This document shows positions 1 to 64,000 of a stretch of 64,000 bases of DNA, piece by piece (the first letter of the stretch is position 1; each line of letters begins with the position of its first letter). The notes under the pieces are model-generated. The model made no database searches. It worked only from the letters and a program-made list of their open reading frames with translations, and was not told the origin of the DNA. Made by a program: the position numbers and the translations under genes. This DNA is from an uncultured bacterium. Lineage in GTDB: Bacteria > Acidobacteriota > Blastocatellia > Pyrinomonadales > Pyrinomonadaceae. The DNA is taken from the NCBI GenBank assembly GCA_965653675.1, contig CBFHBA010000021.1, forward strand, positions 2,386 through 66,385, in the 5' to 3' direction.

Positions 1-1064
1 TTGACGAAGTACTCATCTTCGAGCGCGATTTTTTCCAGCTCAAGCGCGATGTCGAGCAGTGGATCTTTCCCGGTCACCTCGAACACTTCGTATGCGACCT
101 TCTTGATTATTCGCGCCCTCGGGTCGTAGTTCTTGTAAACGCGATGGCCAAAGCCCATCAGCCGAAACTCGCCGGCTTTTACACGCTTGATGTAGTCCGG
201 CACGTTCTTCACTGAGCCGATTTCGTTCAGCATGCGCAGGACCATTTCGTTCGCGCCGCCGTGCAGTGGGCCGTACAAGGCCGCCGCCGCGCCGGCCAAT
301 GACGAAAATGGATCGGTGTGGGCGCTGCCGATACTGCGCATGGCGTTCGTGCTGCAATTCTGTTCGTGATCAGCATGCAGAATAAAGAGAATGCTCAACG
401 CGCGCTCAAGGACGGGGTTGGGCTGATATTTCAGCTCGGTCGTCTTGAACATCATGTTCAGGAAATTGCCTTCGTAACTCAGGTCATTGTCGGGATAGGC
501 GTACGGCATTCCGACGCGATGACGGTAGGCGAATGCGGCGATCGTCGGGACCTTCGCAATCAACCGATAAATTTGTTTACGGCGCGAATCCTGATTGAAA
601 ATGTCTTTCGCATCTGGATAGAACGTGCCGAGCGCGCCCAGCGTCGCAATCAAAACACCCATCGGGTGCGCGTTGTAATGAAAACCATCCATCACTTTCT
701 TGATGCTTTCATTGATGAAAGTGTGATGGGTGATCTCCCAGATCCAGTCCGCCAACTGCTTTTCATTCGGCAGTTCGCCGTGCAAAAGCAGGTACGCAAC
801 TTCGAGATAGGTGCTGTCCTCAGCCAGCTCGTCAATCGGAAATCCGCGATATTCAAGGATGCCTCTGTCGCCGTCGATGAACGTGATGCGGCTCTTGCAT
901 GACGACGTGTTCATGAAAGCGGGGTCATAAGTCATTAGTCCGAAATCATCGTCGTTGACTTTGATCTTGCGCAGATCGAGCGCTTTGATCGTTTGGTTTT
1001 CGATGGGAACTTCGTATTGTTTTCCCGTACGGTTGTCGGTGATGGTTAACGTGTTGGTGTTCAT
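1..1064 (-). CDS. gltA: citrate synthase (N-terminal ~354 codons; C-terminus runs off the left edge)
   Basis: Reverse translation from the ATG at 1064-1062 reads MNTNTLTITDNRTGKQYEVPIEN... It stays open to position 1 and includes ...LMGFGHRVYKNYDPRARIIKK... and ...LELEKIALEDEYFV. It is absent from the ORF track because no stop lies in the window. Confidence 0.9.
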   Translation of the reverse strand, partial: MNTNTLTITDNRTGKQYEVPIENQTIKALDLRKIKVNDDDFGLMTYDPAFMNTSSCKSRITFIDGDRGILEYRGFPIDELAEDSTYLEVAYLLLHGELPNEKQLADWIWEITHHTFINESIKKVMDGFHYNAHPMGVLIATLGALGTFYPDAKDIFNQDSRRKQIYRLIAKVPTIAAFAYRHRVGMPYAYPDNDLSYEGNFLNMMFKTTELKYQPNPVLERALSILFILHADHEQNCSTNAMRSIGSAHTDPFSSLAGAAAALYGPLHGGANEMVLRMLNEIGSVKNVPDYIKRVKAGEFRLMGFGHRVYKNYDPRARIIKKVAYEVFEVTGKDPLLDIALELEKIALEDEYFV

Positions 1065-1172
1065 ACTTCGCTCGCTTCTTTGATCTCGCGCACACAATGA
1101 AAACCTGCGGCAACGTCACAGCTTGAAGGACCGCGACGTTGCTCGCGGAAAAAACTAAATTGGCGGCAGCGC

Positions 1173-1568
1173 TTACTTGAAAGCGGGCGTGCCGTGCGCT
1201 TCCGTGTCGCCTTTGAACTGGAACTCGTTCATTTCGACGACGCCATCCGCGCGTTGTACTGTCCGGACGACAAAATAATTCGCCTTGGCGCGCTGAATCG
1301 GCACGCAATGAAATTCCACAACCAGATTGCTGGCGATTTCGGCGTTGCCTTTGTAAATTCGGGTGCATGCCTCGCCACGCTCCATCGTCGCATCATCGTG
1401 CACAAACAGGTATTCGCCCTTCAGCGTAACGCCCTGAACAACGACTGGCTGGTTGAATTGAGCTGTCGCCCTTTGCTTTCGAGCTGCGGGCGACTTGTTG
1501 ATAGCGAATGAAGTGCTCGTGAGCACCACCACGCAAATCAAAGTCACGAATAAGAGCAAACTCTTCAT
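1173..1568 (-). CDS. small secreted hypothetical protein
   Basis: ORF 1173..1604. The internal ATG at 1568 gives a signal-peptide-like N-terminus (MKSLLLFVTLICVVVLTSTSFA) and avoids overlap with the upstream gene end at 1588. Confidence 0.55.
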   Translation of the reverse strand: MKSLLLFVTLICVVVLTSTSFAINKSPAARKQRATAQFNQPVVVQGVTLKGEYLFVHDDATMERGEACTRIYKGNAEIASNLVVEFHCVPIQRAKANYFVVRTVQRADGVVEMNEFQFKGDTEAHGTPAFK

Positions 1569-1587
1569 GATATTTATCCTCCTAAGT

Positions 1588-4326
1588 TCAGCGGCGTACG
1601 CCAATCAGCGGCCGCGGTTCCACCGATGCGACGCGCACTCGCGCGTCGAGAATCTCTCCTCCTTGTTCGGTTACCACAAAAGGGTTGCAATCGAGTTCCG
1701 CAATCTGCGGAATGTCATCGACCATAGCGCTGACGCGCAGCAATGCCTCTTCCAGGGCCGGCACGTCGAACTTTTTGCCGCCGCGGAAACCCTCGAGCAG
1801 TGGGTAAGTCTTCAGCGCGCGGATCATTTCTGAAGCTTCCGGTTTCGAGATTGGCGTCAGGCGCACTGCGACGTCGCGCAGCAATTCGACTTGAGTTCCG
1901 CCGGCGCCGCACGCGACGACCGGGCCGAACTGTGGGTCATGTACGACACCCAAAATCATTTCGATACCAGGCTTCGCCATACGTTGGACAACGAAACCAG
2001 TCGGCTGCCGGCCTTGTGCGTGAAGCTTGGCAAACATGTCATCGGCAGCAGCGCGCACTTTGTCCGGGTGGCGCAGTTTCAAACGGACGCCGCCGGCTTC
2101 TGTCTTGTGCAGAATCTTTGGGGCGATGACCTTCAGCGCCACCGGACAGCCGAGTTCGCTTGCGGCTTCCGCAGCTTCCTCAGGCGTGCGCACGAATCTC
2201 TGTTCAACCATGCGCAAGCCGTAACAGGCGAGCAGTTCGGCAACTTCCGCGGGCGTTAGCCACCCTTCGCCGCGCTGCAACGCGGTGGCAGCGAGGGCTG
2301 CGGCGTCCTCGCGTCTGATGTTGCTGAGCTCAACGCGCAACGGCTCGGATCGGTTGCGCCACTTGCCATAACGTGCCGCGCGGGACAAGGCGATCGCGGC
2401 GGTCTCGGGAAACTGATAAACGGGAACACGCGCGTCCCTCAGCACCGTGGGCGGTTTAAGTGGAGACATCAGCACGCTCGCGAGCGGCTTGCGATCACGA
2501 AGTGCGGGCGCTTCTTCACTAATAACCCGCGCTACGTCTTCGAGACGCGTTACGAGCGGCGGAACGAAGATCACAATCAACGAATCGATGTTTGGATCGC
2601 TGGCAACGATGCGAATGGTTTCGCGATACTGCTCGGCCGTCGCGGAGGCAATCATGTCAACCGGATTTGCGACGCTGGCTTCGCGTTTCAATACCGCCCG
2701 AAGTTTCTGCTGACTCTCTTCACTGAGCAGAGGAACTTCCAAACCCCGCGCCTCGCATGCATCCGCGCAAAGGATCGCGGGACCACCTGCATTCGTGATG
2801 ATTCCGACATGACTGCCTTGCGGCAGTGGCTGATTGGCGAGCAACGTCGCCACATCGAACAACTCTTCAAGTGTATCGGTTCGTATAACACCCGATTGTC
2901 GAAATAGCGCGTCAACCGTGATGTCGGATGCTGCGATGAGCGCGCCGGTATGCGACGATGTCGCGCGCGCCCCGGCCTTCGAGCGGCCGCTCTTTACGAC
3001 GACGATGGGTTTCTTCTTGCCAACGCGACGCGCAATTTGCGATAACTTGCGTGGATTTCCGAACGACTCCAGATAGAGCAGGACCACCTCGGTGGCATTA
3101 TCGTTCTCCCAATAACGCAACAGATCATTTCCTGATATATCCGCTTTGTTGCCAACAGACACGAACGTCGAGATGCCCAGACCGAGTGACTTTGCGTATT
3201 CCATGATCGCCAAGCCCAGGGCGCCACTTTGTGATGAAAAGCCGACGCCGCCGGATGGTGGAATGATCGGCGCAAACGTAGCGTCTAGTCGCACTTCATT
3301 ATCCGTGTTCAGAATGCCCATGCAGTTCGGGCCGATCAGCCGCATCCCGTAAGCGCGACACACGCGCAGCAATTCGGTTTGCCCGTCCTGTCCTGCCGAT
3401 CCGATTTCGGAAAAACCTGCTGAGATGACTACCAGCGCTTTGACACCTTTGCGCCCGCAACTCTCGGCCGCTGCGACAACTTCTGCTGCTGGGACGACAA
3501 TGATCGCCAAATCAACAGCACCCGGAATTTCTTCGACCGTTTTGTATGCCGGCACGCACTGAATGACCCTGGCGGATGGATTGACTGGGTAGACCGGACC
3601 CTGAAAGCCGTAACTCAGCAGGTTGTGAAAGATCTCGCCGCCAATGCTACTGCGTTTGCGCGATGCGCCCACGACCGCCACGGCGCGCGGATTAAAGAAG
3701 AGCTTAAGAGCGTTTTCTGAGGCGATGCTGTCGCGACGTTCGAATTTTTCGATTGCTTCCGATGTCAGTGAAGTTGGGAACCTCACGAGGAGTTCACCTG
3801 CGGTGACAGTAATCTTCGTCGGGAACCCTGATTCGCGAAACACATTCAGCATCGCCGTGTTGCTTGAGAGAGTTTCTGCTTCAAACACTTGAATTGAATT
3901 CGCGGCCGCCACTTCCGCAAGTTGGCCCAGGAGGATCGTCGCCAGCCCTCGGCCCTGATAGTCATCGGCAATTGCGAATGCGACTTCGGCGCGGTCTTCG
4001 CTGATCGCGGTGTAGAAGGCGTGGCCAACGATCCGATCCGCGGCGCCAGTCAATGCGATTAATCCGAAGTTCCGGCAGTAATCGACGCACGCTTCGCGAT
4101 GCGCTTCAGCAGCCAGCGCTGAATCACTCGCAGCCGACATAAATCGCAACCAACGCGAATCTGCCGACAACGACTTGAACAGTGCAAAAAGAAGTTCTTC
4201 ATCCTCAGGACGCATGACGCGCACGCGCACCGTGGAGCCATCGCGCAACACGACATCGCCATCGCGGCGTGTAGACAACCAACCCGGATTGGTTTCAGTG
4301 ATTTGTATGGTACCAACTTGTGACAT
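1588..4326 (-). CDS. GNAT acetyltransferase fused to an ADP-forming acyl-CoA synthetase (CoA-binding, succinyl-CoA-synthetase-like and ATP-grasp domains)
   Basis: 912-aa ORF. The N-terminal ~190 aa are GNAT-like (QGRGLATILLGQL...). They are followed by a CoA-binding/ligase flavodoxin region (AVAVVGASRK..., PVNP..., GPNCMGI) and a C-terminal ATP-grasp region (PVALKV...HKTEAGGV). Confidence 0.85.
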   Translation of the reverse strand: MSQVGTIQITETNPGWLSTRRDGDVVLRDGSTVRVRVMRPEDEELLFALFKSLSADSRWLRFMSAASDSALAAEAHREACVDYCRNFGLIALTGAADRIVGHAFYTAISEDRAEVAFAIADDYQGRGLATILLGQLAEVAAANSIQVFEAETLSSNTAMLNVFRESGFPTKITVTAGELLVRFPTSLTSEAIEKFERRDSIASENALKLFFNPRAVAVVGASRKRSSIGGEIFHNLLSYGFQGPVYPVNPSARVIQCVPAYKTVEEIPGAVDLAIIVVPAAEVVAAAESCGRKGVKALVVISAGFSEIGSAGQDGQTELLRVCRAYGMRLIGPNCMGILNTDNEVRLDATFAPIIPPSGGVGFSSQSGALGLAIMEYAKSLGLGISTFVSVGNKADISGNDLLRYWENDNATEVVLLYLESFGNPRKLSQIARRVGKKKPIVVVKSGRSKAGARATSSHTGALIAASDITVDALFRQSGVIRTDTLEELFDVATLLANQPLPQGSHVGIITNAGGPAILCADACEARGLEVPLLSEESQQKLRAVLKREASVANPVDMIASATAEQYRETIRIVASDPNIDSLIVIFVPPLVTRLEDVARVISEEAPALRDRKPLASVLMSPLKPPTVLRDARVPVYQFPETAAIALSRAARYGKWRNRSEPLRVELSNIRREDAAALAATALQRGEGWLTPAEVAELLACYGLRMVEQRFVRTPEEAAEAASELGCPVALKVIAPKILHKTEAGGVRLKLRHPDKVRAAADDMFAKLHAQGRQPTGFVVQRMAKPGIEMILGVVHDPQFGPVVACGAGGTQVELLRDVAVRLTPISKPEASEMIRALKTYPLLEGFRGGKKFDVPALEEALLRVSAMVDDIPQIAELDCNPFVVTEQGGEILDARVRVASVEPRPLIGVRR

Positions 4327-4569
4327 AAGACACCTGTCAAAAAAACACGTTATTCACTGCAACGTTTGTGCCCGCTACGCAGCTTACGATTCGTTGATAA
4401 ATCGCCCGGGCGAACCACTTTTATTGCGGAAACTTCACCAATTTTCGCGGGAAAACGCTCAGAAAAACCGTTGACGACCGCGAATTCACTTGGCGCCGCA
4501 GTTGGAATAGCGGTTGCTCGATCTGTGTCCGCTGGTACTGGTGTGATGATCTAGTTTGAGGTTGCAATC

Positions 4570-4971
4570 ATGAGCGATTGGGCACTACTCGAGAGCATTG
4601 AAGGTTTGGAAGGATCGTCCAGCGCGCAACCGGGCGCGCTGTGGGAATTGCTTCAAGGTGAAAAGGAACGCGTCTGCGGCGAAATTTCAGGAGCAGGATC
4701 GCTGGTCCACGGCAATGGCTTTGCGGCGAACGAACGCGATCCGTCGGATGAGTACATCGAAGTGATCGACTGGCGTCATCGCGATGAGTTAGAGCACCAA
4801 CTGCGCGAGATTATCGACGCACAGGATCGTCTGATTGATGGGTCTTACGGCCATTGTGCTGAGTGCGGCAGCGAGATTGGCGTGAAACGTCTGCTCGCAA
4901 ATCCGGCTGCCAGTTTGTGTCTGTCCTGTCAGACTAGTGCAGAACCGGAATTCGCTTTCCACACGATGTGA
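4570..4971 (+). CDS. DksA/TraR family C4-type zinc-finger protein
   Basis: 133 aa with C-terminal HCAECGSEIGVKRLLANPAASLCLSCQ (CxxC-x17-CxxC). Confidence 0.8.
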   Translation: MSDWALLESIEGLEGSSSAQPGALWELLQGEKERVCGEISGAGSLVHGNGFAANERDPSDEYIEVIDWRHRDELEHQLREIIDAQDRLIDGSYGHCAECGSEIGVKRLLANPAASLCLSCQTSAEPEFAFHTM

Positions 4972-5149
4972 TCGACTCGAGAAATCCAGCGCCAATCCTG
5001 CGTAGTTCTGCGCATTGATTCGGCATATTCCCCAGCAAAATCGGCGATTTCCGCGTATTCCTAACAACATTCGGCTGGCACAACCGTTGCTCCGGTTCGG
5101 CCAAACGCGCTGCGCTTTGGCGCGCCGATCTGTAATTTGAGGTACGGCA

Positions 5150-6043
5150 ATGAAAAAAATCCAGGCCATCGATTTCATGTATTACGTCGCCACTTCCGAG
5201 TTCATGGAACAGTGGGATCGCGCGAAAGAGGGCGAGCTCATTTGCCGGATGGAGAAGGCGATTGGCGGTTTGCCGCGCTTTGCTTCGATGGAAGAGATGC
5301 TGCAACAGATGGACGACGCCGGCGTTGAGAAGGTCTTCATCACGCAAACGAAGATGTGGTCCTACTGGCGCAAGTGGATGTACATGGACACGCAACTTGA
5401 AGATGTCCTTCAGTACACTGAAAGCCATCCTGAGCGTTTCGTCGGCCTCGCCGGCTACAACCCCTTCCGAATTAAGGAGAGTTTGAAAGAGATCGAGCTC
5501 GCCGTCACGAAGCACAACTTCAAGGGCGTCTATGTCCACATCTACGGATTCGATATTCCACTAAACGACGCGAAGATGTATCCGCTGTACGCGAAATGCG
5601 TCGAACTCGATGTGCCGTTGTCAATGCAAGTTGGGCACGTACTCGAAGCTAGCCCCAGCGACGGTGCGCGACCGATGTTTCTTGATCGCATCGCCTGTGA
5701 CTTTCCTGACTTGAAGATGATCGGCGCGCACACCGGCTGGCCGTGGGTCGATGAGCTAATCTCCGTTTGCTACAAATGGGAGAACGTCTGGTTCGGCGTC
5801 GATGCTTGGCTGCCGAAATATCTCTCGCCGCAAATCATTCAGTTCATCAACAGCCGGCTGGGCCGCGATCGTTGCATTTGGGGAACGAACGGTCTGCCGT
5901 GGAAAGAATGTCTCACGCAGCTTTGTGAGCTGGGGCTAAAACCCGACGTCGAACGAAAGATTATGCGTGATAACGCAATTGATCTTTTCAAGTTGGCGTC
6001 CATACCGAGTCTTGAAACCGAACGCGAACTCGTAGTCGCGTGA
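5150..6043 (+). CDS. amidohydrolase_2 (ACMSD/LigW-like TIM-barrel) family protein
   Basis: 297 aa with family-like blocks ([33 protein letters not shown]). The usual N-terminal HxH is not evident: the sequence reads AIDFMYY. Confidence 0.7.
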
Positions 6044-6819
6044 TAAAAACCATGATGAATTTCGAAGGAAGGTCAGTAATTGTGACCGGCGGGGCGCGCG
6101 GCATTGGACGCGCGATTGTGAATGCATTCGCAAAGGCCGGCGCCGACCTTCTGATCGCCGATTTGCGTTATGCCGACGCCAAAACCGCCGCGCTCAACGT
6201 AACCGAGACATATCACCGCCGCGCCATCGCATTCGAGACTGACGTAACGAACCACCAAGCCGTCGAGCGCCTGCGCGATGAAGCGATGCGTCAGTTTAGA
6301 AAAATTGACGTGCTGGTGAACTGCGCGGGTTGGGACCGCTTGCAGCCGTTCATCAAGACCACTCCGGACCTGTGGCAGAAAGTCTTGTCGATCAACTTCA
6401 TCGGGGTCGCCAACACCTGCCACGCCATCCTGCCCGTGATGGTTGAACGCAAGCAGGGAGCAATCGTGAACATCAGCTCGGACACGGGCCGCGTGGGTTC
6501 GTTTGGGGAAGCTATCTACGCCAGTTCGAAGGCGGCCATCACCGCGTTTTCGAAAACGTTGGCCCGAGAGCATGCACGCGACAACATTCGGGTCAATGTT
6601 GTTTCGCCTGGTCTGTGCGACACGCCGCTGATCGACGAAATGAAGCAGGATGAATTCACGGCGAAAATTCTTGGAGCGATCGTCAACTTCATTCCGTTGA
6701 AGCGACTGGGACGGCCTGATGAGATTGCGCCGCTGGTTTTGTTTCTCTCGTCCGACGCGGCCAGCTACATCACGGGTCAGGTTTTTAGCGTCAACGGTGG
6801 ACTGAATATGGTTGGTTGA
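6040..6819 (+). CDS. short-chain dehydrogenase/reductase, BadH-like (2-hydroxycyclohexanecarboxyl-CoA dehydrogenase-like)
   Basis: TGGARGIG Rossmann motif and YASSK catalytic motif. The NCAGWD..PF..T block and [10 protein letters not shown] block match what I recall of BadH-type SDRs. There is a 4-nt overlap with the upstream gene. Confidence 0.8.
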
Positions 6820-6825
6820 GATGAA

Positions 6826-6928
6826 TTAACCACAGAGGACACAGAGGAAACCACACGATGGAGAAACCAACAGAAGGACAAACTGACTATCAGTCCTCTT
6901 TGTCTTCCTCTGTGTCCTCTGTGGTTAA
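6826..6928. repeat. palindromic intergenic element (CACAGAGG family) with a perfect 24-bp inverted repeat
   Basis: ttaaccacagaggacacagaggaa (6826-6849) is the exact reverse complement of 6905-6928. The arms are built from tandem CACAGAGGA units. The element spans the annotated ATG at 6858. Confidence 0.9.
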
Positions 6929-8063
6929 GCCTTCTCCCGGGGACATCATTCAGGATCTCAATTTTTCCACGGTCAAACAGTGGAAAGCCGATCATCCGTT
7001 GGGAAAAGCCATCGGCTATTTCCCCGTTTATGCGCCGGTCGAAATCATACACGCCGCTGGAATGTTGCCCGTAGGGTTGAACGGCGCGGGCGACCAACTG
7101 GACATTCAATACGCCGACGCCCGTTTTGGATCGTTCATCTGCTCGATCATTAAGACGACGCTGGAGATGGGGCTGACAAATCATCTCGGACTGTTTGATG
7201 GACTACTTTTCTCGTCGATCTGCGATTCAGCGCGCAATTTGTGCTTCGTGATGAAGCGCAACTTTCCGGACACTTACACTGACTTTCTGCACTTGCCTCA
7301 CAACGCCAGCTCAGAGTCGAGCACCGCTTTTCTGGTAACTGAGTATGAGCGACTGATTGAGAATCTCGAGCGAATCGGCGGCGCCCGCGTGACTGACCGC
7401 GCGCTGAAAGATGCCATCGAAGCCTACAACGAGAACCGAAGACTGATCCGTCAGCTTTACGACGAACGCGCGCGCAATCCGCATTTGATTCGCACGAGCG
7501 AGTTGTATGCGCTGATTCGCGCGGGAAATTTCCTGCCGGTCGACGAGCACGCCACGCTTCTGCGCGAAACGCTGCACTCGCTACCATCGCGTACAGGCAA
7601 GCCACGCGATTCGATTCGCATTGTGATTGAGGGATCATTCTGCGAGCAACCGCCATTTGATCTCATCAGGATTATCGAAGAAGCCGGGTGCTACATCGTT
7701 GATGACGATTTCGTCCTCGGGCCGCGCTGGTTCTTAAGTGACGTCACGGTGAACGGCGATCCGCTCAAGGCGCTGGCGGACAGCTACGTCAATCGCTCGG
7801 TCTACTCATCGGTGCGTCACGATTGGCGCAATCCGCGTCACAAGCAACTGATTGAAAAAGCACGGCGTCGCGAAGCCGATGCTGTCTTGCTGCTGATCGC
7901 GAAGTTCTGTGAGCCGGCGTACTTCGACTATGTGCTGTTCAAGCAGGAGCTGGAGAAAGAAAAAATTCCGCATCTGCTGATGGAGTTTGAAGAAAAGATG
8001 TTCACCTTCGAACGTCTGCGCACCGAAATCGAGACGTTCGTCGAGTCGTTGTTGTTTGATTGA
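6858..8063 (+). CDS. benzoyl-CoA reductase / 2-hydroxyacyl-CoA dehydratase family subunit (gamma, BcrC/BadD/BzdN-like)
   Basis: 401 aa, HGD-D family look (FSTVKQWKADHP..KAIGYFPVYAPVEIIHAAGMLPVGL). The first ~23 codons are encoded by the repeat, and an in-frame GTG at 6921 is an alternative start. Confidence 0.75.
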   Translation: MEKPTEGQTDYQSSLSSSVSSVVKPSPGDIIQDLNFSTVKQWKADHPLGKAIGYFPVYAPVEIIHAAGMLPVGLNGAGDQLDIQYADARFGSFICSIIKTTLEMGLTNHLGLFDGLLFSSICDSARNLCFVMKRNFPDTYTDFLHLPHNASSESSTAFLVTEYERLIENLERIGGARVTDRALKDAIEAYNENRRLIRQLYDERARNPHLIRTSELYALIRAGNFLPVDEHATLLRETLHSLPSRTGKPRDSIRIVIEGSFCEQPPFDLIRIIEEAGCYIVDDDFVLGPRWFLSDVTVNGDPLKALADSYVNRSVYSSVRHDWRNPRHKQLIEKARRREADAVLLLIAKFCEPAYFDYVLFKQELEKEKIPHLLMEFEEKMFTFERLRTEIETFVESLLFD

Positions 8064-8069
8064 TTGTTT

Positions 8070-8165
8070 GGAGCGCGGTGGCAAGCGCGACACCGCTTTG
8101 GATAAATCGGGCATCAAGAAGTCGATCCAAAGCGCCGTCGCCGCTTCGCTCTGCCGGCGCACTCC
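8070..8165. repeat. imperfect palindromic intergenic element (GCGCCGGCAGAGCGAAGCGG family)
   Basis: The left arm (8070-8102, ggagcgcggtggcaagcgcgacaccgctttgga) is imperfectly complementary to the right arm (8126-8165). The right arm recurs at 31013-31055. Confidence 0.75.
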
Positions 8166-8167
8166 AG

Positions 8168-9451
8168 ATGAACCGAATGACCACCCAAACTGAGTATCGC
8201 AGCCAGCTTCACCATCGACAGAAAGAGTTGATGGTGAAGTGGTACGAGCGGCTGAATGAAGCTGCCGAAACCGGCACGCCGCCGACCGTTTCAATGATGA
8301 TCTCCGGCAACTGCGTCGAGGTGCTCGAAGCTTTCGACGCGGTGCCAATCTATCCCGAAGTCAACGCGCTGCAGCTCGCGATTCGTCATCAGTCCCTGGA
8401 TCCAATTCTGCTGGCCGAAGAACTGGGTTATGCGGCGGACAATTGCGCCTACGTCAAAGCTGACATCGGTGCTTACTTGAAAGGCATCACGCCGACGGGC
8501 GGCAAATTGCCAAAGCCTACCCTGGTCCTCTGCAACTTCGTCGGCTGCAATACTTATTTGAAATGGTTCGAGCACGTCGCTGAATTCACCGGCGCGCCGC
8601 TCTACACGCTGGACGTGCCGTTCATGCGCGGCGACGAAGTGTCGCGAGCGGACATCGATTACGTCGTGCGCCAGTTGCATGAATTGATCGCGCAAGTGGA
8701 AACGCTGTCGGGACGAAAATTTGACTATGACCGCTTCACGGATGCGGTGCGTTGTTCCGCACGAGTCGAAGAACTCTGGTCTCGAATTAAGAATCTCGCC
8801 CGCACTGCGCCTTCGCCTTTCGACGCTTACTTCGATGCGATTACTTTGATGGGCCCGCTCTACGTTTATCGCGCGAAGCCGGAAGGCGTGGAGTTTTTCG
8901 AGATCGCGCTGCGTGAGCTCGAAGAGAAGATCGCAAACGATGGAGACGCGGATAAAGAAAAGTTTCGGCTGGTGTTCGAAGGCCCGCCACCCTATCCGCA
9001 TTTCCGCACGTTCCGCGACATGTTCGCGAAATGGAAAGCGACGGCGGTCGCGTCGACTTATTCGACCGTCGGCGGGCTATGGGAATTTGGCGCACGTCAC
9101 GATCCGGACAGGCCTTTCGAATCAGTCGCGCGGCACATGCTTGAACACAACGTCACGAACCGCAATTACTTGCAGCGCTACGAACAGATTAAACGTTACG
9201 TTGACGACTGGAATGCTGACGGCGTGATTATCCATTTCGTGAAGAGCTGCCGCTTGTTCTCTGCCGGGCAAGGTGACATGCGCGACTACTTCACGAAAAC
9301 GCTCGGCGTGCCGACGCTCTACATCGAATCGGATTTGGAGGACCCGCGCTATTTCTCAGAAGCGCAACTGAAGAATCGCATCGATGCGTACTTCGAAGCG
9401 CTCGAGCATCAGAAGTCAAGCCACAGAGGCACAGAGACACGGAGAAATTGA
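8168..9451 (+). CDS. benzoyl-CoA reductase / 2-hydroxyacyl-CoA dehydratase family subunit (beta, BcrB/BadE/BzdO-like)
   Basis: The ORF is 8060..9451. The repeat encodes the first 36 codons, so the start is taken at ATG 8168 (MNRMTTQTEY...). Family look and a size of ~427 aa. The last ~10 codons and the stop lie inside the next repeat. Confidence 0.75.
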   Translation: MNRMTTQTEYRSQLHHRQKELMVKWYERLNEAAETGTPPTVSMMISGNCVEVLEAFDAVPIYPEVNALQLAIRHQSLDPILLAEELGYAADNCAYVKADIGAYLKGITPTGGKLPKPTLVLCNFVGCNTYLKWFEHVAEFTGAPLYTLDVPFMRGDEVSRADIDYVVRQLHELIAQVETLSGRKFDYDRFTDAVRCSARVEELWSRIKNLARTAPSPFDAYFDAITLMGPLYVYRAKPEGVEFFEIALRELEEKIANDGDADKEKFRLVFEGPPPYPHFRTFRDMFAKWKATAVASTYSTVGGLWEFGARHDPDRPFESVARHMLEHNVTNRNYLQRYEQIKRYVDDWNADGVIIHFVKSCRLFSAGQGDMRDYFTKTLGVPTLYIESDLEDPRYFSEAQLKNRIDAYFEALEHQKSSHRGTETRRN

Positions 9452-9539
9452 GACAAACACAAAATGAATAGCCGGTCGCACGCAATTTTATCTGCTCGTT
9501 TTTCTCTCTTTCCGTCTCTGTGTCTCTGTGCCTCTGTAG
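9421..9539. repeat. palindromic intergenic element (CACAGAG family)
   Basis: ccacagaggcacagagacac (9421-9440) versus gtgtctctgtgcctctgtag (9520-9539) is 19/20 complementary, with a 79-nt loop. Confidence 0.85.
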
Positions 9540-9561
9540 CCAATTTTGGAAAGAAGGCGAA

Positions 9562-10386
9562 ATGAGATTCGCAGCCGGAGTGGACGTCGGATCGACGCAA
9601 ACCAAAGCAGTCATCATTGAAGAGGGCGCCGGGATTGTCGGGCGCGCGCTCACCGACACCGGCGCGAACGTGACTAAGGCTGCCGAGAACGCCTTTCACG
9701 TCGCGTGTCGCGAGGCCAGGGTCGATCCGCGCGATATCGGTTTCGTTGTCGGCACTGGCTATGGACGCTACAAGATCACCTTCGGCAACGCGCAGATGAC
9801 TGAAATCAGTTGTCACGCGCGCGGCGCCAGCTACATCTTCCCTTCCACGCGGACAGTAATCGACATGGGCGGTCAGGACGCGAAAGCGATCAGCGTCGGC
9901 GCGGATGGCTTAGTGCTCGACTTTGTAATGAACGACAAGTGCGCGGCGGGCACGGGCAGGTTTCTCGCGAACGCGGCGGATGTCATGGGCATTACGCTCG
10001 ATGAAGTCGGTCCACTGTCACTGGAAGGCACGCGCCCGGTGAAGCTGACGACTGTCTGCACTGTTTTCGTTGAATCCGACATCCTGTCTTATCTGTCGAT
10101 GGGTAAAACGCCGCCCGATATTCTGCGCGGAGTTCATCTTGCGATTGCCAAGCGCACGATCTCTCTGGCGCGCCGAGTCTCGTTGGAGCCGGACATCACG
10201 ATGACGGGCGGCGTGGCGCGCAACGTCGGCATGGTTAAGGCGATGGAAGACGTTCTCGAAACAAAAATGCAAGTCAGTCCGGATGCGCACTTCATGGGAG
10301 CGATCGGCGCGGCGTTGTTTGCGCTGGAAAAAGAGGACGAGAGTTTCGAGACGGCGGTCTGGAGGACACCGGCATGCACCACGTAG
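9562..10386 (+). CDS. BadF/BadG/BcrA/BcrD-type ATPase (delta subunit/activase-like, BcrD/BadG/BzdP/HgdC-like)
   Basis: [19 protein letters not shown]..., [18 protein letters not shown] and [10 protein letters not shown] (the two Cys that bridge the [4Fe-4S] cluster in this family). The start is taken at ATG 9562, after the repeat. Confidence 0.85.
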
Positions 10387-11276
10387 CAGGAATCGACAGT
10401 GGATCCGGATTTACAAAAGCAGTGATCATTCGCCAGCGACAGCCGGATCGACCGCCGGTCGTGCTCGGGCTCGGCATCACGCGCACCGGTGCAAAGGTGG
10501 AAGAAGCGGCACGCACGGCTTTGAAAGCGGCCGCGGAAAATGGCCGCATTGAGCCCTCGGAGGTCTCCTACATCGCCGCGACAGGTTTCGGCCGCTACGG
10601 AATTTCATTCCGCGACATTCAGATCACTGAAATCACCAGCGCCGCGCGCGGCGCGCATTACTTGAACCCACGCGCCGCAATCCTTTTGGACATTGGCAGC
10701 CAATCAACGCGCGCGGTCGCCTTGAAAGATGGAGGCAAGGTGGGCGGGTTCAAAACCAACGACAAGTGCGCGGCCGGCTCAGGCAGCTTCATCCAGCGTG
10801 CGGCAAAGTAACTTCAGTTCGGTATTGAATACGTTGGCGAGCTGGCTTTGAAGTCAGAGAATTCTCAACCGATCAGCAGCGTCTGCGCGGTGCTTGCGGA
10901 AAGCGAAATCATCAATCACGTGAGCACCGGCGTTGGCGTGGAAGACATCCTGAGAGGCATTTACGATTCGCTCGCCGATCGTTCAGCGCTGTTATTGAAG
11001 CGTGTGCAAACGCGCGGCAAAGTCGCCACACCCGCTAATGAGGAAAAGAATAATCAGGGCGCGACTATGTTCATTGGCGGCGTCGCGACCCAGCGCGGAA
11101 TGGTGAAGGCGTTGGAGCAACGACTCGGAATCACGGTCGAAGTCCCGAACGACTGCGAATACGTCTGCGCGCTCGGGGCGGCCCTACTGGGTTTAAGTCG
11201 ACTGCAAAGCCGCGGCGACAACGTGCTCGAAGCATCTCACTCAACCTATCATTTCGAATCCGTCACAACAGTCTGA
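10374..11276 (+). pseudogene. second BcrA/BcrD-type ATPase (alpha-like) interrupted by an in-frame TAA at 10809-10811
   Basis: ORFs 10374..10811 and 10848..11276 share one frame. Reading through gives ...FIQRAAK*LQFGIEYVGELALKSENSQPISSVCAVLAESE..., a continuous ATPase with NDKCAAGSGSF and SVCAVLAESE motifs. Confidence 0.8.
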
Positions 11277-11320
11277 CGTCGTTACTGATCCGACGAATGG
11301 ATAAATTTTAAATCGCGGAA

Positions 11321-11380
11321 TTATCACTACGTGGCGTGATAATAACGGGCAAGATAATCCCGGAATTCGAGTATTATCAT
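11321..11380. promoter_or_regulatory. AT-rich operator-like palindromes upstream of the amidohydrolase gene
   Basis: ttatcac (11321-11327) pairs with gtgataa (11336-11342), and gataat (11352-11357) pairs with attatc (11373-11378). GATAAT/ATTATC half-sites resemble Fur-box hexamers. Confidence 0.3.
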
Positions 11381-11434
11381 GCCCATTACGCATAATATAT
11401 AGACGTCTTCTCGTTCACAAAGGTTAGGAAACCG

Positions 11435-12862
11435 ATGAGAAAAATACCAGCGCTACTTTTGACCCTTCTATTACCTGGTTTGCTATTGGCACAAAAAACG
11501 ACAACTTCACAGTCGCGTCCGCTTGTTTTGACACACCTCACAGTGATTGATGTCACGCGCGGACAGGCTAAACCCGATATGACCGTGATAATCGAGGGCG
11601 GGCAAATTATTGCGCTCGGTAAGAGTCGCACAATCAAAGTGCCGCAGGGCGCACAGGTGATTGACGCTACGGGCAAGTATCTAATACCCGGCCTGTGGGA
11701 CATGCATGTGCATGAGTGGAACAAGGAGGTTTTCTTTCCGCTCTTCATCGCCAACGGCATAACCGGCGTGCGCGACATGTTCTCGCCACTGCCCCCGATC
11801 AAACAATGGCGCGCGGAGGTCGCGGCGGGGACGACAATCGGCCCGCATATATTCGCGGCTGGCATCCTCATAGATGGACCGAACCCCTTCTGCAAGCCAT
11901 GTACAATTGCGGTCAGCAACGACGACGAGGGGAGAAAAGCAGTGCTCAAGGTCAAGGATATGGGGGCAGACTTCATTAAGATTTATAGCATGGTCCCCCG
12001 CGACGCCTACTTTGCAATTGCCGATGAGGCGAAGCGACAGAACATGGTTTTCGCCGGACACGTGCCCGAATTCGTGAGCGCCGCCGAAGCCTCCGATGCC
12101 GGGCAAAAGAGCATTGAGCATTTGATGGGAGTGCTCGTAGCGTGCTCGGCGAAGGAGGCAGAACTGAGGAAGGAAAATGAGGCGAAACTTCGGGCGGAGG
12201 GTATTCGTCAAGACACCGCAGTGCTCGAACAGGCCGCAGCCCTCGATAGCTTTGACGAGAAGAAAGCTACGGCGCTCTTCGCCCGCTTCGTCAGGAATGG
12301 GACGTGGATGTGCCCAACACTCACTGTGCTTCGGGCGCTAGCGTTTAGTGGTGATGCGGACTTCCGAAACGATCCGCGAATCAAGTACATCCCCGATTTC
12401 CTGAAGCAGCAATTTTGGGGAGACGCTTACGGCTGGAAGGAACACACGCCAGAATTTAACGCGCAAGCAAAGAGAGTCTTTCAAAAACAGCTTGAGGTGG
12501 TCGGGCTGATGAACCGAGCGGGCGTTCGGATCATCGCCGGCACGGACACGGCTAACCCTTATGTCTTTCCCGGTTTCAGCCTGCACGAAGAACTCGCCCT
12601 GTTGGTCCAAGCCGGGCTGACGCCCACCGAGGCGCTGCGAACCGCCACTATCAACCCGGCGAAGTATTTCGACATGGAGAAATCGCTCGGCACTGTCGTA
12701 AAAGGCAAAATAGCCGACCTCGTGTTGCTCGACGCAAATCCGCTCACGGACATCAACAACACACGAAAGATTTATGCCGTAATCGTGGGCGGCAAATACT
12801 TGCCAATGGAAACGCTCCAAAATTTGCTCGCTGATGTTGAAGCTGTGGCTAATAAAAAGTGA
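11435..12862 (+). CDS. secreted amidohydrolase family protein (metal-dependent hydrolase)
   Basis: 475 aa with signal peptide MRKIPALLLTLLLPGLLLAQ, the DMHVHEW HxH motif, and GTDT...PG and DLVLLDANPL blocks. Confidence 0.8.
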   Translation: MRKIPALLLTLLLPGLLLAQKTTTSQSRPLVLTHLTVIDVTRGQAKPDMTVIIEGGQIIALGKSRTIKVPQGAQVIDATGKYLIPGLWDMHVHEWNKEVFFPLFIANGITGVRDMFSPLPPIKQWRAEVAAGTTIGPHIFAAGILIDGPNPFCKPCTIAVSNDDEGRKAVLKVKDMGADFIKIYSMVPRDAYFAIADEAKRQNMVFAGHVPEFVSAAEASDAGQKSIEHLMGVLVACSAKEAELRKENEAKLRAEGIRQDTAVLEQAAALDSFDEKKATALFARFVRNGTWMCPTLTVLRALAFSGDADFRNDPRIKYIPDFLKQQFWGDAYGWKEHTPEFNAQAKRVFQKQLEVVGLMNRAGVRIIAGTDTANPYVFPGFSLHEELALLVQAGLTPTEALRTATINPAKYFDMEKSLGTVVKGKIADLVLLDANPLTDINNTRKIYAVIVGGKYLPMETLQNLLADVEAVANKK

Positions 12863-12920
12863 GCCGGTGTCAAACGCGGGATGTCTAACAAAGGCATGCA
12901 CCCGACGTTCGATTCGCGGA

Positions 12921-13151
12921 TACCAAGCTTACGCGGTTCTGACGATGTGCAGGCTGCTTTTTACTCTACGAAACAGAACAGTCGCATCGAAATCGATTGC
13001 GCGTTGGGCCGAGGAAAATTATGGCAGACCGTGGGCAGTCTTGATTGAGCAAGCCTTAGAATCGCAAGATGGCGAGAGATTGAACAAGTTGCGCGAAACG
13101 CAGGGCTTTATTCGTTTCACTCTTGAACTTAGCAGACAGATGAGCGTGTAG
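12921..13151 (+). pseudogene. orphan C-terminal fragment of a DUF4111/aminoglycoside-nucleotidyltransferase-like protein
   Basis: YAVLTMCRLLFTLRNRTVASKSIARWAEENYGRPWAVLIEQALESQDG... resembles the AadA-type C-terminal domain. No nucleotidyltransferase N-domain lies upstream. Confidence 0.45.
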
Positions 13152-13197
13152 TGATGTGCCGCCGGTATTCGATAGTACGACTCGGAGGCTGAAAGAT

Positions 13198-13659
13198 ATG
13201 TTTTGTCCCACCTGCGGTGGACAGTTCGAAGGCGTCTTGAACTACTGCAAACATTGTGGGACGAATCTCGCCGTGCTAAATCGCATCAGCGATCAGAAGC
13301 CGGCGGAGAGATCGACGGAGACTTTAGGGTGGGTTATCGCCGGAACCAGCATTACCCTCCTGGGAATGGCTCTGGGAGCGTTAGTGTTGATGAAGGATAA
13401 CGGGATCGACCCTTCTCTGGGCAAGATTTTCGTAATGATGAGCCTGGTGGGCTTTGTCTTGGTCGAAGGAGTTTTGGTAGCGCGTTTCTGGCAGCAGAGT
13501 CGAAAGATCAATCAGGCGCAGTCACCACAGACAGCCGACTTCAGTACCAGCGAATTGAGACAAGGCTCCACTCCGGTTTTGGCTGAACCTGGAGAGCCTG
13601 TCAGCAACATCGAGAATTCAACTCGTGAATTAGAACATTCTTACCAGGCTAAGAAGTAG
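13198..13659 (+). CDS. zinc-ribbon membrane protein
   Basis: The ATG at 13198 is preceded by GGAGG. MFCPTCGG...YCKHCG zinc ribbon followed by two hydrophobic helices. Confidence 0.6.
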   Translation: MFCPTCGGQFEGVLNYCKHCGTNLAVLNRISDQKPAERSTETLGWVIAGTSITLLGMALGALVLMKDNGIDPSLGKIFVMMSLVGFVLVEGVLVARFWQQSRKINQAQSPQTADFSTSELRQGSTPVLAEPGEPVSNIENSTRELEHSYQAKK

Positions 13660-13682
13660 CCCGTCGCAAGTCTTATCCAAGG

Positions 13683-13743
13683 CAAAAGGAAAAAGGTAAA
13701 AGGAAAAAGAAACCGCGCGGCCGCCGCGTCAACTCCACGTTAT
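13683..13743 (+). repeat. direct repeat copy A (purine-rich tract plus CGCGCGGCCGC..GTCAACTCC..CGTTAT)
   Basis: Shares the core cgcgcggccgc(cgc)gtcaactccNNcgttat and an upstream aaagg/aaaagg-rich tract with 15221-15277, in the same orientation. Confidence 0.8.
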
Positions 13744-13960
13744 TTTCGCCGGACACATCATCTGCTAAGACAGCGCGCTACTTGATGCCCTTGCTATAGC
13801 AAACCTTCGGTGATAACTTCGCCGCCACTCGCTGTCAATCGGGTTGGTCTCGAACGGGTTTTGGTGCGGCAATCCTTCCTACACCAGCCCATCAGGCGCT
13901 CCATTCGTCGCAGTTTTCCCGAATGAGCCGTTCAATCAGTCTCTGAAAGGAGCAAGGTTT

Positions 13961-14989
13961 ATGTCTTCGAAATTCGCGCGAAAAATTCTTGAGGCTAGAA
14001 CGAACGCGGGCAAGTCTCTCGCTTTCGGTTTGGTTCTAAGCTTAACTGCCCTGGTTTCGCTGGCATCTCAGGTTGCAGGGCAATCCTTTTTCTTCTCAAC
14101 CGGCAATCCCGATGGAAGGATAGCCACCGCCTCGCGGCCACCAGGCTCGGGGCTGAACCAGGAAACGGAATCGGCTGATGATTTCGTCGTTACGTCGCAG
14201 ACCGCTATCACTTCAGCCACGTTTACCGGGCTGATTCCGTTAGGAGTCAGCTTGAGTAATGTTGCCGAGGTTAGCGTCTCGATTTATCGGGTGTTCCCGA
14301 GCGATTCAAACGTGGGCCGGACATCTGGACCGCCGACCTTCAGTACCGCACAGGTTCCCACACGAGTCAACTCTCCTTCGGACGTCGAGTCCTTTACTCG
14401 AGATTCATTGGACGGGAACTTGACGTTCGCTACGACGTTGCTAGCCAGCGTCTTTACGGTTCCCAAGAGCGTGGATCTGGGGATCCATCCGAAACCGGGC
14501 AATCTGACCGGAGGGGACGGGCCAGCAACTGGTCAGGAAGTTCGATTTAATGTAAGGTTCACCAATCCACTCGAGCTACCTGCGGGTCACTACTTCTTCG
14601 TTCCTCAGGTCTTGCTCACGGACGCCAATAAGCATTTTCTGTGGCTGTCAGCACCGAGGCCGATCATTGCGCCAGGGACTCCTTTCCCTGCCGGATTTTC
14701 CGATTTGCAATCGTGGACCAGGAACGCAGATCTGGATCCTGATTGGCTCCGGATTGGCACTGACATAGTTGGTGGAACGACATTCAACGCCACTTTTTCA
14801 GCAGCAGGCATCGAATTTCCGAACTGCAGCGGCCCAGCGCCCGGTGTCCCCTGGAAAAATCATGGGGAATATGTCTCCGCAACCGCGCACATTGTGAACC
14901 AGTTCCTGGACCAGGGGCTAATCACCCAGGAACAGGCGGATGCCATCGTGGGAAGCGCAGCTGAATCTAACTGCGGTAAGAAACACTAA
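13961..14989 (+). CDS. secreted hypothetical protein
   Basis: The ATG at 13961 is preceded by AAAGGAG. Signal-like LAFGLVLSLTALVSLASQVAG. No recognisable domain. The C-terminal Cys pair spans NCSGP...NCGKKH. Confidence 0.6.
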   Translation: MSSKFARKILEARTNAGKSLAFGLVLSLTALVSLASQVAGQSFFFSTGNPDGRIATASRPPGSGLNQETESADDFVVTSQTAITSATFTGLIPLGVSLSNVAEVSVSIYRVFPSDSNVGRTSGPPTFSTAQVPTRVNSPSDVESFTRDSLDGNLTFATTLLASVFTVPKSVDLGIHPKPGNLTGGDGPATGQEVRFNVRFTNPLELPAGHYFFVPQVLLTDANKHFLWLSAPRPIIAPGTPFPAGFSDLQSWTRNADLDPDWLRIGTDIVGGTTFNATFSAAGIEFPNCSGPAPGVPWKNHGEYVSATAHIVNQFLDQGLITQEQADAIVGSAAESNCGKKH

Positions 14990-15220
14990 CGCGAACACCA
15001 CATCGCACCAGCAGTTCAGATGCAGATGGTTACGGCTTAGCATGTGTTCAATCGCCACGCAGGCGGGCAGCGTCGACTGCCCGCCGCGCCAATCATTGTC
15101 AGACGCGAAGGGCAAAGTGGTAGGCGAATTGCCAGCACGTTCCAAGTCTCGAGGACGTCATTGACGGTCAGCACGCCGTCTAACAAACCATTGGACGCGA
15201 ACCGCGGGATCGTGTGACGT

Positions 15221-15277
15221 AAGGGACAAAGGGGAAAGGGGTAAGAAATCGCGCGGCCGCGTCAACTCCGGCGTTAT
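15221..15277 (+). repeat. direct repeat copy B
   Basis: aagggacaaaggggaaaggggtaagaaatcgcgcggccgcgtcaactccggcgttat, homologous to 13683-13743. Confidence 0.8.
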
Positions 15278-15323
15278 GCGACTATTGCCCTGGCTCCGTG
15301 ATCATGCTGGCAGATTGCCCGAT

Positions 15324-15725
15324 TCACGCGGGTCGCGGTGAACGACTCCCACTAACTGCGTAAACCACAAACATCCCGAGCACAATCAGAAACGCGCCGA
15401 TGCCGCGGATCATTGTCGTCGCGTATGGCAGTATCTGCTGCGCAATCCTCTGAGCGCCGGCTACGCCGATTACCAACGTAACTATTCCGCCGAGAATTGC
15501 CAACGCTCCCATCACTCGCAACACAATGGGAAAGCGCGAGCCGCCTGCTGCCATCAGTAGAATCAGGCCAATGGCCAACCGAATGCCGGCGGCCACGTAA
15601 ATTCCATTCGGCGTTGTGGTAAAGCGAGCAAACGGAAGTATTCGATCAGGAACCAGCAGAGCCGACAGCCCAAGCAACATCATCAAGAAGCCAAGAATCG
15701 TTGCAAGCATCCGACGAATTTTCAT
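15324..15725 (-). CDS. small polytopic membrane protein
   Basis: The ATG at 15725 is preceded by GGAGG. About 133 aa with four hydrophobic helices. Confidence 0.55.
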   Translation of the reverse strand: MKIRRMLATILGFLMMLLGLSALLVPDRILPFARFTTTPNGIYVAAGIRLAIGLILLMAAGGSRFPIVLRVMGALAILGGIVTLVIGVAGAQRIAQQILPYATTMIRGIGAFLIVLGMFVVYAVSGSRSPRPA

Positions 15726-15846
15726 TTGTACCTCCTGTGTGAGACGCGTCACTGCCGCGCAGATGATTATGTTCGATATTCATCGCAACGGGGAGCGTTC
15801 GTTTAGAACCAGCGCCGCTCCGAAAATCATAGGGAAGACAAAAATC

Positions 15847-16041
15847 ATGGCACTAACGATTCTTGAAGATTGCATCAATTGTGACGCCTGCCGCGCCGAA
15901 TGCCCGACCGAGTCAGTTCGCGCCGGCGAAGATATCTACGAAATCGATCCAAACACCTGCGTGGAGTGTGAAGGATATTTCGACTCGCCAAAATGCGTCG
16001 AGATGTGTCCGATCGATTGCATCGTTCCGCTTGCCGCCTAA
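15847..16041 (+). CDS. 4Fe-4S dicluster ferredoxin (YfhL-like)
   Basis: 64 aa, MALTILEDCINCDACRAECP...CVECEGYFDSPKCVEMCPIDC. Confidence 0.85.
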   Translation: MALTILEDCINCDACRAECPTESVRAGEDIYEIDPNTCVECEGYFDSPKCVEMCPIDCIVPLAA

Positions 16042-16224
16042 CTCACGCTAACTGGCGAGCCTTCGCAGAAACAATCCAACGATGTAAGCAAGCGTAGCGA
16101 CGATGCCGCCGACGAACAGCGTCGATAAGCCCGACCGCCACCAACTGACTGTCGACCAGCGGCTCTTAATCGAGCCAATCACGCGTGAAAATAGCGCGGC
16201 GCTTAAGTGCTGGGACGACAACGG

Positions 16225-16388
16225 AAAAAGATCAAAAGTCCGTGAAACGGACGGCGAATACAGAACCCCTTGCGGTAGCAAGCGGGTTAACGATTCGACT
16301 GCGACTCAAAGGGAATCTTTATCCCGCTGCACTATCGTTCGCGGTTCTCTAAATTCAATCGCCGACTATGAACCCACCCAGACTTTTT
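16225..16388 (-). repeat. dispersed ~170-nt element, copy 1, ending (minus strand) in a terminator-like hairpin
   Basis: Roughly three-quarters identical by eye to 26531-26706 in the same orientation. The minus-strand 3' end is GTCCGTTTCACGGAC followed by TTTTGATCTTTTT (stem at 16238-16252). It starts 31 nt after the kinase stop. Confidence 0.75.
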
Positions 16389-16419
16389 AGGCGAAGCTAA
16401 CCTTAGCTGCTCTATGTTG

Positions 16420-17571
16420 CTATTGCTCGATGATCGGAAGCCGAATCGCGAAGGTCGATCCTTTGCCAACGACGGATTTCACATCAACGCTGCCGCCATG
16501 CACGCGCGCAATGCGACGCACTGCCGGAAGTCCGAGACCTGTGCCGCCTTTGCTGGTGGTGAAGAACGGACTGAAGATGTTCGTTAAATCTTGCGCCTCG
16601 ATACCGCGACCGTTGTCGGACACTTCGATAACAGCCTCTTCGCCGGCCTCATCGTCGGCCGGACGAACACGACGAATTCGCAGCGTCACCTTGCCGTCAC
16701 CGTCGAGTGCTTCGATCGCATTGATCATGAGATTAAGGACGGCATCTTCAATTTGCGTGGAGTCTACTGCAAGGAAGATGTCTTCGGCCGGCGGCACAAA
16801 TTCGATCTGCACTCCATCGCTCCCGCGTCCGCCGAGTTGCGCGCGCGCCAGATCGACCGTTGCCTGCATAAGCTCAGTCAGCGACGCGCGCACCAACTTC
16901 AGATTCCGCGGCCGCGCCCGATCGAGCAACGCTCGGACAGTGTTGTCGATGCGCTGCACCTGATGGCGCACGCCTTCCAGAGCCTCGCGTTCAGGATCGT
17001 TGGCATCACGCCGGCGAATTAGGATGTCTACGGCGCCCTGAATGCCCGCGAGCGGATTCTTAATCTCATGCGCCAGTCCGGCCGCCAGCTCGCCCGTGAA
17101 TGAAAGCTGCGCCGCACGTTGTAATTCAATCGTTTGTTGGCGAATCTGCTCTTCGGCGAGTTTCAGTTGCGTGACGTCGTGGCGAATCGCGACGTATTGA
17201 TAGGGCTTGCCGTCCTCATCAAGGAACGGCACGATGGTCGTGTCCACCCAGTAAATGCTCCCGTCCTTTGCCCGATTGCGAAGCTCGCCCTTCCAAACCT
17301 GCCCGCTCGCAATCGTCGTCCAGAGATTGCGAATGAATTCTTTTGAGTGATAGCCGGAATTGATGATGCGATGGTCCTGGCCCAGCAGCTCTTCGCGCGA
17401 ATATTTCGAGATCCGACAGAACTGATCGTTGACGTAGTTGATGATGCCGCGCTGATCGGTGATGGCGACGATGGTGGATTGATCGAGCGCGAACTTAATA
17501 TCCGCAAGCTCTTTGAGGGAATCAGCGAGCGCCTGCGCGGTGTGAGCTGTGCTAGCGCGATCGGCAGACAT
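16420..17571 (-). CDS. PAS-domain sensor histidine kinase
   Basis: PAS block (ITDQRGIINYVNDQFCRISKY...), H-box GLAHEIKNPLAGI, and an HATPase_c region with DNGRGI and GGTGLGL. Confidence 0.85.
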   Translation of the reverse strand: MSADRASTAHTAQALADSLKELADIKFALDQSTIVAITDQRGIINYVNDQFCRISKYSREELLGQDHRIINSGYHSKEFIRNLWTTIASGQVWKGELRNRAKDGSIYWVDTTIVPFLDEDGKPYQYVAIRHDVTQLKLAEEQIRQQTIELQRAAQLSFTGELAAGLAHEIKNPLAGIQGAVDILIRRRDANDPEREALEGVRHQVQRIDNTVRALLDRARPRNLKLVRASLTELMQATVDLARAQLGGRGSDGVQIEFVPPAEDIFLAVDSTQIEDAVLNLMINAIEALDGDGKVTLRIRRVRPADDEAGEEAVIEVSDNGRGIEAQDLTNIFSPFFTTSKGGTGLGLPAVRRIARVHGGSVDVKSVVGKGSTFAIRLPIIEQ

Positions 17572-17608
17572 GACGGCAGGAGTTTAGCACGCCTCAGATT
17601 ATTTGTTC

Positions 17609-19039
17609 TTAACTCGCTAACGCGCCCTGATCTTCTTCCAACTTCTTCAGCCGGTATCGCAATTGATCCCGTGAGATGCGGAGGAGTTCGGCGGCTTTCG
17701 TCTGATTGCCGCCACTGCGCTCAATCGCCTGCCGCACAAGAGACATCTCGACGTCTTCGAGTGCGACGCCTTCTGCGGGCAAACGAAACTGCGAACCGGA
17801 AACTCCGGCGCTGCGGCCATCAGTCGGGACACTTCTCGCGCCGTCGGCGACTGCGCGCGGAATGTATTTCATCGTAATGACGTCTTCATCTTCGAGAATC
17901 AGCGCGCGTTCGATCACATTGCGCAGCTCGCGCACATTGCCTGGCCATTCATAACGGCGAAAGGCAGCGGCGACTTCCGGGGCGATCCCTTTTACCTGCT
18001 TGCGCAGGCGTTTGCTGAATGAACCGATGTAATGTTCAGTCAGCAACAGCACGTCATCGCCGCGTTCGTGCAAAGACGGAATGTCGATTTGGATCACCGA
18101 CAGACGGTAGTACAGATCGAGGCGAAAGCGATTGGCTTCGCTTTCTGCTTTTAGATCGCGATTCGACGCCGCGATGATGCGTGCGTCGAAAGGAATATCT
18201 CGTAATCCGCCAACCCGTCGAAACGCGCCTTCTTCCAGCACACGCAAGAGCTTGGCTTGCAAGCTCAATTCAAGTTCGCCGATTTCATCCAGAAATAGTG
18301 TGCCGCCTTCGGCCTGCTCGAACAGACCTTCCTTACGCGCTTTCGCATCGGTGAACGCGCCTTTCTCGTAGCCAAACAGTTCGCTCTCGATCAGAGTTCC
18401 AGGAAGCGCGGCACAATTGATCGCCACGAACGGGCCATCGCCGCGATGCGATTGATAGTGAATCGCCTTGGCGACCAGATCTTTTCCGGTACCGGATGGA
18501 CCTTGCAACAACACTGACGAGACTTCACTCTCGGCGACTTTGCGCGCGATAGCTAACATCTCGCGCATCGCCGGCGAGTTGCCGATGATTTGATCGAAAC
18601 TGAATTGTTGAGCGCGTTCGCGGCGCAGCAGGTTTACTTCCTTGCGCAAGCGTCCCGCTTCAATGCCGTTGCGAATCGCGACATGCAGCTCTTCGAGATT
18701 GATCGGTTTGCCGATGAAGTCGTATGCGCCTCCGCGCAGGGCGGCGATCGTTTCGTCTACCAGCACGTTCGCGGTAATCATGATGACGACGGCGTCCGAT
18801 TGTCGCTGGCGAATTCGGCGCAGGACATCGATGCCTGACGCATCCGGCAAATTGATGTCGAGCAGAATCGCCGCGGGCGGTTCCCCATCGAAAGCGGCTA
18901 GCGCCGCTCCTGCGGTATCGGCCTCAACCGGCTCAAAGCCCCAGCCGCGCAGCGCTTCGCCAAGCGACCAACGGATCATCTTCTCGTCGTCTACAACAAG
19001 TATCTTTGGTTTTTTCAGTGTGTGCTTCTCGACTCTCAT
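17609..19039 (-). CDS. sigma-54-dependent response regulator (NtrC family)
   Basis: REC domain (ILVVDDE...), AAA+ domain with GPSGTGK and [15 protein letters not shown] (GAFTGA-type loop), and a C-terminal Fis-type HTH. Confidence 0.9.
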
Positions 19040-19172
19040 TTGCCAGCCGTCCGATGACGACCGGCACGATTATAGGTGAGGAATCAGCATGTGCAGAAAC
19101 CTGACCCTGTACGACAGGCAGCCTACCTGTCATCTTCGCAAAACTAACCAGACAGGTAGCCGCCTGTTGTAC

Positions 19173-19718
19173 TCAATGCACCAACCGTTCGACAACAAGG
19201 TCGTCGTGCTCGCGCCGAAACGTCTGCGCGACGTGACAGTTCCAGCAAACGGGCAGACAACTCGTCATCGCTTCATTCACTCCCGCAAATGGAATTCGGT
19301 TCCATTCGACAGTCACGCCCTCGGGATTCAGCAGCGCCGGCTTGTGATCGATCATCTGGATTGGCTCAAACGGCCGTTTGCAGAAGGCACAGGTCTTCGC
19401 GCGGTACCACTTCTCGAGCACGCTGCGAACAAGACACTCGTCAGGCGCCACATCAAGTTGCAACAGACAGTCTTGTCCACAGTCTTGCTTGATCGGCCAA
19501 CGCGAGCAGTGCTCAAGGCGCACATCAGTCTGGCCTACGAGCGCACTCAACGCCACGTGCTTTGTATCGACTTCGACCATTGCCTGCTTGCCGGTTTCAG
19601 GACAGATGATGACGCGTTCGCCTCCAAAGCGTTGTGAGGTTCGCACAAAATATCGAATCCCAAAGCAGATCGCGACTATGATTAGCGCGGCCACACTTAA
19701 GTAGATCACTGTCGTCAT
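19173..19718 (-). CDS. membrane-anchored Cys-rich hypothetical protein
   Basis: 181 aa with an N-terminal TM helix and 14 Cys counted by eye, including CGQDC, CAFC and CWNCH. Confidence 0.55.
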   Translation of the reverse strand: MTTVIYLSVAALIIVAICFGIRYFVRTSQRFGGERVIICPETGKQAMVEVDTKHVALSALVGQTDVRLEHCSRWPIKQDCGQDCLLQLDVAPDECLVRSVLEKWYRAKTCAFCKRPFEPIQMIDHKPALLNPEGVTVEWNRIPFAGVNEAMTSCLPVCWNCHVAQTFRREHDDLVVERLVH

Positions 19719-19753
19719 GATGCGTCACCTCCTCTCGTTTTTTCTTCGCACGA

Positions 19754-20140
19754 TTACGATCCAGAGTTCCCATTACCTCGCGTAACCTCAATCTCCTGAA
19801 TCTTGTTGCGCAGCCAATGCTTCAAGACGTCTTCCATCACTGATTGATTGCCGTCGAGCGTCTCGATTGTGTCGCCGGCGTCCGTGAGCGGAATGAAATG
19901 GCAAGGAACCACTTCATTGCGTTTTTCCTGTGGAACAAAATCGATCAGGTGGCATTCATCACACGGATGCGCCTTCTCCGGCAGCGCGTAATTCACGCAC
20001 GAGAGTGAGTCCCGAAAGACGGATCGCTCACGCCAGGGTGTGCGGACGTCACGGCCATAGCCACCCTTCTCGATGAAATCTAATTCCGTCTTTAACAAGT
20101 CGAGCATGTCGCGTTCATCTTTCGACATAACCGTCTCCAT
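19754..20140 (-). CDS. small conserved Cys/His protein (paralog of 41371..41754)
   Basis: 128 aa, about half identical by eye to the ORF at 41371, sharing GGYGR.VRTPW, HPC.ECHL.DFV and VPCHFIPL. Confidence 0.65.
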   Translation of the reverse strand: METVMSKDERDMLDLLKTELDFIEKGGYGRDVRTPWRERSVFRDSLSCVNYALPEKAHPCDECHLIDFVPQEKRNEVVPCHFIPLTDAGDTIETLDGNQSVMEDVLKHWLRNKIQEIEVTRGNGNSGS

Positions 20141-20155
20141 CCCCCCTGACCTGAG

Positions 20156-22153
20156 TTATGCAGTGTGCGCAAGTGCGCGGCCGTTCGCCGGTGTCGGCCG
20201 TTCCAGGTGTTCGCGAAACAGTCGCGCTGATGCTTCGAGAAAATCGTAAGAGGTCACAATGCCGACGAGTTGATCGGCATCGACGACCGGCAAACAGCCG
20301 ATGCGCCGTTCGCGCATGGTCTGAATTGCATCGAGTGTTAGGGTCAACGACGAAACTGTCACCGGATTCGGCACCATTACATCACGCACTGTGACGTTCT
20401 CTTTCCGCATCCCATTGCTGAGTAGATGGAGCAAATTGCGATGAGTGACCAGGCCCACCAGTCGACCGTGGTCATCTTCAACGGGCACGTGTCGAATGTG
20501 CCGCCAGTCCATCAAACTCGCCGCCAAATCAATCAAGTCATCCGGGCGTACGGTGAAAAGATCCGTCGTCATGAATTGGCCAATCGTGCGATAACCGTTT
20601 TCCCAATCATCGTCGGTGGCCATTTTCGCAGTTGGCCATTTGTGCACCGGCCGTTCTTTCTTTTGACACTCCAACATGGTCGCCGCCAATCGACGCTGCC
20701 GCAGCTCATTCGGCACGCCGGCGAGCGCGTCAAACGAATGCAAAATCCAGCGCGCGCCTGTTTTTCGTTTCCGCGTGCGCTCTTCGATTATGTTGAGATA
20801 CTTATCACTGTCTTGCGCCGCCACTTTGGCCTGCTTGAGCCCAGCGCGCGCTAAAGGCAGCAGATGCTCGAGAATCAACGCCGATGCCGAGTATGTCTCT
20901 CCATCAATCCAGTTGAACTGCGCATCGAGGCCGTGTCGCGCGGCTCGGAAAAAATTTCCTTTCGCTTCATCAAACGACATGCGCTTTGCGACGTCGCCAT
21001 ATTCCTCCGGCAACGCCGACATCAGTCCCGCGAAGAATGCGGTGTTCGCAATCTCATCGATGATCGTCGGACCCGATGGCAAGGCGCGATTCTCAATTCG
21101 CAGGTGCGGCTTGCCGTCCTGAACTCCATAACAGGCACGGTTCCATCGCCAAACGGTTCCGTTGTGCATGCATAAAGCGGAGAGCTTCGGGGTCTCGCCG
21201 CGCGCCAGAACGTGGAAGGGATCTTCGTCTGGCTGCGAAATCATGATGGGACGAAAGCGCGAAATCTGATCGTGGAAGAGCGCAATCACCGAGTGCTCGA
21301 GCCATTTGTCGCCAAAACTGACGCGAGCCGGCTGGCTGCGCGCAACCTGCGGACGCGACCGAGCATCCGTTGAATGTTGGAAAAGCGCGACACGTGTTTC
21401 ACGCCACAGTCGCTTGCCAAACAGCAGCGGCGAGTTGACCGCCACTGCCAACACGGGCGCCGTTATGGCCTGCGCCAGGTTGTAGTCGCTCACGAAATTG
21501 TCTGCGTCTGTTTGCAAGTGAATCTGAAAACTGGTGTTGCACGACTCCATCATGATGTTGTCGTGTGACAGGTGAAGTTCGTCGAGTCCCTTGATGTAAA
21601 TAGACAGCGAACCGCCGCGCGAGCGAATCACTTCACGATTCAATTGCTGGTAGCGCGGAGATGGCGTCAGATTGTCAAGCGTCAGGTCTGACGGGTTAAG
21701 CGTCGGCAGAATCCCCGACAGCAAAACGTCGGCATTAAAATTCTTCGCGGCCGCGCGGGCTTTCGCAATCAATTCGCGCAGCTCCGCTTCCATCTGATGA
21801 AAACAACTGCCAGTCAGCAGACGCGGAGACATATTTGCTTCAAGATTAAACCGCGCAATTTCAGTTGTCAGACGCGGGTCGTTAGTCTTGCTAAGAACTT
21901 CGCCCGATATCGGAGCCGGATGCATCACCTGATCGATGAGGAACATTTCCTGTTCGGCGCCTATCCGCCGCACGCCGCTTTCCACCCGGCCATCCTCGAG
22001 CATGAACGCGAGCGCCCGCAGGTCGTCCAGCAGCGCTTTCATGAAACGCTGATATTTTGTTTCGTCGTACTGTTCGACATTGTGATCGCCCACGATTTGC
22101 CTTCCTTCCGCAGCACCAGTGAACTGCGCAGGCATTTGAATATGTCTCGGCAA
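20156..22153 (-). CDS. glutamate-cysteine ligase family 2 (carboxylate-amine ligase)-like protein with a C-terminal CBS pair
   Basis: 665 aa. The N-terminal ~500 aa have a GCS2-like look ([12 protein letters not shown]...). The C-terminal ~140 aa form a tandem CBS-like region ([16 protein letters not shown]..., [17 protein letters not shown]). Confidence 0.7.
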
Positions 22154-22253
22154 CTAACATGCCGAGTCGTTCACCGTAGAAACACTATGAAAATGGACGT
22201 AATAAGAAGAACTACTGCGAGTTTTTTCGGGTAAGTGCGGATTCTTGCCGGAG

Positions 22254-23885
22254 TTACTTCTTCGGCTGTGGCTCGTCTTTCCGGTGACACTCGGCGCACT
22301 GGAACATCGAGATGTCCCCGAGATTGATCGGGTGCTGAAATGGCTTGTTTGGTTTATGGCAGAAGTCGCACTTGCGGTCGGCGAGCGAGCCCAAGTCGAC
22401 CGGGTGAATGAACGGCCCGGTCTTTACAGACGCCTCGGGATTGGCGGAGTCGTAGATCATCGTGTGACAGATGTTGCAGTTGTTGCTGATGACTTTGCCG
22501 TCTTTGCTGACGTGATCGCCGTCGTGACAACGGAAACAGCCTGAGAAATAAAGATGGCCAATGTTGTTCGGGTGCGTCTGCCAATCTGTCTTCATCTCCG
22601 GAAAGAAATAAGTCTGAAAGATGCGCTGCACTTCGGCAATCGCGCCGTCCAGGGCCTGGCGTTTTTGGGAATAAACATCCGGATAGTTCTTGCTGTAGAA
22701 CTCAGTAAGCCCGGCCGCAATGTCCGCGACCGCTTGCGGCGTCGTGTCGTACGGCCGGCTCAACATTTCGACTGCCTTCTTCTTTAGATAAGGCAGCGAT
22801 GGATCCAATCTTCCCGCGACGAACGCGAGATCGACTGCAACATCCGGCGGTTGATAGACATGCGCAGGCCGGTTATGACAATCGACGCAGTCCATACGAC
22901 GCCTGCTTCCATTCGCGATCTGCTCCGCGGTTAGCGGCCGGTTGCGATCGTAATACTCTGTAACTTTGCCGCTGCGATCTTTGATCCGCACCCACGGAAT
23001 CACCTGGCGTCGATCATCAATCGAAATGTAAGTAATTTCGTTGGCGATGTTCATGTGCCAGTGAATGCCGGTCACGAGTCCCGTCTGTGGACTGCCGCCC
23101 CCTACGTTGATCAGCATGCGTCGCTGACGAAGCGTATTGTGTTCGTCATAGCCATAACGGTTGAAGACTTTGAGCTGCGCGCCGAAAAACTTTTCGGGCC
23201 AGTGACATTGTTCACAGGTTTCCTGCGCCGGCCGCAGATTGTGGACCGGCGAACCAATTGGCCGCGAATACTTTTTGAATGTAACGGAATAAAGTTGGTA
23301 CGCGCCGGAAAGTTTCGAGCGCACATACCAGCTCGCGCCCGGTCCGACGTGACAGCCCACGCAGCCAACCCGTGCATGCGCGCCGGCGAGATACGCAGTG
23401 TACTCGGGCTTCATCACCGTGTGACAGGTCTGCCCGCAAAAATTGACCGACTCAGTGTATTCGTAGCCGCGATAACTGCCGAACGCACTCGCGGAAACAA
23501 ACACGAAAGTTATGACTAAGAAAACGAAGAAGGCCTTGCGTGAACGCGGATCGTTCAAATCGAGTTTTGGATACGCTGGCTGCTCGCCCGGCGCGGCACG
23601 ATGGCGGCGGCGGCGCTCAAGCACCCTTCCGAGAATCGTGACGAACAATCCGAAGATCAGGATTGAAGGAAAGATGATGTAAGTGAGAATGCCGAGATAA
23701 GGGTTCTCGGCGTTGGAGGTGACTTCTATCAGAAAGAGCAGGACAACGCTGACAAAACTCGCGATAACGATCGCGCCGCCGACCAGGCTAACGTAATTGC
23801 GGAACAGGCTGGGTGACTTGGCCGCTGGTTCGGCGGGGCCTGCGTCGTCCGGGGCCTTCGTGATGTGCAGCTTTTCGTTGCTCAT
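22254..23885 (-). CDS. inner-membrane NapC/NirT-related multihaem cytochrome (ImcH-like)
   Basis: 543 aa with three N-terminal hydrophobic helices. Seven CXXCH motifs (CVGCH, CEQCH, CVDCH, CFRCH, CNICH, CDFCH, CAECH) plus one CX3CH (CGQTCH). Confidence 0.7.
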   Translation of the reverse strand: MSNEKLHITKAPDDAGPAEPAAKSPSLFRNYVSLVGGAIVIASFVSVVLLFLIEVTSNAENPYLGILTYIIFPSILIFGLFVTILGRVLERRRRHRAAPGEQPAYPKLDLNDPRSRKAFFVFLVITFVFVSASAFGSYRGYEYTESVNFCGQTCHTVMKPEYTAYLAGAHARVGCVGCHVGPGASWYVRSKLSGAYQLYSVTFKKYSRPIGSPVHNLRPAQETCEQCHWPEKFFGAQLKVFNRYGYDEHNTLRQRRMLINVGGGSPQTGLVTGIHWHMNIANEITYISIDDRRQVIPWVRIKDRSGKVTEYYDRNRPLTAEQIANGSRRRMDCVDCHNRPAHVYQPPDVAVDLAFVAGRLDPSLPYLKKKAVEMLSRPYDTTPQAVADIAAGLTEFYSKNYPDVYSQKRQALDGAIAEVQRIFQTYFFPEMKTDWQTHPNNIGHLYFSGCFRCHDGDHVSKDGKVISNNCNICHTMIYDSANPEASVKTGPFIHPVDLGSLADRKCDFCHKPNKPFQHPINLGDISMFQCAECHRKDEPQPKK

Positions 23886-25823
23886 CTACTCGGCTGTTTC
23901 GGGTGACGTTTCGTTGGGGGCGGGGCTTTCCGACGCTGTCAGGGTTTGTTTGTTCATCTGCTCGAATGCCAGCTCGTGCTCTTCACGATAAAGCTCTTCC
24001 GAAACTCGACCATCAATGAACGCGAAGTTTACCGGATAAACGTCGGGATCGAAAATCACATGATAGAAGTGCCAGACAATGATCGCGAGCGTCGCCAGCA
24101 CCGCTTCGTAAAAGTGAATCGCGAGCGCGATGTCGATCCACCAACGCGCGAGGAAACCGAATATGCCAATCTTGAACCAGATCATCAGGCCCGTTAGGCC
24201 CATGATGAAAGTGCCCCAAATGACGGCCCAATATTCAGCTTTTTCCGCATAACCGAATCGCGCGATCTTCGGTTTGATGCTCCGCAGACCGAGATAGTAA
24301 GCAAAGTTTTCCAAAAGGTCCTTGACGTCAGTGACACGTGGGAACATGTCTTTTACCCAGCGCCGGCCGTCTTTTGTGAGCGCGAGATATCCGATGTGAT
24401 AGACGCCGACGACAATCATCACAACCGCCGCCACGCGGTGAATGATACGGCGTAGATACTCATTTGATCCCAATAGCCACGCCAGCAATGAATCCGGATA
24501 CTGCAAAGCAAAGCCGCTCAGCACGAGCACGATAAAGCTGGTTAACAACAGCCAGTGTTGAAGTCTTTGATTGGCCGTGAGCCGCACAATTGTCCGGCGC
24601 TCTCGCCGCCTCGCGGCGACTTTAAGACGCCAGACAAGCACGTTGTGCAAAGCCATGCCGCCAATCGTCAAAAAGATCAGCGGCAGATAAATCCAGCGCA
24701 CGATGTGTATTCCGCGCGCCGACAAATCACGCGTCATCACGTTGGAAACGAGTTCAGAAGTGAGATGAACCTTTCCTTTCGTGAAGTTTCCGCTGGCGCC
24801 AATGTGACATTGTCCGCAGGTTTGTTGGAGGTTCTTCGCGTTAACCATTGAACGCGGGTCGGAAGAAGGCAGGATGTTGTGTACGCCGTGGCAACTCGCA
24901 CAATTCGCGACGACTTTTGATCCGAGCTGCGAGGCCAAGCCGTGATAGCTGTCTTTGTAACTCGCAACGCGGCCGCTGGCGACGCCGAACTCCTGGGTTA
25001 GAGTTACGCCTTCATGACACTTCGCACAGCTTTCAGTGGCGACGGCCGCTGACGCAAGATTTTTGTCGCCGTCGAACGGCTGCGTGATGTTGTGAATGCC
25101 ATGACAGTCAGTGCACACCGGCGCGCGCGAAACACCGCGCGCGACCGCCTGGCCATGCACACTCTGCATGAATTCTGTCGCTTCGGCACTGTGACACTTG
25201 CCGCACGTGTTGGGAATATTCACTTTTGCGATCGAGGATTGCGCGTTGGACGCGGGGAGAATTTCGTGCGCGCTGTGGCAATCAGTGCAGACAGCTGCAC
25301 TCACGTTGCCGCGCGCCATCGCTTTCGCATGCACGCTCTCGCGATACGAGAGGAATACTTGACTGCTGATTCCGCTGCCCTTCATCACCGATTGATCGCC
25401 GTGACAGCGTCCGCAGGTCGCAGCGATGTTTGCCCGATTGACGGGTGAAGCGGGATCATTCGCGGGCAGCATCGTTGTCATGTCGTGATTGCGTGCGTGG
25501 CAATCAAGACAACTTGCTGCCTTCGCCCCGCTCTGTAACGCTTGCGCGTGGAAACTGTGGCCATAACCGCTGTGCTGCGTCGTGTGGAATAACGAACCAG
25601 CGAGATATGGAAGTTGCTTTCCCGCGCCATGACATCCCTGACATTGAAGAGTGGGTGAAGGAATAGGAAACGCTTGCGCGTTGGGTCCGCCAATCACTGC
25701 GCCTTCGTTTGGCTGCACTGTTGTCGGCGACGAGGTTTGATTCGATTGAGCGGCGACCGAAAAAACAACAGGGAGTATCGACAAGCCGAAAAGAATGAGA
25801 ATTAGAGCGGCATGTCGTCGCAT
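23886..25823 (-). CDS. nonahaem c-type cytochrome fused to an FdnI/HydC-type dihaem cytochrome b membrane domain (CbcL-like)
   Basis: 645 aa with a signal peptide and 9 CXXCH motifs in the N-terminal ~370 aa. The C-terminal half has multiple TM helices with conserved His and an RLQHWLLLTSFIVLVLSGFAL-type helix. Confidence 0.8.
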   Translation of the reverse strand: MRRHAALILILFGLSILPVVFSVAAQSNQTSSPTTVQPNEGAVIGGPNAQAFPIPSPTLQCQGCHGAGKQLPYLAGSLFHTTQHSGYGHSFHAQALQSGAKAASCLDCHARNHDMTTMLPANDPASPVNRANIAATCGRCHGDQSVMKGSGISSQVFLSYRESVHAKAMARGNVSAAVCTDCHSAHEILPASNAQSSIAKVNIPNTCGKCHSAEATEFMQSVHGQAVARGVSRAPVCTDCHGIHNITQPFDGDKNLASAAVATESCAKCHEGVTLTQEFGVASGRVASYKDSYHGLASQLGSKVVANCASCHGVHNILPSSDPRSMVNAKNLQQTCGQCHIGASGNFTKGKVHLTSELVSNVMTRDLSARGIHIVRWIYLPLIFLTIGGMALHNVLVWRLKVAARRRERRTIVRLTANQRLQHWLLLTSFIVLVLSGFALQYPDSLLAWLLGSNEYLRRIIHRVAAVVMIVVGVYHIGYLALTKDGRRWVKDMFPRVTDVKDLLENFAYYLGLRSIKPKIARFGYAEKAEYWAVIWGTFIMGLTGLMIWFKIGIFGFLARWWIDIALAIHFYEAVLATLAIIVWHFYHVIFDPDVYPVNFAFIDGRVSEELYREEHELAFEQMNKQTLTASESPAPNETSPETAE

Positions 25824-25998
25824 GTCATCAGTCTTTGCAACGGGTTGAGTCCTGTCGAAAGCTTACCGTCAACGGCGCGCGCGCGCGGTGATTGCCATCA
25901 CACGCATTTGTCGATGAAGCATTGCGGGCGGGCAAAAAAAGCGCAGCCCTTTCGATCGCTCGAGAGAGCTACGCGAACGAACAACGTTTTTTTGTTCG

Positions 25999-26313
25999 TT
26001 ACCGGAGAGACTTGATATAGCCGACCAGAGCCTTCGCCTGATCCGGCGTGACGCCTCGTTCTTTGAAGGCCGGCATGTTGGGCGGCTTCTCCATCGTCTT
26101 GCCGTCGAGAACGGTTTGGATCAAGACATCATCAGCCTTGGTCTTGTCCAGCTTCTTTTCGGCAGTTGCGCCATGGCACATTTTGCACTTCGTGTTGTAG
26201 AGCGTTGCCGTATCGTCATCGGTCGCGCGTGCGGGTGTCGAAACGATCAGAAATGCGCCTGCAACAACCAGCGCTGCCACGACGAAAATCACTTTGAATA
26301 ACGGGCCCATCAT
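25999..26313 (-). CDS. monohaem class I c-type cytochrome
   Basis: 104 aa with a signal anchor, a single CKMCH and a distal Met candidate (PNMPAF). Confidence 0.8.
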   Translation of the reverse strand: MMGPLFKVIFVVAALVVAGAFLIVSTPARATDDDTATLYNTKCKMCHGATAEKKLDKTKADDVLIQTVLDGKTMEKPPNMPAFKERGVTPDQAKALVGYIKSLR

Positions 26314-26530
26314 TCATTGCCTCCAAAATTAACTAACATCTTCGCCTTGCGGCTGCGGTTTGAGCTTGGCAACGGACGTGCCGGGCTGATTTGTGCGGAC
26401 TTTCCGGGGAAGGATGGGGATTATGGGAACTTTTCCACGGAGAGTCGCGGGAAAGTTCTCGGTGCCATTAAACGTCGTCCGCTATACCGGTGTGAAAATA
26501 GCCCGGGCTTCAGCGCTTGGATCAGAGCGC

Positions 26531-26706
26531 AAAAGAGATCTCAAAGTCCGCGAAACGGACGACAGATACGAACCGGTTGCGGCCGCAAGCGGGTTAAGGA
26601 TTCGACTACACCTCACAGCGACTCTTTATTCCGCTCACTATCGTTCGCGGTTCCGTAAATTTCGTCACCGCTTCGCGGACGATAGGACCCGCCAGATAGA
26701 CTTTTG
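26531..26706 (-). repeat. dispersed ~170-nt element, copy 2, ending (minus strand) in a terminator-like hairpin
   Basis: Homologous to 16225-16388. The hairpin stem is at 26546-26560 (GTCCGCGAAACGGAC on the plus strand). It starts 9 nt after the stop of the tetrahaem cytochrome gene. Confidence 0.75.
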
Positions 26707-26714
26707 ACAAAGCC

Positions 26715-27293
26715 TCACGCCGCCGCTTTCTTATGGCAAGCTACGCATTTCTTTGAAGTGGGCGGCGCCGGATCGAGTGTCGGCCGCGCCTTCACCACGT
26801 CGTCATGGCAACCACCACAGTTGCGGTGAAATGCCTGCTGATTCGTCATGATGGTTTCCTCTGTAGCACCTTCAAACTTCAGACGTGGAATCTCAGGCAG
26901 CAACTTCGGCTTCTGATCGGCGCGCGCGTGACAATCAGTGCAGATGACAACAGTCACGCTCGGATCTTTCGCAAGCAGATCAGCCGTTAGAGTAGTCGTG
27001 CGATCGGCCGGCCAAACAGTCTTGTGTGGCGGATGCTTCACCGCTTCCGCCGCAGGCTGCGCCGTGTGATGACACTCGACGCATTCGAGTTTCTTCGTGC
27101 CGTCGGCACTGCGATTCTCGGTGATGTGCTTCATGTGATTGAAACTCACAGGACCGAGCTTCGCCTCTTTTGCGAGCACGATTGTTTCAGGCGGCGCCTT
27201 TCCACCCTGCGCCGATGCCGGCGTCGGACTTAAGCGCATCGAAACCAGCGCCAGCGAAAAAACTAGAAATGCAAAGATCGCAATTACTTTCAT
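26715..27293 (-). CDS. tetrahaem cytochrome c3-family protein
   Basis: The start is taken at ATG 27293 (MKVIAIFAFLVFSLALVS...), preceded by GAGAGG. Motifs: FNHMKH, then CVECH, CTDCH, CGGCH and CVACH. Confidence 0.8.
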   Translation of the reverse strand: MKVIAIFAFLVFSLALVSMRLSPTPASAQGGKAPPETIVLAKEAKLGPVSFNHMKHITENRSADGTKKLECVECHHTAQPAAEAVKHPPHKTVWPADRTTTLTADLLAKDPSVTVVICTDCHARADQKPKLLPEIPRLKFEGATEETIMTNQQAFHRNCGGCHDDVVKARPTLDPAPPTSKKCVACHKKAAA

Positions 27294-27334
27294 AGTAACC
27301 TCTCTGGTTCTATGGAGTGCGGCGCACTCCAAAT

Positions 27335-28366
27335 TCAAAAGCGCCACGCTGCTCCGGTGTGGCACCGTTTACAACTCGTAAAGTCGTCACCGCCAAATGC
27401 GCGTTTGCCGTTGTGACAAGTCATGCAACTTTGACCACGGCCGGTCGCGTGATGATTGAGCGGCTCAGGCGTCGTGACTTGTCGTCGCTGCGCCTGACCG
27501 GGACGGACGTCGTGACATTCGCTGCACGTCACCTTCTCGTGCTTCGCATGGCTGAATCCCACGCGAAAGGCCGGCATCATCATGGGCGTACGCGCGTAGC
27601 CACCGAGTTGATGACAGGTTCCGCACGAAGAAATGTCGCGCCCACCGGATTGTGCGCGTGGCGTGTGACAACGAAAGCACGTCGTGTGCGCATTGAAATC
27701 AGCGGGAATCGTCATCGCGACGCCGCTGCGCGCAGGTTTGTGACAAGTCGCGCAGCTTACACTTCCCATGCTGACATGACGAGCGTGATCGAACTTCATC
27801 CTAAAACTCATCAATCGCGACGGAAATGGCTTAGTGGCTCCCGACTTCGGATCGGTGTGACAGATGGTGCAAATCGGACTATCCGGCGACGAGAACTGCT
27901 GCGCGTGACATCCTGCGCACGGAAGATGCTGTGACGCACCAGGACGTTTCGGCACCGACGCGTTCGAATCGCGACGATGGCACAGCAAGCAAGGCAGGCG
28001 CGAATGATTGCGGCTACTGTGCTGAAACTTCGAGTAGTCGAGTCCTTCGGGAAACTGCATTTGTGTCTGTGGCGACTGCTCTCCAAAACCTGTCGAGGCG
28101 TGAGAATTAGATGCGCGGAACACACCAAAACCGAGCACGAGAATGACGAACAGCGCCGCAGGCGCGAAATATTTATAGAATCGTAAGCCCGAATTGATTT
28201 GTTGCGGCTCTGCCGTCTGATGCCCGGTGGTGGCTCCGCCCCACCGGTCGACGTGCGTAACACGTTCTTGGGCTGCGCCCATTATTCGGGCGAAGCCCGG
28301 GTATCGAATTGATAAGCCTGATCGGAAGGTCAAAGACCTTCCGCATATCAGGCGGCCCAGCCGCAT
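27335..28366 (-). CDS. nonahaem cytochrome built from three c7-type trihaem modules
   Basis: 9 CXXCH motifs arranged as three modules, each of the form F.H..(.)H followed by 3 x CXXCH (FQHSSRNH..., FDHARH..., FSHAKH...). The start at 28366 is chosen to follow the upstream stop at 28384. One TM/signal anchor. Confidence 0.75.
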   Translation of the reverse strand: MRLGRLICGRSLTFRSGLSIRYPGFARIMGAAQERVTHVDRWGGATTGHQTAEPQQINSGLRFYKYFAPAALFVILVLGFGVFRASNSHASTGFGEQSPQTQMQFPEGLDYSKFQHSSRNHSRLPCLLCHRRDSNASVPKRPGASQHLPCAGCHAQQFSSPDSPICTICHTDPKSGATKPFPSRLMSFRMKFDHARHVSMGSVSCATCHKPARSGVAMTIPADFNAHTTCFRCHTPRAQSGGRDISSCGTCHQLGGYARTPMMMPAFRVGFSHAKHEKVTCSECHDVRPGQAQRRQVTTPEPLNHHATGRGQSCMTCHNGKRAFGGDDFTSCKRCHTGAAWRF

Positions 28367-28383
28367 CCATATGAATCTGATTC

Positions 28384-29610
28384 TCAAAGCGTCTTCTTCG
28401 GTTTCGGTGGCGGAATCGCCTGGGGATGGCTTTCGGGAATTGGTCCTTTTCCGAATGTCACATGACATTTTGTGCAGGTAAAATTCGGATCTTTCTTCTT
28501 CGCGTCGATTTCAAAATTCAGGATGCCGCCATCGTCGGTCGTAGTAGTGATGTGACAACCATCCGCGCCACCACAGGACTTGATCGGCACCTTCATTGTT
28601 TTGAAATCGACGGTGCTGAAAGTCGTAGTGTCAACCTTGTGACAATTCAGACAGTTCAAATCGGGGTGCTCGCCGCCTTCGTGACGAAATCCGCCCGCCG
28701 AAATGCGTCGACTCCAACGCGCAAGCATGGTTGCGTCAGCGCCCATGCTCGCGACCAGCGCCGCGTCAAAATCAGTCTGGGTCGGTTTTGGCGGTTGCAG
28801 CTTATGACAGACTTCGCAGTTCTTTGGCTCGGGCGCGATCCCGGAATCAGCGCTGTGACAAGTGAAGCAGATCGTGTGGCTGTTCGGAATCGTCTTGAAT
28901 GTTCCCTTCTTCAGCCAAAAGTTGTCGCCGAGGTTCTTCGGCGGTTTAGTCACATACTCTTCGCTTGATTGTCCCTGCGGCTGATACGTCTGATGACAAA
29001 CGGGGCAGCTCGCTGGGATCGCCGACTTCTTTTGCTGAAACGAAACGGAAACAAAGCGCAATGGTGCGTTCAACCAGCTCACGACGTCGATATGTTTGTC
29101 GTGCGGAAAGCCCACGCCGAATTCGGAAACAAACTCGCGACGCTTCAGTTTTGGATCAGTAAGATCGCCGAGGCTCGGAAACAGCCAACGCGCCGTATCT
29201 TTTGGCGTAACTGCGATATGACAGTTTGAGCAGATCGCCGGCGCCGGCTGTTCTCGCGCAAAAAATTGCGTGCGATGGCATTCAAGACAACTTGAGTGCT
29301 CAGGAAAATCCGAGACATCGGCGAAAGCCGCGGCGCCTTTGCGCACGAGGTTCCAATTTTTCGAAGGCACTTTGTGACATGAATTGCACGCGAGCTTTTG
29401 ACCCACCACATGCGTCGTATGCGAGAACGTTGTGTAGTCGTTCTTGGGCGTAGGCGGCTTTGGTTTTTGCTTGCGAGTCCGCGAGCGACGCTGGGCGCTG
29501 GACACAATGCCGACTGACGCCTCGAGAAAGCAGAGCGCCGTAACACAAACCAGAATTATGAGTGCAACCCGCCCAATGATCGTCAAAATGTGAGACAGTC
29601 TCCGCCTCAT
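28384..29610 (-). CDS. nonahaem cytochrome built from three c7-type trihaem modules (one CX4CH site)
   Basis: 8 CXXCH motifs plus CGGADGCH. The modules are headed by FSHTTH, FPHDKH and FRHEGGEH. N-terminal signal anchor. Confidence 0.75.
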   Translation of the reverse strand: MRRRLSHILTIIGRVALIILVCVTALCFLEASVGIVSSAQRRSRTRKQKPKPPTPKNDYTTFSHTTHVVGQKLACNSCHKVPSKNWNLVRKGAAAFADVSDFPEHSSCLECHRTQFFAREQPAPAICSNCHIAVTPKDTARWLFPSLGDLTDPKLKRREFVSEFGVGFPHDKHIDVVSWLNAPLRFVSVSFQQKKSAIPASCPVCHQTYQPQGQSSEEYVTKPPKNLGDNFWLKKGTFKTIPNSHTICFTCHSADSGIAPEPKNCEVCHKLQPPKPTQTDFDAALVASMGADATMLARWSRRISAGGFRHEGGEHPDLNCLNCHKVDTTTFSTVDFKTMKVPIKSCGGADGCHITTTTDDGGILNFEIDAKKKDPNFTCTKCHVTFGKGPIPESHPQAIPPPKPKKTL

Positions 29611-29615
29611 CCGAG

Positions 29616-31007
29616 TTAACCAACGTCGGTCTGTTGTTGCCGGGCTTCGATTTGCCTGATCTTTAAATAAACGAGCGTTGCCAAAAATAAAATGAACAGG
29701 AGTGAAACTGCCAGTCCCTTTCGCCGGAAACTAAGTTCGGCGAGCGCGCCGACGCCAGCCTGGTAACCCTTGTTCGCCGCATCCATCCCAGGTTCGATGA
29801 CTTTATTGACCTCAGCCGTTGACGAAGAATGAATCAAGACTCGCGCATGCGTCAGCGCATCGGTCGCGCCCTTCAAATCGAATTTCGGCTTGCTAACTTC
29901 CATGCCTTTGCGTTCGGCCAGGTTTAAAATCGCCGTCGACTTGTCGATGCTGGCGATCAGCTGGTCGATGCGCGAACGCATTGCCCCCGCGGCCACAAAT
30001 CCTTTGTCACCCTGCGTGTGGCAGTTGATGCAAAGCGCGCCTTGCTGTGTGCCAATCAGCGCGTCGCCGGGTTTCGGAATGGCGTGATTGCCATGACAAG
30101 TGATGCACTCGCCGAGTTGCTTGTCGTCGAACGCTTTTTTGTGCGGACTTGTCTGGAACAACTCAGCCTGTCGCGCGTGACATTGGCCGCAAACATTGGC
30201 GACCGAAGCAATCCCGGGCGGCGTCGCGCCATGATTGCCATGACAATCGTTACAAGTCGGCGCCGACAAATCCTGTTTGTCGTAGAGCGCTTTCGCGTGA
30301 ACGCTCAGCTTGTAATTGTCGAACTGGTTCGTCGGAATCCCGAACGGCTTCATGTAGTCGGCGCTCGCGTGACACTTCGCGCACGTGTTCGCAACGTTGC
30401 TCGGATAAACAGATGAAAGTGGATCGCTAGGCGCGCGAATGCCATGGACGCTGTGGCAACTTATGCAGGTTGCGACGCGTGTCTCGCCTTTCTCCTTCAA
30501 CAAACGGCCGTGGACGCTGGTGTAATACTCGCGTTCCTGGTCAACGCGCAGCGAAGGGTTGAACCGCTTCATCAGACTGGCGTCGCTGTGACACTTGCCA
30601 CAATAGGCCGGGATGTCGAGCGTTTTTGGTTTTCCCAGATAACCTTTGCGAACGTCGTGCGCAGCTTCCGCGGTGGTCGCGTTCGGATCACCACCATGGC
30701 AGTCGTTGCACATTAACCCGCGCGCTTTATGAATGTCGTTGTCGAACAACTTTGCGGGGGCGCTGATGCGTGGATCGGCTAGCTTGGCGTGACACTCGAT
30801 GCAAGAGTTTTTCTGTTGGGCTACGCCAAGCGTAAAGACGGTCAGAACTGCAATAACAACTCCAGCGACAGTCAGTCCTCTGTGTCTCTGTGCGATCTCG
30901 GTGTCTCTGTGGTGAGCATCCTCGCGCGACATATCACCACAGAGACACGGAGATCCACCGAGGCACAGAGACTTGATCCCGTACCGTTTCAAGATTCCTT
31001 CGCTCAT
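29616..31007 (-). CDS. nonahaem c-type cytochrome with a C-terminal transmembrane anchor (candidate cytochrome c subunit of the adjacent Rieske/cyt b complex)
   Basis: 9 CXXCH motifs and a C-terminal helix LAVSLLFILFLATLVYLKI. Codons 12-44 are encoded by a palindromic repeat, and ATG 30932 is an alternative start. Confidence 0.75.
   Translation of the reverse strand: MSEGILKRYGIKSLCLGGSPCLCGDMSREDAHHRDTEIAQRHRGLTVAGVVIAVLTVFTLGVAQQKNSCIECHAKLADPRISAPAKLFDNDIHKARGLMCNDCHGGDPNATTAEAAHDVRKGYLGKPKTLDIPAYCGKCHSDASLMKRFNPSLRVDQEREYYTSVHGRLLKEKGETRVATCISCHSVHGIRAPSDPLSSVYPSNVANTCAKCHASADYMKPFGIPTNQFDNYKLSVHAKALYDKQDLSAPTCNDCHGNHGATPPGIASVANVCGQCHARQAELFQTSPHKKAFDDKQLGECITCHGNHAIPKPGDALIGTQQGALCINCHTQGDKGFVAAGAMRSRIDQLIASIDKSTAILNLAERKGMEVSKPKFDLKGATDALTHARVLIHSSSTAEVNKVIEPGMDAANKGYQAGVGALAELSFRRKGLAVSLLFILFLATLVYLKIRQIEARQQQTDVG
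30877..30972. repeat. palindromic element (CACAGAGAC family) lying in frame inside the 5' end of the cytochrome gene
   Basis: A perfect 15-bp inner stem (gtgtctctgtggtga at 30901-30915 versus tcaccacagagacac at 30934-30948) plus imperfect outer arms. Length 96 nt, which is 32 codons. Confidence 0.8.
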
Positions 31008-31012
31008 ACTTT

Positions 31013-31055
31013 ATCCACAGCGCCGTCATCGCTTCGCTCTGCCGGCGCACTCCCA
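31013..31055 (+). repeat. solo half-copy of the 8126-8165 repeat arm
   Basis: atccacagcgccgtcatcgcttcgctctgccggcgcactccca aligns with atccaaagcgccgtcgccgcttcgctctgccggcgcactccag. Confidence 0.75.
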
Positions 31056-31056
31056 A

Positions 31057-32121
31057 TCACTTCGCGACGTATCCAACGATCGTCATCACGGCGATGTAAA
31101 CGACTGCAACTATGCCCACGATATTAAAGATCAAGTGCTTGCGGCGATTCGCGGGATCGCGATCAATAAACGGCACAACAAACAAAAGCGCGGCGATGAT
31201 GTTGAATGCCATGATCCCCAGCACTTCGCCGTCCATTCCGAGAATTTTTGCCGGCAACCACTTCAATGTCTGAAACATAAAAAGGAAGTACCACTCCGGC
31301 TTGATGCCGGCGGGCGCGGGCGCAAACGGATCAGCTTTCTCTCCCAGTTCCCACGGGAAAATTGCCGCGAGCGCTGCCAATACGCCGATAGCCAGAATCC
31401 AGCCGATCAAATCCCGCATGATGAAGTTCGGAAAAAACTTCATCCGGCGGTAGTTGTGTTCGTATTTCTTCGGCACGTGCATGCCGTGCAGTTGCACGAG
31501 CGCGACGTGCACGCCGAGAAACACGGTCGCAGTCGCAGGCAGCACGGCGACGTGAAAACCGAAGAACCGCGTCAGGGTCGCGCCGGTCACGTCGTCGCCG
31601 CCACGCAGAAAACGCAGCACCGGATGTCCCACGATGGGCACGACTCCGGCAATTTCAGTCCCGACCTTCGTCGCAAAAAACGCAAGCTTGTTCCAGGGCA
31701 AAAGGTACCCGCTGAACCCAAAACAGATCACGATGAAGAGCAGGAATACGCCACTGACCCAGGTAATCTCGCGCGGTTTGTGATAAGCGCGCAGAAAAAA
31801 GACGCTGAACATGTGAACGAACAGCGCCGCGATCATCAGGTTGGCCGACCAACTGTGAATCGAGCGAATCAACCAGCCGAACTTAACCTCGGTGATGATG
31901 AACTGAACGCTTTCGAAAGCGTTCTCAGCACTCGGGCGGTAGTAAAGCAGCAGGAGAATTCCAGTGACAACTTGCACGACGAACAGAAACAAGGTCATGC
32001 CGCCGAAGTAGTACCAGATCGAATGGCGCTGGAGGGGGACTTCCTTTTTGTCGGCGAGCTTTGTCAGCGTGCTAATCGACAGACGCTCGTCGAGCCAATT
32101 GGTCAGGGGCTGGATTCTCAT
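31057..32121 (-). CDS. cytochrome b (bc-complex, fused N- and C-terminal domains)
   Basis: The start is taken at ATG 32121 ([14 protein letters not shown]...). [37 protein letters not shown] and multiple TM helices. The upstream 31 codons of the ORF are repeat-encoded. Confidence 0.85.
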
Positions 32122-32141
32122 CGCTGAAAAGCAACCGGCTT

Positions 32142-32261
32142 TTCTGTAGCCCAGGCGTTTACCCTGGGAAAGCGTTGGAAGACTTCTGCAAAGCCTCCTT
32201 AGGGAGGCTTCCAATCATTTGATAAATCCGTGACCCAGCCGTAAACGGCTGGGCTACAGAA
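32142..32261. repeat. palindromic MITE-like element between the Rieske and cytochrome b genes
   Basis: ttctgtagcccaggcgtttaccctggg (32142-32168) versus cccagccgtaaacggctgggctacagaa (32234-32261) is 24/27 complementary. There is an inner hairpin aagcctcc/ggaggctt. Confidence 0.8.
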
Positions 32262-32266
32262 ATCCA

Positions 32267-32743
32267 TTAACTGCGCGTTACCACCACATCGTCGCCGCGC
32301 GTGTTGACCTTGAACTCTTCCAAAGGCCTTGGCGGAGGGCCGCCGATGTTTTTTCCGCTCAAGTTGTATTGCCCGTTGTGACAGGCGCACCAAATCTGTT
32401 TCGTGTCTTCTTTGTACTGGACAATGCATTCCAGGTGTGTGCACACCGCCGAAAATGCTTTGAACTCGCCGGCCGCCGTATGGACCAGGATGCCGGGCTT
32501 GTTCCCGAATTTGAAGATTTTTCCTGAGTTCGGCGGCACCTCGCTTAGTTTCGCCGCCACGACTGAATTCTCCGCCGACTCGACAATTTGCGGCGGCGTC
32601 ATGAACTTGAGAATGGGATAGATGATCGCGCCCAAAGTCGCGACGGCGCTGGTGCCAAGCAGCCAATCGAGAAAGCTTCTGCGCGCTGGTGAGTGAGGCG
32701 CGCTGAGATCAGTTTTGGAGTTACGCCGAATGTCAGAGTTCAT
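32267..32743 (-). CDS. Rieske [2Fe-2S] protein
   Basis: 158 aa with a twin-arginine-like [10 protein letters not shown], plus CTHLEC and CACHNGQY cluster boxes. Confidence 0.85.
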
Positions 32744-32806
32744 TCGGACAATCCTCCCGATCAGAGATTGAACAACATTTACAGCGATTAAAAACTACTT
32801 ACTTAT

Positions 32807-32846
32807 GCGAACTCCAGCTTTGGCGATAACCTTAGCTGGAGTTCGC
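32807..32846 (-). terminator. perfect 13-bp stem hairpin after the beta-barrel gene (weak terminator or processing site)
   Basis: gcgaactccagct (32807-32819) pairs with agctggagttcgc (32834-32846) around a 14-nt loop. On the minus strand a TTTTT run begins 12 nt after the stem. Confidence 0.4.
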
Positions 32847-32872
32847 GTTTGATTCAACTAGAATGTCCGCGA

Positions 32873-35245
32873 CTATTCCTTGCGCCCAATGTAAACGCGC
32901 AGCGACATGTATGGCAGATGCGTGTGATAGTTCTGCGCGCGCGGAGCGTTCAGTGGAAACGTTCTCAGAAATCCATCCTCGTTGTAGTTGAAGTATTGAT
33001 AGCCCAGGTTCCAATCCAGATGACGATTCAATCGGATTGCGATTCTGCCTTCCGGCGATTGGAAACTCATCGGATAAGAAGTGATCAAGGTGCCGCCTTC
33101 GTTAGCCGGATTCTTGAGCACGCCATTAACAATTATGCCGCCCGGAATCGGAGTTCCTCCCGCTGGATCTGACAACCGATCGCCTTGGCCATTGTCTAGA
33201 TTGACGCGATACGAACCATAGAAGGACACGCGCCAATTTGGCCGCCACACGACGTCGCCGTAGAAGAAGTTGTTCCTCTGGAAGTACAACGCATGGCCGA
33301 AGTGGTGAAACACCGCCGCGGGTGCCGATCCCGTTGGCGGAATTACTTGATACACATAATCGATCGTCGCATCGCTGTTGACCCAGTTGTAGTTATAGCC
33401 AAAGCTAAGCGAGAGGTTATCTTTCACAACCCAATCGAGAGACGACTGGAAAATACGCGTCTTCAAATTAACTGCAAAATCCGAAAGCGACTCGCCGGCA
33501 ATCTCGGATGGGTTTGAGTTGTCGCGGATGATCATTCCCAGGTTGAGATTTACTCTCCGATTTGGGACCCATCTGCTTTTCGCGCGAAGGTTCGTGTAGT
33601 CGTAGTTGCCGATGCGCGTGAAGACGTTATCAGCCGTCCCGTGTTCAGCGTCGAAATAAACAGTCCAATTCTTTGTCGGCCGCATCCGAAAACCACCGAG
33701 GATCGCATGCGTATGGTTGTCTTCAGTTTCAAATTCCGGCGTTTCCAGTGTCGGAGCGTTGGAGTTCAGATGGTAACCCGAGAGCGTCTGCTCTTCGTGT
33801 CGGTGCCCGTAACGGTAGCCAAAATGGATGGAATAGTTATGGTTGAACTGGTAATCACCCTCAACTGTGTTTTGGTATTTACGGTAACTCGTAGTCTTGA
33901 ACTCTTGCAGGAAACTGAAGCTGCGCGTGTCCACTAAGCCCGCGGTAGTCCGCACTTGGAAGAAGTCGTTGAACGTTGCAAATCCGTCGATCGTGAAGTC
34001 TTCTACGCGGAAGGTATTCGAAATCCGCAGCTTGTCAGTTGCCAATATCGTCAACCCAACGTCACCTTGCGTATTTGGGCGCGACACCGACGACGGAATG
34101 TTATAGGCGCCCAGCAGCAACGTGTTGGGGGGGCCCGGCTGGCCGCTAATACGGCTATTGAAGTTGACTGCCGTTTCGTTTTCCAGAAAGACGGAGTTTG
34201 CAGTCGCCTTGCTGTAGATAAACCGTCCTGTGATATCGAACCGTTTCGCCAGCAACGTGTGCGCGCTAAGTCGCGTAAAGTCTACGCGACCGCGAGTGGG
34301 CTCTTGGCGGTTGAACGAGGTGAACCGCGCGACCGCAGACGAATTCGTTAGGTTATTCGGATTGATGTAAGCGGGGACGGTTGCGATCGCGTTGTCATCT
34401 TTGGACCAACGGATGCCGTGCAGGATCGTCCAATCGACTTTTCCGATTCTTCCTTCCGCGCCGAATCGCCAGTCGTTCGCCCGTGTGCGTGAATCAACCA
34501 GGGCCTGAAATTCGTTACCGCCCTGGTGATAGGTCGTGAAAAACGGACCGCTGTAATGTTCCGGCGAATAGCCGATGTTGAAACGGATCCACTCGTTCTT
34601 TGGCAGAAGCGTTAGATCAAAGTCGCCGAACTCGGTGCGCGTGTTGTAGCCATGCAGTCCAGTTATGGAGCTCGGCGGTACAGGAAAGTAATTTGTGCCC
34701 CCGGGCGTCCCAAAGACCCAATTGGGATTCACGATGTTGTTCAGAAAACGATAGTACTTTGCGCGTCGATAGTTCCCTTCGAACTTATACCACTCAGGTT
34801 TCTCTGCGCTGATCCGCATGCTGCTTGTGGGATCGGCGCCCCAGCCAGTAGCAGTCACGAGCAAGGTATCAAACAGACCGCCCTTACCTTCCTTTGCCCG
34901 CATCAGAAAACTGCTGTCGAACAAGCGCGGTCCGGCTTTGTAGCCCAAGTCGCTTCGGTATTTGCGCTCATCCCCATACACGCCGAGGCCGCGATACCCG
35001 ACTTCGAAGCTGGATGTCACGATGTAATCGCCTGCCTCATCGCCGGTCGTGGTCGACGTCGGAATCGTGTCTGTCTTTTTCGACGTTGCCTTTTTCGACG
35101 TTGCGCTCGTGTTCGACGTTGTGTTTTTGTTTTTTGACTGGTCATCAGTCGAACTCGGTTGCGCCGCTGCGACGCCGGCAAGTAACAGGAGGCCAAGAAC
35201 CACTACGGGAACCATCCGCAACCGCTTTATCGTGTTGCTATTCAT
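32873..35245 (-). CDS. large outer-membrane beta-barrel protein (MtrB/PioB-like by size, position and composition)
   Basis: The start is taken at ATG 35245 (MNSNTIKRLRMVPVVVLGLLLLAGVAAAQ signal peptide). About 790 aa, with a Ser/Thr/Lys-rich linker followed by Gly/Tyr/Asn-rich alternating beta-strand-like sequence. It lies directly downstream of the decahaem gene. Confidence 0.6.
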   Translation of the reverse strand: MNSNTIKRLRMVPVVVLGLLLLAGVAAAQPSSTDDQSKNKNTTSNTSATSKKATSKKTDTIPTSTTTGDEAGDYIVTSSFEVGYRGLGVYGDERKYRSDLGYKAGPRLFDSSFLMRAKEGKGGLFDTLLVTATGWGADPTSSMRISAEKPEWYKFEGNYRRAKYYRFLNNIVNPNWVFGTPGGTNYFPVPPSSITGLHGYNTRTEFGDFDLTLLPKNEWIRFNIGYSPEHYSGPFFTTYHQGGNEFQALVDSRTRANDWRFGAEGRIGKVDWTILHGIRWSKDDNAIATVPAYINPNNLTNSSAVARFTSFNRQEPTRGRVDFTRLSAHTLLAKRFDITGRFIYSKATANSVFLENETAVNFNSRISGQPGPPNTLLLGAYNIPSSVSRPNTQGDVGLTILATDKLRISNTFRVEDFTIDGFATFNDFFQVRTTAGLVDTRSFSFLQEFKTTSYRKYQNTVEGDYQFNHNYSIHFGYRYGHRHEEQTLSGYHLNSNAPTLETPEFETEDNHTHAILGGFRMRPTKNWTVYFDAEHGTADNVFTRIGNYDYTNLRAKSRWVPNRRVNLNLGMIIRDNSNPSEIAGESLSDFAVNLKTRIFQSSLDWVVKDNLSLSFGYNYNWVNSDATIDYVYQVIPPTGSAPAAVFHHFGHALYFQRNNFFYGDVVWRPNWRVSFYGSYRVNLDNGQGDRLSDPAGGTPIPGGIIVNGVLKNPANEGGTLITSYPMSFQSPEGRIAIRLNRHLDWNLGYQYFNYNEDGFLRTFPLNAPRAQNYHTHLPYMSLRVYIGRKE

Positions 35246-35338
35246 GACTTTTATCCTTGACTCAATGAACTCGATTAATGGCGAGCCGGGGCGCGCCAAA
35301 CACGGCGGCGGGCATGGCCCGCCGCCAGAGAATCCGCA

Positions 35339-36349
35339 TTAGCGGAAGAAGACCGGACTCGTGCGCGAACCATGAATCTTGATGTGACAAGCGGTGCAGT
35401 TCGCGTACTGCGCGTTTTGGTTGTGCGACGGTCCAGAGGGTTCAATCGCGCCGACATCGTGCGACAAACTATGGCAGGTCAGACAAAGCTGATTGACCGA
35501 GCTGTAGCGCAGCAACCGCGGATTCGCGGAACCGTGCGGTGTGTGACAAGCGGTGCAGCCTTCAGTCTTCACCGGCGCGTGTTCGTAGGTGAACGGCCCC
35601 TGCTTGTCAGCGTGACACTTGATGCAAGCTGCATCAGCGCCGGTCGCCAACCGCGTTTGTTTCAGCTCAAAGCCGCCATGCGGGTTGTGACAATCGCTGC
35701 AACGCATCGTGCCTTCCAGCACTTTGTGATGGAACGGCATATTGAATTGCGGCTTCACCTCGGTGTGACAGCTCTCGCAAAGCTGCGGGTCGTTCGCCCT
35801 TAACATCCGAGTCGTCGCGAAACCTGGCTTCTCCGCGTTGACGCTCGTCACTTGATAATTCGAACTGGCCAGGTTTCGACCAGCGACACCTGAGTGCGGC
35901 GAGTGACAATCCGTGCAGCCTATGTCGTTGCGCCAGTGTTCGCCACGACGGAAGTTATTGCGCTCTTCTTTGCCGGCGTGGCATGTCAGACAAATCTCAG
36001 AAGCTTCCTTCGGAGTCTTGTGCTTGAACGAAATGATCTTGGTGACGTCACCACCACCTTCGACGTGCGCCTGGCCCGGGCCGTGACACGATTCACATCC
36101 CGTCACTTTGTTTTTCCAATCGGCAATCTTTGCCAGTTCCGCGTGCGCAGTGTGCGAGTAGGCTTTGAATTGATCTTCGTGACAGTCTTTGCAGACTTCC
36201 GTGCCCACGTAGTCCGCAGGCAAAGGTTTGTCGTCCGTCACTGCGGAACGCGCGGTCGCTTGCGAGCTGCGCGCTCCGACTAGCCACACGACAACTGCCA
36301 ACGCTGCTGCCAGGAAGAGCGTTGCGTTGATTGTTTTCCTGAGTCTCAC
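35339..36349 (-). CDS. periplasmic decahaem c-type cytochrome (MtrA/DmsE/PioA/MtoA family-like)
   Basis: 336 aa with a signal peptide and 10 CXXCH motifs with MtrA-like spacing and C..CH.PHG(S/G) contexts. Confidence 0.8.
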   Translation of the reverse strand: MRLRKTINATLFLAAALAVVVWLVGARSSQATARSAVTDDKPLPADYVGTEVCKDCHEDQFKAYSHTAHAELAKIADWKNKVTGCESCHGPGQAHVEGGGDVTKIISFKHKTPKEASEICLTCHAGKEERNNFRRGEHWRNDIGCTDCHSPHSGVAGRNLASSNYQVTSVNAEKPGFATTRMLRANDPQLCESCHTEVKPQFNMPFHHKVLEGTMRCSDCHNPHGGFELKQTRLATGADAACIKCHADKQGPFTYEHAPVKTEGCTACHTPHGSANPRLLRYSSVNQLCLTCHSLSHDVGAIEPSGPSHNQNAQYANCTACHIKIHGSRTSPVFFR

Positions 36350-36474
36350 TTGGAGCCTCCGTTCTCTAATTGAAAGTGCCTGCCGACTGCAGACGAATTA
36401 CGAAGTAAAAAGACCTGAACAACCGCTTGCATGCTACGTGGACACACTCTGGCGGTCTGTGATGACCGTCACCG

Positions 36475-37212
36475 TCAATCACACATCACGGGTGACATTT
36501 GTGCTAAAGAGGCGAGCGCGTCGCTGTCGCGAATCCACATCAGATCCCGTTTGACATGGACGATCCCGTCGCGTTTCAGCGCGCTGAAAAGACGTGTCAC
36601 AGTTTCGCGTGACGCGCCGATTATTTGCGCAATCTCTTCCTGCGTCAGCCATATGCGAACGCGTATTCCTTCGTGGGTGACCTCCCCAAAATCACGACCC
36701 CAACGCGCAATCAGATGTGCCAGCTTTTCCAACGCCGATTCCGACAGCGCCAGCATGCGTGTGTGATCGATCAATTCACTGAACTGCCGGCTAAAGACCT
36801 CGAGCAGTTCCAGGCTGTAGCCATTTTGCCGAGAGATCAGATTCAGGAGGTCCTGACGCGAAATGAAATCGACACGCCCACCTTCCAACATCTCGGCGGT
36901 CGCCTCAAACGGCCGGCCCGTCAGACCGGCATAGAGCCCGAGAATGTCGCCGCCTCTCGCAATGCGGACGATTATCTTTTTGCCGTCGGCTGAAGAGATC
37001 GAGATCTTCGCGCGGCCTGATGACAGAACATAAACGCCGAGTGCGTTGTTGCCTTCGCGAAACACCACCGCGCTTCGCGGATAGATGCGACTGCGGGCTA
37101 CGCGATCAATGCCCGGCACAGCCCGCAAAGGTGAATTGAAGGGTAAGATTCGGGAAGCCGCAATTCGATTTTCACTCTCAGTCACTGCGGCTTGGCGCAC
37201 GACGTTCATCAT
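36475..37212 (-). CDS. Crp/Fnr family transcriptional regulator
   Basis: 245 aa with a cNMP-binding-like beta-roll (VFREGNNALGVYVLSSGRAKIS...) and a C-terminal HTH (TQEEIAQIIGASRETVTRLFSALKRDGIV). Confidence 0.85.
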   Translation of the reverse strand: MMNVVRQAAVTESENRIAASRILPFNSPLRAVPGIDRVARSRIYPRSAVVFREGNNALGVYVLSSGRAKISISSADGKKIIVRIARGGDILGLYAGLTGRPFEATAEMLEGGRVDFISRQDLLNLISRQNGYSLELLEVFSRQFSELIDHTRMLALSESALEKLAHLIARWGRDFGEVTHEGIRVRIWLTQEEIAQIIGASRETVTRLFSALKRDGIVHVKRDLMWIRDSDALASLAQMSPVMCD

Positions 37213-37339
37213 TCATCTCTCTCCACAGCAAGGGTCGTAAATCAAGAATTCTGGCTTAAAAAGAGCGGAATCCTTGCTGGCGCAAGAGCAAGATATGTGC
37301 CCGCGTCGTCTATCTAACTTAGGCGAATAATCACGCTCT

Positions 37340-37363
37340 AGCCCAAATTATTTGGGCTTTTTC
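37340..37363 (+). terminator. orphan terminator-like hairpin in the crp / cysteine-synthase intergenic region
   Basis: agcccaaat-ta-tttgggct followed by ttttt. No annotated plus-strand gene lies upstream. Confidence 0.4.
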
Positions 37364-37397
37364 TCCCAATTGTGGGGAACTTTCCGCAAACCTGAAC

Positions 37398-37413
37398 CTG
37401 TCATTTGTGACAG
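37398..37413. promoter_or_regulatory. perfect palindrome CTGTCA-TTTG-TGACAG upstream of the cysteine synthase gene
   Basis: 6-bp arms with a 4-nt spacer, about 70 nt upstream of ATG 37484. Confidence 0.3.
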
Positions 37414-37483
37414 TTCCCACCGAGAAATCGAGCGTTGTGAAAGGCATATCCGTTGCTGAGCAGGTGCAGGGCTTCGTGTAAGC

Positions 37484-38596
37484 ATGTCACAAGTGCTTAG
37501 TGTGAATGCGATAGAACCGCAGCCGGGGCTGAACACGTTCCGGCCGCGCGACGCATCGGCGCGCACCCGCAACCTGAAACATATGATCGGGAACACGCCA
37601 CTGCTCGCCATACGATATCTGTATCGCGGGCGGGAACGGGTGATCTATGCCAAAGCCGAGCATATGAACATGACCGGTAGCATCAAGGACCGGATGGCCT
37701 TTCACATTTTGAAAAAGGCTTATCAGGAAGAACGGATCAGGCCCGGCGACACGATCGCTGAAGCGACCAGTGGCAATACCGGAATTTCATTTGCGGCGAT
37801 CGGCCGCGCGTTGGGACACCAGGTCGTGATCTTCATGCCCGATTGGATGAGCGAAGAACGTGTCCATCTGATCAAGTCACTGGGGGCGAAGATCATTCCG
37901 GTGCGGCGTGATCAGGGCGGCTTTGTTGGCAGCATTCGCATGGCGCAGGGTCTGGCTGCTGAAAAGCCGCACGTGTTTTTGCCCGCCCAGTTCGCAAACG
38001 AAGCCAACGTCGAGGCGCACGAGAAGACCACCGGTCCCGAAATCTGGTGGCAGCTCTACTTCCATTCGCTCATCCCCGACGCCTTTGTCGCGGGTGTGGG
38101 AACGGGCGGTACGATCATGGGCGCGGGAAAGTTTCTGCGCGAGCGCAATCCGGAAATCAAGCTCTACCCACTTCAACCATCCGAATCACCGACGCTCTCA
38201 GCCGGACGAAAGGTCGGTCATCATCGCATCCAGGGAATCTCAGATGAGTTCATTCCGCCAATTCTGCAACTGGATCAGCTCGATTCTGTTGTCAGTATCA
38301 GCGACGGCGATGCGATCTTGATGGCTCAGAAACTGGCGGCTCAGCTTGGCCTTGGTGTCGGCATCTCCTCAGGTGCGAATTTCCTCGGCGCGATGATGGT
38401 GCAGGATGAAATGGGAGATGACGCGGTCGTCACGACTGTCTTTCCCGACGACAATAAAAAGTATTTGAGTACGGACCTGTTAAGGACAGAGAAACCGCGT
38501 GCAGATTATCTCGCGCCCAATGTCGAACTTCTGAGTTTCGAAGCCCTGAAGCGCGTCTGTTACACCTGTTTTGATGAAGAACCTACAGTGTTTTGA
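37484..38596 (+). CDS. cysteine synthase family PLP-dependent enzyme
   Basis: 370 aa with [16 protein letters not shown] (PLP lysine), SGNTGIS and GVGTGGTI blocks. Confidence 0.8.
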
Positions 38597-38706
38597 CCAC
38601 ATCAAGTGGCCGGTATCACCTGCGTCAGCGGGATCAAAGATTCTCTTCGAGTTGAATGTCCGATCCATCTGCTGACGCTGATGGTCACTGACAGCTGTCG
38701 CGCTCG

Positions 38707-40767
38707 CTACGTAAATCCCAGCAAATGTCCGCCCTGATATGTAATTAGCGAAACGACATACGCCAGCACCAGCATGTAACTGACCATGAAGAGCGGCCAG
38801 CGCCAGGAGTTCGTTTCGCGCCGCACGATGGCAACGGTGGACATGCATTGACAGGCCAGCAGGAAAAAGAGAATTAGCGACAAGCCCGTGAGCGGCGTCC
38901 AGACGCGAGAGCCGTCCGGACGTCGTGCGTTCCGCATCGCATCGACCAGCGAAGACTTGTTTTCGGAATCGTCGCCGACGTTATAGACAATATTTAGCGT
39001 TGAGATGATCGTTTCGCGCGCAACAAACGACGTAATCAATCCCACGCCAATCTTCCAGTCGAACCCAAGGGGAGCGATGACCGGTTCAATCAAGTGGCCG
39101 GCCCGGCCCGCGAAACTGTTTTGGATTTGAGTGCTCGCCGCTTCTGACGCACTGCCTGTCTGTGATTTGGACATCCGCGGGAATGCCGCCAGTGCCCAAA
39201 ATAGGATCGACATCGCAAGAATCACTGTTCCGGCCTTGCGCAGAAAAATCGAGCAGCGGCTCAACAGTGCACGTGCGACATTGCGCGCATCGGGAAGCCG
39301 GTAAGGTGGCAGCTCCATCACAAATGGCGTCGGCGGCGCCTTCAGCACCGTTCGCTTCATCACCAGCGCAACCAGAATCGCCGCGAGAATTCCAAACAGA
39401 TACATCGCGAGAATGATGACAGCGCCGAGCGAGATGAAGCCGAGCACCGTTTTTCCTGAAAAGAGGGCCGCGATCACCAGCGTGTAGATCGGCAGACGTG
39501 CTGAACAACTCATAAACGGCGCAATCATGATCGTGGTGATGCGATCTTTCGGATGCTCGATCGTGCGCGTCGCCATAATGCCCGGCACGCCACACGCGAA
39601 GCTGCTCAGCAATGGCACAAACGCCTTGCCATGCAGACCAACGGCACGCATCAGCCGATCCATTAAGAACGCGGCGCGCGCCATGTAGCCGCTGTCTTCA
39701 AGCAGCGAAATGAACAGAAAGAGCAGCAGAATCTGCGGCAAGAATGCGAGTACGCCGCCGACGCCGGCGATAATTCCGTCCGCCAGAAGATCCGCAAGAA
39801 CGCCGGCCGGAAGATGCGTGCGCACAAGTTCCCCGAGGCCTGTGAATACCGAATCGATCAGCGTCATCGGCAAACTCGCCCACGAAAAGATTGCCTGAAA
39901 GACAAATAACATCACACACAGGAGAATCACGGGGCCGAAAATTCTATGGGTGACGATGCGATCGATTCGCTCGCTGGTTCTCGTGCGGCCGTCGTTTCTG
40001 ACGTTGACCGCGTCGGAGACGATTCGCTCGATTATCGCGTAGCGTCGAATCAGATTCGTCTGGCTCCTGGGAGCGCGGACGTCCTCGTCCGCATCATTCG
40101 CCGCGCGCGAGTCTGTTTCTGCGCGATTTCCTGGACTTCTTCTACGCGCTACGAAGTCTTTGCGGACGAGGACTTCCGCGTTCCCAGCATCCGACCTCCT
40201 TTTCACTTTCAGGACAGCGCGCGCTAAGTCATCCAATCCAACGCGCTGCTTGGCCACGACCGGAACTGCCGGAACGCCGAGTTCGGCAGTTAATTTTCGA
40301 ATGTTGATTTTCAGTCCCGAACGCTCGGCAAGATCGAACATCGTCAGCGCGATGACTACCGGTCTGCCCGTGTCGATCAATTGGGTCGCGAGATAGAGGT
40401 TGCGCACGAGGTTCGTCGCATCGACTACGACAACTGTCACATCAGGATCAGCCAGTTCAGGATGGCGACCCAGCAACACATCACGCGCAATTTGTTCATC
40501 GAGGGAAGTTGGATTGAGACTGTAAAGTCCCGGCAGGTCAATCAAAAGCGCGGGCGCCAAATCGTTGGCAAGCGACCATTCGCCGGTTTTACTTTCCACC
40601 GTGACGCCGGGATAGTTCGCAACCTTCTGCCTGAGGCCGGTAAGCGCATTAAAGAGACTTGTCTTGCCCGCATTCGGATTGCCGGCAACAACGATCGTGA
40701 ATTGCTTTGCTGAATGTAAGCCCGAAATGACTTCGGTGGCGTGACAACTTTCAAAGACGGCGCTCAT
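38707..40767 (-). CDS. feoB: ferrous iron transporter B
   Basis: 686 aa with an N-terminal G domain (GNPNAGKTSLFNALTG, DLPG) followed by a polytopic membrane domain. Confidence 0.9.
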   Translation of the reverse strand: MSAVFESCHATEVISGLHSAKQFTIVVAGNPNAGKTSLFNALTGLRQKVANYPGVTVESKTGEWSLANDLAPALLIDLPGLYSLNPTSLDEQIARDVLLGRHPELADPDVTVVVVDATNLVRNLYLATQLIDTGRPVVIALTMFDLAERSGLKINIRKLTAELGVPAVPVVAKQRVGLDDLARAVLKVKRRSDAGNAEVLVRKDFVARRRSPGNRAETDSRAANDADEDVRAPRSQTNLIRRYAIIERIVSDAVNVRNDGRTRTSERIDRIVTHRIFGPVILLCVMLFVFQAIFSWASLPMTLIDSVFTGLGELVRTHLPAGVLADLLADGIIAGVGGVLAFLPQILLLFLFISLLEDSGYMARAAFLMDRLMRAVGLHGKAFVPLLSSFACGVPGIMATRTIEHPKDRITTIMIAPFMSCSARLPIYTLVIAALFSGKTVLGFISLGAVIILAMYLFGILAAILVALVMKRTVLKAPPTPFVMELPPYRLPDARNVARALLSRCSIFLRKAGTVILAMSILFWALAAFPRMSKSQTGSASEAASTQIQNSFAGRAGHLIEPVIAPLGFDWKIGVGLITSFVARETIISTLNIVYNVGDDSENKSSLVDAMRNARRPDGSRVWTPLTGLSLILFFLLACQCMSTVAIVRRETNSWRWPLFMVSYMLVLAYVVSLITYQGGHLLGFT

Positions 40768-40784
40768 ACGATTGGCCAGGAGGA

Positions 40785-41015
40785 TTACTTCTCGTCGAGG
40801 GAAACGACGATTGACTTGGCTTCGGCGCGCCGCAGCGCGAGGTCATAATTACGTACGCAAACTTGAATCGGATCGCCGAGTGGCGCGCTCTTTATCATTC
40901 TGATCGCCGCTCCGGGCACCAATCCCATCTCCATCAGCCGCAGGTTGTGACTGTCGTCAGATTCAACCGCGACTACGCGTGCCAAGCCGTTTTTTGGAAC
41001 CATATCGAGGGTCAT
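40785..41015 (-). CDS. feoA: FeoA family protein
   Basis: 76 aa, LRLMEMGLVPGAAIRMIKSAPLGDPIQV, directly upstream of feoB. Confidence 0.85.
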   Translation of the reverse strand: MTLDMVPKNGLARVVAVESDDSHNLRLMEMGLVPGAAIRMIKSAPLGDPIQVCVRNYDLALRRAEAKSIVVSLDEK

Positions 41016-41045
41016 TTAGCTTCTCTCTTCCTCTTCGCTCTAAAA

Positions 41046-41072
41046 CGAAATTGAAACTGGCTTTCAATTTCG
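41046..41072. promoter_or_regulatory. perfect 11-bp-arm palindrome upstream of feoA (candidate metalloregulator operator)
   Basis: cgaaattgaaa-ctggc-tttcaatttcg, located 31-57 nt upstream of the feoA start codon. Confidence 0.45.
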
Positions 41073-41370
41073 GCACAGCCACTTGAGCAATTCGCAGGCC
41101 GCGTTTTATCCCCGTGAAAGCAGGATTTCGCAGTAGGAAAGCGCGACGAAGTGGGAATTTGTCCGCATGCTGTCCGAGTATTTCCGCAGTCAGAGCCCAG
41201 CAATTCGCGCCTTTATTCTCCTTAGCCTTTCTTTCATTGAGAAAAACCGGTCGAGACCAAAAAAGGCATGTTGGTTGCTTCGCAGTCGTGGGGATACCCA
41301 AGCTCGAGCGAGGAGCAGCGGCTTGCTGCTCAAAGACGCAGAGTCAGAGAGGACAGGGAGGTACGATGCC

Positions 41371-41754
41371 ATGACCAAAGACGACCGCGACCTTCTCGAT
41401 CTACTCAAAGATGAATTAGCTTTCATCAACCAGGGCGGATATGGCCGTTCGGTTCGTACGCCGTGGCTGCCAAAGTCGACCTTTCAGGACTCTCTGACCT
41501 GCATCAACTACGGTTATCCCTATCGCGCGCATCCGTGCAACGAATGTCACTTGCTGGATTTTGTCGCGCCCGATCATCAGGCGGAAGAAGTACCGTGTCA
41601 CTTCATCCCTTTGAATGAGACCGGAGAAACGATTGAGGAGTTGGAGCGGCAAAACGAACCGGCACGAATCGAAATGCTGCTCAAGAAGTGGCTGCAAGTG
41701 AGGATTGGGGAACTCGAAGCGCAAGCCACGACTGCTGGGCAAATTGTGAATTGA
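41371..41754 (+). CDS. small conserved Cys/His protein (paralog of 19754..20140)
   Basis: The ATG at 41371 is preceded by GGGAGG. MTKDDRDLLDLLKDEL..., sharing HPCNECHLLDFV and VPCHFIPL with the paralog. Confidence 0.65.
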   Translation: MTKDDRDLLDLLKDELAFINQGGYGRSVRTPWLPKSTFQDSLTCINYGYPYRAHPCNECHLLDFVAPDHQAEEVPCHFIPLNETGETIEELERQNEPARIEMLLKKWLQVRIGELEAQATTAGQIVN

Positions 41755-41940
41755 GACTGGCAGCCGATGAGTTAGACCGCGACTCGCGAGTTCCCCTGTA
41801 CGAACGAGTCGCCGTTCGAAGCCGACCGTGACGGCGTACTCATCAAAAAGGTTGCCACTACAAGGAAGGCTGACCGCAATCATAGATTCCACAAGGTCAG
41901 CACGACACCCATCCCCTGTGTGTCGAACCTTCCTTGTCGA

Positions 41941-41983
41941 GCCGCAGGCGGTTAGGCGAGGAACCGCCTGCGGCAAATTTTTT
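41941..41983 (+). terminator. rho-independent terminator
   Basis: Perfect 13-bp stem gccgcaggcggtt / aaccgcctgcggc with an 8-nt loop, followed by aaatttttt. Confidence 0.7.
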
Positions 41984-42097
41984 GAAAGAGCTTTCGTTAC
42001 GAGCGTGTCGGGAGCCCGCGTAGCAGCAACGGCAATTGATTGGGGCGCCTTTAACGGTCGCGTGCTTCCTGACACTGAGACGTGAAAGGAGATCGTT

Positions 42098-42475
42098 GTG
42101 ATGAGATCATCGCAGCAAATCACCACGCTGGGGTTCCGGTGGCTCGCACGACTCACCAGTTTGGTTAGCATCGGAACCATCGTCCTTTTTCTCCTCGCCG
42201 AACCGTTCAACCCAGCGAACGTCCGCCCAAGAGATTGGGTAGGTCTCGTTTGTTTCCCGATTGGCGTGATGATGGGACTAATGATCGCGTGGTGGAAAGA
42301 GGGGCTTGGTGCCGTCATTTCACTCGCGAGTCTACTGGCCTTCTACACAATCTTTGGATGGTTAATGGGAAGTCGTGTAGGCGGTCCCTGGTTCGTCATC
42401 TTCACTTCACCCGCGTTTCTCTTTCTTGTCGCTTGGTTTTTGTCCAAACGTAATTTCTCGGAGGTACCGGCTTAA
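42098..42475 (+). CDS. small four-helix membrane protein
   Basis: AAAGGAG lies upstream. 125 aa and hydrophobic. It stops 2 nt before the PFOR start. Confidence 0.5.
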   Translation: MMRSSQQITTLGFRWLARLTSLVSIGTIVLFLLAEPFNPANVRPRDWVGLVCFPIGVMMGLMIAWWKEGLGAVISLASLLAFYTIFGWLMGSRVGGPWFVIFTSPAFLFLVAWFLSKRNFSEVPA

Positions 42476-42477
42476 TC

Positions 42478-45400
42478 ATGGCCAATCGAATGGTGACCAT
42501 TGACGGCAACGAAGCAGCCGCTCACGTAGCCTTCAAAACCAACGAAGTAATCGCGATCTATCCCATCACTCCGTCATCACCCATGGGCGAATGGGCGGAC
42601 GAATGGGCTGCTAACAATCAGAAAAACATTTGGGGCATGACGCCGCTTGTCAGCGAACTGCAATCAGAAGGCGGCGCCGCTGGCGCAGTGCATGGTTCGT
42701 TGCAGACAGGAGCGCTCACGACGACGTTCACCGCCAGTCAGGGCCTCCTATTGATGATTCCCAACATGTTCAAGATCGCCGGCGAGCAGACGAGCACCGT
42801 GTTTCACATCGCCGCCCGATCGGTCGCGACGCACGCGCTCTCGATTTTTGGTGACCACAGTGACGTCATGGCGACGCGCTCGACGGGTTGGGGAATGCTG
42901 TTCGCGAATTCGATCCAGGAAGTAATGGACTTCGCGCTAATTTCCCAGGCCGCAACGCTCGAATCGAGAGTTCCCTTCCTGCACGTGTTCGACGGCTTCC
43001 GGACTTCGCATGAAGTAATGAAGATCGAAGAGCTTTCGGACGAACAAATTCGCACGATGATCGACGAACAGCTAGTCCAGGCGCATCGTCAGCGCGCGCT
43101 GACTCCCGATCGCCCGGTGATGCGTGGCACCGCGCAAAATCCCGACGTTTTCTTCCAATCACGCGAGCGCGCAAACTCGTTCTATACCGCGACGCCGCAG
43201 ATCGTCGCGAACGTGATGAAGAAATTCGCGGACGTAACCGGGCGCGAGTATGAATTGTTCGACTATGTCGGCGCCCCCGATGCGGAACGCGTCGTCGTCA
43301 TGATGGGCTCCGGTTGTGAAACCGCGCAAGAAACGGTCAATGCGCTAAGGGCGAATGGCGAGAAGGTTGGCTTGCTGAAAGTGCGTCTGTATCGACCGTT
43401 TTCAGTGGAACATTTCGTCACCGCACTTCCATCGACGGTGAAGACAATCGCAGTCCTCGATCGAACGAAAGAACCGGGTGCGGCCGGCGAGCCGCTCTAT
43501 CAGGACGTGATCACGGCGCTGCACGAGGGATGGCACGGGCGTCGCGCCCATGAAAATCACGCGCAGGATGCGCCTGCCACTTTGCCACGTGTCACAGGTG
43601 GCCGGTATGGCCTTGGTTCCAAAGAATTCACGCCGGCAATGGTGAAGAGTGTCTTCGACGAGACGTCGAAAGACGATGCGAAAAACCACTTCAGTGTCGG
43701 CATTGTCGATGACGTGACCTTCAACAGTCTGATTTTTGATCCGAACTTCACGACTGAGGCGAAGGATCAGGTGCGCGCGCTTTTCTGGGGACTCGGTGCA
43801 GATGGAACGGTCAGCGCAAACAAGAATTCGATCAAGATCATCGGCGAAGAGACGCCGAATTATGCACAGGGTTATTTCGTCTATGACTCGAAAAAATCAG
43901 GCGCGATGACGGTTTCGCACCTGCGCTTCGGGGCCGAACCGATCAAGAGCACCTACCTGATTCAACGCGCGAACTTCATCGCGGTCCACCAATTCAATTT
44001 CCTCGAACGCTATCAAATTCTCGATGCGGCTGAGGAAAACGCGACGCTCCTGCTCAACAGTCCCTTCGAAGCAACTGAAGTTTGGGACCAACTGCCGCGG
44101 CCGGTGCAGGAACAGATCATCGCGAAGAAAATCAAAGCCTTTTCAATCAACGCGTATCAGGTTGCGAAGGAAAATCTGCTCGGCAATCGCACAAACACGA
44201 TAATGCAGACCTGCTTCTTCGCAATCAGCGGCGTCCTGCCGCGCGATGAAGCGATTGCAAAGATCAAAGATTCGATCCGAAAGACTTATGGCAAACGCGG
44301 CGAGCCGGTGGTGCGCCAAAACTTCGCGGCCGTCGATTCCGCGCTCGAGCATCTACATGAAGTAGCAGTGCCAACTCAGGTGACCAGCAGCTTCGACATT
44401 CCCCCGGCGGTTTCGTCCGCCGCTCCTGAATTTGTTCAGCAAGTCACCGCCGAGATTATCGCGGGCCGCGGTGACAACCTTCCGGTCAGCGCCTTCCCCG
44501 TCGATGGCACTTATCCAGTCGCGACCGCGCAATGGGAGAAGCGCAACATCGCCCAGGAAGTACCCGTGTGGGAGCCCGACATCTGCATCGAGTGCGGCAA
44601 GTGCATGCTCGTCTGTCCGCATTCGACGATTCGCGCAAAGGTTGTGAAGCAGGACGACCTCGCAAATGCGCCCGCCGGATTTAAGACGATGCCGGCCAAA
44701 TGGCGCGAGCTTCCCGACTATCGCTACACGATTCAGGTTGCAGTTGAAGATTGCACCGGCTGCCAACTGTGCGTCGAGGTCTGCCCAGCTAAAGACAAGA
44801 GCAACGTGTCGCGCAAAGCCCTCAACATGGCGCCGCAACTGCCGCTGCGCGACAACGAACGTGTCAACTGGGATTATTTCCTGACGCTCCCCGAAGTTAA
44901 TCGCAACAACGGTTTAACTTTCCGTTCAGTCAAAGATGTGCAGTTGCTGCAACCGCTGTTCGAATTTTCCGGAGCATGTTCCGGCTGCGGTGAGACGCCG
45001 TACATCAAGCTTCTGACGCAACTCTTCGGCGATCGCGCGATCATCGCGAATGCGACGGGATGCTCAAGTATTTACGGGGGTAACCTGCCGACCACGCCGT
45101 ACACAACCAACCCGGAAGGCCGCGGTCCAGCGTGGAGCAATTCACTTTTCGAAGACAACGCTGAGTTCGGTTTAGGCATGCGTCTCTCATTCGACCATCA
45201 GCAGGCCTACGCGAAACAGTTGGTTGAGAAATACCGCCCGATGATCGGCGACGAATTTGCAAACGGTTTGCTTAACGGAAACCAGGAAACGCAGGAAGGT
45301 GTCGACGCAAAGCGCGAGCTGATCGAACAGTTGAAATCAAAACTAAACGGTCGTGGCGAAACTGAAGCGCGCGATCTGCTGGGCGTGGCTGACGCGCTCG

Positions 45401-46047
45401 TGAAAAAGAGCGTGTGGATTGTTGGCGGTGATGGCTGGGCCTATGACATCGGCTATGGCGGGTTGGATCACGTGCTCGCGAGTGGCCAGGATGTGAACAT
45501 TCTCGTGCTCGACACGGAAGTCTATTCCAACACTGGTGGCCAGGCTTCGAAGGCGACCCCCCTCGGCGCAGTCGCAAAATTTGCCGCCGGCGGCAAGCCG
45601 ACGATCAAAAAAGATCTCGGTATGACGGCGATGCGTTACGGGAACGTCTATATCGCGCAAATCGCGATGGGCGCGAACGATACGCACACTGTCAAGGCGT
45701 TTCTTGAGGCGGAAGCGCATCCGGGGCCGTCGCTCATCATTGCCTACAGCCAATGCATTGCGCACGGCATCGACATGGCGAAGGGAATGCATCAGCAGAA
45801 GCTTGCGGTGGAATCGGGTTACTGGCCGCTCTATCGCTTCAATCCGGCGTTGGAAAACGAAGGCAAGAATCCGTTTCAACTGGATTCGCACGATCCGAAA
45901 ATCCGGCTTGAGGATTACATCTACACCGAAGGACGCTATCGGATGTTGCAGCGCAGCGATCCGGAGGCGGCGAAGACACTGCTGGCACGCGCGCAAGAAT
46001 CTGTAAATCATCGTTGGGCGCAATACAAGAAGTTGGCGGGCGCATGA
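42478..46047 (+). CDS. nifJ: pyruvate:ferredoxin (flavodoxin) oxidoreductase
   Basis: 1189 aa. N-terminus [33 protein letters not shown], two ferredoxin CxxCxxCxxxCP motifs ([24 protein letters not shown]) and a TPP domain with [16 protein letters not shown]. Confidence 0.95.
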   Translation: [1189 protein letters not shown]

Positions 46048-46057
46048 AGTTTTAAAT

Positions 46058-46167
46058 CTCAAGTTTCAAGTTTCAAGTTCCGCTTCGCCAAGGGTTCACA
46101 ATTTATGGAAGTAGCTCATCGCGCGTACCGCGAACTTGAAACTTGAAACTTGGAACTTGAAACTGAG
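46058..46167. repeat. palindromic element with arms made of tandem AAGTTTC / GAAACTT heptads
   Basis: ctcaagtttcaagtttcaagttc (46058-46080) versus gaacttgaaacttgaaacttgga (46132-46154) is 21/23 complementary, with an extra heptad extension to 46167. Confidence 0.85.
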
Positions 46168-46176
46168 GATTCAACA

Positions 46177-47175
46177 ATGAGTCTCGCAACAAATTACCTT
46201 GGGCTGGAACTGAAGAATCCGATCGTTGCGTCTTCTTCTCCGTTGTCGCATTCGCTGGATGGCATTCGCCGTTTGGAAGACGCAGGTGCGAGCGCGGTCG
46301 TCATGTATTCGCTCTTCGAAGAGCAGATCACATTCGACAGCCTTTACGTCGATCACTACCTGCGCAGCAACAGCAACAGTCATGCCGAAGCGCTCAGTTA
46401 TTTCCCCGAGATGGATCGGTACAACGTCTGGCCGGATGAATACGTTGACCTAATTCGTCGAGCCAAAGAATCGTGCGATATACCGATCATAGGCAGCTTG
46501 AACGGCGTCTCGATTGGGGGCTGGACTAACTACGCGGGATTGATCGAAGACGCCGGCGCCGATGCGCTGGAATTGAACATCTACTATGTTCCGACGAGTC
46601 TCGAAATGACCGGCCGCGAAGTCGAAGACATATACATCGACATGTTGCGGCAGGTGAAGCGCTCAGTCACGATTCCGCTCGCCATAAAGATGAGTCCGTT
46701 TTTTAGCTCAGTCGCGAACATGTCGAAGCGGCTGGTCGATCACGGCGCGGATGGCCTCGTGCTCTTCAATCGCTTCTATCAACCGGATTTGGATATCGAA
46801 CGGCTCGAGGTGACGCCGCGGCTGGTACTCAGCAATCCGCACGAGCTGCGCTTGCCTTTGCGCTGGGTAGCAATTCTGTACGGCCGGCTGGCGACCGATT
46901 TTGCGATCACTACCGGCATACATGCCGCGCAAGACGTCCTGAAGGGGCTGATGGCGGGCGCGAAAGTCACGATGATGGCGTCCGAGTTACTGCAGAACGG
47001 AGTCGGTCGCATCAACGATATTCTCGAGGTGCTAATTGCCTGGATGGCGGAACACGAATACGAATCCGTGGCGCAGATGATCGGCAGCATGAGCCAGCAA
47101 TATTGCGCCGAGCCGGCCGCGTTCGAACGCGCGAACTACATGAAAGTGCTGGACAGTTATGTTCTCTCAACGTGA
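46177..47175 (+). CDS. dihydroorotate dehydrogenase-like (class 1 DHOD fold) protein
   Basis: The start is taken at ATG 46177 ([24 protein letters not shown]...). TIM-barrel flavoenzyme look ([24 protein letters not shown]). Confidence 0.75.
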
Positions 47176-47319
47176 TGGCGCCATGATGAAGATGAAAACC
47201 GTTAGCTTCAGCGATTTGTTGACCGTGCATCTGGGCACAATCGTTGCTCTTCGGCCCAGGCTGCGTCTGCAGCCCAGGTCTGCAGCTTGACAGTTATCGG
47301 GACTATAAATAGATTGCTG

Positions 47320-47712
47320 ATGTCGATGAAACAAAGACTCGCGTCCATGTTCCTACTGCTCGTGCTTTTCGGAGGTGCGTTCGCCGGAGTGCCGATGACC
47401 TTTGGCGACAGCCATTGCGGCATGGGCGCGATGGACATCGAGTGCTGCAAGGCGATGCTGCGGCAGCAAAACCAACCGAAGTTCACGCAGGAAGAAGAAT
47501 TGCTGTGCGCGCTTAATTGCGCGCAGAACGGAACTACGTTGCCATCGAGCGCGTTGCGCCTAACGCCGCCGGTGCAAACGCTTGAACCTGCGCATCCCAC
47601 AATTGCGCAGCCGTTACACGTTTCGCTTTTTCACTCAGGAACCACAACGCGGGCGCATAGTCCGCCCGGTTCTCCACCCACATACCTCCGCAATCTCACA
47701 CTTCAAATCTGA
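47320..47712 (+). CDS. small secreted Cys-containing protein (paralog family P, copy 1)
   Basis: Signal peptide MKQRLASMFLLLVLFGGAFAG, with CGMGAMDIECC. The C-terminus HSPPGSPPTYLRNLTLQI is shared with 58525..59052. Confidence 0.5.
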   Translation: MSMKQRLASMFLLLVLFGGAFAGVPMTFGDSHCGMGAMDIECCKAMLRQQNQPKFTQEEELLCALNCAQNGTTLPSSALRLTPPVQTLEPAHPTIAQPLHVSLFHSGTTTRAHSPPGSPPTYLRNLTLQI

Positions 47713-47816
47713 TTCCAACGAGGCGTTAGTGTGCCTTCTGTCAGTCCGCGTGCGGACTGCGCAGAGGTTCGTCTCTTCGTGCGCCCGGCGCACTGGAATT
47801 TGTTCTGGAGGATCAG

Positions 47817-48239
47817 ATGAAGAAGTCATTACTTATCTCGTTCGTTCCAATCGCAGCGCTTGTAATTGTCGCCGCTTGCACAAAACCGATGAATGTTGCT
47901 AGCGGGAAGCCAATCGCAACGGCCAGTATTAACAATCTGACCGCGACGCTTTCGAACAGCACCGGTCAACTGAAACAGGGTGACCAGGAAGTAACGCTGG
48001 CGTTTAGAAATTCATCGGGCAAGACGGTCGATGTGGGCGCGGTATCGCTGAATTTTCACATGCCCGCGATGGGCGGCATGTCAGCGATGAACGAAGCTGT
48101 CACGCTGACAACAACCAGCACACCCGGAGTCTACAGCGGCAAAGTCAACATCCCGATGGCCGGCGAATGGCAGGGACAACTTGCCTTCGAAGGCCCCGCG
48201 GGAAGAGGCAAGACGACGTTTAGTGTGACGACGAGATAA
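47817..48239 (+). CDS. FixH/YtkA-like lipoprotein
   Basis: Lipobox LVIVAAC. The block VSLNFHMPAMGGMSAMNEAVTL...PGVYSGKVNIPMAGEWQGQL is typical of YtkA/FixH-type domains. Confidence 0.65.
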   Translation: MKKSLLISFVPIAALVIVAACTKPMNVASGKPIATASINNLTATLSNSTGQLKQGDQEVTLAFRNSSGKTVDVGAVSLNFHMPAMGGMSAMNEAVTLTTTSTPGVYSGKVNIPMAGEWQGQLAFEGPAGRGKTTFSVTTR

Positions 48240-48248
48240 CACATTTTT

Positions 48249-48359
48249 GATTGCCGATTGCCAATTGCCGATTGGCAAGCACCTCAGAGTCGTGTTTGCC
48301 TGAGGTCAACATCGGCAATCGACGGAAGCAGATCGGCAATCGGCAATTGTAAATCGGCA
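48249..48359. repeat. palindromic element with arms made of tandem TTGCCRA / TYGGCAA heptads
   Basis: gattgccgattgccaattgccgattggcaa on the left faces atcggcaatcg...gatcggcaatcggcaattgtaaatcggcaa on the right. The central hairpin is cctcag/ctgagg. The element abuts the cusA ATG. Confidence 0.85.
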
Positions 48360-51300
48360 ATGATCCATCGGCTCATCGAATTCGCAATGCGTAATCGCGG
48401 TCTAGTGATCGCGATCTACCTCGGCCTCGCGCTCTGGGGCTATTGGGCATTGCTGCGCACGCCGATTGATGCAATCCCCGATCTCTCAGAGAACCAGGTG
48501 ATCGTCTTCACGGATTGGGCCGGACGTTCCCCGCAGGAAGTCGAAGACCAGGTTACCTACCCGCTCGTCACCAACCTCCAGGGGCTGCCGGGTGTGCGTG
48601 TGGTGCGCGGTGGTTCAGCGTTTGGCTTCTCGATGGTCAACATCATCTTCGAAGACAACGTCGATTTGTACTGGGCGCGCACGCGAGTGCTTGAACGTTT
48701 GAATCTCGTCACCGCGCAACTGCCGCAAGGCGTAACTCCCACGCTGGGACCTGACGCGACAGGTGTCGGACAAATCTTTTGGTACACGCTGGAGAGCGAT
48801 CAGCTGAGCGCGCGCGATCTGCGCACGCTGCAGGACTGGTTCGTGCGCTACCAGTTGAATTCGGTTCCGGGCGTTGCTGAGGTCGCAAGCGTCGGTGGAT
48901 ACGTACAGCAATATCAGGTTGATGTCGATCCAAACAAGCTCCGTTCGTACGGGCTACCGCTCTCGATGGTCGTTGAAGCTGTCGAGCGTTCGAACAAGAA
49001 CGTCGGCGGAAATGTCATTGAGCAATCAGGGCAGTGGGCCGTCGTGCGTGGAGTCGGGCTGATTGAGTCGACCACCGATGTCGAGAACATTCCGTTGATG
49101 GCGCAAAACGGGATTCCCGTCTACATCAAGAACGTCGCGAATGTGAAACTCGGCAACGCATTTCGCCAGGGCGCGCTCGACAAGAACGGCAAGGAAGCGG
49201 TTGGCGGCGTGGTCATCGCGCGCTACGGCGTGAACACGTTGGAAGTAATCGATGCGATCAAGCAGAAGATCGCGGCAATTCAGAGCGGCCTGCCGAAAGG
49301 TGTGCAGGTGGTTCCCTTCTACGATCGCACGCAACTGATTCAACGCGCGACGCACACGTTGAAACGCGCGCTGATCGAGGAACTGATTCTCGTCACTCTC
49401 GCCCACATCATCTTCCTCGCACACTTCCGCTCGATTCTCATTGTGACGATCCCGCTGCCTTTGGCTGTGCTGCTCGCGTTTCTTTTTATGTACTACATGG
49501 GCTTCAGCTCGAACCTGATGTCGCTTTCCGGAATCGCGATCGCGATTGGTGTGCTAGTCGATGCGGGAATTGTAGTCACCGAAAATGCGTTTCGTTTTAT
49601 CGAGAAACGGAACGTCGACCCAAAAGATCGCCCACTCGTGTGGCGCACGGTTTTGGAGTCGACGCGGCTGGTTGGCAGACCAATTTTCTTTTCCATGGCG
49701 ATCATTATCCTCGCCTTTGTGCCCGTCTTTGCTCTGACGGGAGAAGAAGGAAAGCTGTTTCATCCCCTGGCCTTCACTAAGACGTTCGCAATGGTCGGCG
49801 CGACGATTATCGCGGTCACGCTTGTGCCGGTGCTTTGCACGTTGCTCCTGCGCGGCAAGTTTCACGCGGAGCAGGCCAATCCGGTGATGCGTGCGCTGCA
49901 CTTCATCTACCGGCCAATTCTGCGGTTCGCTTTGAATCATCGACTGATAACTGTGGCCTTGGCAGTCGTCCTGTTCGCGGGCGCGATCTTTTTAGCAACA
50001 GGCATCGGCAAAGAGTTCATGCCACCATTGAATGAAGGCGACTTAATGTTTATGCCGGTTACCGATCCGGCGATTTCTATCGATGAGGCGTTGAAGATTA
50101 CTGCCCGACAGGATGCGATTCTGAAGACGGTGCCCGAAGTCGAATGGGCGGTCGGCAAACCCGGTCGCGCGGAAACTTCAACTGATCCATCACCAGTCAA
50201 CATGACGGAAACGATCATTCACCTAAAAGATCCGGCGCAATGGCGCGTCGGCCTGACGCGCGAATCTTTAATCGCTGACTTGGACGAGAGGCTGCGCATG
50301 CCAGGGGTCACAAATATCTGGACACAGCCGATCAAGAACCGCATCGACATGCTTTCGACGGGAATTCGTTCGCAGGTCGGCATAAAGATTTTCGGAAACG
50401 ATCTGAAGACTCTGGAGGACTTGTCCCGGCGGACTGCCGATGTCGTTCGCAACGTGCCGGGCGCGAAGGATGTCTATCCAGAACAAATTAGCGGCGCGCC
50501 TTACGTGGACATTAAGGTCAATCGCAACGCCGCCGCACGTTACGGCATCGACGAACAAACGATTCAGGATGCAATTGAGAAAGGGATCGGCGAGACAAAT
50601 CTATCGGTAACGATCGAAGGCCGTCGTCGCTTCCCTGTCCGCGTGCGTTTCGCGCCAGAGTTTCGTGGCAGTGTGCAGTCGCTTGGTCAGATTCCGATCA
50701 CCTCACCAACCGGTCAGCCGATTCCGCTTTCACAGCTTACTGAAATCAGCGAAGTCCAGGGGCCATCGATGATTTCCAGCGAAAACGGCTTGCTCCGCGG
50801 CACGGTGTTGCTGAATGTGCGCGGGCGCGACGTAGGCAGCTTTGTCGATGAGGCGAAGGCCGCAATTGCGCGTCAGGTGCAGATGCCTACCGGTTACTAC
50901 GTCGAGTGGAGCGGCGAGTATGAGAACCAGCAGCGAGCGCGCACTCGTCTGCTGCTGGTCGTCCCGATTGTGCTCATTGTGATTTTCGCGTTGCTCTACA
51001 TCACTTATCACTCGGCCTTGGAAGCAGCACACGTCTTGATGGCGGTGCCGTTCGCTTTGACCGGCGGAATCTATCTGCTGTGGGCGCTCGGCTACAACTT
51101 CTCAGTTGCGGTGTGGGTGGGCTTCATCGCTTTGTTCGGCACGGCGGTTCAGACCGCGGTCGTGATGGTCATCTATCTGGAAGAAGCCGTCGAACGAAAG
51201 AAGCAGGAAGTCGGTCAATTGAATCGCGCGTCTCTCATTGAAGCCGTGACCGAAGGCGCGTTACTGCGTTTGCGGCCGAAGGTTATGACAGTCTCCACCG

Positions 51301-51491
51301 TAGTCGCGTCGCTGCTGCCAATCATGTGGAGCACAAGCGCAGGCGCAGAGGTGATGAAACCTCTGGCGACCCCGGTGCTCGGCGGAATGGTCTCGAGTCT
51401 GCTGCACGTCCTCGTGGTCACCCCAGTGATCTTTTTCTGGTTGCGTGAACGGGAGTTAAAGCGCGAGAACGTTGTTTTGGAATCAAGATGA
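48360..51491 (+). CDS. cusA: CusA/CzcA-family heavy-metal RND efflux pump, Cu(I)/Ag(I) type
   Basis: The start is taken at ATG 48360 ([16 protein letters not shown]...). There is strong block similarity to my recollection of E. coli CusA. The three Met positions of the CusA metal site are present ([27 protein letters not shown]). Confidence 0.9.
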
Positions 51492-53080
51492 GAAGTTCGC
51501 GTCAACAAGCCTGCGAAGCAGGCGACAAAATAATAGCCCCGGGCGTGAGCCCGGGGAGCAGAATCAGGTCGTCGCCTGAGCACGCGACGCGGGCGACATA
51601 TCATCGCGACGCTGTTGGCGCAAACCGATACCTCCGACGCCCCGACGTGGCTCAGGATCTTTGTTCCATCACCCCCGGGCTCGCGCCCGGGCCTAAATTC
51701 TTCCGCCTGCTTCGCAGGCTCGTTGTCACGATCATCTTAACGGTCTCTCTGTCGCAACCGGTTTGGAACCAATCCACGACACCGCAACCTTCCACGGCGT
51801 CTGATTCGAAATCGTTGTCTCAAGTCCAAACCGCAGTCTCCCGCTATCTCGATCAGTCGAACGGCATGACTGCCGATGAAGCTGTTCGGTATGCGCTTTC
51901 ACACAACGCTGAACTCGAAGCTGCACGCAAAGAGATCGATGCGGCGAACGCAATGGTCAAACAGGCGCGTTTGCGAGCCAATCCTATGCTCGACGTGGAA
52001 GGCAAACGCGAGGTTCCGCCAGGACGCGATAACACCGTGATGGCGGGTGTAACTCTTCCTTTGGAGTTGAATGGGCGCGTGCCGACGCGCGTCGCCGTAG
52101 CCGAACGCGAATTCGAAGTACGCGAACGTGAGCTTGCAAATCGTGAACGAATGCTGGCGGGCGAGGTGCGGATGAAATTTGGCGAGGCTCTAGCCGCGGC
52201 ACTGAAGTTATCGTTTGCCGAGCAACTGATCGACACCAATGAAAAGAGCTTCAATCTAATCGCTGCGCGTGTCACTGAAGGCGCGACACCACCGCTCGAG
52301 CAAAACATGGCTTTGGTTGAACTTAATCGATTGAAATCCATGCGGGAGACAACGGAAGGGAAAGTCGAGGTCGCACTGCTCGAACTGAGAAACTTGCTAG
52401 GCATGTCCCCTGAGCAGCCGCTGCGATTGCGTGGCGATTTTGATCACCTAATCGATCAATTGCCAAGTCTGACCGATGCCACCGCCGAGGCGTTACGCGA
52501 ACGTCCAGATCTGCGAGTCTTTAGCGCTATGGAAAGCTTGGGGAACGCGCGAATTGCGCAAGCGCGCGCGGAAGGACATTGGGACGCGAGTGTGACTGCG
52601 GGTTACGAGCGAATGCACGCCGGCTTTCCGCAGTTTGGTCTCGATGAGCAGGGCGCGCTCGTGCCCATTGAGAGCAATTTTCATTACTTGAAATTTGGCG
52701 TCTCGATCCTGCTGCCGGTGCGCAACAAGAACCAGGGCGCCGTGGAAGCGGCCGCAAGCCAATCGGCAGCGGCCACGTCACGTCGCAAATTCGGAGAGCT
52801 GACAGTGCGTCGCGAAGTCGCATCGGCGTATGCGCAGTATGATCGCGCGGCAAGGGCGGAAGAGATTTTTCGTGTCGGCGCGCGCGAACCGGCCAAAGCG
52901 AATCTCGATGTCGTGCGGCAAACTTACGAGCTGGGTTCGAAAACTTTGCTCGACTACATCGCGGAGCAGCGCCGTTTCATAGAACTCGAAAACGATTTTA
53001 TCGATGCGCAACTCGCGGTTTACAACGCCCGGGTTGAAATCCTACGCACGACCGCTTCACCGGAGTTAATAAAGAAATGA
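51488..53080 (+). CDS. TolC-family outer-membrane efflux protein (CusC-like) with a repeat element inserted in its signal-peptide region
   Basis: The ATG overlaps the cusA stop (ATGA). The TolC-like body reads [27 protein letters not shown]... with two repeat halves. Codons 7-77 are encoded by the 213-nt palindromic element. Confidence 0.75.
51508..51720. mobile_element. 213-bp nested-palindrome MITE-like element
   Basis: Perfect 17-bp termini agcctgcgaagcaggcg (51508-51524) and cgcctgcttcgcaggct (51704-51720). A second arm pair is gccccgggcgtgagcccgggg / cccccgggctcgcgcccgggc. No coding capacity of its own. Confidence 0.8.
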
Positions 53081-53122
53081 GTGAAGAACCGCCTGCGGGC
53101 AGTTCCACAAAGGCGTAAAAAT

Positions 53123-54412
53123 ATGAGTGACACACCTGACAGTTCGATTGAGCAACAAGAGAAGGCCCAACCTCAATCGCCGAAGCGTTCAGCTCGTTAC
53201 AACGCCGCAATCATTGTTGGGATCGCGGTCGTCGCCATTGTCGCCGTAGTTGCGATTTTTCTGTTTTGGCCAAAGCCAGCGGGTAAACCGGTTGCGGCAC
53301 CGCGCACAGTGACGTTCGATCAATCGTCCGAAACGCCGACTGCAACCGCTGAACAGAAGTTGACACTAACGCCTGAGCAACTTCGTAGCGTTCAGTTGAA
53401 GATTGAAACTGTTGGCGAAGCGCCCTCAGCAGAAGCCGCCGGGCAAATGGCTACCGGCGTGGTGCAAGCCAACAGTTATAAGGAAACACCAGTTGTTGCG
53501 CTCGTCGGCGGTATTGTTCGGACCGTGAGCGCTGAACTGGGACAGAACGTCAGACGCGGTCAACGCGTCGCGGTCGTCTTCAGTAATGAACTAGCCGATG
53601 CACAGTCGCGATACTTAACGGCGCTCGCCGTCTTGAATGAACATCATCAGCATCACATGCGCACAACGAGGCTGGTCGAGATCGGCGCAGCAAGCAAACA
53701 GGAATTAGAGATGGCAACCTCACAACTGCGCGATGCTGAATCGAACGTAGAAAACCTGCGTCAGAAGCTGATGCTGCTTGGTCTCTCAGCACAACGAATC
53801 GATGCGTTGAACAACACCTCACAAATCAGTTCCGAAATTATCGTTGCGTCGCCTTCTTCGGGAACCATTACCGCCCGCAGCGTGAATTCCGGCGAAGTAA
53901 TAGAGGCGAATAAGGAACTGATGCGCGTAACTGATCTATCGACCGTTTGGGTGGTGGGACAAGTCTACGAAAAAGATTTGGCAACAGTGCGCATCGGCAG
54001 CGGCGCGAACATCACTTCCGACGCGTATCCCGGAAAAGTGTTTCGCGGGCAGGTCACCTATGTCGATCCCAAAATCGATCAGGCCACGCGCACAGCGCAG
54101 GTACGCATTGAAATCCGGAATCCACGGCAGATGTTTAAGATCGGCATGTTCGTCAACGTCTCGTTTGGTGCGCTCGGCGCTGCGGAAAAGACCACCCCGA
54201 TTGTTTCGAAAGAGGCCGTTCAGACGGTCAATAATCAGCAAGTGGTGTTCGTGGCTACCGATAAACCGAATGAATTCCTCGTACGAGCAGTTCGTTTGGG
54301 AACGGAAATCAACGGCTTCTATCCCGTGACTGAAGGACTGAATGTCGGAGAACGTGTCGTCACGCAGGGCAGCTTCTTGCTGCGAGCGGAATGGCTAAAG
54401 AGGCAGACGTAG
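53123..54412 (+). CDS. efflux RND periplasmic adaptor (membrane fusion protein, CusB-like)
   Basis: N-terminal TM helix IIVGIAVVAIVAVVAIFLFW, followed by HlyD/MFP-like barrel-sandwich and beta-barrel blocks (GQRVAVVFS, LWVVGQVYEKD, VRIEIRNP). Confidence 0.85.
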   Translation: MSDTPDSSIEQQEKAQPQSPKRSARYNAAIIVGIAVVAIVAVVAIFLFWPKPAGKPVAAPRTVTFDQSSETPTATAEQKLTLTPEQLRSVQLKIETVGEAPSAEAAGQMATGVVQANSYKETPVVALVGGIVRTVSAELGQNVRRGQRVAVVFSNELADAQSRYLTALAVLNEHHQHHMRTTRLVEIGAASKQELEMATSQLRDAESNVENLRQKLMLLGLSAQRIDALNNTSQISSEIIVASPSSGTITARSVNSGEVIEANKELMRVTDLSTVWVVGQVYEKDLATVRIGSGANITSDAYPGKVFRGQVTYVDPKIDQATRTAQVRIEIRNPRQMFKIGMFVNVSFGALGAAEKTTPIVSKEAVQTVNNQQVVFVATDKPNEFLVRAVRLGTEINGFYPVTEGLNVGERVVTQGSFLLRAEWLKRQT

Positions 54413-54500
54413 GAGTAATATTTTTTTGTCAGCCTCCATCCAGCCATCAGGCCACAAAGAGAGAGCCGCAGTAAGCGCTCGATCAATCGAAGGAGAAACC

Positions 54501-54689
54501 ATGTATTTCAGAGGATGGTTGCGGTGTTTGCTGTTGGCATCTTTGGCGGTTTCTTCCGCGCATGCACTGCATCGGCACGGAATGCCAATGCCTTCCCCGT
54601 CACCAACACCGAAGCCCTCATCGTCACCTTCATCAACGTATCTTTGCTGGTCCGACCATCCTATTATTCCGGTGGCATCGTTAGTCTAA
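54501..54689 (+). CDS. small secreted His/Met/Pro-rich peptide (family S, copy 1)
   Basis: AAGGAG lies 6 nt upstream. MYFRGWLRCLLLASLAVSSAHALHRHGMPMPSPSPTPKPSSSP... parallels 58082..58261. Confidence 0.5.
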   Translation: MYFRGWLRCLLLASLAVSSAHALHRHGMPMPSPSPTPKPSSSPSSTYLCWSDHPIIPVASLV

Positions 54690-54929
54690 TTGGCTTGGGA
54701 GCGCTTTTTGGCAAGCCCGTCAGTCAACGACGCGCGGCATAACAATTTGATGGACGCGAGCGCTATAGGTGACAGGCAGGAAGTCGATCCGGCTTTTAAC
54801 GATAGAGTGATCATTCTCGCCGATACTCGTAACCGCAAGCCTCTCGACGCGAAGAGCGGACCGTTGCAAATAATAGTTGCCGGAGAGAAAATGCACGCGC
54901 GCATTTCACGTCCGAACGAGTTCAGATAA
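54690..54929 (+). pseudogene. possible remnant of a molybdopterin-binding-domain oxidoreductase C-terminus
   Basis: DPAFNDRVIILADTRNRKPLDAKSGPLQIIVAGEKMHAR resembles the ...LA...NG.PL....GPL.LVVPG.K..RW block of that family. There is no intact N-terminal part. Confidence 0.3.
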
Positions 54930-54952
54930 ATAGGCTCGCTCAAAAATAATCG

Positions 54953-55549
54953 ATGTTAACCGGCATAACTTATGATCGCCTTAGGCGTTACGCCAGCGTG
55001 GCGCTTGGCACGGTTATGCTGGCTGCTCTACTTGCCACAACCGTTCCATTCGAGACGCTCGCAAGCGGTCAGATGTGCACGCTTGCCTGTTGCGCCGGTC
55101 GCGCGCCACATGCGGCCGGCTCGTGCATGGATGGTTCATGTCACGCTCTTCTGAAGAATCGAGCCTTCGGTCAATCTCGCTTTCACCATTTTATCTCGGC
55201 TTCCGAGCAATTTTGTGGTCTGACGATTCTGAGAGCACATCTGCACTCTTCCGTTCGGCGAGGAATTGCCGGGAATCGTGTATTGGAACACAAGAACAAT
55301 CAGATCGATTCGAAAGCATCTGTCTCGGCTGGAACAATCGGTCGGCCGTGCGAGCCGAACTGTGGCGCTGGAATATTAAGCTCATCCCGTCCGAGTCGAC
55401 CTCGCCACTCAACCGCGATAGCTCATGCAACCAAGCCTCGACCGCCGTCGATTTCTCTGCAGATTTTATTCAGACTCACCGCCGCGAAATCGCTAAGTGG
55501 TTCTGCGCAGCAATTCTCTCCGCGTGGTCCTCCGATTCCTTCCTCGTAA
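54953..55549 (+). CDS. small secreted Cys/His protein (family P, copy 2; C-terminus possibly frameshifted)
   Basis: Signal-like VALGTVMLAALLATTV, with CTLACCAGRAPHAAGSCMDGSCH. It ends FSPRGPPIPSS, while the neighbouring frame continues ...SFLVKQSI, matching the family C-terminus. Confidence 0.45.
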   Translation: MLTGITYDRLRRYASVALGTVMLAALLATTVPFETLASGQMCTLACCAGRAPHAAGSCMDGSCHALLKNRAFGQSRFHHFISASEQFCGLTILRAHLHSSVRRGIAGNRVLEHKNNQIDSKASVSAGTIGRPCEPNCGAGILSSSRPSRPRHSTAIAHATKPRPPSISLQILFRLTAAKSLSGSAQQFSPRGPPIPSS

Positions 55550-55691
55550 AGCAATCAATCTAATCAAACAGGGAGCGCTCTGGATTGAGTGTGTCAATCA
55601 CTCCTTGGGAATTGGTGTCGTTTTGTGGTGACCTGGTTGCCGCCGATCGATTCTGCCCATCGGCGCACCCAGATCATTCGCCGGGGGAATT

Positions 55692-57905
55692 ATGAAACTT
55701 CATCGGATTCTATTATCAGTAGTTCTGATCAGTTTTGTCGCTATGACGGCGCGAGCTTCGGTCTTTGGCGACGTCAAGGGAGTTGTGCTTGATCCGCAGC
55801 AGCGTTCGATAGCGGCTGCCGAGGTAACACTGCAGGCGCGCTCATCATCATTTGAGCGCACAACCACCACAGACGGTGCCGGCGAATTCTCATTCCGCGC
55901 AGTTCCGGTCGGGGAATATTCAATCAACATTGAATCGAGCGGATTCGCTAAATCGACCGTCACTTTGACTGTGTTGTCCGATCGCGCCACGGTGTTGAAA
56001 GTCCTGTTGAAGATTGCGCCCATATCCCAACGAGTCACCGTTACCGCGTCACCAGGTCGCGTTGATTCAAGCGGTTCTACACCTGTGACGCTAGTCAGCC
56101 GTCAACAGATCGCTCAGACGCCGGGCGCGGACCGCACTAACAGCCTGGCAATGATCACCGATTTCGTCCCGGGATCGTACGTAACTCACAATCAACTTCA
56201 TATTCGCGGTGGACATCAAGTGACGTGGCTGGTTGATGGTGTTCCTATTGCTAACACCAGCATCGCCGACACAGTTGGGCCGCAATTTGATCCTAAAGAC
56301 ATTGATTATCTTGAGGTGCAACGCGGCAGCTACACGGCCGAGTATGGCGATCGGACCTATGCAATGTTCAATCTGGTTCCGCGCAGCGGCTTTGAGGGTA
56401 ATCGGGAAGCCGAGCTGATGATCTCTTATGGAAACTTCAATCAGACCAATGAGCACTTGAGTTTTGCCAGTCATTCGAAGCGGTTTGCTTATTATGCAAG
56501 CATCAATGGTAATCGCAGCGACTACGGTCTGGGGACTCCAATCCCAGCCGTGATTCACGATCGGAGTAATGGCTTAGGCGGCTTTACCTCGCTTCTCTAC
56601 AACCCAAACACAAAGGATCAGGTCCGGCTGGTCGCCGCAATTCGCCGAGACTTCTTTCAGGTACCGAACGATGAGGACGCGCAACGCGATGGTATCCGCG
56701 ATATTGAGCGTGAGCGCGATGGCTTCGTTAACTTCACTTGGGTGCGAACGATTAATAACAGACTGCTGTTGACCGTCTCGCCTTTCTATCATTACAACCG
56801 CGCTGCTTTCATTGGCGGGCAGAATGATACGCCGGTCAGCACCCGCGACGAGAGGACTTCACAATATGGTGGCGCACAAATTGTACTGAGTGCGCTAACC
56901 GAACATCACAATGCAAAGTTTGGCTTTTATGGTTTCTTACAGCGTGATTCGACGCTGTTTGGATTACGGGGGACCAACGGGAACGCAGTCGACTTGCAGA
57001 GTCGCGTCAACCCGCAGGGAAATCTCGAGGTGCTCTTTGTCGAAGATCAGTTTAGGCCGACCGCGTGGCTTACTGTAAGTGGCGGTCTGCGCGGAACTCG
57101 CTTTCACGGCTTGTTAAATGAGAACGCAACGAGTCCGCGCGCCGGCCTCGCGATCAGATTGCCTCGTGTCAATTTTGTAATTCACGGATTCTATGGCCGC
57201 TATTATCAAGCGCCTCCGCTCTCAACTGTTTCGGGTCCACTTCTGCAATTTGCGTTAGCTCAAGGGTTCGCTTTCATCCCGTTGCGAGGGGAGCGCGATG
57301 AAGAATATCAATTCGGATTGACGGTTCCGATTAAAGGTTGGACGATTGATGGCGGATATTTTCGCACGAGAGCCAAGAACTTCTTCGACCATGATGCGCT
57401 GGGTAATTCAAACATCTTCTTCCCGCTCACGATCGAGCAGGTTTTCGTTCGTGCTTTTGAATTAACAGCTCAATCGCCTGAACTTTTTCATCATGCGCAT
57501 TTTCACCTCGCTTATTCACGTCAGAAAGTTCAGGGTCGCGGCGGAGTGACGGGTGGGCTAACAGATTTCTCTCCACCGGCAGATCTGTTCTTTCTTGATC
57601 ACGACCAGCGTCACACTCTGAGTACGGGCTTCACGATCAGTTTGCCGTCGAGGAGTTACATTTCAGGAAACGTAATTTATGGCTCAGGATTTCTTGATGG
57701 CGACGGACCGGACCACCTGCCCGGGCATCTGACGGTAGACCTTTCTTTCGCAAAAGGCTTTGGCGAGAAGTGGCTGGTGGCACTGCAAACGGTCAATGTC
57801 ACTAACAAGAGGTTCCTGCTGGACAAAAGCAACACTTTCGGTGGAACTCACTTCAACGACCCGCGACAGATATACGTTGAAGTGCGATATCGCTTTCACT
57901 ACTGA
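55692..57905 (+). CDS. TonB-dependent receptor with an N-terminal carboxypeptidase-regulatory-like domain
   Basis: 737 aa with a signal peptide. GVVLDPQQRSIAAAEVTL...TDGAGEFSFRAVPVGEY (CarboxypepD_reg look), a plug region (DFVPGSY..., IRGG) and a long beta-barrel. Confidence 0.85.
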   Translation: MKLHRILLSVVLISFVAMTARASVFGDVKGVVLDPQQRSIAAAEVTLQARSSSFERTTTTDGAGEFSFRAVPVGEYSINIESSGFAKSTVTLTVLSDRATVLKVLLKIAPISQRVTVTASPGRVDSSGSTPVTLVSRQQIAQTPGADRTNSLAMITDFVPGSYVTHNQLHIRGGHQVTWLVDGVPIANTSIADTVGPQFDPKDIDYLEVQRGSYTAEYGDRTYAMFNLVPRSGFEGNREAELMISYGNFNQTNEHLSFASHSKRFAYYASINGNRSDYGLGTPIPAVIHDRSNGLGGFTSLLYNPNTKDQVRLVAAIRRDFFQVPNDEDAQRDGIRDIERERDGFVNFTWVRTINNRLLLTVSPFYHYNRAAFIGGQNDTPVSTRDERTSQYGGAQIVLSALTEHHNAKFGFYGFLQRDSTLFGLRGTNGNAVDLQSRVNPQGNLEVLFVEDQFRPTAWLTVSGGLRGTRFHGLLNENATSPRAGLAIRLPRVNFVIHGFYGRYYQAPPLSTVSGPLLQFALAQGFAFIPLRGERDEEYQFGLTVPIKGWTIDGGYFRTRAKNFFDHDALGNSNIFFPLTIEQVFVRAFELTAQSPELFHHAHFHLAYSRQKVQGRGGVTGGLTDFSPPADLFFLDHDQRHTLSTGFTISLPSRSYISGNVIYGSGFLDGDGPDHLPGHLTVDLSFAKGFGEKWLVALQTVNVTNKRFLLDKSNTFGGTHFNDPRQIYVEVRYRFHY

Positions 57906-58081
57906 ACTCAGTGTAATAGTCAAAAACATTCCAGTTTACTGCCGTTCTCAGTCCTGAGGCGCATGCGGCGATTCAAAGGCCCTTGTAGTTGTTGCCGTTT
58001 GATGTCGCCGCGAAGATTTCTCGATAATCCGATGTGGCATTGATAACTGCGCCATTTCACCAAAGCCGGTAGAATGGTGTG

Positions 58082-58261
58082 ATGGTTAATATTGCTCCTC
58101 AACCAGTTACTTTATGGTTAAAGGCGTTAATGGTCGCAGCTTTATTAGTCTCTGCAACACTGGCCCAACATCAACACCGGATGCCGATGCCTTCGCCCAC
58201 ACCGAAAGCTTCGCCGTCACCGACTCCCGCGCAGACAATGCCAGGTATGCCGATGTGGTGA
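58082..58261 (+). CDS. small secreted His/Met/Pro-rich peptide (family S, copy 2)
   Basis: LKALMVAALLVSATLAQHQHRMPMPSPTPKASPSPTPAQTMPGMPMW. The HxH-R-MPMPSP-TPK block is shared with 54501..54689. Confidence 0.5.
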   Translation: MVNIAPQPVTLWLKALMVAALLVSATLAQHQHRMPMPSPTPKASPSPTPAQTMPGMPMW

Positions 58262-58271
58262 TTCGTGCGAA

Positions 58272-58397
58272 ATGAAAGAAGGCGCGCATTACACCACGAC
58301 AAGCGCTTCGGCGGACAAACACGAATGCTGCTGTGGCGGCGATTCGTGCAACATGAAAGACATGAAGAACATGAAGGAGATGAAACCAAAGCCATAA
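58272..58397 (+). CDS. 41-aa Cys/Met/Lys-rich peptide (below the ORF-track cutoff)
   Basis: Manual translation gives MKEGAHYTTTSASADKHECCCGGDSCNMKDMKNMKEMKPKP. It starts 10 nt after the preceding stop, with no clear SD sequence. Confidence 0.35.
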   Translation: MKEGAHYTTTSASADKHECCCGGDSCNMKDMKNMKEMKPKP

Positions 58398-58524
58398 GGC
58401 TGACGGTGAAGTTCATCCTTCACTCAACGGGCGCGGCGCTAAGACAGGTCGCGCCCAAAAATCGAGAGCGTTCGGCAACAACAATATAGTATAGTGATGG
58501 CAGTTCCCCGTTAACCAGCACGCC

Positions 58525-59052
58525 ATGCGAAGACGATCTATGTATGCAATTCTACTGATGTTGGCATTCTTGCTGAGTGCGTGGAGTAATGTGATCGCCG
58601 CCGCCTTTTGTCCTCGATATCAGGCGCGCAATTGTTTAGTTAAACCCAACTCTAAATTAACGAGGGTCAGTCAGCAATCATGTCACCATGAAATCGCCGA
58701 CATGCAGATGGACGATATGATCGCAGACGATTCATCCGCTCAAACAGAAAGCACGACGGTTGCAAACAATCAGAACCCGACTGATGGTACAGAATCCTCG
58801 ATCGACGAGACCGCGCTCGATCGTCAGAATGAACCGTGCGGGCATTGCTGGATGCACTCGCAGCCGACTTCGGGCAGCACCATACTCGCAGCACTTAATC
58901 CAACGTCACGATCCGTTGAAGTTCCTGCGCCGCTCGCGAGCATCACTATTGCTTTGAGTTTCCCGAATCCGGGGGTCATTGAGCCATTTGAGCACAGTCC
59001 GCCCGGCAATTCATTTCCTCGCCACATTCTCATCAACGTCTTCAGAATTTAG
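58525..59052 (+). CDS. small secreted Cys/His protein (family P, copy 3)
   Basis: Signal peptide MYAILLMLAFLLSAWSNVIAAA, with CPRYQARNC, SCHHE and CGHCWMH. C-terminus HSPPGNSFPRHILINVFRI. Confidence 0.5.
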   Translation: MRRRSMYAILLMLAFLLSAWSNVIAAAFCPRYQARNCLVKPNSKLTRVSQQSCHHEIADMQMDDMIADDSSAQTESTTVANNQNPTDGTESSIDETALDRQNEPCGHCWMHSQPTSGSTILAALNPTSRSVEVPAPLASITIALSFPNPGVIEPFEHSPPGNSFPRHILINVFRI

Positions 59053-59149
59053 CTTCCAAAAAGTACTTCGGTAATTTTGCGCGGACGTGTGCCTTCGTGT
59101 GCACCCGCCTCGTGACTTTGTTTTTGCGAGCAAGTTCGACAGGGGAACT

Positions 59150-61024
59150 ATGAAAAAGTTGTGTTTTGGCGCTTTTGTCCGAACGATGGGATCGAGCGCA
59201 ATGATCGTCGCAACGCTAGTACTTTCATCAACTCACATTGCAAGTTCGCAGCACCATGACATGCAGAACATGCCGGGCATGAACATGTCGAAGTCTAAGG
59301 CTAAGACAAAACGGAAGGTTACAAGCAAGCGACGTAAGTCCACGCGAGCGCGGCGGCCATCTGCGAATAAACATCAGATGAACAATATGCCGGGCATGAA
59401 GATGCCGAGCAATCAACCCTCGACAACGAAGCCAACTTCCCAGGCGTCGCCGCCGATGCGGATGAACATGCCAGGCATGAAAATGCCGTCGGCTTCACCA
59501 AATCCGCAGGCCTCACCGCCACCGAAGATGGAAATGAATATGCCTATGCAGATGCCGAGTCCGTCGCCGGGAGCATCTCCAAAGATGGAAATGAACATGC
59601 CCGGAATGCAGATGCCGTCAGCTTCGCCAAAACCGCAGGCGTCACCGCAGATGCCGATGAATATGCCGATGCCGGGCGCAAGCCCTTCGGCAAGTCCGAT
59701 GGGCCAAATGCCTGGAATGAACATGCCCGGCATGAGTATGGGCGGCATGAATATGAACATGGGGCCGCTGCTCGTAATGAACGGCGATGACATGGGCATT
59801 CGCGTCGGCTCAAGTGAGCGAAACATCCTGTCGATGGGGGCAATGGGTTCAGGGACTTCGTGGCAGCCATCATCTGCGCCGATGTACATGCAACACTGGA
59901 ACAAGAACGATTGGCTCGTGATGTTTCACTACAACGTTTTCGTCGACGTGAATCACCAGGGCGGCCCGCGCGGCGTTACAAAATTCGAGTCGGCGAACTG
60001 GTTTATGCCGATGGCTTATCACAAGCTGGGCAAAGGCACTCTGCAACTGCGCGCCATGTTCAGCGCTGAGCCGTTCACTTTTCCACCCGGCGGATCGCCG
60101 CTGCTGTTTCAAACTGGGGAGACTTACAAGGGCCAGCCGCTCATCGACCGCCAGCATCCGCACGATCTCTTCATGGAGTTGTCGGCACAGTACACGCATC
60201 CGCTTGGCGAGCGCGGTACCTGGTTCACTTACTTCGGTTACCCAGGCGAGCCGGCGTTAGGGCCAGTCGCTTTCATGCATCGCGCATCAGCTTCCGAGAA
60301 CCCTTCAGCGACGCTCGCGCATCATTTACAGGATTCGACGCACATTAGCTTTGGTGTGCTGACGACGGGATTCACGTATCGCTGGTTCAAATTGGAAGGT
60401 TCGATTTTCAACGGTCGCGAACCGGACGAAAATCGTTACGACTTTGACGCGCACAAGTGGAACTCGCATTCGGCGCGATTGAGTTTCGCTCCGAACAAGA
60501 ATTGGACCGCACAAGTTAGTTATGGTTTCCTGAAAAGTCCCGAGAATCAAGAACCGGACGCCGACGTGGAGCGGACGACGGCTTCGCTTCAATACAATCG
60601 TCCGATCAATCGTGGCAATTGGGCGACCGCCTTCATCTGGGGACGAAATCATGTTCACAATGGCGTCACGATCCACCACCTGAATGGCTACACATTTGAA
60701 TCGACGCTGAATTTTCTCGACAAGAATTATTTGTACACGCGGCTTGAACTGGTCGATAAAGATGACTTGCTGCGAACGACAGACCTTGCGCTACTCGGGA
60801 TCAAGCAAACACATCCATCGTTTCGCATCGGCGCGTACACGTTCGGCGGCGCGCGTAATGTCTGGAATACGAATAAGATTTTGCTGGCAGTCGGCGGCGA
60901 CGTGACGTTCTATTCAAAGCCGACGATTCTCGATCCGATTTATGGCGACAGCCCGATTTCCTGGAAGTTGTTTCTGCGTCTGCGGCCGGCGAAAATGGAC
61001 ATGAGTCAACACACTATGCATTGA
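59150..61024 (+). CDS. Met-rich (MPGM.MP repeat) secreted protein with a large C-terminal beta-barrel-like domain (CopB-like in architecture only)
   Basis: The start is taken at ATG 59150 (MKKLCFGAF...). About 170 aa of NMPGM(K/N/Q)MPSASP.PQASP repeats are followed by ~420 aa rich in alternating aromatic/Gly strands that end near the C-terminus. Confidence 0.6.
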   Translation: MKKLCFGAFVRTMGSSAMIVATLVLSSTHIASSQHHDMQNMPGMNMSKSKAKTKRKVTSKRRKSTRARRPSANKHQMNNMPGMKMPSNQPSTTKPTSQASPPMRMNMPGMKMPSASPNPQASPPPKMEMNMPMQMPSPSPGASPKMEMNMPGMQMPSASPKPQASPQMPMNMPMPGASPSASPMGQMPGMNMPGMSMGGMNMNMGPLLVMNGDDMGIRVGSSERNILSMGAMGSGTSWQPSSAPMYMQHWNKNDWLVMFHYNVFVDVNHQGGPRGVTKFESANWFMPMAYHKLGKGTLQLRAMFSAEPFTFPPGGSPLLFQTGETYKGQPLIDRQHPHDLFMELSAQYTHPLGERGTWFTYFGYPGEPALGPVAFMHRASASENPSATLAHHLQDSTHISFGVLTTGFTYRWFKLEGSIFNGREPDENRYDFDAHKWNSHSARLSFAPNKNWTAQVSYGFLKSPENQEPDADVERTTASLQYNRPINRGNWATAFIWGRNHVHNGVTIHHLNGYTFESTLNFLDKNYLYTRLELVDKDDLLRTTDLALLGIKQTHPSFRIGAYTFGGARNVWNTNKILLAVGGDVTFYSKPTILDPIYGDSPISWKLFLRLRPAKMDMSQHTMH

Positions 61025-61067
61025 CCACATTCGTTAAAAGCAACAAACGAATGGCGATGCAAATCGA

Positions 61068-61913
61068 ATGACTAACCAAACTGAGACAAACGATACGCTG
61101 CGTCAATGGCGTGACTCCGCACCTTTCTGGGCAAAACACCGCGCGACCATTTGCACCATGTTTGCGCCGCTGACCGAAGCGCTAATCGAAGACACTCGAA
61201 TCGAGAAGGGGCATTCTGTCCTCGATGTGGCGGGTGGGCCGGGCGAGCCGTCTCTGACGATTGCGCAAACTACCGGTGAATCAGGATCGGTGATCTGCAC
61301 GGATGCCATAGCTGAAATGGTCGAGACCGCCGCAGCCGAGGCACGTGCACGAGGGCTAACGAACATCACGTTTCGCCAGTGCCCGGCTGAGTCCTTACCG
61401 TTTCCAGATAATTCATTCGATCGGGTGGTGAGCCGATTGGGCGCAATGTTTTTCCCCGACGAAGCGTTCGGTCAGATTCTGCGAGTGACAAAACCGGGCG
61501 GCCATGTGGGCTTCGTTGTATGGGATAAGAGCGAACTGAATCCCTTTTCTTATCTCATCACGAATGTGATGTCTCGCTACACTGGGGACGTGGCGGCTGA
61601 GCTGAGTGTGCCGGGCGCGTTTCGCTTCGCAGAAGAAGGGAAGCTCGTCGCAATACTTAAGGACGCGGGTGCGATCAACGATCGCGAACGGATTTTGAAA
61701 TTCCAGATTGCCGCGCCGATTTCGCCCGAGGAGTTTTGGGAGATGCGAGCGGGAACTTCCGAGACTTTGCGCGCGAAACTCGCAACGTTATCTGAGTCGG
61801 ACAGACTGATAGTTGCGGACGAGGTAAAACTTGCGGTGCGGGAATACTTTCCAAACAATCAAATGAGGTTTCCTGCACAAGTGCGCATCGTGACAGCCTC
61901 AAAGCCGGCCTGA
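61068..61913 (+). CDS. class I SAM-dependent methyltransferase
   Basis: VLDVAGGPGEPS motif I, and the VVSRLGAMFF / KPGGHVGFVVW post-I/II blocks. Confidence 0.8.
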   Translation: MTNQTETNDTLRQWRDSAPFWAKHRATICTMFAPLTEALIEDTRIEKGHSVLDVAGGPGEPSLTIAQTTGESGSVICTDAIAEMVETAAAEARARGLTNITFRQCPAESLPFPDNSFDRVVSRLGAMFFPDEAFGQILRVTKPGGHVGFVVWDKSELNPFSYLITNVMSRYTGDVAAELSVPGAFRFAEEGKLVAILKDAGAINDRERILKFQIAAPISPEEFWEMRAGTSETLRAKLATLSESDRLIVADEVKLAVREYFPNNQMRFPAQVRIVTASKPA

Positions 61914-61995
61914 TTGAGCTACAGAGGCGGCGCGCCGCACGCCGCCCCGTCAGTCATAATCCTGAAGAATTGATCGCGGTGAGAGGAAGCGCGAA

Positions 61996-62148
61996 CTAGA
62001 CGACAGTACGGCGGCCGGACAGTAGGTTTATCACCAGCACTATGATCGCGAGCACCAGCAACAAGTGGATGAAGCCACCCAGCGTGTAACTCGACACGAG
62101 TCCTACCAGCCACAATACCAACAGAATCACAAAAATCGTCCAAAGCAT
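61996..62148 (-). CDS. lmo0937-family small membrane protein (50 aa, below the ORF-track cutoff)
   Basis: Manual reverse translation gives MLWTIFVILLVLWLVGLVSSYTLGGFIHLLLVLAIIVLVINLLSGRRTVV. GGAGG lies 8 nt upstream. Confidence 0.7.
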   Translation of the reverse strand: MLWTIFVILLVLWLVGLVSSYTLGGFIHLLLVLAIIVLVINLLSGRRTVV

Positions 62149-62589
62149 TTTCGTTTACCTCCTCGAAGGGAATTCGCTCGATTATCTGAGGTGGCAACCG
62201 GTATGCCCTACTAAAACGTCTCTGTTGGAACGCATTTTTTCAATGTTCGCCGGAGTTGCCTTGAATTAAGACGTTGCGAACGACGAAGAAAGTGTACGGA
62301 ACTATGGCGGAACAATGAGCGGGGGGCGGGAACGGCTTACGTATTAACCCTTGATGAACGCTCGCGGCATCATTGTGAAATTTCATTCGCGATCGAATTA
62401 CGTTTGTGTGATTTAAGGCTGGACTTGTTCACAACGTTATGGCTAAATGACTTCGCTCGTGTTTACTACGAGCGACTAGGGTTTCGTTAGCTCCCGACAC
62501 ACCTTCGCTTCCAATCCTCTAGTTCCTTTTGACTTAATCCATTTAATGGAGGCGCCTGACGGAGGCATTGCTCCGTCAGGAAGAAATTT

Positions 62590-64000
62590 ATGAGTTTCCG
62601 TATTCAAAAGCTGGCCGGTCGATCTCAGAAAGCGACCGTCGCTGTTCTCATCCTCAGCATCACCGTCCTCGCCGCTGCCTCGATCTCGCTTAAGCGATAT
62701 CGGAGCGCGAAGTCCACCGCAGCAAGAATTAACTACTCTGAACTGTATGCGATCGCGGAAGCGGGCTCAGTCGCATCAGTCGTCGTCGACGGTGATTCGG
62801 TGATCGTCACAAAAACAGATGCGACACGAATTGAAAGCACGGTGGCGGGCGAGTCGTTTCGGCAAACTATTGTCGAGATGTTCCGGAAGAACCATGTCTC
62901 CGTCGAGTTTGCGTCAACGCAACCAAATTTCGCGATTGGGGCACTCACCTATTCATGGCCCTTTCTGGTTCTGGCGTTGTTTGGGCTTGTCGGGTGGCGA
63001 GTCCACGCGACCATCAATGGCCGCACCGGCGGCTTCAATCTCTCCGACTACAGCGGCAAGCAAGACGCTACATTTGCTGATGTCGCCGGCGTCGATGAAG
63101 CAAAAGCGGAATTAGCTGAGACGATCGAATTCCTTCGCGATCCCGTCGGCTTTGGGCGACTTGGTGGACGTGCTCCGCGTGGCGTTTTGTTGTATGGACC
63201 GCCCGGAACCGGTAAGACTCTGCTCGCGCGCGCTGCCGCCGGAGAAGCAGGCGTGCCCTTCCTTTCAGTCTCAGGATCCAGTTTTCAGGAAAAATTTGTC
63301 GGCGTCGGGGCGGCGCGTGTGAGACGACTCTTCGCGCGGGCGCGAAAACTCTCGCCTTGCATTATCTTCATCGATGAAATCGACGCCCTTGGCCGGCAGC
63401 GCGGACGTTCTAATGACTCCGGCTCAGCCGATCAGGATCAGACTTTGAATCAGCTTTTGATCGAGATGGACGGTTTCGATCAAACGTCCAGCATCGTCGT
63501 CATCGGCTCGACGAATCGTCCCGATGTTTTGGATCAGGCGCTGACTAGGCCTGGCCGTTTCGATCGCGAAATCATGGTGAACCTCGCCGACGTGCGTGGG
63601 CGCGAAGAGATTCTGAAAGTGCACGCGCGGAGGATCCCGCTGGAGCGCGATCTCCAATTGAATTGGATCGCGCGCGGCACGCCTGGCTTTTCCGGCGCCG
63701 ATCTGGCAAACCTGCTGAATGAAGCCGCGATCGCCGCTACTCGGCACGGCCAGGACGCGGTTGCGCGCCAGCATGTCGAGTACGCGCGCGACAAAATCCT
63801 GATGGGCGCTGAACGTCAGGGGTTCATGATGGACGAAGACGAGCGCTATGCGACGGCCGTTCACGAAGCAGGTCACGTCGCCGTCGGGCTCGCTGTTGAA
63901 AACAGCGATCCGATTCACAAGGTTTCGATCCTGCCGCGCGGTCGCGCGCTGGGGGTGACGCAAGCTTTGCCGGAACGCGATCGCTTCATGAAGAAACGCG
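62590..64000 (+). CDS. ftsH: ATP-dependent zinc metalloprotease FtsH (N-terminal ~470 codons; runs off the right edge)
   Basis: The reading frame from ATG 62590 stays open to the window end. [18 protein letters not shown] Walker [10 protein letters not shown] Walker B, the [22 protein letters not shown], and the zinc motif HEAGH. Confidence 0.9.

Follow-up and report, generated by a model that had tools for sequence, protein, structure and literature searches.

A multihaem cytochrome cluster of a soil Pyrinomonadaceae bacterium, predicted to be Crp-regulated and probably used for outward extracellular electron transfer

Known systems and the layout of the locus

Fe(II) oxidisers are the best-known carriers of outer-membrane conduits that lack an MtrC-like lipoprotein, such as MtoAB and PioAB. 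In described systems, CbcL homologues (MtoC/MtrH) adjoin MtoAB or MtrAB (PMC6295460), and the Geobacter extHIJKLMNOPQS cluster joins a porin-like gene to multihaem cytochromes and a Rieske/cytochrome b pair (PMC5877670). A June 2026 paper on karst MAGs reports clusters of decahaem and porin genes, of which some include ImcH-like genes and some petB/petC, one of the petB/petC-bearing clusters sitting in a Pyrinomonadaceae MAG (PMC13264449). Given these precedents (PMC6295460, PMC5877670, PMC13264449), the initial annotation overstated the case when it called the composition of the present locus undescribed; the cluster is a known kind of porin-cytochrome system in a richer form, and recent metagenome papers have already noted its core layout. 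Its features are as follows, in the order of the genes on the minus strand.

36475-37212, minus: Crp/Fnr-family transcription regulator, 245 aa (Pfam cNMP_binding, HTH_Crp_2, Crp)
36459-36472, no strand: palindrome GTGATGACCGTCAC (GTGA-N6-TCAC), some 110 nt ahead of the decahaem gene
35339-36349, minus: decahaem cytochrome c, MtrA/DmsE family, periplasmic/outer-membrane, 336 aa, 10 CXXCH (TIGR03508, 6r2q_A)
32873-35245, minus: predicted outer-membrane beta-barrel, about 26 strands, MtrB-like by fold, 790 aa (AF2 model, TM-scores)
32267-32743, minus: Rieske [2Fe-2S] subunit, 158 aa (PF00355, E = 5e-13; PetC-type TM anchor)
31057-32121, minus: cytochrome b, b6-like domain fused to subunit IV, 354 aa from ATG (PF00033, PF00032)
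29616-31007, minus: membrane-anchored nonahaem cytochrome c, 463 aa, 9 CXXCH (TM-like segments at both termini)
28384-29610, minus: periplasmic multihaem cytochrome, c7/c3 type, 408 aa, 8 CXXCH plus CX5CH (Pfam Cytochrome_C7, CIII)
27335-28282, minus: periplasmic nonahaem cytochrome, poly-c7 type, about 315 aa (Cytochrome_C7, TIGR04257)
26715-27296, minus: periplasmic tetrahaem cytochrome c3/c7, about 193 aa, 4 CXXCH (Pfam Cytochrome_C7, CIII)
25999-26313, minus: periplasmic monohaem class-I cytochrome c, 104 aa (PF13442 Cytochrome_CBB3, E = 2e-9)
25888-25901, no strand: second GTGA-N6-TCAC palindrome, between the monohaem and CbcL-like genes (175-nt gap)
23886-25823, minus: CbcL/MtoC/MtrH-type protein, nonahaem c domain plus FdnI/HydC-type cytochrome b, 645 aa (PF01292)
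22254-23885, minus: ImcH-type inner-membrane multihaem cytochrome, 543 aa, 7 CXXCH plus CX3CH (PF03264, 3 TM helices)

An ORF check of the window (the whole 64,000-nt stretch analysed here) recovered all eleven co-oriented minus-strand genes at 22254-36349, behind the Crp-family gene at 36475-37212, as first annotated. The earlier by-eye count of 57 CXXCH motifs agreed with the per-protein sum (10, 9, 8, 9, 4, 1, 9 and 7); these motifs fall within 3007 aa, against 3 in the 21216 aa of long ORF segments in the rest of the window, and orthologues keep the CXXCH numbers of the cluster cytochromes. The cluster also holds the one CX3CH that had been claimed, at the invariant C150 of the ImcH-like protein, and one CX5CH (CGGADGCH, residue 346 of the 408-aa cytochrome, window 28552-28575; conserved in 59 of 62 orthologues), which had been misread as CX4CH. 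Two of the three cytochromes first described as nonahaem do carry nine CXXCH, whereas the middle one has eight plus the CX5CH.

Judging from gene calls in relatives, three ORFs probably begin at internal ATGs: cytochrome b at 32121 (the ORF runs on to 32214), the second nonahaem gene at 28282 (the ORF stretches to 28468) and the tetrahaem gene at 27296. Two apparent ORF overlaps vanish with these starts. With the ORFs as first read and the barrel taken from its internal ATG, intergenic gaps are 0 to 129 nt, so that the short spacing noted earlier holds for most of the cluster, but not around the monohaem gene, which has 401 nt before it and 175 nt after it. It is plausible that the whole cluster is one transcription unit; because of these two gaps and the second palindrome before the CbcL-like gene, more than one transcript is allowed.

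Conduit, periplasmic cytochromes and inner-membrane modules

The decahaem protein scored 238.6 bits against the curated DmsE/MtrA model TIGR03508 (cutoff 192.2) and matched the solved MtrA 6r2q_A with E = 3.4e-30 and its haem motifs in register, in line with its annotation as MtrA-like; the ten CXXCH are kept in 80 of 81 orthologues. The barrel gene comes after it in nearly all of 82 loci. The AF2 model of the barrel protein (790 aa when counted from the first ATG) is indeed an all-beta barrel (pLDDT 69, pTM 0.57), with its best TM-scores to MtrB 6r2q_B (0.51/0.61) and all other listed targets, mostly TonB-dependent receptors, at or below about 0.42. Searches of Pfam (including MtrB_PioB) and NCBIfam gave no match for the barrel, nor did profiles of its family match PDB sequences; by sequence it does not belong to MtrB_PioB. 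Its likeness to MtrB is confined to predicted fold, size and position, in a model of moderate confidence. The proposed MtrAB-like conduit thus stands by sequence for the decahaem cytochrome, and not for the barrel, which lacks significant MtrB/PioB sequence similarity. No surface cytochrome was identified, since none of the multihaem proteins of the cluster has a conserved lipobox, and in this respect the conduit resembles the two-component MtoAB and PioAB, which have no MtrC-like surface lipoprotein.

The expected poly-c7-type cytochromes were recognised by Cytochrome_C7 matches (E = 5e-20 for the poly-c7 nonahaem protein) and, for this one protein, by a score above cutoff against TIGR04257 nanowire_3heme (48.3 bits, cutoff 40). 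Nine CXXCH occur in 52 of its 55 orthologues and four in all 46 tetrahaem orthologues, and the 408-aa cytochrome seems to be fused to the next gene in about six loci as one ORF with 16-17 CXXCH.

The 9-haem/cytochrome b fusion has the nonahaem plus Ni_hydr_CYTB architecture of CbcL, as annotated, with nine CXXCH, a PF01292 score of 55.2 bits (cutoff 30.1), similarity to FdnI 1kqf_C (E = 3.7e-5), five to six TM segments and invariant TM histidines; the same architecture is given in Table S2 of PMC6295460. The assignment of the 7(+1)-haem NapC/NirT-like protein to the ImcH type is likewise borne out by its PF03264 score (34.5 bits, cutoff 24.1), by three TM helices (35-53, 66-84 and 118-136), by the CX3CH and by its haem-motif spacing (25, 49, 109, 117, 20, 36, 24). 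This spacing matches that of GSU3259 (ImcH; 24, 49, 106, 117, 20, 38) and is close to that of the acidobacterial OLE50779.1 (24, 49, 109, 117, 20, 37, 24). Across orthologues, every haem motif of the ImcH-like protein is fully or almost fully conserved (at least 97%).

The annotated Rieske and cytochrome b subunits are intact. All 38 Rieske sequences keep C101, H103, C106, C119, C121 and H122, and cytochrome b (PF00033, E = 7e-52, plus a PF00032 match; E = 5e-57 to a solved cytochrome b6) has its histidine pairs at i+14 and i+15 and its PEWY motif in 30 of 30 sequences. The 463-aa nonahaem gene is present, absent or moved jointly with these two genes, and its product, related to the DmsE family (TIGR03508, E = 3e-16), is a candidate c-subunit of the complex.

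We consider it very improbable that the system serves a soluble or periplasmic substrate, the barrel importing, or the cytochromes reducing, a dissolved oxidant, whether an oxyanion or an organic compound (selenite/tellurite or a sulfoxide, for example), in place of mineral respiration, akin to the Geobacter ext cluster or DmsEF. Although the cytochrome b resembles ExtP (214 bits), this score is below the cutoff of 290; the ext cluster, which likewise joins a porin-like protein to multihaem cytochromes and Rieske/cytochrome b, affects selenite/tellurite reduction, and the decahaem protein matches the DmsE-family model, but genes for a rhodanese, a selenoprotein cytochrome or a DmsAB-like molybdoenzyme were not found in the cluster, and the barrel is large and MtrB-sized, unlike the 45-kDa ExtI-type porin.

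Conservation, an optional cassette and a candidate operator

A search of species-representative genomes found the barrel's relatives in 169 stretches; the best 80 are all Blastocatellia MAGs. The synteny check called for by the initial annotation showed the gene order to be kept in many Blastocatellia genomes: among 55 informative species-level loci, 17 have the identical 11-gene order, and 28 a short form without the Rieske, cytochrome b and nonahaem genes and without CbcL. Hence the decahaem, barrel, periplasmic cytochromes and ImcH form a constant core, and the bc module acts like an optional cassette. ImcH is the one inner-membrane module that nearly all variants share, and the monohaem gene occurs in long and short types alike. 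In a more distant relative the decahaem and barrel are joined by one multihaem cytochrome together with a CbcL-like gene, and in locus L066 CbcL is present and the bc genes are absent.

The palindrome at 36459-36472 is a candidate operator of the Crp-family regulator, a homologue of which lies in the equivalent position in loci L001 and L003 and many further ones. GTGA-N6-TCAC occurs seven times in the window against 1.3 expected. Of 79 loci, 41 have an exact box no more than 250 nt upstream of the decahaem gene (background 0.065 per kb); when one mismatch is tolerated, the box occurs there in 32 of 41 loci bearing the Crp gene versus 9 of 39 lacking it. Elsewhere it is rare (upstream of Crp in 4/39, of the 8(+1)-haem gene in 1/62 and of CbcL in 4/25), and across loci none was found upstream of the barrel, Rieske, cytochrome b, 463-aa nonahaem, most multihaem genes or ImcH. 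A box 69-89 nt upstream of the CbcL-like gene also occurs in L003, L004, L008 and L045.

Such modularity could mean that the bc genes, perhaps with CbcL, are an ordinary quinol:cytochrome c oxidoreductase inserted by chance, which serves oxidases or other reductases and is not wired to the outer-membrane conduit. The conduit without bc genes in those 28 loci, the relocation of the three bc genes as a block in L076 and the conventional ligands throughout cytochrome b and Rieske all fit such an insertion. We nevertheless judge it improbable: in about 22 species-level loci the cassette is flanked by the barrel and the periplasmic cytochromes, co-oriented and with short gaps; it and the CbcL-like gene almost always occur together; its three genes are preceded by the palindrome in no locus; and its c-subunit would be a DmsE-related nonahaem protein, not a mono- or dihaem c.

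Probable direction of electron flow

With a probability of roughly 60%, we read the locus as a Crp-regulated cluster for extracellular electron transfer in a soil Pyrinomonadaceae bacterium (Blastocatellia, Acidobacteriota), which under low oxygen sends electrons outward to extracellular acceptors and could carry them to the cell surface from the quinone pool of the membrane. At low oxygen the regulator would bind the box before the decahaem gene and switch the cluster on. Quinol, presumably menaquinol, would then be oxidised by one of three inner-membrane modules, whichever fits the acceptor potential: the ImcH-type protein as quinol:cytochrome oxidoreductase of the core or, in the long version, the Rieske/b6-type cytochrome b complex with its putative nonahaem c-subunit or the CbcL/MtoC-type fusion. 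The c7/c3-type multihaem cytochromes (8+1, 9 and 4 haems) and the monohaem cytochrome c may relay the electrons across the periplasm to the decahaem, presumably threaded through the MtrB-like barrel, and from this conduit they would reach Fe(III)/Mn(IV) minerals, humic matter or comparable acceptors. Points against this reading include that described Blastocatellia isolates are aerobes, that CbcL homologues (MtoC) are found in Fe(II) oxidisers as well, and that Rieske/cytochrome b complexes need a fairly high-potential acceptor and are also part of uphill Fe(II)-oxidation chains.

Electrons drawn at the cell surface from reduced minerals, Fe(II) or Mn(II) might instead enter through the decahaem-barrel conduit into the periplasmic cytochromes. 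In a downhill branch the monohaem cytochrome c would pass them on to a terminal oxidase; in an uphill or near-isopotential branch the quinone pool would be reduced by the Rieske/cytochrome b complex, the CbcL/MtoC-like protein or both. We regard inward flow as rather unlikely, albeit the leading alternative. It would suit a conduit built like MtoAB/PioAB of Fe(II) oxidisers, a CbcL family that includes MtoC of Gallionella and Dechloromonas, a monohaem protein with a cbb3-subunit-III-type cytochrome c domain, and the place of bc complexes in Fe(II) oxidation by Acidithiobacillus, where they sit in the uphill branch. Against it, carbon-fixation and oxidase genes were not found in the window. Outward flow is favoured because quinol oxidation is the only role in which ImcH, common to nearly all variants, has been implicated to date (PMC6295460), and because a carbon-fixation pathway is missing from most of the PCC-bearing MAGs in the study that includes the Pyrinomonadaceae MAG (PMC13264449). 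It is further favoured by the neighbouring genes, which point to anaerobic heterotrophy: PFOR and 2-hydroxyacyl-CoA dehydratase with its activator lie nearby, FeoB adjoins, and the PFOR adjacency is seen again in L001 and L003.

Cluster layout, haem motifs and the decahaem-barrel conduit

The cluster unites genes for all the hardware that electrons need on the way from quinol to the outer face of the outer membrane, and comparison with relatives shows its arrangement to be conserved and its cofactor sites to bear the signature of purifying selection. As the initial annotation had proposed, eleven co-oriented minus-strand ORFs (22254-36349) lie behind a Crp/Fnr-family gene (245 aa, 36475-37212), in the order decahaem cytochrome, beta-barrel, Rieske protein, cytochrome b, nonahaem cytochrome, 8(+1)-haem cytochrome, second nonahaem (9-haem) cytochrome, tetrahaem, monohaem, CbcL-like and ImcH-like proteins. 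The gaps between them, said to be short, are indeed 0-129 nt between ORFs as first read, except around the monohaem gene, which is flanked by gaps of 401 and 175 nt. Judging from gene calls in relatives, internal ATGs are probably the true starts of three ORFs, and with internal starts two apparent ORF overlaps of the first reading vanish. The 401-nt non-coding gap between the tetrahaem and monohaem genes (26314-26714) has a counterpart of ~300 nt at the same place in L003, a distantly related locus; it holds no convincing small ORF, an Rfam scan of 21000-38000 returned no match, and an internal promoter or processing site could lie inside it. In L003 a 54-aa ORF (12518-12682) is also called between the barrel and Rieske genes; the corresponding interval in the window is only 129 nt and has no counterpart of it.

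Counted protein by protein, the CXXCH motifs add up to exactly the 57 first reported.

CXXCH motifs in the multihaem and monohaem proteins of the cluster
Decahaem protein: 10
Nonahaem protein after cytochrome b: 9
Next multihaem, the 8(+1)-haem protein: 8
Second nonahaem protein: 9
Tetrahaem protein: 4
Monohaem protein: 1
CbcL-like protein: 9
ImcH-like protein: 7

These 57 motifs fall within 3007 aa, whereas long ORF segments in the rest of the window have 3 in 21216 aa, and the per-protein numbers are kept in orthologues from dozens of genomes; the CXXCH richness is therefore not due to chance. The irregular motif of the 8(+1)-haem protein, previously read as CX4CH, is actually CX5CH (CGGADGCH) and is retained in 59 of 62 orthologues, and the single CX3CH reported is present in the last gene, ImcH-like, where it is invariant.

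The decahaem protein (336 aa, with an N-terminal hydrophobic signal) is MtrA-like as supposed: it scores 238.6 bits against TIGR03508 (DmsE/MtrA family; cutoff 192.2), its residues 48-329 align with the solved MtrA chain 6r2q_A haem motif for haem motif (E = 3.4e-30), and ten CXXCH are found in 80 of 81 orthologues. The PDB molecule-name column tags 6r2q_A as 'Cystathionine beta-synthase', a labelling error with no real similarity behind it, as is evident from the alignment and from the description given by Foldseek, 'Structure of the Mtr complex'.

Overall, the module assignments of the initial annotation proved largely right, with the qualification that 'MtrB-like', as applied to the adjoining 790-aa barrel, is true of predicted fold, size and position and untrue of sequence membership in the MtrB/PioB family. 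The protein matched no Pfam or NCBIfam model, PF11854 (MtrB/PioB) included; among relatives of the barrel, only 4 of the 34 close ones and 1 of the 50 distant ones gave weak PF11854 matches (best E = 1e-6), and profiles of the family (34 relatives; 50 more distant relatives) found nothing among PDB sequences. With sequence searches all negative or marginal, its placement in PF11854 was dropped. An AlphaFold2 model of moderate confidence (pLDDT 69, pTM 0.57) predicts a plug-less barrel of ~26-27 long strands, for which Foldseek against the PDB gave its top TM-scores to MtrB (6r2q_B; 0.51/0.61), the other targets listed, mostly 22-strand TonB-dependent receptors, staying at or below about 0.42. 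Identity as a TonB-dependent receptor was rejected in view of the plug-less model together with TM-scores of only 0.30-0.42 versus 0.51/0.61 for MtrB. We accordingly treat the modelled barrel as MtrB-like by predicted fold, by size and by position, and as lying outside the MtrB/PioB sequence family.

The barrel gene follows the decahaem gene after 93 nt in the window, and it follows it in nearly all of 82 related loci (L001-L082). No cluster protein reaches TIGR03507, the model for MtrC/OmcA-type lipoproteins, and a conserved lipobox is absent from all multihaem proteins of the cluster, so that the conduit resembles two-component MtoAB/PioAB rather than MtrCAB.

Inner-membrane modules and periplasmic cytochromes

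The Rieske and cytochrome b assignments were both upheld. The former protein matches PF00355 and carries CTHLEC...CACH with all six Cys/His invariant; the latter matches PF00033 and PF00032 as well as a solved cytochrome b6 (E = 5e-57). It consists of a b6-like domain fused to subunit IV, with invariant His pairs at i+14 and i+15, a spacing (i+15) that we take to be b6-like, and with a PEWY motif in all 30 orthologues compared. The two genes lie 52 nt apart in the first reading and ~145 nt apart if the likely cytochrome b start is used. The third gene, which travels with these two, stands where a canonical c1, f or dihaem c subunit would be expected and codes for a nonahaem cytochrome whose C terminus carries a TM segment. 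Multihaem third subunits are known in bc complexes of other lineages, and the nonahaem protein, likely the third bc subunit here, is a variant within the bc1/b6f superfamily and no bar to membership. PCC4 (He et al. 2017) was considered as a precedent for bc subunits and rejected, its inner-membrane protein being an FRD-like dihaem b with no Rieske/cytochrome b pair.

The CbcL-like protein has the architecture expected of it, nine CXXCH motifs and an FdnI/HydC-type cytochrome b domain (PF01292, 55.2 bits versus a cutoff of 30.1; FdnI 1kqf_C, E = 3.7e-5), and its TM histidines H393, H423, H462, H476, H570, H585 and H616 are invariant. It shares this architecture with GSU0274, the CbcL of Geobacter sulfurreducens, and the last five motifs of the two are spaced alike (30, 29, 42, 28 versus 29, 28, 43, 28), whereas its first four motifs are spaced differently.

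The ImcH-like protein likewise bears the hallmarks claimed for it, which have been defined as three N-terminal TM helices, an atypical CX3CH and six (range 5-9) CXXCH motifs (PMC6295460). Its hydropathy peaks at residues 35-53, 66-84 and 118-136, its CX3CH (CGQTCH at residue 150) is invariant in 35 orthologues and is followed by CXXCH motifs, and its NapC/NirT region scores 34.5 bits against PF03264 (cutoff 24.1). The motif spacing of 25, 49, 109, 117, 20, 36, 24 is nearly the same as in GSU3259, the ImcH of G. sulfurreducens (24, 49, 106, 117, 20, 38; PMC6295460), and in the acidobacterial homologue OLE50779.1 (24, 49, 109, 117, 20, 37, 24; PMC6295460, Table S3), so that the protein is likened to ImcH by predicted architecture and by spacing. 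Common to it and GSU3259 are the three TM helices, the CX3CH beside the membrane domain and the near-identical spacing of the next six CXXCH; the window protein differs in one extra C-terminal CXXCH. In a homology search with this protein the 120 matches listed were all close Blastocatellia relatives named 'NapC/NirT family cytochrome c', with no Geobacter protein or OLE50779.1 among them.

The periplasmic cytochromes comprise, in agreement with the first reading, three multihaem proteins of c7/c3 type together with a class-I monohaem cytochrome c, the last with a cbb3-type cytochrome c domain. About six loci within L004-L082 have an ORF matching the 8(+1)-haem protein with 16-17 CXXCH, and two have an ORF matching the 9-haem protein with 15; these uncurated ORFs suggest that the two neighbours are fused in such loci and act as one relay.

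Distribution, variants and regulation

The barrel has >1300 close homologues, the named ones from Pyrinomonadaceae/Blastocatellia MAGs, and its family forms 1293 clusters at 50% identity (E up to 1e-3). A scan of one genome per species placed barrel relatives in 169 stretches, the best 80 of which were all from Blastocatellia, Pyrinomonadaceae or 'Chloracidobacterium sp.' MAGs. Look-ups of the exact barrel sequence of the window, with either start, gave no match; over the cluster, the nearest locus (L004, from a Pyrinomonadaceae MAG) is 85-96% identical at the amino-acid level. Gene order was compared in the 55 loci that extend 9 kb or more downstream of the barrel, and its conservation in relatives was borne out.

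Arrangements among the 55 loci
Identical to the 11-gene order of the window: 17
Near-identical order, or cut by the locus end: about 5
Short form, i.e. decahaem, barrel, 8(+1)-haem, 9-haem, (4-haem), monohaem, ImcH, without Rieske/cytochrome b/nonahaem and without CbcL: 28
CbcL without bc genes: 1 (L066)
Rieske-cytochrome b-nonahaem block after ImcH: 1 (L076)
Cluster stopping after the second nonahaem gene: 3 (L001, L002, L011)

From these gene orders, the constant core appears to be the conduit, the periplasmic relay and ImcH; Rieske, cytochrome b and nonahaem behave as a three-gene cassette, and CbcL as another optional module, rarely seen without the bc cassette, the two together giving the long form. 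More divergent barrels stand in other company, one of 39% identity in a decahaem-barrel-multihaem-CbcL cluster and one of 27% identity in a Crp ... multihaem-decahaem-barrel cluster.

Several loci differ in other ways. In L001 and L002, the closest metagenomic relatives, the second nonahaem gene is followed (19976-22340) by two GCV_H genes and by genes for an Fe-S protein and an NrfD-type membrane protein fused to a c7 domain, which may be another quinone-interacting module. Six short-type loci (L052, L055, L061, L069, L078, L082) have a weak Rieske-like match (29-40% identity) on the opposite strand ~7 kb upstream of the barrel; it may represent a different Rieske protein encoded close to the conduit. 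Some genomes have the conduit cluster twice, as a tandem pair in L011 and split between contigs in two MAGs (L047 and L078 in DATFHH01; L053 and L060 in DASWUM01), a sign that the system has duplicated and diversified within single genomes.

Scans for sigma-70 promoters and intrinsic terminators stayed at chance level, as did the FNR-type box TTGAT-N4-ATCAA (36 matches versus 29 expected), which was discarded as a candidate. Of the CRP-type palindrome GTGA-N6-TCAC the window has 7 copies versus 1.3 expected; none of 100 shuffles reached 7.

Occurrences of GTGA-N6-TCAC in the window
36459-36472: ~110 nt upstream of the decahaem start
25888-25901: in the gap before the CbcL-like gene
23202-23215 and 36083-36096: inside cluster coding sequences (ImcH-like and decahaem genes)
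11543-11556, 15739-15752 and 48498-48511: elsewhere in the window

The positions of the two intergenic palindromes are conserved across loci. Of 79 loci, 41 have an exact box at most 250 nt before the decahaem gene, the background density being 0.065 per kb. Elsewhere the exact box precedes the 8(+1)-haem gene in 1 of 62 loci, the Crp gene in 4 of 39 and CbcL in four close relatives, and in no locus does it precede the barrel, Rieske, cytochrome b, nonahaem, 9-haem, 4-haem, monohaem or ImcH genes. If one mismatch is tolerated, the box is seen in 32 of the 41 loci with a Crp gene versus 9 of the 39 lacking one. This pattern lends sequence-level support to one main regulated promoter, with a putative operator, before the decahaem gene, and possibly to a second before CbcL; the three palindromes outside the cluster could point to further genes in the same regulon. 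Some 3 kb downstream of the cluster (16420-19039, minus strand), a PAS-domain histidine kinase and an NtrC-type response regulator dependent on sigma-54 are encoded, which could be a second regulatory input.

Precedents, direction of electron flow and implications

The initial annotation had called the composition undescribed, which overstated the case, given the precedents in MtoC/MtrH-mtoAB/mtrAB, the Geobacter ext cluster and clusters from karst MAGs. Like MtoAB (with MtoC, MtoD and CymA) and PioAB, both from Fe(II) oxidisers, and like MtrAB, the window has an MtrA/DmsE-family decahaem gene directly beside a large barrel gene (~26 strands in the AlphaFold2 model), the best structural match of the barrel being MtrB of Shewanella MtrAB (6R2Q); like MtoAB and PioAB it has no MtrC-type surface lipoprotein, and like MtoAB-MtoC it has a CbcL-family (MtoC-like) inner-membrane cytochrome in the same cluster. 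CbcL homologues (MtoC/MtrH) adjoin mtoAB/mtrAB in Rhodoferax, Dechloromonas and Gallionella (PMC6295460). In contrast to all three systems, the window barrel has no detectable PF11854 membership, the cluster adds an ImcH-type cytochrome, Rieske/cytochrome b/nonahaem and three c7/c3-type periplasmic multihaems, and the host is an acidobacterium rather than a proteobacterium. The same 2018 survey saw no mtrAB beside any imcH (PMC6295460), so the linkage of ImcH to the conduit, present in nearly all variants here, is new relative to it; nor are the Geobacter ImcH and CbcL genes clustered with an MtrAB-type conduit.

The ext cluster of Geobacter (extHIJKLMNOPQS) encodes a porin-like ExtI, cytochromes ExtKL/M/N/S, the Rieske protein ExtO and the cytochrome b ExtP (PMC5877670), and thus, like the window cluster, joins a porin-like protein or barrel to multihaem cytochromes, Rieske and cytochrome b. 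The window cytochrome b has the ExtP model as its second-best NCBIfam match, below the cutoff (214 versus 290 bits); the best ExtM score in the cluster is likewise below cutoff (24 versus 800 bits). The rhodanese ExtH, the selenocysteine cytochrome ExtKL and a 45-kDa ExtI-type porin have no equivalents in the window cluster, which instead combines a DmsE-family decahaem, an MtrB-sized barrel and CbcL- and ImcH-type proteins.

Also similar are the 'group 2' porin-cytochrome clusters (PCCs) reported from karst MAGs in June 2026, with a small decahaem beside a 25-36-strand porin, ImcH/NapC-like genes in 6 of 8 clusters and petB/petC in several, among them that of the Pyrinomonadaceae MAG SAR255 and others from Vicinamibacteria, Acidoferrales and Gemmatimonadota MAGs (PMC13264449). 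The SAR255 cluster probably belongs to the same cluster family, and the core layout has thus already been noticed, briefly and without analysis (PMC13264449). That study only depicts the clusters, with no mention of CbcL or a nonahaem bc subunit, leaves long and short forms, cassette behaviour and operator undescribed, and offers no mechanism (PMC13264449). New here are the long/short dichotomy, the behaviour of the bc cassette and the nonahaem protein as likely third bc subunit, together with the conserved CX5CH site, the class-wide distribution and the operator-like box tied to the adjacent regulator. Porin-multihaem conduits inferred to serve extracellular electron transfer (EET) are also found in Acidobacteriia (Bryobacterales), as MtrCAB group 5 (PMC8805035), and in peat, as EET1/EET2 (bioRxiv 10.64898/2026.05.27.727921). 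They belong to other classes (Terriglobia/Bryobacterales) and are different systems: MtrCAB group 5 has MtrC and no inner-membrane quinol oxidoreductase nearby (PMC8805035), and Rieske, ImcH and CbcL are not mentioned in the portion of the EET1/EET2 preprint text searched.

Quinol would be oxidised at the ImcH-like, CbcL-like or Rieske/cytochrome b modules, with electrons passing via the 8(+1)-, 9-, 4- and 1-haem periplasmic proteins to the decahaem protein inside the barrel. The direction of flow can be judged in part from the genes around the cluster, several of which lie just upstream of the regulator gene.

Neighbouring genes
37484-38596, plus strand: PLP-dependent enzyme
38707-40767, minus strand: FeoB (ferrous iron uptake)
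42478-46047, plus strand: pyruvate:ferredoxin oxidoreductase (PFOR), 1189 aa
46150-47175, plus strand: DHO_dh-like gene
6858-10386, plus strand: two HGD-D subunits of 2-hydroxyacyl-CoA dehydratase and a BcrAD/BadFG activator ATPase

A PALP-FeoAB-PFOR set recurs in L001 and L002, and PFOR with DHO_dh in L003. 2-Hydroxyacyl-CoA dehydratase, a radical enzyme system sensitive to oxygen, typically serves the fermentation of amino acids by anaerobes, and its presence is unexpected in a class regarded as aerobic.

We favour outward flow, that is, respiration of extracellular acceptors under low oxygen, with a probability of roughly 60%. This direction is favoured by the Crp/Fnr family of the regulator, by the neighbouring PFOR (which recurs beside L001 and L003), 2-hydroxyacyl-CoA dehydratase with its activator ATPase and FeoB, by the nearly universal partner ImcH, so far implicated only in quinol oxidation (PMC6295460), and by the lack of a carbon-fixation pathway in most PCC-bearing MAGs of a study that includes a Pyrinomonadaceae MAG (PMC13264449). 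The main rival, inward flow with uptake of electrons from Fe(II) or minerals, would fit a conduit without MtrC, the MtoC-like protein in the cluster, the cbb3-type cytochrome c domain of the monohaem protein and the part that bc complexes are known to play in uphill chains of Fe(II) oxidation; we regard it as unlikely. It is conceivable, if rather doubtful, that the Rieske/b6-type cytochrome b pair and the membrane-anchored nonahaem protein constitute a dedicated, energy-conserving Q-cycle quinol:extracellular-acceptor oxidoreductase, and that with the ImcH-like and CbcL-like proteins they form a three-tier, potential-matched set of quinol oxidases feeding one outer-membrane conduit under one Crp-type operator.

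Blastocatellia, and Pyrinomonadaceae among them, are common in soils, biocrusts and wastewater and are generally treated as aerobic heterotrophs; a literature search on iron or electrode physiology in these groups found nothing relevant. A conserved, apparently regulated quinone-to-surface cluster, with barrel relatives in 169 stretches, suggests that EET is a widespread latent capacity of the class, which is relevant to how iron, manganese and humus undergo redox cycling in oxic-anoxic soil microsites. Should the three-tier arrangement be real, many Blastocatellia would be able to respire minerals or humus facultatively. Long and short variants occurring in nature offer a comparison for what a bc-type complex adds to EET, for example in energy yield on high-potential acceptors, the matching of quinol oxidation to acceptor potential being a live question in Geobacter research, and the GTGA-N6-TCAC box gives a concrete handle on regulation. 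Directly downstream of the ImcH-like gene (20156-22153, minus strand) lies a gene for a 665-aa protein in which a glutamate-cysteine-ligase-2-like domain is fused to two CBS domains.

What the first reader, a model, noticed from the sequence alone, without database searches (positions are those of the whole stretch)
22254..25823. ImcH-like and CbcL-like inner-membrane cytochromes encoded side by side
ORF 23886..25823 has nine CXXCH motifs followed by an FdnI/HydC-type cytochrome b membrane domain, which is the published architecture of Geobacter CbcL. ORF 22254..23885 has three TM helices, a NapC/NirT-like region and seven CXXCH motifs, which is the published description of ImcH, plus an unusual CGQTCH. 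In Geobacter these two proteins are encoded at separate loci and serve different redox-potential windows. Here the stop of one abuts the start of the other (23885/23886), which suggests co-expression.
Basis: partly seen in the sequence, partly recalled or inferred. Interest (0 to 1): 0.65.

Follow-up and report, generated by a model that had tools for sequence, protein, structure and literature searches.

The report
Paired ImcH-like and CbcL-like membrane cytochromes
Two intact neighbouring genes in a soil Acidobacteria (Pyrinomonadaceae) genome encode relatives of the Geobacter inner-membrane cytochromes CbcL and ImcH, and this side-by-side layout is the usual one outside Geobacter, not a rarity.

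Summary
Both ORFs lie on the minus strand. The CbcL-like gene (23886-25823) is upstream and its TAG stop is followed directly by the ATG of the ImcH-like gene (22254-23885).

- **CbcL-like protein:** signal peptide, nine CXXCH motifs and an FdnI-type dihaem b domain. It has five membrane helices, not the six of Geobacter CbcL.
- **ImcH-like protein:** three membrane helices, an NrfH-like module, CX3CH plus seven CXXCH (eight haem sites, one more than Geobacter ImcH).
- **CX3CH site:** it is the family hallmark, not an oddity.
- **Similarity to Geobacter-type proteins:** 44% identity over the full length for ImcH. 29% and collinear for CbcL, at the published family's lower limit.
- **Operon:** with a preceding monohaem cytochrome c, the pair sits behind a conserved sigma-54 promoter.
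- **Setting:** the operon ends a roughly 15-kb cluster with an MtrA-type decahaem, a putative porin, a Rieske/cytochrome b unit and three more multihaem cytochromes.
- **Adjacency elsewhere:** among 80 species-representative genomes, about 37 have a CbcL-like gene directly beside imcH and 5-7 more a b-only gene. All 30 Terriglobia-type loci have a b-cytochrome gene within about 1.2 kb.
- **Fusions and losses:** two natural b-cytochrome::ImcH fusions exist. Close relatives have deleted cbcL.

Verdict: ordinary members of known families in a common arrangement that I did not find described.

The parts
26369..26383 (-). sigma-54-type -24/-12 promoter element (CGGCACGTCCGTTGC), 55 nt upstream of the monohaem cytochrome c start codon
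   Evidence: one mismatch to TGGCAC-N5-TTGC. The same motif lies 35-96 nt upstream of the orthologous gene in 15 of 19 Pyrinomonadaceae loci, against 0.015 expected per locus.
25999..26313 (-). Monohaem class-I cytochrome c (104 aa, one CKMCH, N-terminal signal or anchor); first gene of the proposed operon
   Evidence: Pfam Cytochrome_CBB3 37.9 bits against a cut-off of 27. Best PDB matches are QcrC cytochrome c domains, E 7e-6, with no MtoD hit. It lies directly upstream of (cbcL-)imcH in all Pyrinomonadaceae loci and several Terriglobia loci.
23886..25823 (-). CbcL/MtoC/MtrH-family cytochrome: signal peptide, nine CXXCH, one linker helix plus a four-helix FdnI-type dihaem b domain, and a 62-aa cytoplasmic tail (five-helix subtype)
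   Evidence: It is 29% identical and collinear with the Geotalea CbcL-orthogroup protein P0505, E 3e-66. H423, H462, H570 and H585 are invariant in 42 b domains and align to FdnI H18, H57, H155 and H169. Helix count.
22254..23885 (-). ImcH-family NapC/NirT(NrfH)-like multihaem quinol dehydrogenase: three membrane helices, CX3CH plus seven CXXCH (the eighth site sits in a C-terminal extension)
   Evidence: It is 44% identical to Geobacter sp. UBA6151 ImcH over residues 23-510. The AF2 model has pLDDT 78 and pTM 0.72. The best structural match is NrfH 2j7a_C.
35339..36349 (-). Periplasmic decahaem cytochrome of the DmsE/MtrA family (10 CXXCH)
   Evidence: NCBIfam TIGR03508 238.6 bits against a cut-off of 192.2. 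PDB 6r2q_A, E 3.4e-30.
32873..35299 (-). 808-aa secreted protein with no recognisable family; putative outer-membrane porin partner of the decahaem (inferred only)
   Evidence: It always sits next to the decahaem in related loci. No Pfam, NCBIfam or PDB hit, even with a profile. The AF2 single-sequence model failed with pLDDT 28.
29616..32743 (-). Rieske Fe-S protein (32267-32743), cytochrome b (31057-32214) and a nine-haem cytochrome c with a C-terminal anchor (29616-31007): a bc-type quinol oxidoreductase module
   Evidence: Pfam Rieske, Cytochrome_B and Cytochrom_B_C. Haem and helix counts. The module is present in L005-L008 and absent in L001 and L003.
26715..29610 (-). Three further multihaem cytochromes c: 8 haems (28384-29610), 9 haems (maximal ORF 27335-28468) and 4 haems (maximal ORF 26715-27365)
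   Evidence: Conserved order in relatives. The starts of the last two are probably downstream of the maximal ORF starts, because the homologues in L001 are 324 and 192 aa.
36475..37212 (-). Crp/Fnr-family regulator at the head of the cluster
   Evidence: Pfam cNMP_binding plus HTH_Crp_2. Conserved position in L001 and in the Terriglobia loci L024, L035 and L048.
16420..19039 (-). NtrC-type sigma-54-dependent response regulator (17609-19039) and PAS histidine kinase (16420-17571): candidate regulators of the operon
   Evidence: Pfam Response_reg, Sigma54_activat and HTH_8; PAS, HisKA and HATPase_c. They lie next to imcH in L001, L003, L005 and L007.

Best explanation
Shown from sequence:
- The two ORFs are functional genes of a Pyrinomonadaceae (Acidobacteriota) bacterium.
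- One encodes a CbcL/MtoC/MtrH-family protein, nine c-haems fused to a dihaem b domain. The other encodes an ImcH-family eight-haem NrfH-like protein.
- With the monohaem cytochrome c gene just upstream, they form a three-gene unit behind a conserved sigma-54 promoter motif.
- This unit is the 3' end of a roughly 15-kb cluster: Crp/Fnr regulator, MtrA/DmsE-type decahaem, putative porin, Rieske/cytochrome b/9-haem unit, and 8-, 9- and 4-haem cytochromes.

Inferred mechanism:
- Both proteins connect the menaquinone pool to periplasmic cytochromes.
- The ImcH-like protein oxidises menaquinol at an NrfH-type site on the periplasmic side, next to the CX3CH haem. The residues involved are H155, Q197, K191, E145 and Y206. 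It releases protons to the periplasm and passes electrons along its c-haems.
- The CbcL-like protein exchanges electrons with quinone through two b-haems (H462/H570 on the periplasmic side, H423/H585 on the cytoplasmic side) and passes them to its nine periplasmic c-haems.
- Electrons then move through the monohaem and multihaem cytochromes to the decahaem and across the outer membrane to an extracellular acceptor such as Fe(III), Mn(IV) or humic material.

Regulation differs from G. sulfurreducens. There the two genes are separate and constitutive. Here they are co-transcribed, probably translationally coupled, and probably induced through the neighbouring NtrC-type regulator and PAS kinase.

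The pairing is an old, widely inherited arrangement and not an innovation of this genome.
For: - **Architecture and thresholds:**
- **ImcH similarity:** 44% full-length identity to a Geobacter-type ImcH. This lies within the 31.5-49% reported for non-Geobacter homologues (PMC6295460).
- **ImcH motifs:** all seven family haem motifs are conserved. E145, H155, K191, Q197 and Y206 have the same spacing as E127, H137, K173, Q179 and Y188 of G. sulfurreducens ImcH (bioRxiv 10.1101/2023.05.03.539133).
- **ImcH fold:** the AF2 model has three long membrane helices, and NrfH is its best PDB match.
- **CbcL-like protein:** collinear with the Geobacterales CbcL orthogroup, with four invariant b-haem histidines.
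- **Operon:** the stop abuts the start, and the -24/-12 motif is conserved in 15 of 19 relatives.
- **Regulators:** a sigma-54 activator and a PAS kinase are adjacent.
- **Cluster context:** the decahaem passes the DmsE-family cut-off and matches 6r2q_A. The same cluster order occurs in relatives.
- **Pairing across genomes:** about 37 of 80 genomes have the pair directly adjacent. Identity matrices of the two proteins correlate at r = 0.92, with 0 of 2000 Mantel permutations reaching that value.
Against: - Nothing here is experimental. No expression, localisation or activity data exist for this lineage.
- The direction of electron flow is not determined.
- The CbcL-like protein is only 29% identical to the Geobacter type, at the lower bound (28.6%) of the published family range. 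It also lacks the sixth helix, so functional equivalence to CbcL as a low-potential specialist is unproven.
- The 808-aa 'porin' has no detectable homology to MtrB or PioB, and its model failed.
- No MtrC/OmcA-type surface cytochrome was recognised.
- cbcL has been deleted in close relatives that keep imcH. The two are therefore not mutually dependent in this family.
Confidence: 0.7

Rival explanations
1. The two proteins are not alternative parallel quinol oxidases. They are subunits of one inner-membrane complex, in which the dihaem b domain of the CbcL-like protein packs against the membrane helices of the ImcH-like protein. This would join a periplasmic-side NrfH-type quinol site to a transmembrane b-haem wire with a cytoplasmic-side quinone site.
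For: - Two unrelated natural proteins fuse a complete Ni_hydr_CYTB domain to a full-length ImcH: P0282 (734 aa, NCBI MAG, preceded by a 511-aa multihaem c) and P0302 (771 aa).
- Such a fusion is topologically possible. The five-helix subtype ends in the cytoplasm and ImcH starts there.
- A b-cytochrome gene, fused or b-only, lies within about 1.2 kb of imcH in 30 of 30 Terriglobia-type loci, directly adjacent in 27-28 of them. It is also adjacent in many Ignavibacteriota and Bacteroidota loci, often with overlapping stop and start.
- The adjacent proteins co-diverge, r = 0.92.
Against: - Relatives at 78-80% ImcH identity have lost cbcL, two of them leaving remnants, and keep imcH and the rest of the cluster.
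- Most Pyrinomonadaceae lack cbcL altogether.
- In G. sulfurreducens the two act independently, with separate mutant phenotypes (PMC4251993; bioRxiv 10.1101/2021.04.15.440034).
- Each fusion is a singleton at 90% identity.
- The correlation of identities is also expected for any two vertically inherited genes.
- No interface prediction could be run.
Confidence: 0.3
2. The cluster works inwards. It would be an Mto-like electron-uptake system for Fe(II), Mn(II) or reduced humics, in which the decahaem and porin import electrons. The monohaem c would play the MtoD role, and the CbcL/MtoC-like and ImcH-like proteins would reduce quinone, with the Rieske/cytochrome b unit serving uphill or downhill branches.
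For: - CbcL homologues MtoC and MtrH occur in mtoAB-mtoD clusters of Fe(II) oxidisers (PMC6295460, section 10).
- This cluster has an MtrA-family decahaem, a barrel candidate, a monohaem c and a CbcL/MtoC-like gene, but no recognisable MtrC/OmcA surface decahaem.
- A Rieske/cytochrome b complex is in the same cluster.
- From general knowledge, Pyrinomonadaceae are mostly aerobes.
Against: - The monohaem c shows no detectable similarity to any MtoD structure at E <= 1.
- ImcH has so far been implicated only in quinol oxidation (PMC6295460, section 11).
- Three extra multihaem cytochromes of 8, 9 and 4 haems could serve as the surface components.
- A Crp/Fnr regulator heads the cluster. From general knowledge, that fits low-oxygen induction of a reductive pathway.
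Confidence: 0.2
3. The ImcH-like protein is the NrfH/NapC-type membrane anchor of a periplasmic nitrogen-oxide or hydroxylamine enzyme, and the resemblance to ImcH is superficial.
For: Weak NrfH, NapC and TorC model hits, all far below their cut-offs (TIGR03153 50.5 bits against 134.2). NrfH is the best PDB match.
Against: - There is full-length homology to the ImcH family, including the roughly 330-residue C-terminal part that NrfH lacks.
- No NrfA, Hao, Nap or Tor catalytic subunit is in the cluster.
- No CXXCK motif occurs in any cluster protein.
Confidence: 0.04

Closest known systems
ImcH (GSU3259) of Geobacter sulfurreducens and its family (Levar et al. 2014, PMC4251993; Zhong and Shi 2018, PMC6295460)
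   Same: - Three N-terminal membrane helices and an NrfH/NapC-like region around helix 3.
- The first haem motif is CX3CH, followed by six conserved CXXCH.
- The proposed quinol-site residues (Glu, Lys, Gln, Tyr) are conserved at identical spacing.
- 44% identity over the full length to a Geobacter-type orthologue.
   Different: - An eighth haem motif (C530AECH) sits in a C-terminal extension. It is shared by the Pyrinomonadaceae loci but absent from 29 diverse representatives.
- The gene is in an operon with a sigma-54 promoter motif, not monocistronic and constitutive.
- It is embedded in a cluster with an MtrA-type decahaem, which PMC6295460 reported not finding next to imcH.
CbcL (GSU0274) of G. 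sulfurreducens and the CbcL/MtoC/MtrH family
   Same: - Nine CXXCH in a periplasmic N-terminal half, fused to a HydC/FdnI-type dihaem b domain.
- Same domain order, and collinear alignment over both halves.
- Conserved b-haem histidines.
   Different: - Only 29% identity.
- Five instead of six membrane helices, so the C-terminus is cytoplasmic.
- It belongs with the 9-, 11- and 13-haem acidobacterial and ignavibacterial subtype that precedes imcH, not with the Geobacterales orthogroup.
- The gene is dispensable in close relatives.
CbcBA (GSU0593-0594) with its regulator BccR in G. sulfurreducens (bioRxiv 10.1101/2021.04.15.440034)
   Same: A quinol-oxidising b/c cytochrome unit expressed from a sigma-54-dependent promoter, with a response-regulator-type sigma-54 activator encoded next to it.
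   Different: There the b and c parts are separate proteins and no ImcH is involved. Here the b and c parts are fused and co-transcribed with an ImcH homologue. Regulation is only predicted.
MtoAB-MtoD-MtoC/CymA and MtrAB(C) porin-cytochrome clusters
   Same: A DmsE/MtrA-family decahaem next to a large secreted protein, together with a small monohaem c and a CbcL/MtoC-like gene in one cluster.
   Different: - The 808-aa protein has no detectable MtrB/PioB similarity.
- The monohaem c shows no similarity to MtoD.
- No MtrC was recognised.
- The cluster additionally carries ImcH, a Rieske/cytochrome b unit and three other multihaem cytochromes.
NrfH of the NrfHA nitrite reductase complex (PDB 2J7A, 2VR0)
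   Same: It is the best structural match for the helix-3 plus first-haems module (Foldseek probability 1.0, TM-score 0.48 relative to NrfH over 114 columns).
   Different: NrfH is a 145-aa, four-haem, single-helix protein bound to NrfA. Here the module is part of a 543-aa, eight-haem, three-helix protein with no NrfA partner.

Membership tests
ImcH family | Three N-terminal transmembrane helices | tested here: met
   Hydropathy segments 37-55, 66-84 and 118-136. AF2 helices 31-57, 62-97 and 113-144. The basic loop 85-117 places the N-terminus in the cytoplasm.
ImcH family | NapC/NirT (NrfH-like) region spanning helix 3 and the first haem motifs | tested here: met
   PF03264 34.5 bits against a cut-off of 24.1, residues 115-206. 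NrfH 2j7a_C is the best sequence and fold match in PDB.
ImcH family | Atypical CX3CH as the first haem motif, next to the membrane domain | tested here: met
   C150-GQT-C154-H155. F149, C150, C154, H155, M158 and P160 are invariant in 30 diverse representatives, two of which have CX2CH instead.
ImcH family | Six further CX2CH motifs at conserved positions (seven haems in Geobacter) | tested here: met
   C175, C224, C333, C450, C470 and C506 align with the family motifs. There is one extra motif at C530. PMC6295460 reports 5-9 CX2CH in non-Geobacter homologues.
ImcH family | Conserved quinol-site and haem-1 residues (E127, H137, K173, Q179 and Y188 in GSU3259) | tested here: met
   E145, H155, K191, Q197 and Y206 have identical spacing. 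H155 is invariant, and E145 and K191 are nearly invariant. Q197 matches the consensus Q, and Y206 corresponds by spacing only.
ImcH family | Full-length sequence similarity to Geobacter ImcH | tested here: met
   44% identity and 63% positives over residues 23-510 to Geobacter sp. UBA6151 ImcH, E 2e-164. GSU3259 itself was not compared.
ImcH family | Required for reduction of acceptors above about -0.1 V | not testable with these tools
   Needs genetics and electrochemistry.
CbcL/MtoC/MtrH family | N-terminal periplasmic multihaem c domain (nine CX2CH in CbcL) | tested here: met
   Nine CXXCH at residues 61-336 after a signal peptide.
CbcL/MtoC/MtrH family | C-terminal HydC/FdnI-type dihaem cytochrome b domain with conserved histidine ligands | tested here: met
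   PF01292 55.2 bits against a cut-off of 30.1. FdnI 1kqf_C, E 3.7e-5. H423, H462, H570 and H585 are invariant in 42 b domains.
CbcL/MtoC/MtrH family | Six transmembrane helices (most members, including Geobacter CbcL) | tested here: not met
   Five helices and a 62-aa hydrophilic tail. Geobacter-type and 19-haem-type proteins have an extra C-terminal helix. PMC6295460 lists a few five-helix members, so this marks a subtype and does not exclude membership.
CbcL/MtoC/MtrH family | Collinear similarity to Geobacter CbcL beyond the haem motifs | tested here: met
   29% identity over 565 columns, query 92-615 against 39-559 of P0505 (Geotalea uraniireducens), E 3e-66. The published family range is 28.6-100%. 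GSU0274 itself was not compared.
CbcL/MtoC/MtrH family | Required for reduction of acceptors below about -0.1 V | not testable with these tools
   Needs genetics and electrochemistry.
MtrAB/MtoAB porin-cytochrome conduit (context) | DmsE/MtrA-family periplasmic decahaem | tested here: met
   TIGR03508 238.6 bits against a cut-off of 192.2. PDB 6r2q_A, E 3.4e-30.
MtrAB/MtoAB porin-cytochrome conduit (context) | MtrB/PioB-type outer-membrane beta-barrel next to it | tested here: inconclusive
   The 808-aa neighbour has a signal peptide but no Pfam, NCBIfam or PDB hit, also with a 14-sequence profile. The single-sequence AF2 model had pLDDT 28.
Sigma-54-dependent operon | -24/-12 element (GG-N10-GC) upstream, and an enhancer-binding protein nearby | tested here: met
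   CGGCAC-N5-TTGC lies 55 nt upstream of the monohaem c gene and is conserved in 15 of 19 relatives. PF00158 228.6 bits in the regulator at 17609-19039. Dependence on RpoN was not tested.

The most novel reading that the evidence does not exclude
ImcH may not be a stand-alone quinol oxidase in most bacteria. It could be the partner of an FdnI-type dihaem b cytochrome, which is either CbcL-like or a split b plus multihaem-c pair. Together they would form an ancestral two-site inner-membrane complex linking a periplasmic-side and a cytoplasmic-side quinone site. On this reading, the separate potential-specific ImcH and CbcL of Geobacter are a derived, uncoupled state. The evidence that leaves this open is the near-universal adjacency in Terriglobia-type genomes, the recurrent adjacency in Ignavibacteriota, Bacteroidota, Dadabacteria and Zixibacteria, two independent b::ImcH gene fusions, and the matching cytoplasmic termini of the five-helix subtype.
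Probability: 0.3. Interest if true: 0.65.

Novelty: new member of a known kind. Interest (0 to 1): 0.35.

Why it matters
ImcH and CbcL are used as marker genes for extracellular electron transfer in metagenomes. The Geobacter model of separate, constitutive, potential-specific oxidases is usually carried over to other phyla.

This locus and its relatives show a different picture in abundant soil Acidobacteriota:
- The two genes are typically one transcription unit.
- They are probably inducible through sigma-54.
- They are tied to an MtrA-type decahaem module.
- They are sometimes fused at the b-domain/ImcH junction.

This gives a concrete hypothesis to test: complex formation against parallel routes. 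It also cautions against reading the 'high-potential' and 'low-potential' labels into non-Geobacter genomes. For this particular window, the finding is a routine annotation of known families.

Tried and rejected
1. **G. sulfurreducens sequences.** I could not obtain GSU3259 or GSU0274. None of the three homologue searches listed G. sulfurreducens. I used a Geobacter sp. UBA6151 ImcH and a Geotalea uraniireducens CbcL-orthogroup protein as proxies.
2. **Solved structures.** No ImcH or CbcL structure exists in PDB by sequence.
3. **Structure of the 808-aa putative porin.**
   - The single-sequence model was useless, pLDDT 28.
   - Profile and sequence searches of PDB found nothing.
   - Its porin role therefore rests on gene position only.
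4. **Complex prediction.** I considered folding a CbcL+ImcH concatenate to test complex formation but did not run it. Concatenated rows are not accepted, and the tool returns no inter-domain error map, so the result could not have been interpreted.
5. **MtoD homology of the monohaem c.** Not supported: no MtoD hit at E <= 1.
6. **Nitrite or hydroxylamine enzyme context.** Rejected: no catalytic subunits and no CXXCK motif.
7. **Generic scans.** The sigma-70 promoter and terminator scan was at chance level and added nothing. The window-wide count of sigma-54-like motifs was also at chance (7 found, 5.6 expected). Only their conserved position across relatives is informative.
8. **Literature.** Five searches found no statement that imcH and cbcL are directly adjacent or fused. 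Figures 5 and 7 of PMC6295460 are not held, so I cannot exclude that the arrangement is drawn there.

Full report
**Observation**

The 645-aa ORF 23886-25823 comes first in the direction of transcription. Its TAG stop is followed without any spacer by the ATG of the 543-aa ORF 22254-23885.

The upstream protein has these features:
- a signal-peptide-like N-terminus;
- nine CXXCH motifs between residues 61 and 336;
- five hydrophobic helices;
- a 62-residue hydrophilic tail.

It passes the Pfam threshold for the prokaryotic cytochrome b561/FdnI family (PF01292, 55.2 bits against a cut-off of 30.1). It aligns to E. coli FdnI (1kqf_C, E 3.7e-5).

The downstream protein has three helices, CGQTCH at residue 150 and seven CXXCH motifs. 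It passes the NapC/NirT threshold (PF03264, 34.5 bits against 24.1). Homologues cover both proteins end to end, so both genes are intact.

**Source organism**

The nearest relatives of both proteins (73-91% identity) come from soil and sediment metagenomes. Where they are named, they come from Pyrinomonadaceae or Blastocatellia MAGs.

**ImcH membership**

A search of 1.84 billion cluster representatives found 3709 relatives at E <= 0.001. Thirty diverse full-length representatives (33-52% identity) align over the whole length. The invariant columns include F149-C150-x3-C154-H155-x2-M158-x-P160 and the CXXCH motifs at residues 175, 224, 333, 450 and 470. The motif at 506 is nearly invariant.

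The CX3CH is therefore the family signature, as published (PMC4251993, Fig. 1 legend; PMC6295460, section 11).

The residues proposed for haem-1 ligation and menaquinol oxidation in G. sulfurreducens ImcH are E127, H137, K173, Q179 and Y188 (bioRxiv 10.1101/2023.05.03.539133). They correspond at identical spacing to E145, H155, K191, Q197 and Y206 here. H155 is invariant, and E145 and K191 are nearly invariant. Q197 matches the consensus Q, and Y206 corresponds by spacing only.

Further evidence:
- Against the ImcH of a Geobacter sp. MAG, the protein is 44% identical over residues 23-510 with only 8 gaps (E 2e-164).
- An AlphaFold2 model built on the 30-sequence alignment reached pLDDT 78 and pTM 0.72, with three long membrane helices.
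- Its best PDB matches are NrfH chains (2j7a_C, 2vr0_F; probability 1.0). This mirrors what was reported for the Geobacter protein.

The one difference is an eighth haem motif (C530AECH) in a C-terminal extension. It is absent from the 29 other representatives and shared by the Pyrinomonadaceae loci.

**CbcL membership**

The protein has the published domain order: nine c-haems, then a HydC/FdnI-type b domain. A nine-haem plus b protein from a Geobacter-like MAG (L078) belongs to the Geobacterales orthogroup. It is 72-81% identical to proteins of Trichlorobacter, Pelotalea and Geotalea species.

Against the Geotalea uraniireducens member (P0505), the window protein aligns collinearly across both domains (29% identity, E 3e-66). 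That is the lower end of the 28.6-100% range published for the CbcL/MtoC/MtrH family (PMC6295460, section 10).

Four histidines (H423, H462, H570, H585) are invariant in 42 b domains, including the Geobacter type and b-only proteins. They align with the four haem ligands of FdnI.

Unlike Geobacter CbcL, which has six helices (PMC6295460), this protein and all the 9-, 11- and 13-haem acidobacterial and ignavibacterial relatives have five helices and a cytoplasmic tail. It is therefore a member of the broad family, in a subtype distinct from the characterised protein.

**Surroundings**

Read along the minus strand, the region holds:
1. a Crp/Fnr regulator (36475-37212);
2. a decahaem that passes the DmsE/MtrA family cut-off and matches 6r2q_A at E 3.4e-30 (35339-36349);
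3. an 808-aa secreted protein with no recognisable family (32873-35299);
4. a Rieske protein, a cytochrome b and an anchored nine-haem cytochrome (29616-32743);
5. 8-, 9- and 4-haem cytochromes (26715-29610);
6. a monohaem class-I cytochrome c (25999-26313);
7. the CbcL-like gene and then the ImcH-like gene.

Downstream follow a GCS2+CBS protein, an NtrC-type sigma-54 activator and a PAS histidine kinase.

I counted 58 c-haem motifs in the cluster. No NrfA, Hao, Nap or Tor subunit and no CXXCK motif is present.

**Operon**

A sigma-54-type element (CGGCAC-N5-TTGC) lies 55 nt upstream of the monohaem c start. On its own it is not significant, with 7 such motifs in the window against 5.6 expected.

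However, the same motif sits 35-96 nt upstream of the orthologous gene in 15 of 19 Pyrinomonadaceae loci. The background expectation is 0.015 per locus.

Taken together with the abutting stop and start, this indicates a c104-cbcL-imcH transcription unit under a sigma-54 activator. That resembles cbcBA and BccR in Geobacter and differs from the constitutive, monocistronic imcH (PMC4251993; bioRxiv 10.1101/2021.04.15.440034).

**How common is the adjacency?**

A scan of one genome per species (GTDB) with the ImcH alignment returned at least 598 confirmed hits. The best 80 were kept. I mapped CbcL-like genes, defined as multihaem c plus b in one ORF, and b-only genes in each locus.

| Group | Loci | Arrangement of the b-cytochrome gene relative to imcH |
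|---|---|---|
| Terriglobia-type (Terriglobales, Sulfotelmatobacter, Korobacteraceae, Thermoanaerobaculia, Binatia) | 30 | All 30 have one within about 1.2 kb. In 26 it is a fused CbcL-like gene directly upstream on the same strand. |
| Other phyla (Ignavibacteriota, Bacteroidota, Dadabacteria, Zixibacteria and others) | 32 | 7 fused genes directly adjacent; 5 b-only genes directly upstream; 2 with one small gene between; 9 at 2-9 kb; 9 with none in the available flank. |
| Geobacter or Desulfuromonadales-like MAGs (included in the row above) | 5 | 3 have the CbcL orthologue at about 4.9-8.4 kb and 2 have no fused CbcL within 10 kb. This matches the 7-gene distance reported for Desulfuromonas soudanensis (PMC4914508). 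|
| Pyrinomonadaceae | 18 | The pair is directly adjacent in 4 loci; a fifth (L009) carries cbcL inverted downstream. |

Overall, about 37 of 80 loci have a fused CbcL-like gene touching imcH. Another 5-7 have a b-only gene there.

Two close relatives of the window retain 88-aa and 43-aa C-terminal remnants of cbcL directly in front of imcH. These indicate independent deletions. In a third relative, cbcL lies inverted downstream.

**Fusions**

Two representatives of the ImcH family carry a complete Ni_hydr_CYTB domain fused to the N-terminus of a full-length ImcH. They are P0282 (734 aa) and P0302 (771 aa). They come from compositionally very different lineages, and each is a singleton at 90% identity. 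P0282 sits in an NCBI MAG directly after a 511-aa multihaem cytochrome.

Such a fusion is topologically sound. The five-helix b-domain proteins end in the cytoplasm and ImcH begins there.

Pairwise identities of adjacent CbcL-like and ImcH-like proteins across 34 genomes correlate at r = 0.92, with 0 of 2000 Mantel permutations reaching that value. This shows joint inheritance. It does not prove interaction.

**Interpretation**

The best-supported reading is that these are the inner-membrane quinol:cytochrome oxidoreductases of an extracellular electron transfer cluster. They are co-transcribed and probably inducible.

The steps from menaquinol to the ImcH-like c-haems, and from the b-haems to the CbcL-like c-haems, are inferred by homology with NrfH, FdnI and the Geobacter proteins. 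Three further points are also inferred and not shown: the onward path through the MtrA-type decahaem, the porin role of the 808-aa protein, and the outward direction of flow.

A physical complex of the two proteins is possible. The fusions and the near-universal adjacency in Terriglobia-type genomes favour it. The repeated loss of cbcL with retention of imcH in the window's own family argues against it.

An Mto-like inward pathway cannot be excluded. A nitrogen-oxide role is unlikely.

**Novelty**

Both families are known, and so are ImcH homologues in Acidobacteria. Porin-multihaem clusters in Acidobacteriota have been described recently without naming ImcH or CbcL (bioRxiv 10.64898/2026.05.27.727921).

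Five literature searches found no paper that states the direct cbcL-imcH adjacency or the b::ImcH fusion. PMC6295460 says only that imcH is often next to c-type cytochrome genes, and that no mtrAB genes were found beside it. Its figures are not held, so the arrangement may be drawn there.

The window itself is an ordinary member of a widespread arrangement. The generalisation about pairing is a modest comparative point that can be tested.

Noticed in passing
L001 9675-10001 and L003 9869-9997 (relatives of the window): C-terminal remnants of the CbcL-like gene (88 aa and 43 aa, 69% and 56% identical to window residues 560-645 and 603-645) lie directly upstream of intact imcH. These are two independent deletions of cbcL in strains whose ImcH is 79-80% identical to the window's.
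   Followed up: yes
P0282 (locus L083 4261-6465) and P0302: Natural single polypeptides join a complete FdnI-type cytochrome b domain to a full-length ImcH, in two unrelated lineages. In L083 a 511-aa multihaem cytochrome gene overlaps the start of the fusion.
   Followed up: partly
window 29616-32743; L053-L057, L059, L063, L074 (downstream of imcH); L020, L060, L067, L071: A Rieske / cytochrome b / 9-11-haem cytochrome c module recurs next to imcH in Acidobacteriota, Ignavibacteriota, Bacteroidota, KSB1, Verrucomicrobiia and Zixibacteria. Up to three different quinol-oxidising modules are therefore clustered. The window cytochrome b scores 214 bits on the ExtP model (selenite/tellurite operon), below its cut-off of 290.
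   Followed up: partly
window 37288-37302 (-) and about 22149-22164 (-): Two further sigma-54-like -24/-12 motifs. One lies upstream of the Crp/Fnr gene, with the same motif at the corresponding place in L001 and upstream of the decahaem in L003, where no Crp gene was mapped. One lies at the annotated start of the GCS2+CBS gene, also seen in L003. This suggests the GCS2+CBS gene has its own promoter and a later start codon.
   Followed up: partly
window 20156-22153 (-): A 665-aa protein with a glutamate-cysteine-ligase family 2 domain and two CBS domains keeps company with the cytochrome cluster in several relatives: downstream of imcH in L003, and upstream of Crp in L013, L014 and L049. Its role is unknown.
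   Followed up: no
window 38707-40767 (-); L001 20346-21638: By its sequence, this ORF looks like a FeoB-type ferrous iron transporter next to the cluster in the window (no family scan was run). L001 also has FeoA and FeoB within 10 kb of imcH. A pyruvate:ferredoxin oxidoreductase-like ORF (1189 aa) is at window 42478-46047.
   Followed up: no
L052 3159-5351; L070 9941-11842: ImcH homologues with many extra haem motifs (15+1 in a Methylomirabilales MAG, 12+1 in an Acidobacteriota MAG). Long representatives P0249, P0259 and P0371 (about 940 aa) add C-terminal multihaem domains.
   Followed up: no
L019 (CAZTUB010000012.1); PDB 6r2q_A: Two labelling oddities in public records. L019 is titled 'uncultured Clostridia bacterium' but carries the Pyrinomonadaceae-type cluster with the eight-motif ImcH. 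The decahaem chain 6r2q_A is named 'Cystathionine beta-synthase' in the PDB copy.
   Followed up: no
window 27335-28468 and 28384-29610; 26715-27365 and 27335-28468: The maximal ORFs of neighbouring multihaem genes overlap by 85 and 31 nt. Homologues in L001 are shorter (324 and 192 aa), so the true starts of the 9-haem and 4-haem genes are probably downstream of the listed ORF starts.
   Followed up: no

Follow-up and report, generated by a model that had tools for sequence, protein, structure and literature searches.

Can an uncultured member of the Pyrinomonadaceae (class Blastocatellia) move electrons across its outer membrane, and if so, in which direction? The question arises from two neighboring genes, for a decahaem cytochrome and a large barrel protein, that head a co-directional, operon-like cluster of ~14 kb within the window (the whole 64,000-nucleotide stretch analysed here). 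The cluster and the regulator gene beside it are as follows:

36475..37212, minus strand: CRP/FNR-family transcription regulator (Pfam cNMP_binding, HTH_Crp_2 and Crp)
35339..36349, minus strand: MtrA/DmsE-family periplasmic decahaem c-type cytochrome, 336 aa (TIGR03508; 10 CXXCH)
32873..35245, minus strand: divergent MtrB-like putative outer-membrane beta-barrel, 790 aa from ATG (hhalign; AF2/Foldseek)
32267..32743, minus strand: Rieske [2Fe-2S] subunit with N-terminal membrane anchor (PF00355; PetC-like TM anchor)
31057..32214, minus strand: cytochrome b, b6 part fused to a subunit-IV-like part, ~8 TM (PF00033, PF13631, PF00032)
29616..31007, minus strand: nonahaem c-type cytochrome with C-terminal TM helix (9 CXXCH; hydrophobic segment 429-454)
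28384..29610, minus strand: octahaem cytochrome of c3/nine-haem type (8 CXXCH; PDB 19hc, nine-haem cytochrome, 1.2e-4)
27335..28282, minus strand: nonahaem poly-c7-type cytochrome (9 CXXCH; PDB 3ov0, 8e-13)
26715..27293, minus strand: tetrahaem cytochrome with signal peptide (4 CXXCH; c3/c7 Pfam matches)
25999..26313, minus strand: monohaem class-I cytochrome c, 104 aa, with signal peptide (PF13442/PF00034)
23886..25823, minus strand: CbcL/MtrH/MtoC-type inner-membrane protein with signal peptide and 9 CXXCH (PF01292; multihaem Pfam)
22254..23885, minus strand: ImcH-type inner-membrane cytochrome (PF03264; NapC/NirT-like core)

Are the two proteins of the leading pair what their sizes suggest? 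The initial annotation had described a protein whose 336 aa include exactly ten CXXCH motifs and repeated C..CH.PHG contexts, assigned to the MtrA/DmsE type; its counts were reproduced, its coordinates for the pair (32873-36349) were exact, and its assignment is borne out. The motifs lie at residues 53, 85, 120, 145, 191, 217, 242, 265, 289 and 318 and hold all 20 cysteines of the protein; 20,000 residue shuffles gave a mean of 0.08 CXXCH and a maximum of 3. C..CH.PHG occurs twice (at 217 and 265) and C..CH.PHS once (at 145). Judged by its sequence, the decahaem is a member of the DmsE/MtrA family: TIGR03508 scores 238.6 bits against a curated cutoff of 192.2, MtrA (6r2q_A) is the top PDB match by sequence (3.4e-30), and the ten haem motifs plus nine further histidines align in register with Shewanella MtrA. 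The ten CXXCH and the nine distal-type histidines are also invariant against nine MtrA/DmsE proteins from Shewanella, Ferrimonas and Marinobacter.

The next gene, predicted to encode a signal-peptide-bearing protein of ~790 aa rich in Gly, Tyr and Asn, does so: from the ATG at 35245 (the mechanical ORF start is a TTG at 35299; the gene ends at 32873 on the minus strand) it encodes 790 aa, with G 8.4%, T 8.4%, N 8.0%, S 7.5%, Y 5.2% and no Cys. The N terminus from this ATG, MNSNTIKRLRMVPVVVLGLLLLAGVAAAQ, is signal-peptide-like (KD segment 5-33) and is followed by an S/T/K-rich disordered linker of ~40 aa and then by a barrel of ~28 predicted strands, a number read off a DSSP string of the AF2 model. 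The expectation that both proteins would match the profile HMMs of their families held for the decahaem and failed for the barrel, which has no Pfam or NCBIfam match, the curated MtrB/PioB HMMs PF11854 and TIGR03509 included; 3 of 66 diverse members of the barrel family touch PF11854. Profile–profile alignment of the barrel family with MtrB/DmsF, by hhalign, gave a probability of 96.9% (E 1.5e-10, 515 columns), running almost end-to-end and reaching the common C-terminal motif (Q/H)NY(H/N)AH...S(L/x)R, while controls (reversed, block-shuffled, TonB receptor) stayed at ≤1.6%. An unfiltered HMM search likewise gave 35.8 bits for MtrB and 1.5 bits for a real TonB-dependent receptor encoded in the same window. 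The anticipated barrel topology is recovered in the AF2 model (pLDDT 86.2, pTM 0.80), for which Foldseek returns MtrB as the top PDB match (6r2q_B, E 7.6e-17, TMt 0.67), five orders of magnitude ahead in E-value and also first by TM-score. By profile alignment and predicted fold, the protein is thus a distant MtrB homologue and a very large beta-barrel, outside the curated family definition.

Could the pair instead be no conduit at all, the 790-aa protein being an ordinary barrel for transport (a large porin or a TonB-dependent receptor) and the neighboring decahaem an NrfB-like periplasmic reductase carrier? An earlier model from a shallow alignment leaned this way, with numerous TonB-dependent receptors ahead of MtrB by Foldseek E-value, and the barrel's lack of a curated family assignment and the decahaem's partial NrfB/NrfH-like Pfam and NCBIfam matches fit as well. 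However, the NrfB/NrfH scores fall far below their cutoffs whereas TIGR03508 passes, and the barrel has no Plug or TonB_dep_Rec domain, unlike the genuine receptor in the window, which aligns with the barrel profile at 1.5%. In the high-confidence AF2 model MtrB comes first, with TonB-dependent receptors at TM ≤0.48. Moreover, 72 of 73 related Blastocatellia loci (all from uncultured MAGs) keep the decahaem and barrel genes side by side, the decahaem gene ending <400 bp upstream on the same strand, and so do loci whose barrel shares only 24% and 36% identity with that of the window. We therefore disfavor an ordinary barrel, which is highly improbable; the pair very probably spans the outer membrane as an electron conduit of the MtrAB type, in which the decahaem, by analogy with MtrAB, would be inserted into the barrel.

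What would connect such a conduit to the rest of the cell? The locus had been read as MtrAB-only, lacking an adjacent MtrC/OmcA-like decahaem. That absence is confirmed, with no neighboring gene satisfying the MtrC/OmcA-family HMMs, but the wider description does not hold, as the cluster adds Rieske/cytochrome b genes, four multihaems, a monohaem cytochrome c and CbcL-like and ImcH-like proteins. Related clusters divide into 31 of type B and 24 of type A, the latter adding the Rieske/cytochrome b/nonahaem and CbcL-like modules, and a core of decahaem, barrel, 8-haem, 9-haem, monohaem and ImcH-like genes is kept in 28-29 of 29 type-B loci. The CRP/FNR regulator gene shares the strand of the decahaem gene and precedes it by 125 bp, and many related loci have a homologue ~1.9-2.0 kb upstream of the barrel gene; the protein has a single Cys and is therefore not an Fe-S FNR. 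The Rieske protein has its best NCBIfam similarity to b6f/bc1 Rieske subunits, and the cytochrome b, which probably starts at the ATG at 32121, scores 232.9 bits as cytochrome b6 and 214 bits as ExtP, both under the cutoffs. The nonahaem at 29616..31007, which accompanies these two genes in 19/19 type-A loci and weakly matches ExtM, is presumed to be the cytochrome c subunit of their complex. The octahaem, presumably periplasmic (no lipobox is conserved among related sequences), is kept in all 29 type-B and all 19 type-A loci, and its gene lies directly 3' of the barrel gene where the Rieske module is absent.

The nonahaem at 27335..28282 is a presumed periplasmic relay whose start is uncertain (the mechanical ORF runs from 28468); it exceeds the nanowire_3heme threshold (TIGR04257, 48.3 bits > 40) and matches the Geobacter cytochrome c family protein 3ov0, which we take to be the GSU1996 dodecahaem. 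The tetrahaem occurs in 18/19 type-A and 21/29 type-B loci. The monohaem cytochrome c, kept in 29/29 type-B loci, shows PDB similarity to QcrC class-I c domains and Kuenenia c552 and no PDB match to MtoD at E≤1. Last come the CbcL-like protein, with a HydC/FdnI-type dihaem cytochrome b membrane domain (TIGR01583 region 412-624), and the ImcH-like protein, with three N-terminal TM helices, one CX3CH (CGQTCH) and seven CXXCH.

Through these modules the conduit is probably wired to the quinone pool, the quinone of the Blastocatellia being menaquinone. Up to three alternative links may exist: the ImcH-like protein, the CbcL-like cytochrome b/c fusion, and the Rieske/cytochrome b complex with its membrane-anchored nonahaem. 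We infer that electrons would pass from quinol through an inner-membrane module to periplasmic relays—the c3/c7-type multihaems (8-, 9- and 4-haem) and the monohaem cytochrome c—and then to the MtrA-homologous decahaem "wire," which, sheathed by the ~28-strand barrel, would extend a continuous haem chain through the outer membrane to the exterior. Electrons would then leave from the last haem of the decahaem, since the cluster has no MtrC-like cytochrome dedicated to the cell surface. The final acceptors, under oxygen limitation, may be Fe(III)/Mn(IV) oxides, humics, or a partner cell.

How does the locus compare with known systems? With Shewanella MtrAB (of MtrCAB, PDB 6R2Q) and its paralogues MtrDE and DmsEF it shares the NCBIfam family, haem-motif order and distal histidines of the decahaem, the profile-level homology of the barrel, and the gene order. 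Identity is ~30-35% for the decahaem and ~11-12% for the barrel, however; an insertion of ~23 aa separates haems 4 and 5 of the decahaem, and the barrel has ~28 predicted strands where MtrB has 26, the N-terminal linker, and neither an N-terminal CXXC nor any other Cys. There is also no CymA, the inner-membrane partners being ImcH-like, CbcL-like and Rieske/cytochrome b. PioAB of Rhodopseudomonas palustris TIE-1 and MtoAB(D)-CymA/MtoC of Sideroxydans and Gallionella, compared here by their features, resemble the locus in an outer-membrane module of decahaem and barrel only; PioB is of similar size, and the monohaem class-I cytochrome and CbcL/MtoC-type protein recall MtoAB. Unlike those systems, the locus has no HiPIP (PioC), its host belongs to a heterotrophic soil acidobacterial lineage, and the ImcH-like gene is universal in type-B loci, whereas an earlier survey never found ImcH adjacent to mtrAB/mtoAB (PMC6295460).

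The inner-membrane and periplasmic partners recall Geobacter. The ImcH-like and CbcL-like proteins share the domain architectures of Geobacter sulfurreducens ImcH (3 TM, CX3CH, 7 CXXCH) and CbcL (9 haems plus HydC/FdnI cytochrome b) (PMC6295460), and the poly-c7-type nonahaem adds a third likeness. Geobacter extHIJKLMNOPQS, with ExtO (Rieske) and ExtP (cytochrome b), likewise clusters such a pair with a porin-like protein and multihaems (PMC5877670), although the ExtP and b6 models fall short of their curated cutoffs here. The outer-membrane module, in contrast, is MtrAB-type. MtrAB is generally held to be unrelated to the conduits that cross the Geobacter outer membrane (OmaB/OmbB/OmcB, ExtABCD and others). 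Geobacter imcH and cbcL are unlinked genes, whereas their counterparts here are contiguous (0 bp apart) within the conduit cluster. Mtr-type conduits are known in Acidobacteriota from the MtrCAB "Group 5" of Acidobacteriia (Bryobacterales), which has a lineage-specific extra periplasmic cytochrome beside mtrB (Baker et al. 2022; PMC8805035). Those systems include MtrC and were recovered by standard Mtr queries (PMC8805035), whereas the present family, from the Blastocatellia, has no MtrC and a barrel missed by the curated models.

In which direction would electrons flow? Sequence alone cannot give direction, and the context (ImcH-like protein, poly-c7, PFOR) mildly favors outward transfer, so we lean slightly toward net outward flow. 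The initial annotation had leaned toward Fe(II) oxidisers of the PioAB/MtoAB kind. That inference is weak because MtoA and PioA form no function-specific clades and neither phylogeny nor the absence of MtrC can assign direction (PMC8805035), and because the ImcH family has to date been reported from Fe(III) reducers alone (PMC6295460). The Geobacter/Desulfovibrio-type c7/c3 periplasmic partners point weakly outward, as does a set of genes in the window typical of low-oxygen metabolism: PFOR, a 2-hydroxyacyl-CoA-dehydratase-like pair, an ADP-forming acyl-CoA synthetase-type protein and FeoB. Against outward flow, the studied MtrAB-only systems (PioAB, MtoAB) work inward, to our knowledge, and the Mto clusters of Fe(II) oxidisers, too, include a monohaem class-I cytochrome and a protein of the CbcL/MtoC type (PMC6295460, PMC10654088).

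Electron uptake of the PioAB/MtoAB type would have extracellular Fe(II) or another reduced solid oxidised at the decahaem, with electrons passing through the periplasmic cytochromes and monohaem c to a terminal oxidase; a side branch could run "uphill" to quinone via the CbcL/MtoC-like protein and the Rieske/cytochrome b in reverse. Consistent with it, the barrel lacks the N-terminal CXXC that marks MtrB from gammaproteobacterial metal reducers, the cluster has neither an MtrC/OmcA homologue nor a conserved lipoprotein cytochrome, as in PioAB and MtoAB, and the conserved monohaem occupies the position of MtoD in mtoABD clusters. The CbcL/MtrH/MtoC family is known from reducers and oxidisers alike (PMC6295460), and PioA/PioB homologues are reported in Acidobacteria (PMC10654088). 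Uptake as a whole is nevertheless unlikely, if a serious contender: the ImcH-like partner co-conserved in 29/29 type-B loci belongs to a family implicated so far only in quinol oxidation, the monohaem shows no detectable MtoD similarity in the PDB, and the window holds low-oxygen heterotrophic genes and no carbon-fixation or dedicated oxidase genes beside the cluster. Less probable still is a DmsEF- or Ext-like conduit dedicated not to minerals but to one particular substrate, soluble or extracellular. It might feed an outer-surface non-haem reductase, as DmsEF is an MtrAB-type conduit able to supply non-cytochrome terminal enzymes and a Ferrimonas locus (L084) has a molybdopterin enzyme directly 3' of the barrel gene, or it might serve oxyanion (selenite, tellurite) reduction, as proposed for the Geobacter ext cluster, with its similar gene content (PMC5877670) and the ExtP and ExtM matches noted above. 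But the ExtP score of 214 bits does not reach the curated cutoff of 290, the Rieske/cytochrome b module is missing from about half of the related clusters, and neither the window nor the related loci examined have a terminal-reductase gene (molybdopterin, rhodanese or other) within or beside the cluster.

Overall, an MtrAB-type conduit with a path supplied by its own cluster, most likely carrying electrons outward, is the best explanation of the locus, and we hold it with reasonable confidence. It suggests that common "aerobic" soil Pyrinomonadaceae can trade electrons with extracellular minerals.

In what genomic setting does the porin-cytochrome pair lie? Between 37212 and 22254 all genes are encoded on the minus strand and separated by short spacers, and the pair is followed by cytochromes and inner-membrane modules. 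The initial annotation had described an MtrAB-only arrangement; this does not hold, as the cluster also includes Rieske/cytochrome b, multihaem, CbcL-like and ImcH-like genes.

Genes of the cluster, in cluster order, and the control gene used in barrel comparisons
Gene 1, minus strand: CRP-family regulator
Gene 2, 36349..35339, minus strand: decahaem cytochrome (the decahaem)
Gene 3, 35245..32873, minus strand: 790-aa outer-membrane protein (the barrel)
Gene 4, minus strand: Rieske protein (PF00355)
Gene 5, minus strand: fused cytochrome b (PF00033, PF00032)
Gene 6, 29616-31007, minus strand: nonahaem cytochrome with a C-terminal membrane anchor
Gene 7, minus strand: octahaem cytochrome
Gene 8, minus strand: nonahaem poly-c7 cytochrome (match to PDB 3ov0, 8e-13)
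Gene 9, minus strand: tetrahaem cytochrome
Gene 10, minus strand: monohaem class-I cytochrome c
Gene 11, 23886-25823, minus strand: CbcL/MtrH/MtoC architecture
Gene 12, 22254-23885, minus strand: ImcH architecture, 0 bp after the CbcL-like gene
Control, 55692-57905, plus strand: TonB-dependent receptor with CarboxypepD_reg and Plug domains, the negative control

Is the cytochrome of the pair a relative of MtrA? The 336-aa protein has exactly ten CXXCH motifs, which hold 20 of its 20 cysteines, while residue shuffles (n = 20,000) gave a mean of 0.08 motifs and a maximum of three. The context C..CH.PHG occurs twice, along with one PHS variant, and the N-terminus, where ...SSQA-T comes after a hydrophobic segment, fits a Sec signal. 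The length, haem number and C..CH.PHG contexts noted in the initial annotation are borne out, and its assignment to the MtrA/DmsE type held when the profile HMM check was run: TIGR03508, the NCBIfam model of the DmsE/MtrA decahaem family, scored 238.6 bits against a curated cutoff of 192.2. The score with NF041028, a model of Geobacter GSU2203/OmcK, was near this value (232.6 bits) and under its own cutoff of 325; those with the NrfB, NrfH and NapC models in the NCBIfam scan fell far under theirs. Among solved structures, the top match (E 3.4e-30) is 6R2Q chain A, the MtrA subunit in the Mtr complex of Shewanella baltica. The molecule name given to this chain by its depositor is a known mislabel, and for this sequence family sources use "DmsE family decaheme c-type cytochrome." An alignment was made of the decahaem, nine orthologues encoded at related loci, and nine proteins of MtrA/MtrD/DmsE type (from Shewanella, Paraferrimonas, Ferrimonas, and Marinobacter). 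The ten CXXCH motifs share their columns throughout, and a further nine histidines are invariant, which fits bis-His haems, with a tenth nearly so. Identity to the gammaproteobacterial proteins is 30-35%, and the acidobacterial decahaems share an insertion of ~23 residues between haems 4 and 5. Because the TIGR03508 cutoff is passed, the best structural match is an MtrA, and motifs and histidines are in register, membership of the decahaem in the MtrA/DmsE family is established at the level of sequence.

The barrel gene lies 93 bp downstream on the same strand. Its ORF runs from an ATG at 35245 (a mechanical TTG start lies at 35299) to 32873 and encodes 790 aa with a signal-peptide-like N-terminus, 7.5-8.4% each of Gly, Thr, Asn, and Ser, 5.2% Tyr, and no Cys, confirming the earlier observation of a signal-peptide-bearing, Gly/Tyr/Asn-rich protein of ~790 aa. 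The profile HMM check proposed with that observation failed here: neither PF11854 (MtrB_PioB) nor TIGR03509, nor any other NCBIfam model, matched the barrel (Pfam to E≤10; NCBIfam to E≤0.01). Two homologues 62% identical to it just exceed the PF11854 threshold (25.4 and 24.0 bits vs 23), and that model touches 3 of 66 diverse family members. Searches of PDB sequences, by phmmer with the barrel and by hmmsearch with two family profiles, gave no matches either. The hmmsearch result is probably explained by HMMER speed filters hiding the match to MtrB, since a local unfiltered hmmsearch with the barrel-family HMM gave Shewanella MtrB 35.8 bits and the TonB-dependent receptor of the window 1.5 bits.

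Homology was tested further by comparing profiles with profiles. Using an MtrA fragment from the PDB alignment as query, we retrieved three loci (from Shewanella, Ferrimonas, and Marinobacter) with mtrA-mtrB or dmsE-dmsF and aligned their barrels as a true MtrB set. An hhalign comparison of the diverse barrel-family profile with this MtrB/DmsF profile gave 96.9% probability and an E-value of 1.5e-10 over 515 columns, reaching both C-termini, where the two share a (Q/H)NY(H/N)AH...S(L/x)R motif. Reversed and block-shuffled profiles gave at most 1.2%, and the TonB-dependent receptor gave 1.5%. C46..C49 is invariant in the three MtrB/DmsF proteins used as reference; the Cys-free barrel lacks this N-terminal CXXC, which Wee et al. 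2014 reportedly proposed as a signature of MtrB in metal-reducing Gammaproteobacteria.

Predicted structures of the barrel depended on alignment depth. A first AlphaFold2 model, built from a shallow alignment of close homologues, had a pLDDT of 72.5, and Foldseek placed TonB-dependent receptors ahead of MtrB by E-value, with MtrB giving the best TM-score. The lead of the receptors was resolved by a deeper alignment of 114 diverse sequences: the second model (pLDDT 86.2, pTM 0.80) has MtrB 6r2q_B as its top PDB match (E 7.6e-17 vs 9e-12 for the next) with a TM-score (TMt) of 0.67, against ≤0.48 for other matches. In this model, one large barrel with no plug domain follows a disordered Ser/Thr/Lys-rich linker of ~40 aa, and a provisional count from the DSSP string gives ~28 strands, compared with 26 in MtrB. 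Because the profile-profile match, its controls, and the structure prediction agree, we conclude that the barrel is a real but distant MtrB homologue, though not a member of the MtrB/PioB family by curated definition. The pair is real, and the initial annotation both recognized it and assigned its kind correctly.

How widespread is the pair? A scan of one genome per species recovered 191 barrel relatives, the best 80 of which are all from Blastocatellia, Pyrinomonadaceae, or "Chloracidobacterium" metagenome-assembled genomes (MAGs); the closest among these 80, from a Pyrinomonadaceae MAG, shares 85% (barrel) and 95% (decahaem) amino-acid identity, so that the window can be assigned to this family. 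Pairing is strict: in 72 of the 73 loci whose upstream sequence is long enough, a decahaem gene on the same strand ends <400 bp before the barrel gene. A gene with ten CXXCH motifs also precedes each of the family members that share only 36% and 24% identity with the barrel, and the same order of decahaem then barrel is found in the Shewanella, Ferrimonas, and Marinobacter reference loci. The family is large, with >1,300 clusters at 90% identity among scored candidates and at least 1,296 representatives at 50% identity. Nearly all of its members are annotated "hypothetical protein," and those that are named derive from MAGs of Pyrinomonadaceae and Blastocatellia. At one related locus (L011; JBGQGG010000012.1, ~10001-21600), the conduit apparently occurs in tandem: a decahaem and barrel are followed by a CRP gene and a second decahaem before the Rieske/cytochrome b genes. 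Several MAGs carry two separate clusters (e.g., loci L047 with L080, and L055 with L062).

The rest of the cluster contains up to three putative inner-membrane modules. The CbcL-like protein has a signal peptide, nine CXXCH motifs (residues 61-336), several transmembrane segments, and, at residues 407-627, a HydC/FdnI-type dihaem cytochrome b domain that matches PF01292 and TIGR01583. By architecture, it fits the description of CbcL/MtrH/MtoC, a periplasmic multihaem half (with nine CXXCH in CbcL) joined to a cytochrome b domain. ImcH is described as having three N-terminal transmembrane segments, one CX3CH and five to nine CXXCH motifs, and a NapC/NirT-like core (PMC6295460). The ImcH-like protein, with transmembrane segments at ~30-59, 62-90, and 115-139, CGQTCH at residue 150, seven CXXCH motifs, and a PF03264 match, fits this description by architecture and domain. 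The cytochrome b scored below cutoff with both the ExtP model NF040969 (214 bits vs 290) and the cytochrome b6 model (232.9 vs 325); it belongs to a Rieske/cytochrome b complex in the general sense, as an equivalog of neither. In the membrane-anchored nonahaem subunit at 29616-31007 on the minus strand and in some orthologues (loci L008 and L009), a conserved Cys/His-rich N-terminal extension (…LCLCG…HHRDTEIAQRHRG…) precedes a signal-anchor-like segment; either the true start lies later or the extension is a cytoplasmic metal-binding tail.

Related loci fall into two types. Type B (31 loci) consists of the decahaem, barrel, 8-haem, 9-haem, (4-haem), monohaem, and ImcH-like genes, and all 29 of its loci of sufficient length carry the 8-haem, monohaem, and ImcH-like genes. 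Type A comprises 24 loci, the window included; here, in addition, Rieske, cytochrome b, and 9-haem genes follow the barrel, and a CbcL-like gene precedes the ImcH-like one. An oxygen-sensing Fe-S FNR reading of the CRP/FNR regulator was rejected because the protein has a single Cys. Over 20-38 kb of the window, promoter and terminator consensus matches were as frequent as shuffles predict and were uninformative.

Does any cluster protein correspond to a surface cytochrome? None reached the MtrC/OmcA models (TIGR03507; PF22111/PF22112), the best TIGR03507 score being 16 bits vs 209; the one model touched was PF22113, for a generic pentahaem domain. Orthologues of the neighboring cluster cytochromes have no conserved lipobox. 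The earlier statement that no MtrC/OmcA-like lipoprotein is adjacent thus stands on both counts. The 8- and 9-haem proteins were considered as MtrC homologues and rejected, as they have neither HMM match nor conserved lipobox and resemble periplasmic c3/c7 types in the PDB; either may have a nonhomologous surface role. The monohaem cytochrome was likewise rejected as MtoD-like, with no MtoD match in the PDB at E≤1.

The flanks of the cluster carry a single-chain pyruvate:ferredoxin oxidoreductase (PFOR; 42478-46047, plus strand), the ferrous iron transporter FeoB (38707-40767, minus strand), and a PLP-dependent enzyme (37484-38596, plus strand); these neighbors and FeoA are kept in the closest relatives (loci L001-L003). 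On the other side, 100 bp downstream of the ImcH-like gene and on the same strand, lies a gene for a 665-aa protein that joins a glutamate-cysteine-ligase family 2 (GCS2) domain to two C-terminal CBS domains (20156-22153, minus strand), and a few kilobases downstream of the cluster are a PAS histidine kinase and a sigma-54-dependent response regulator (16420-19039, minus strand); a similar sigma-54 activator lies near a distant homologous cluster (L086). Further away, two adjacent genes (6858-8063 and 8060-9451, plus strand) belong to the HGD-D family (2-hydroxyglutaryl-CoA dehydratase D-component-like). Enzymes of this type are usually oxygen-sensitive and are unexpected in a lineage regarded as aerobic. 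A 912-aa protein (1588-4326, minus strand) combines an N-terminal GNAT acetyltransferase with CoA-binding, succinyl-CoA-ligase-like, and ATP-grasp_5 domains, the domain set of ADP-forming acyl-CoA synthetases and Pat-like protein acetyltransferases in an unusual order. ORFs at 13844-14989 (381 aa) and 59087-61024 (645 aa), both on the plus strand, matched no Pfam family at E≤1e-5.

How does the cluster compare with known systems? Its outer-membrane module is homologous to, and would work like, MtrAB, PioAB, MtoAB, and DmsEF, while its periplasmic and inner-membrane modules resemble ImcH, CbcL, and poly-c7 cytochromes of Geobacter; PDB 3ov0, matched by the poly-c7 protein, is Geobacter GSU1996. 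The one precedent we could find in which multihaem cytochromes and a Rieske/cytochrome b pair cluster with a porin-like gene is Geobacter extHIJKLMNOPQS (PMC5877670), whose ExtP model the cytochrome b approaches below cutoff. An earlier survey found imcH never adjacent to mtrAB or mtoAB (PMC6295460); the ImcH-like gene in one cluster with an mtrAB-like pair contradicts that statement. The CbcL-type (23886-25823) and ImcH-type (22254-23885) genes, both on the minus strand, directly abut inside this mtrAB-like cluster. Earlier work mentions Mtr homologues of Acidobacteria in a general way (PMC8787282; PMC10654088) and reports MtrCAB from Bryobacterales (PMC8805035), and our full-text literature searches found no description of the Blastocatellia barrel family or its cluster architecture.

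The best-supported reading is an MtrAB-type outer-membrane conduit wired to the quinone pool by the modules of its own cluster. The decahaem would form a haem wire inside the barrel, periplasmic multihaem relays from the same cluster would carry electrons between this conduit and the inner membrane, and up to three quinol:cytochrome c oxidoreductases would link it to the quinone pool. The family of the decahaem, the homology and predicted fold of the barrel, their strict pairing, and the makeup of the modules are shown here; we infer the insertion of the decahaem, the order of carriers, and the direction of flow. On direction, the initial annotation leaned toward Fe(II) oxidizers, but absence of MtrC and phylogeny are not diagnostic, and MtoA and PioA form no function-specific clades (PMC8805035). 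We lean slightly toward outward electron transfer. Inward transfer, which we consider rather unlikely, would accord with the lack of a surface cytochrome, the CbcL/MtoC-type protein, the Cys-free barrel N-terminus, a Rieske/cytochrome b complex that could run in reverse, and the conserved monohaem cytochrome c, which holds an MtoD-like position although it has no similarity to MtoD. In favor of outward transfer are the invariable linkage of the ImcH-like gene, whose homologues are known only from Fe(III) reducers (PMC6295460), the Geobacter/Desulfovibrio-type periplasmic cytochromes of the cluster, and the low-oxygen genes of the window (PFOR, the 2-hydroxyacyl-CoA-dehydratase-like pair, the ADP-forming acyl-CoA-synthetase-type protein, and FeoB). 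Readings other than outward or inward flow share the remaining probability.

We offer a broader proposal as a doubtful though possible whole: that Blastocatellia have an unrecognized, lineage-wide super-operon for extracellular electron transfer, in which a ~28-strand MtrB-like barrel and an MtrA-like decahaem, with no surface cytochrome, are hard-wired to ImcH-like, CbcL-like, and Rieske/cytochrome b-nonahaem quinol:cytochrome c oxidoreductases. Such a super-operon would escape current iron-gene annotation because its barrel fails the MtrB/PioB HMMs. If the Rieske/cytochrome b complex does feed or is fed by the conduit, the cluster would connect extracellular acceptors or donors to a route that is coupled to the Q cycle and tiered by redox potential.

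Of the ways in which Gram-negative bacteria carry electrons across the outer membrane, Mtr-type conduits are understood best, and their distribution is usually mapped with MtrB/PioB and DmsE HMMs. The locus described here is a divergent branch of this known system in a new genomic wiring and introduces no new principle. Its interest lies in the scale of a barrel family that curated barrel models largely miss, so that iron-cycling surveys using those models would under-count Blastocatellia; in the joining of a conduit of Shewanella type to inner modules of Geobacter type, parts described separately in these two model organisms; and in the conserved Rieske/cytochrome b link in about half of the clusters. 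The cluster gives a concrete, testable form to two questions: how much energy extracellular respiration can conserve, and whether a single conduit can serve several redox-potential windows. Dry, nutrient-poor soils harbor abundant Blastocatellia, which are nominally aerobic. Should the system prove functional, the view of Pyrinomonadaceae as strict aerobes would change, and a major soil lineage would join Fe/Mn/humic redox cycling.
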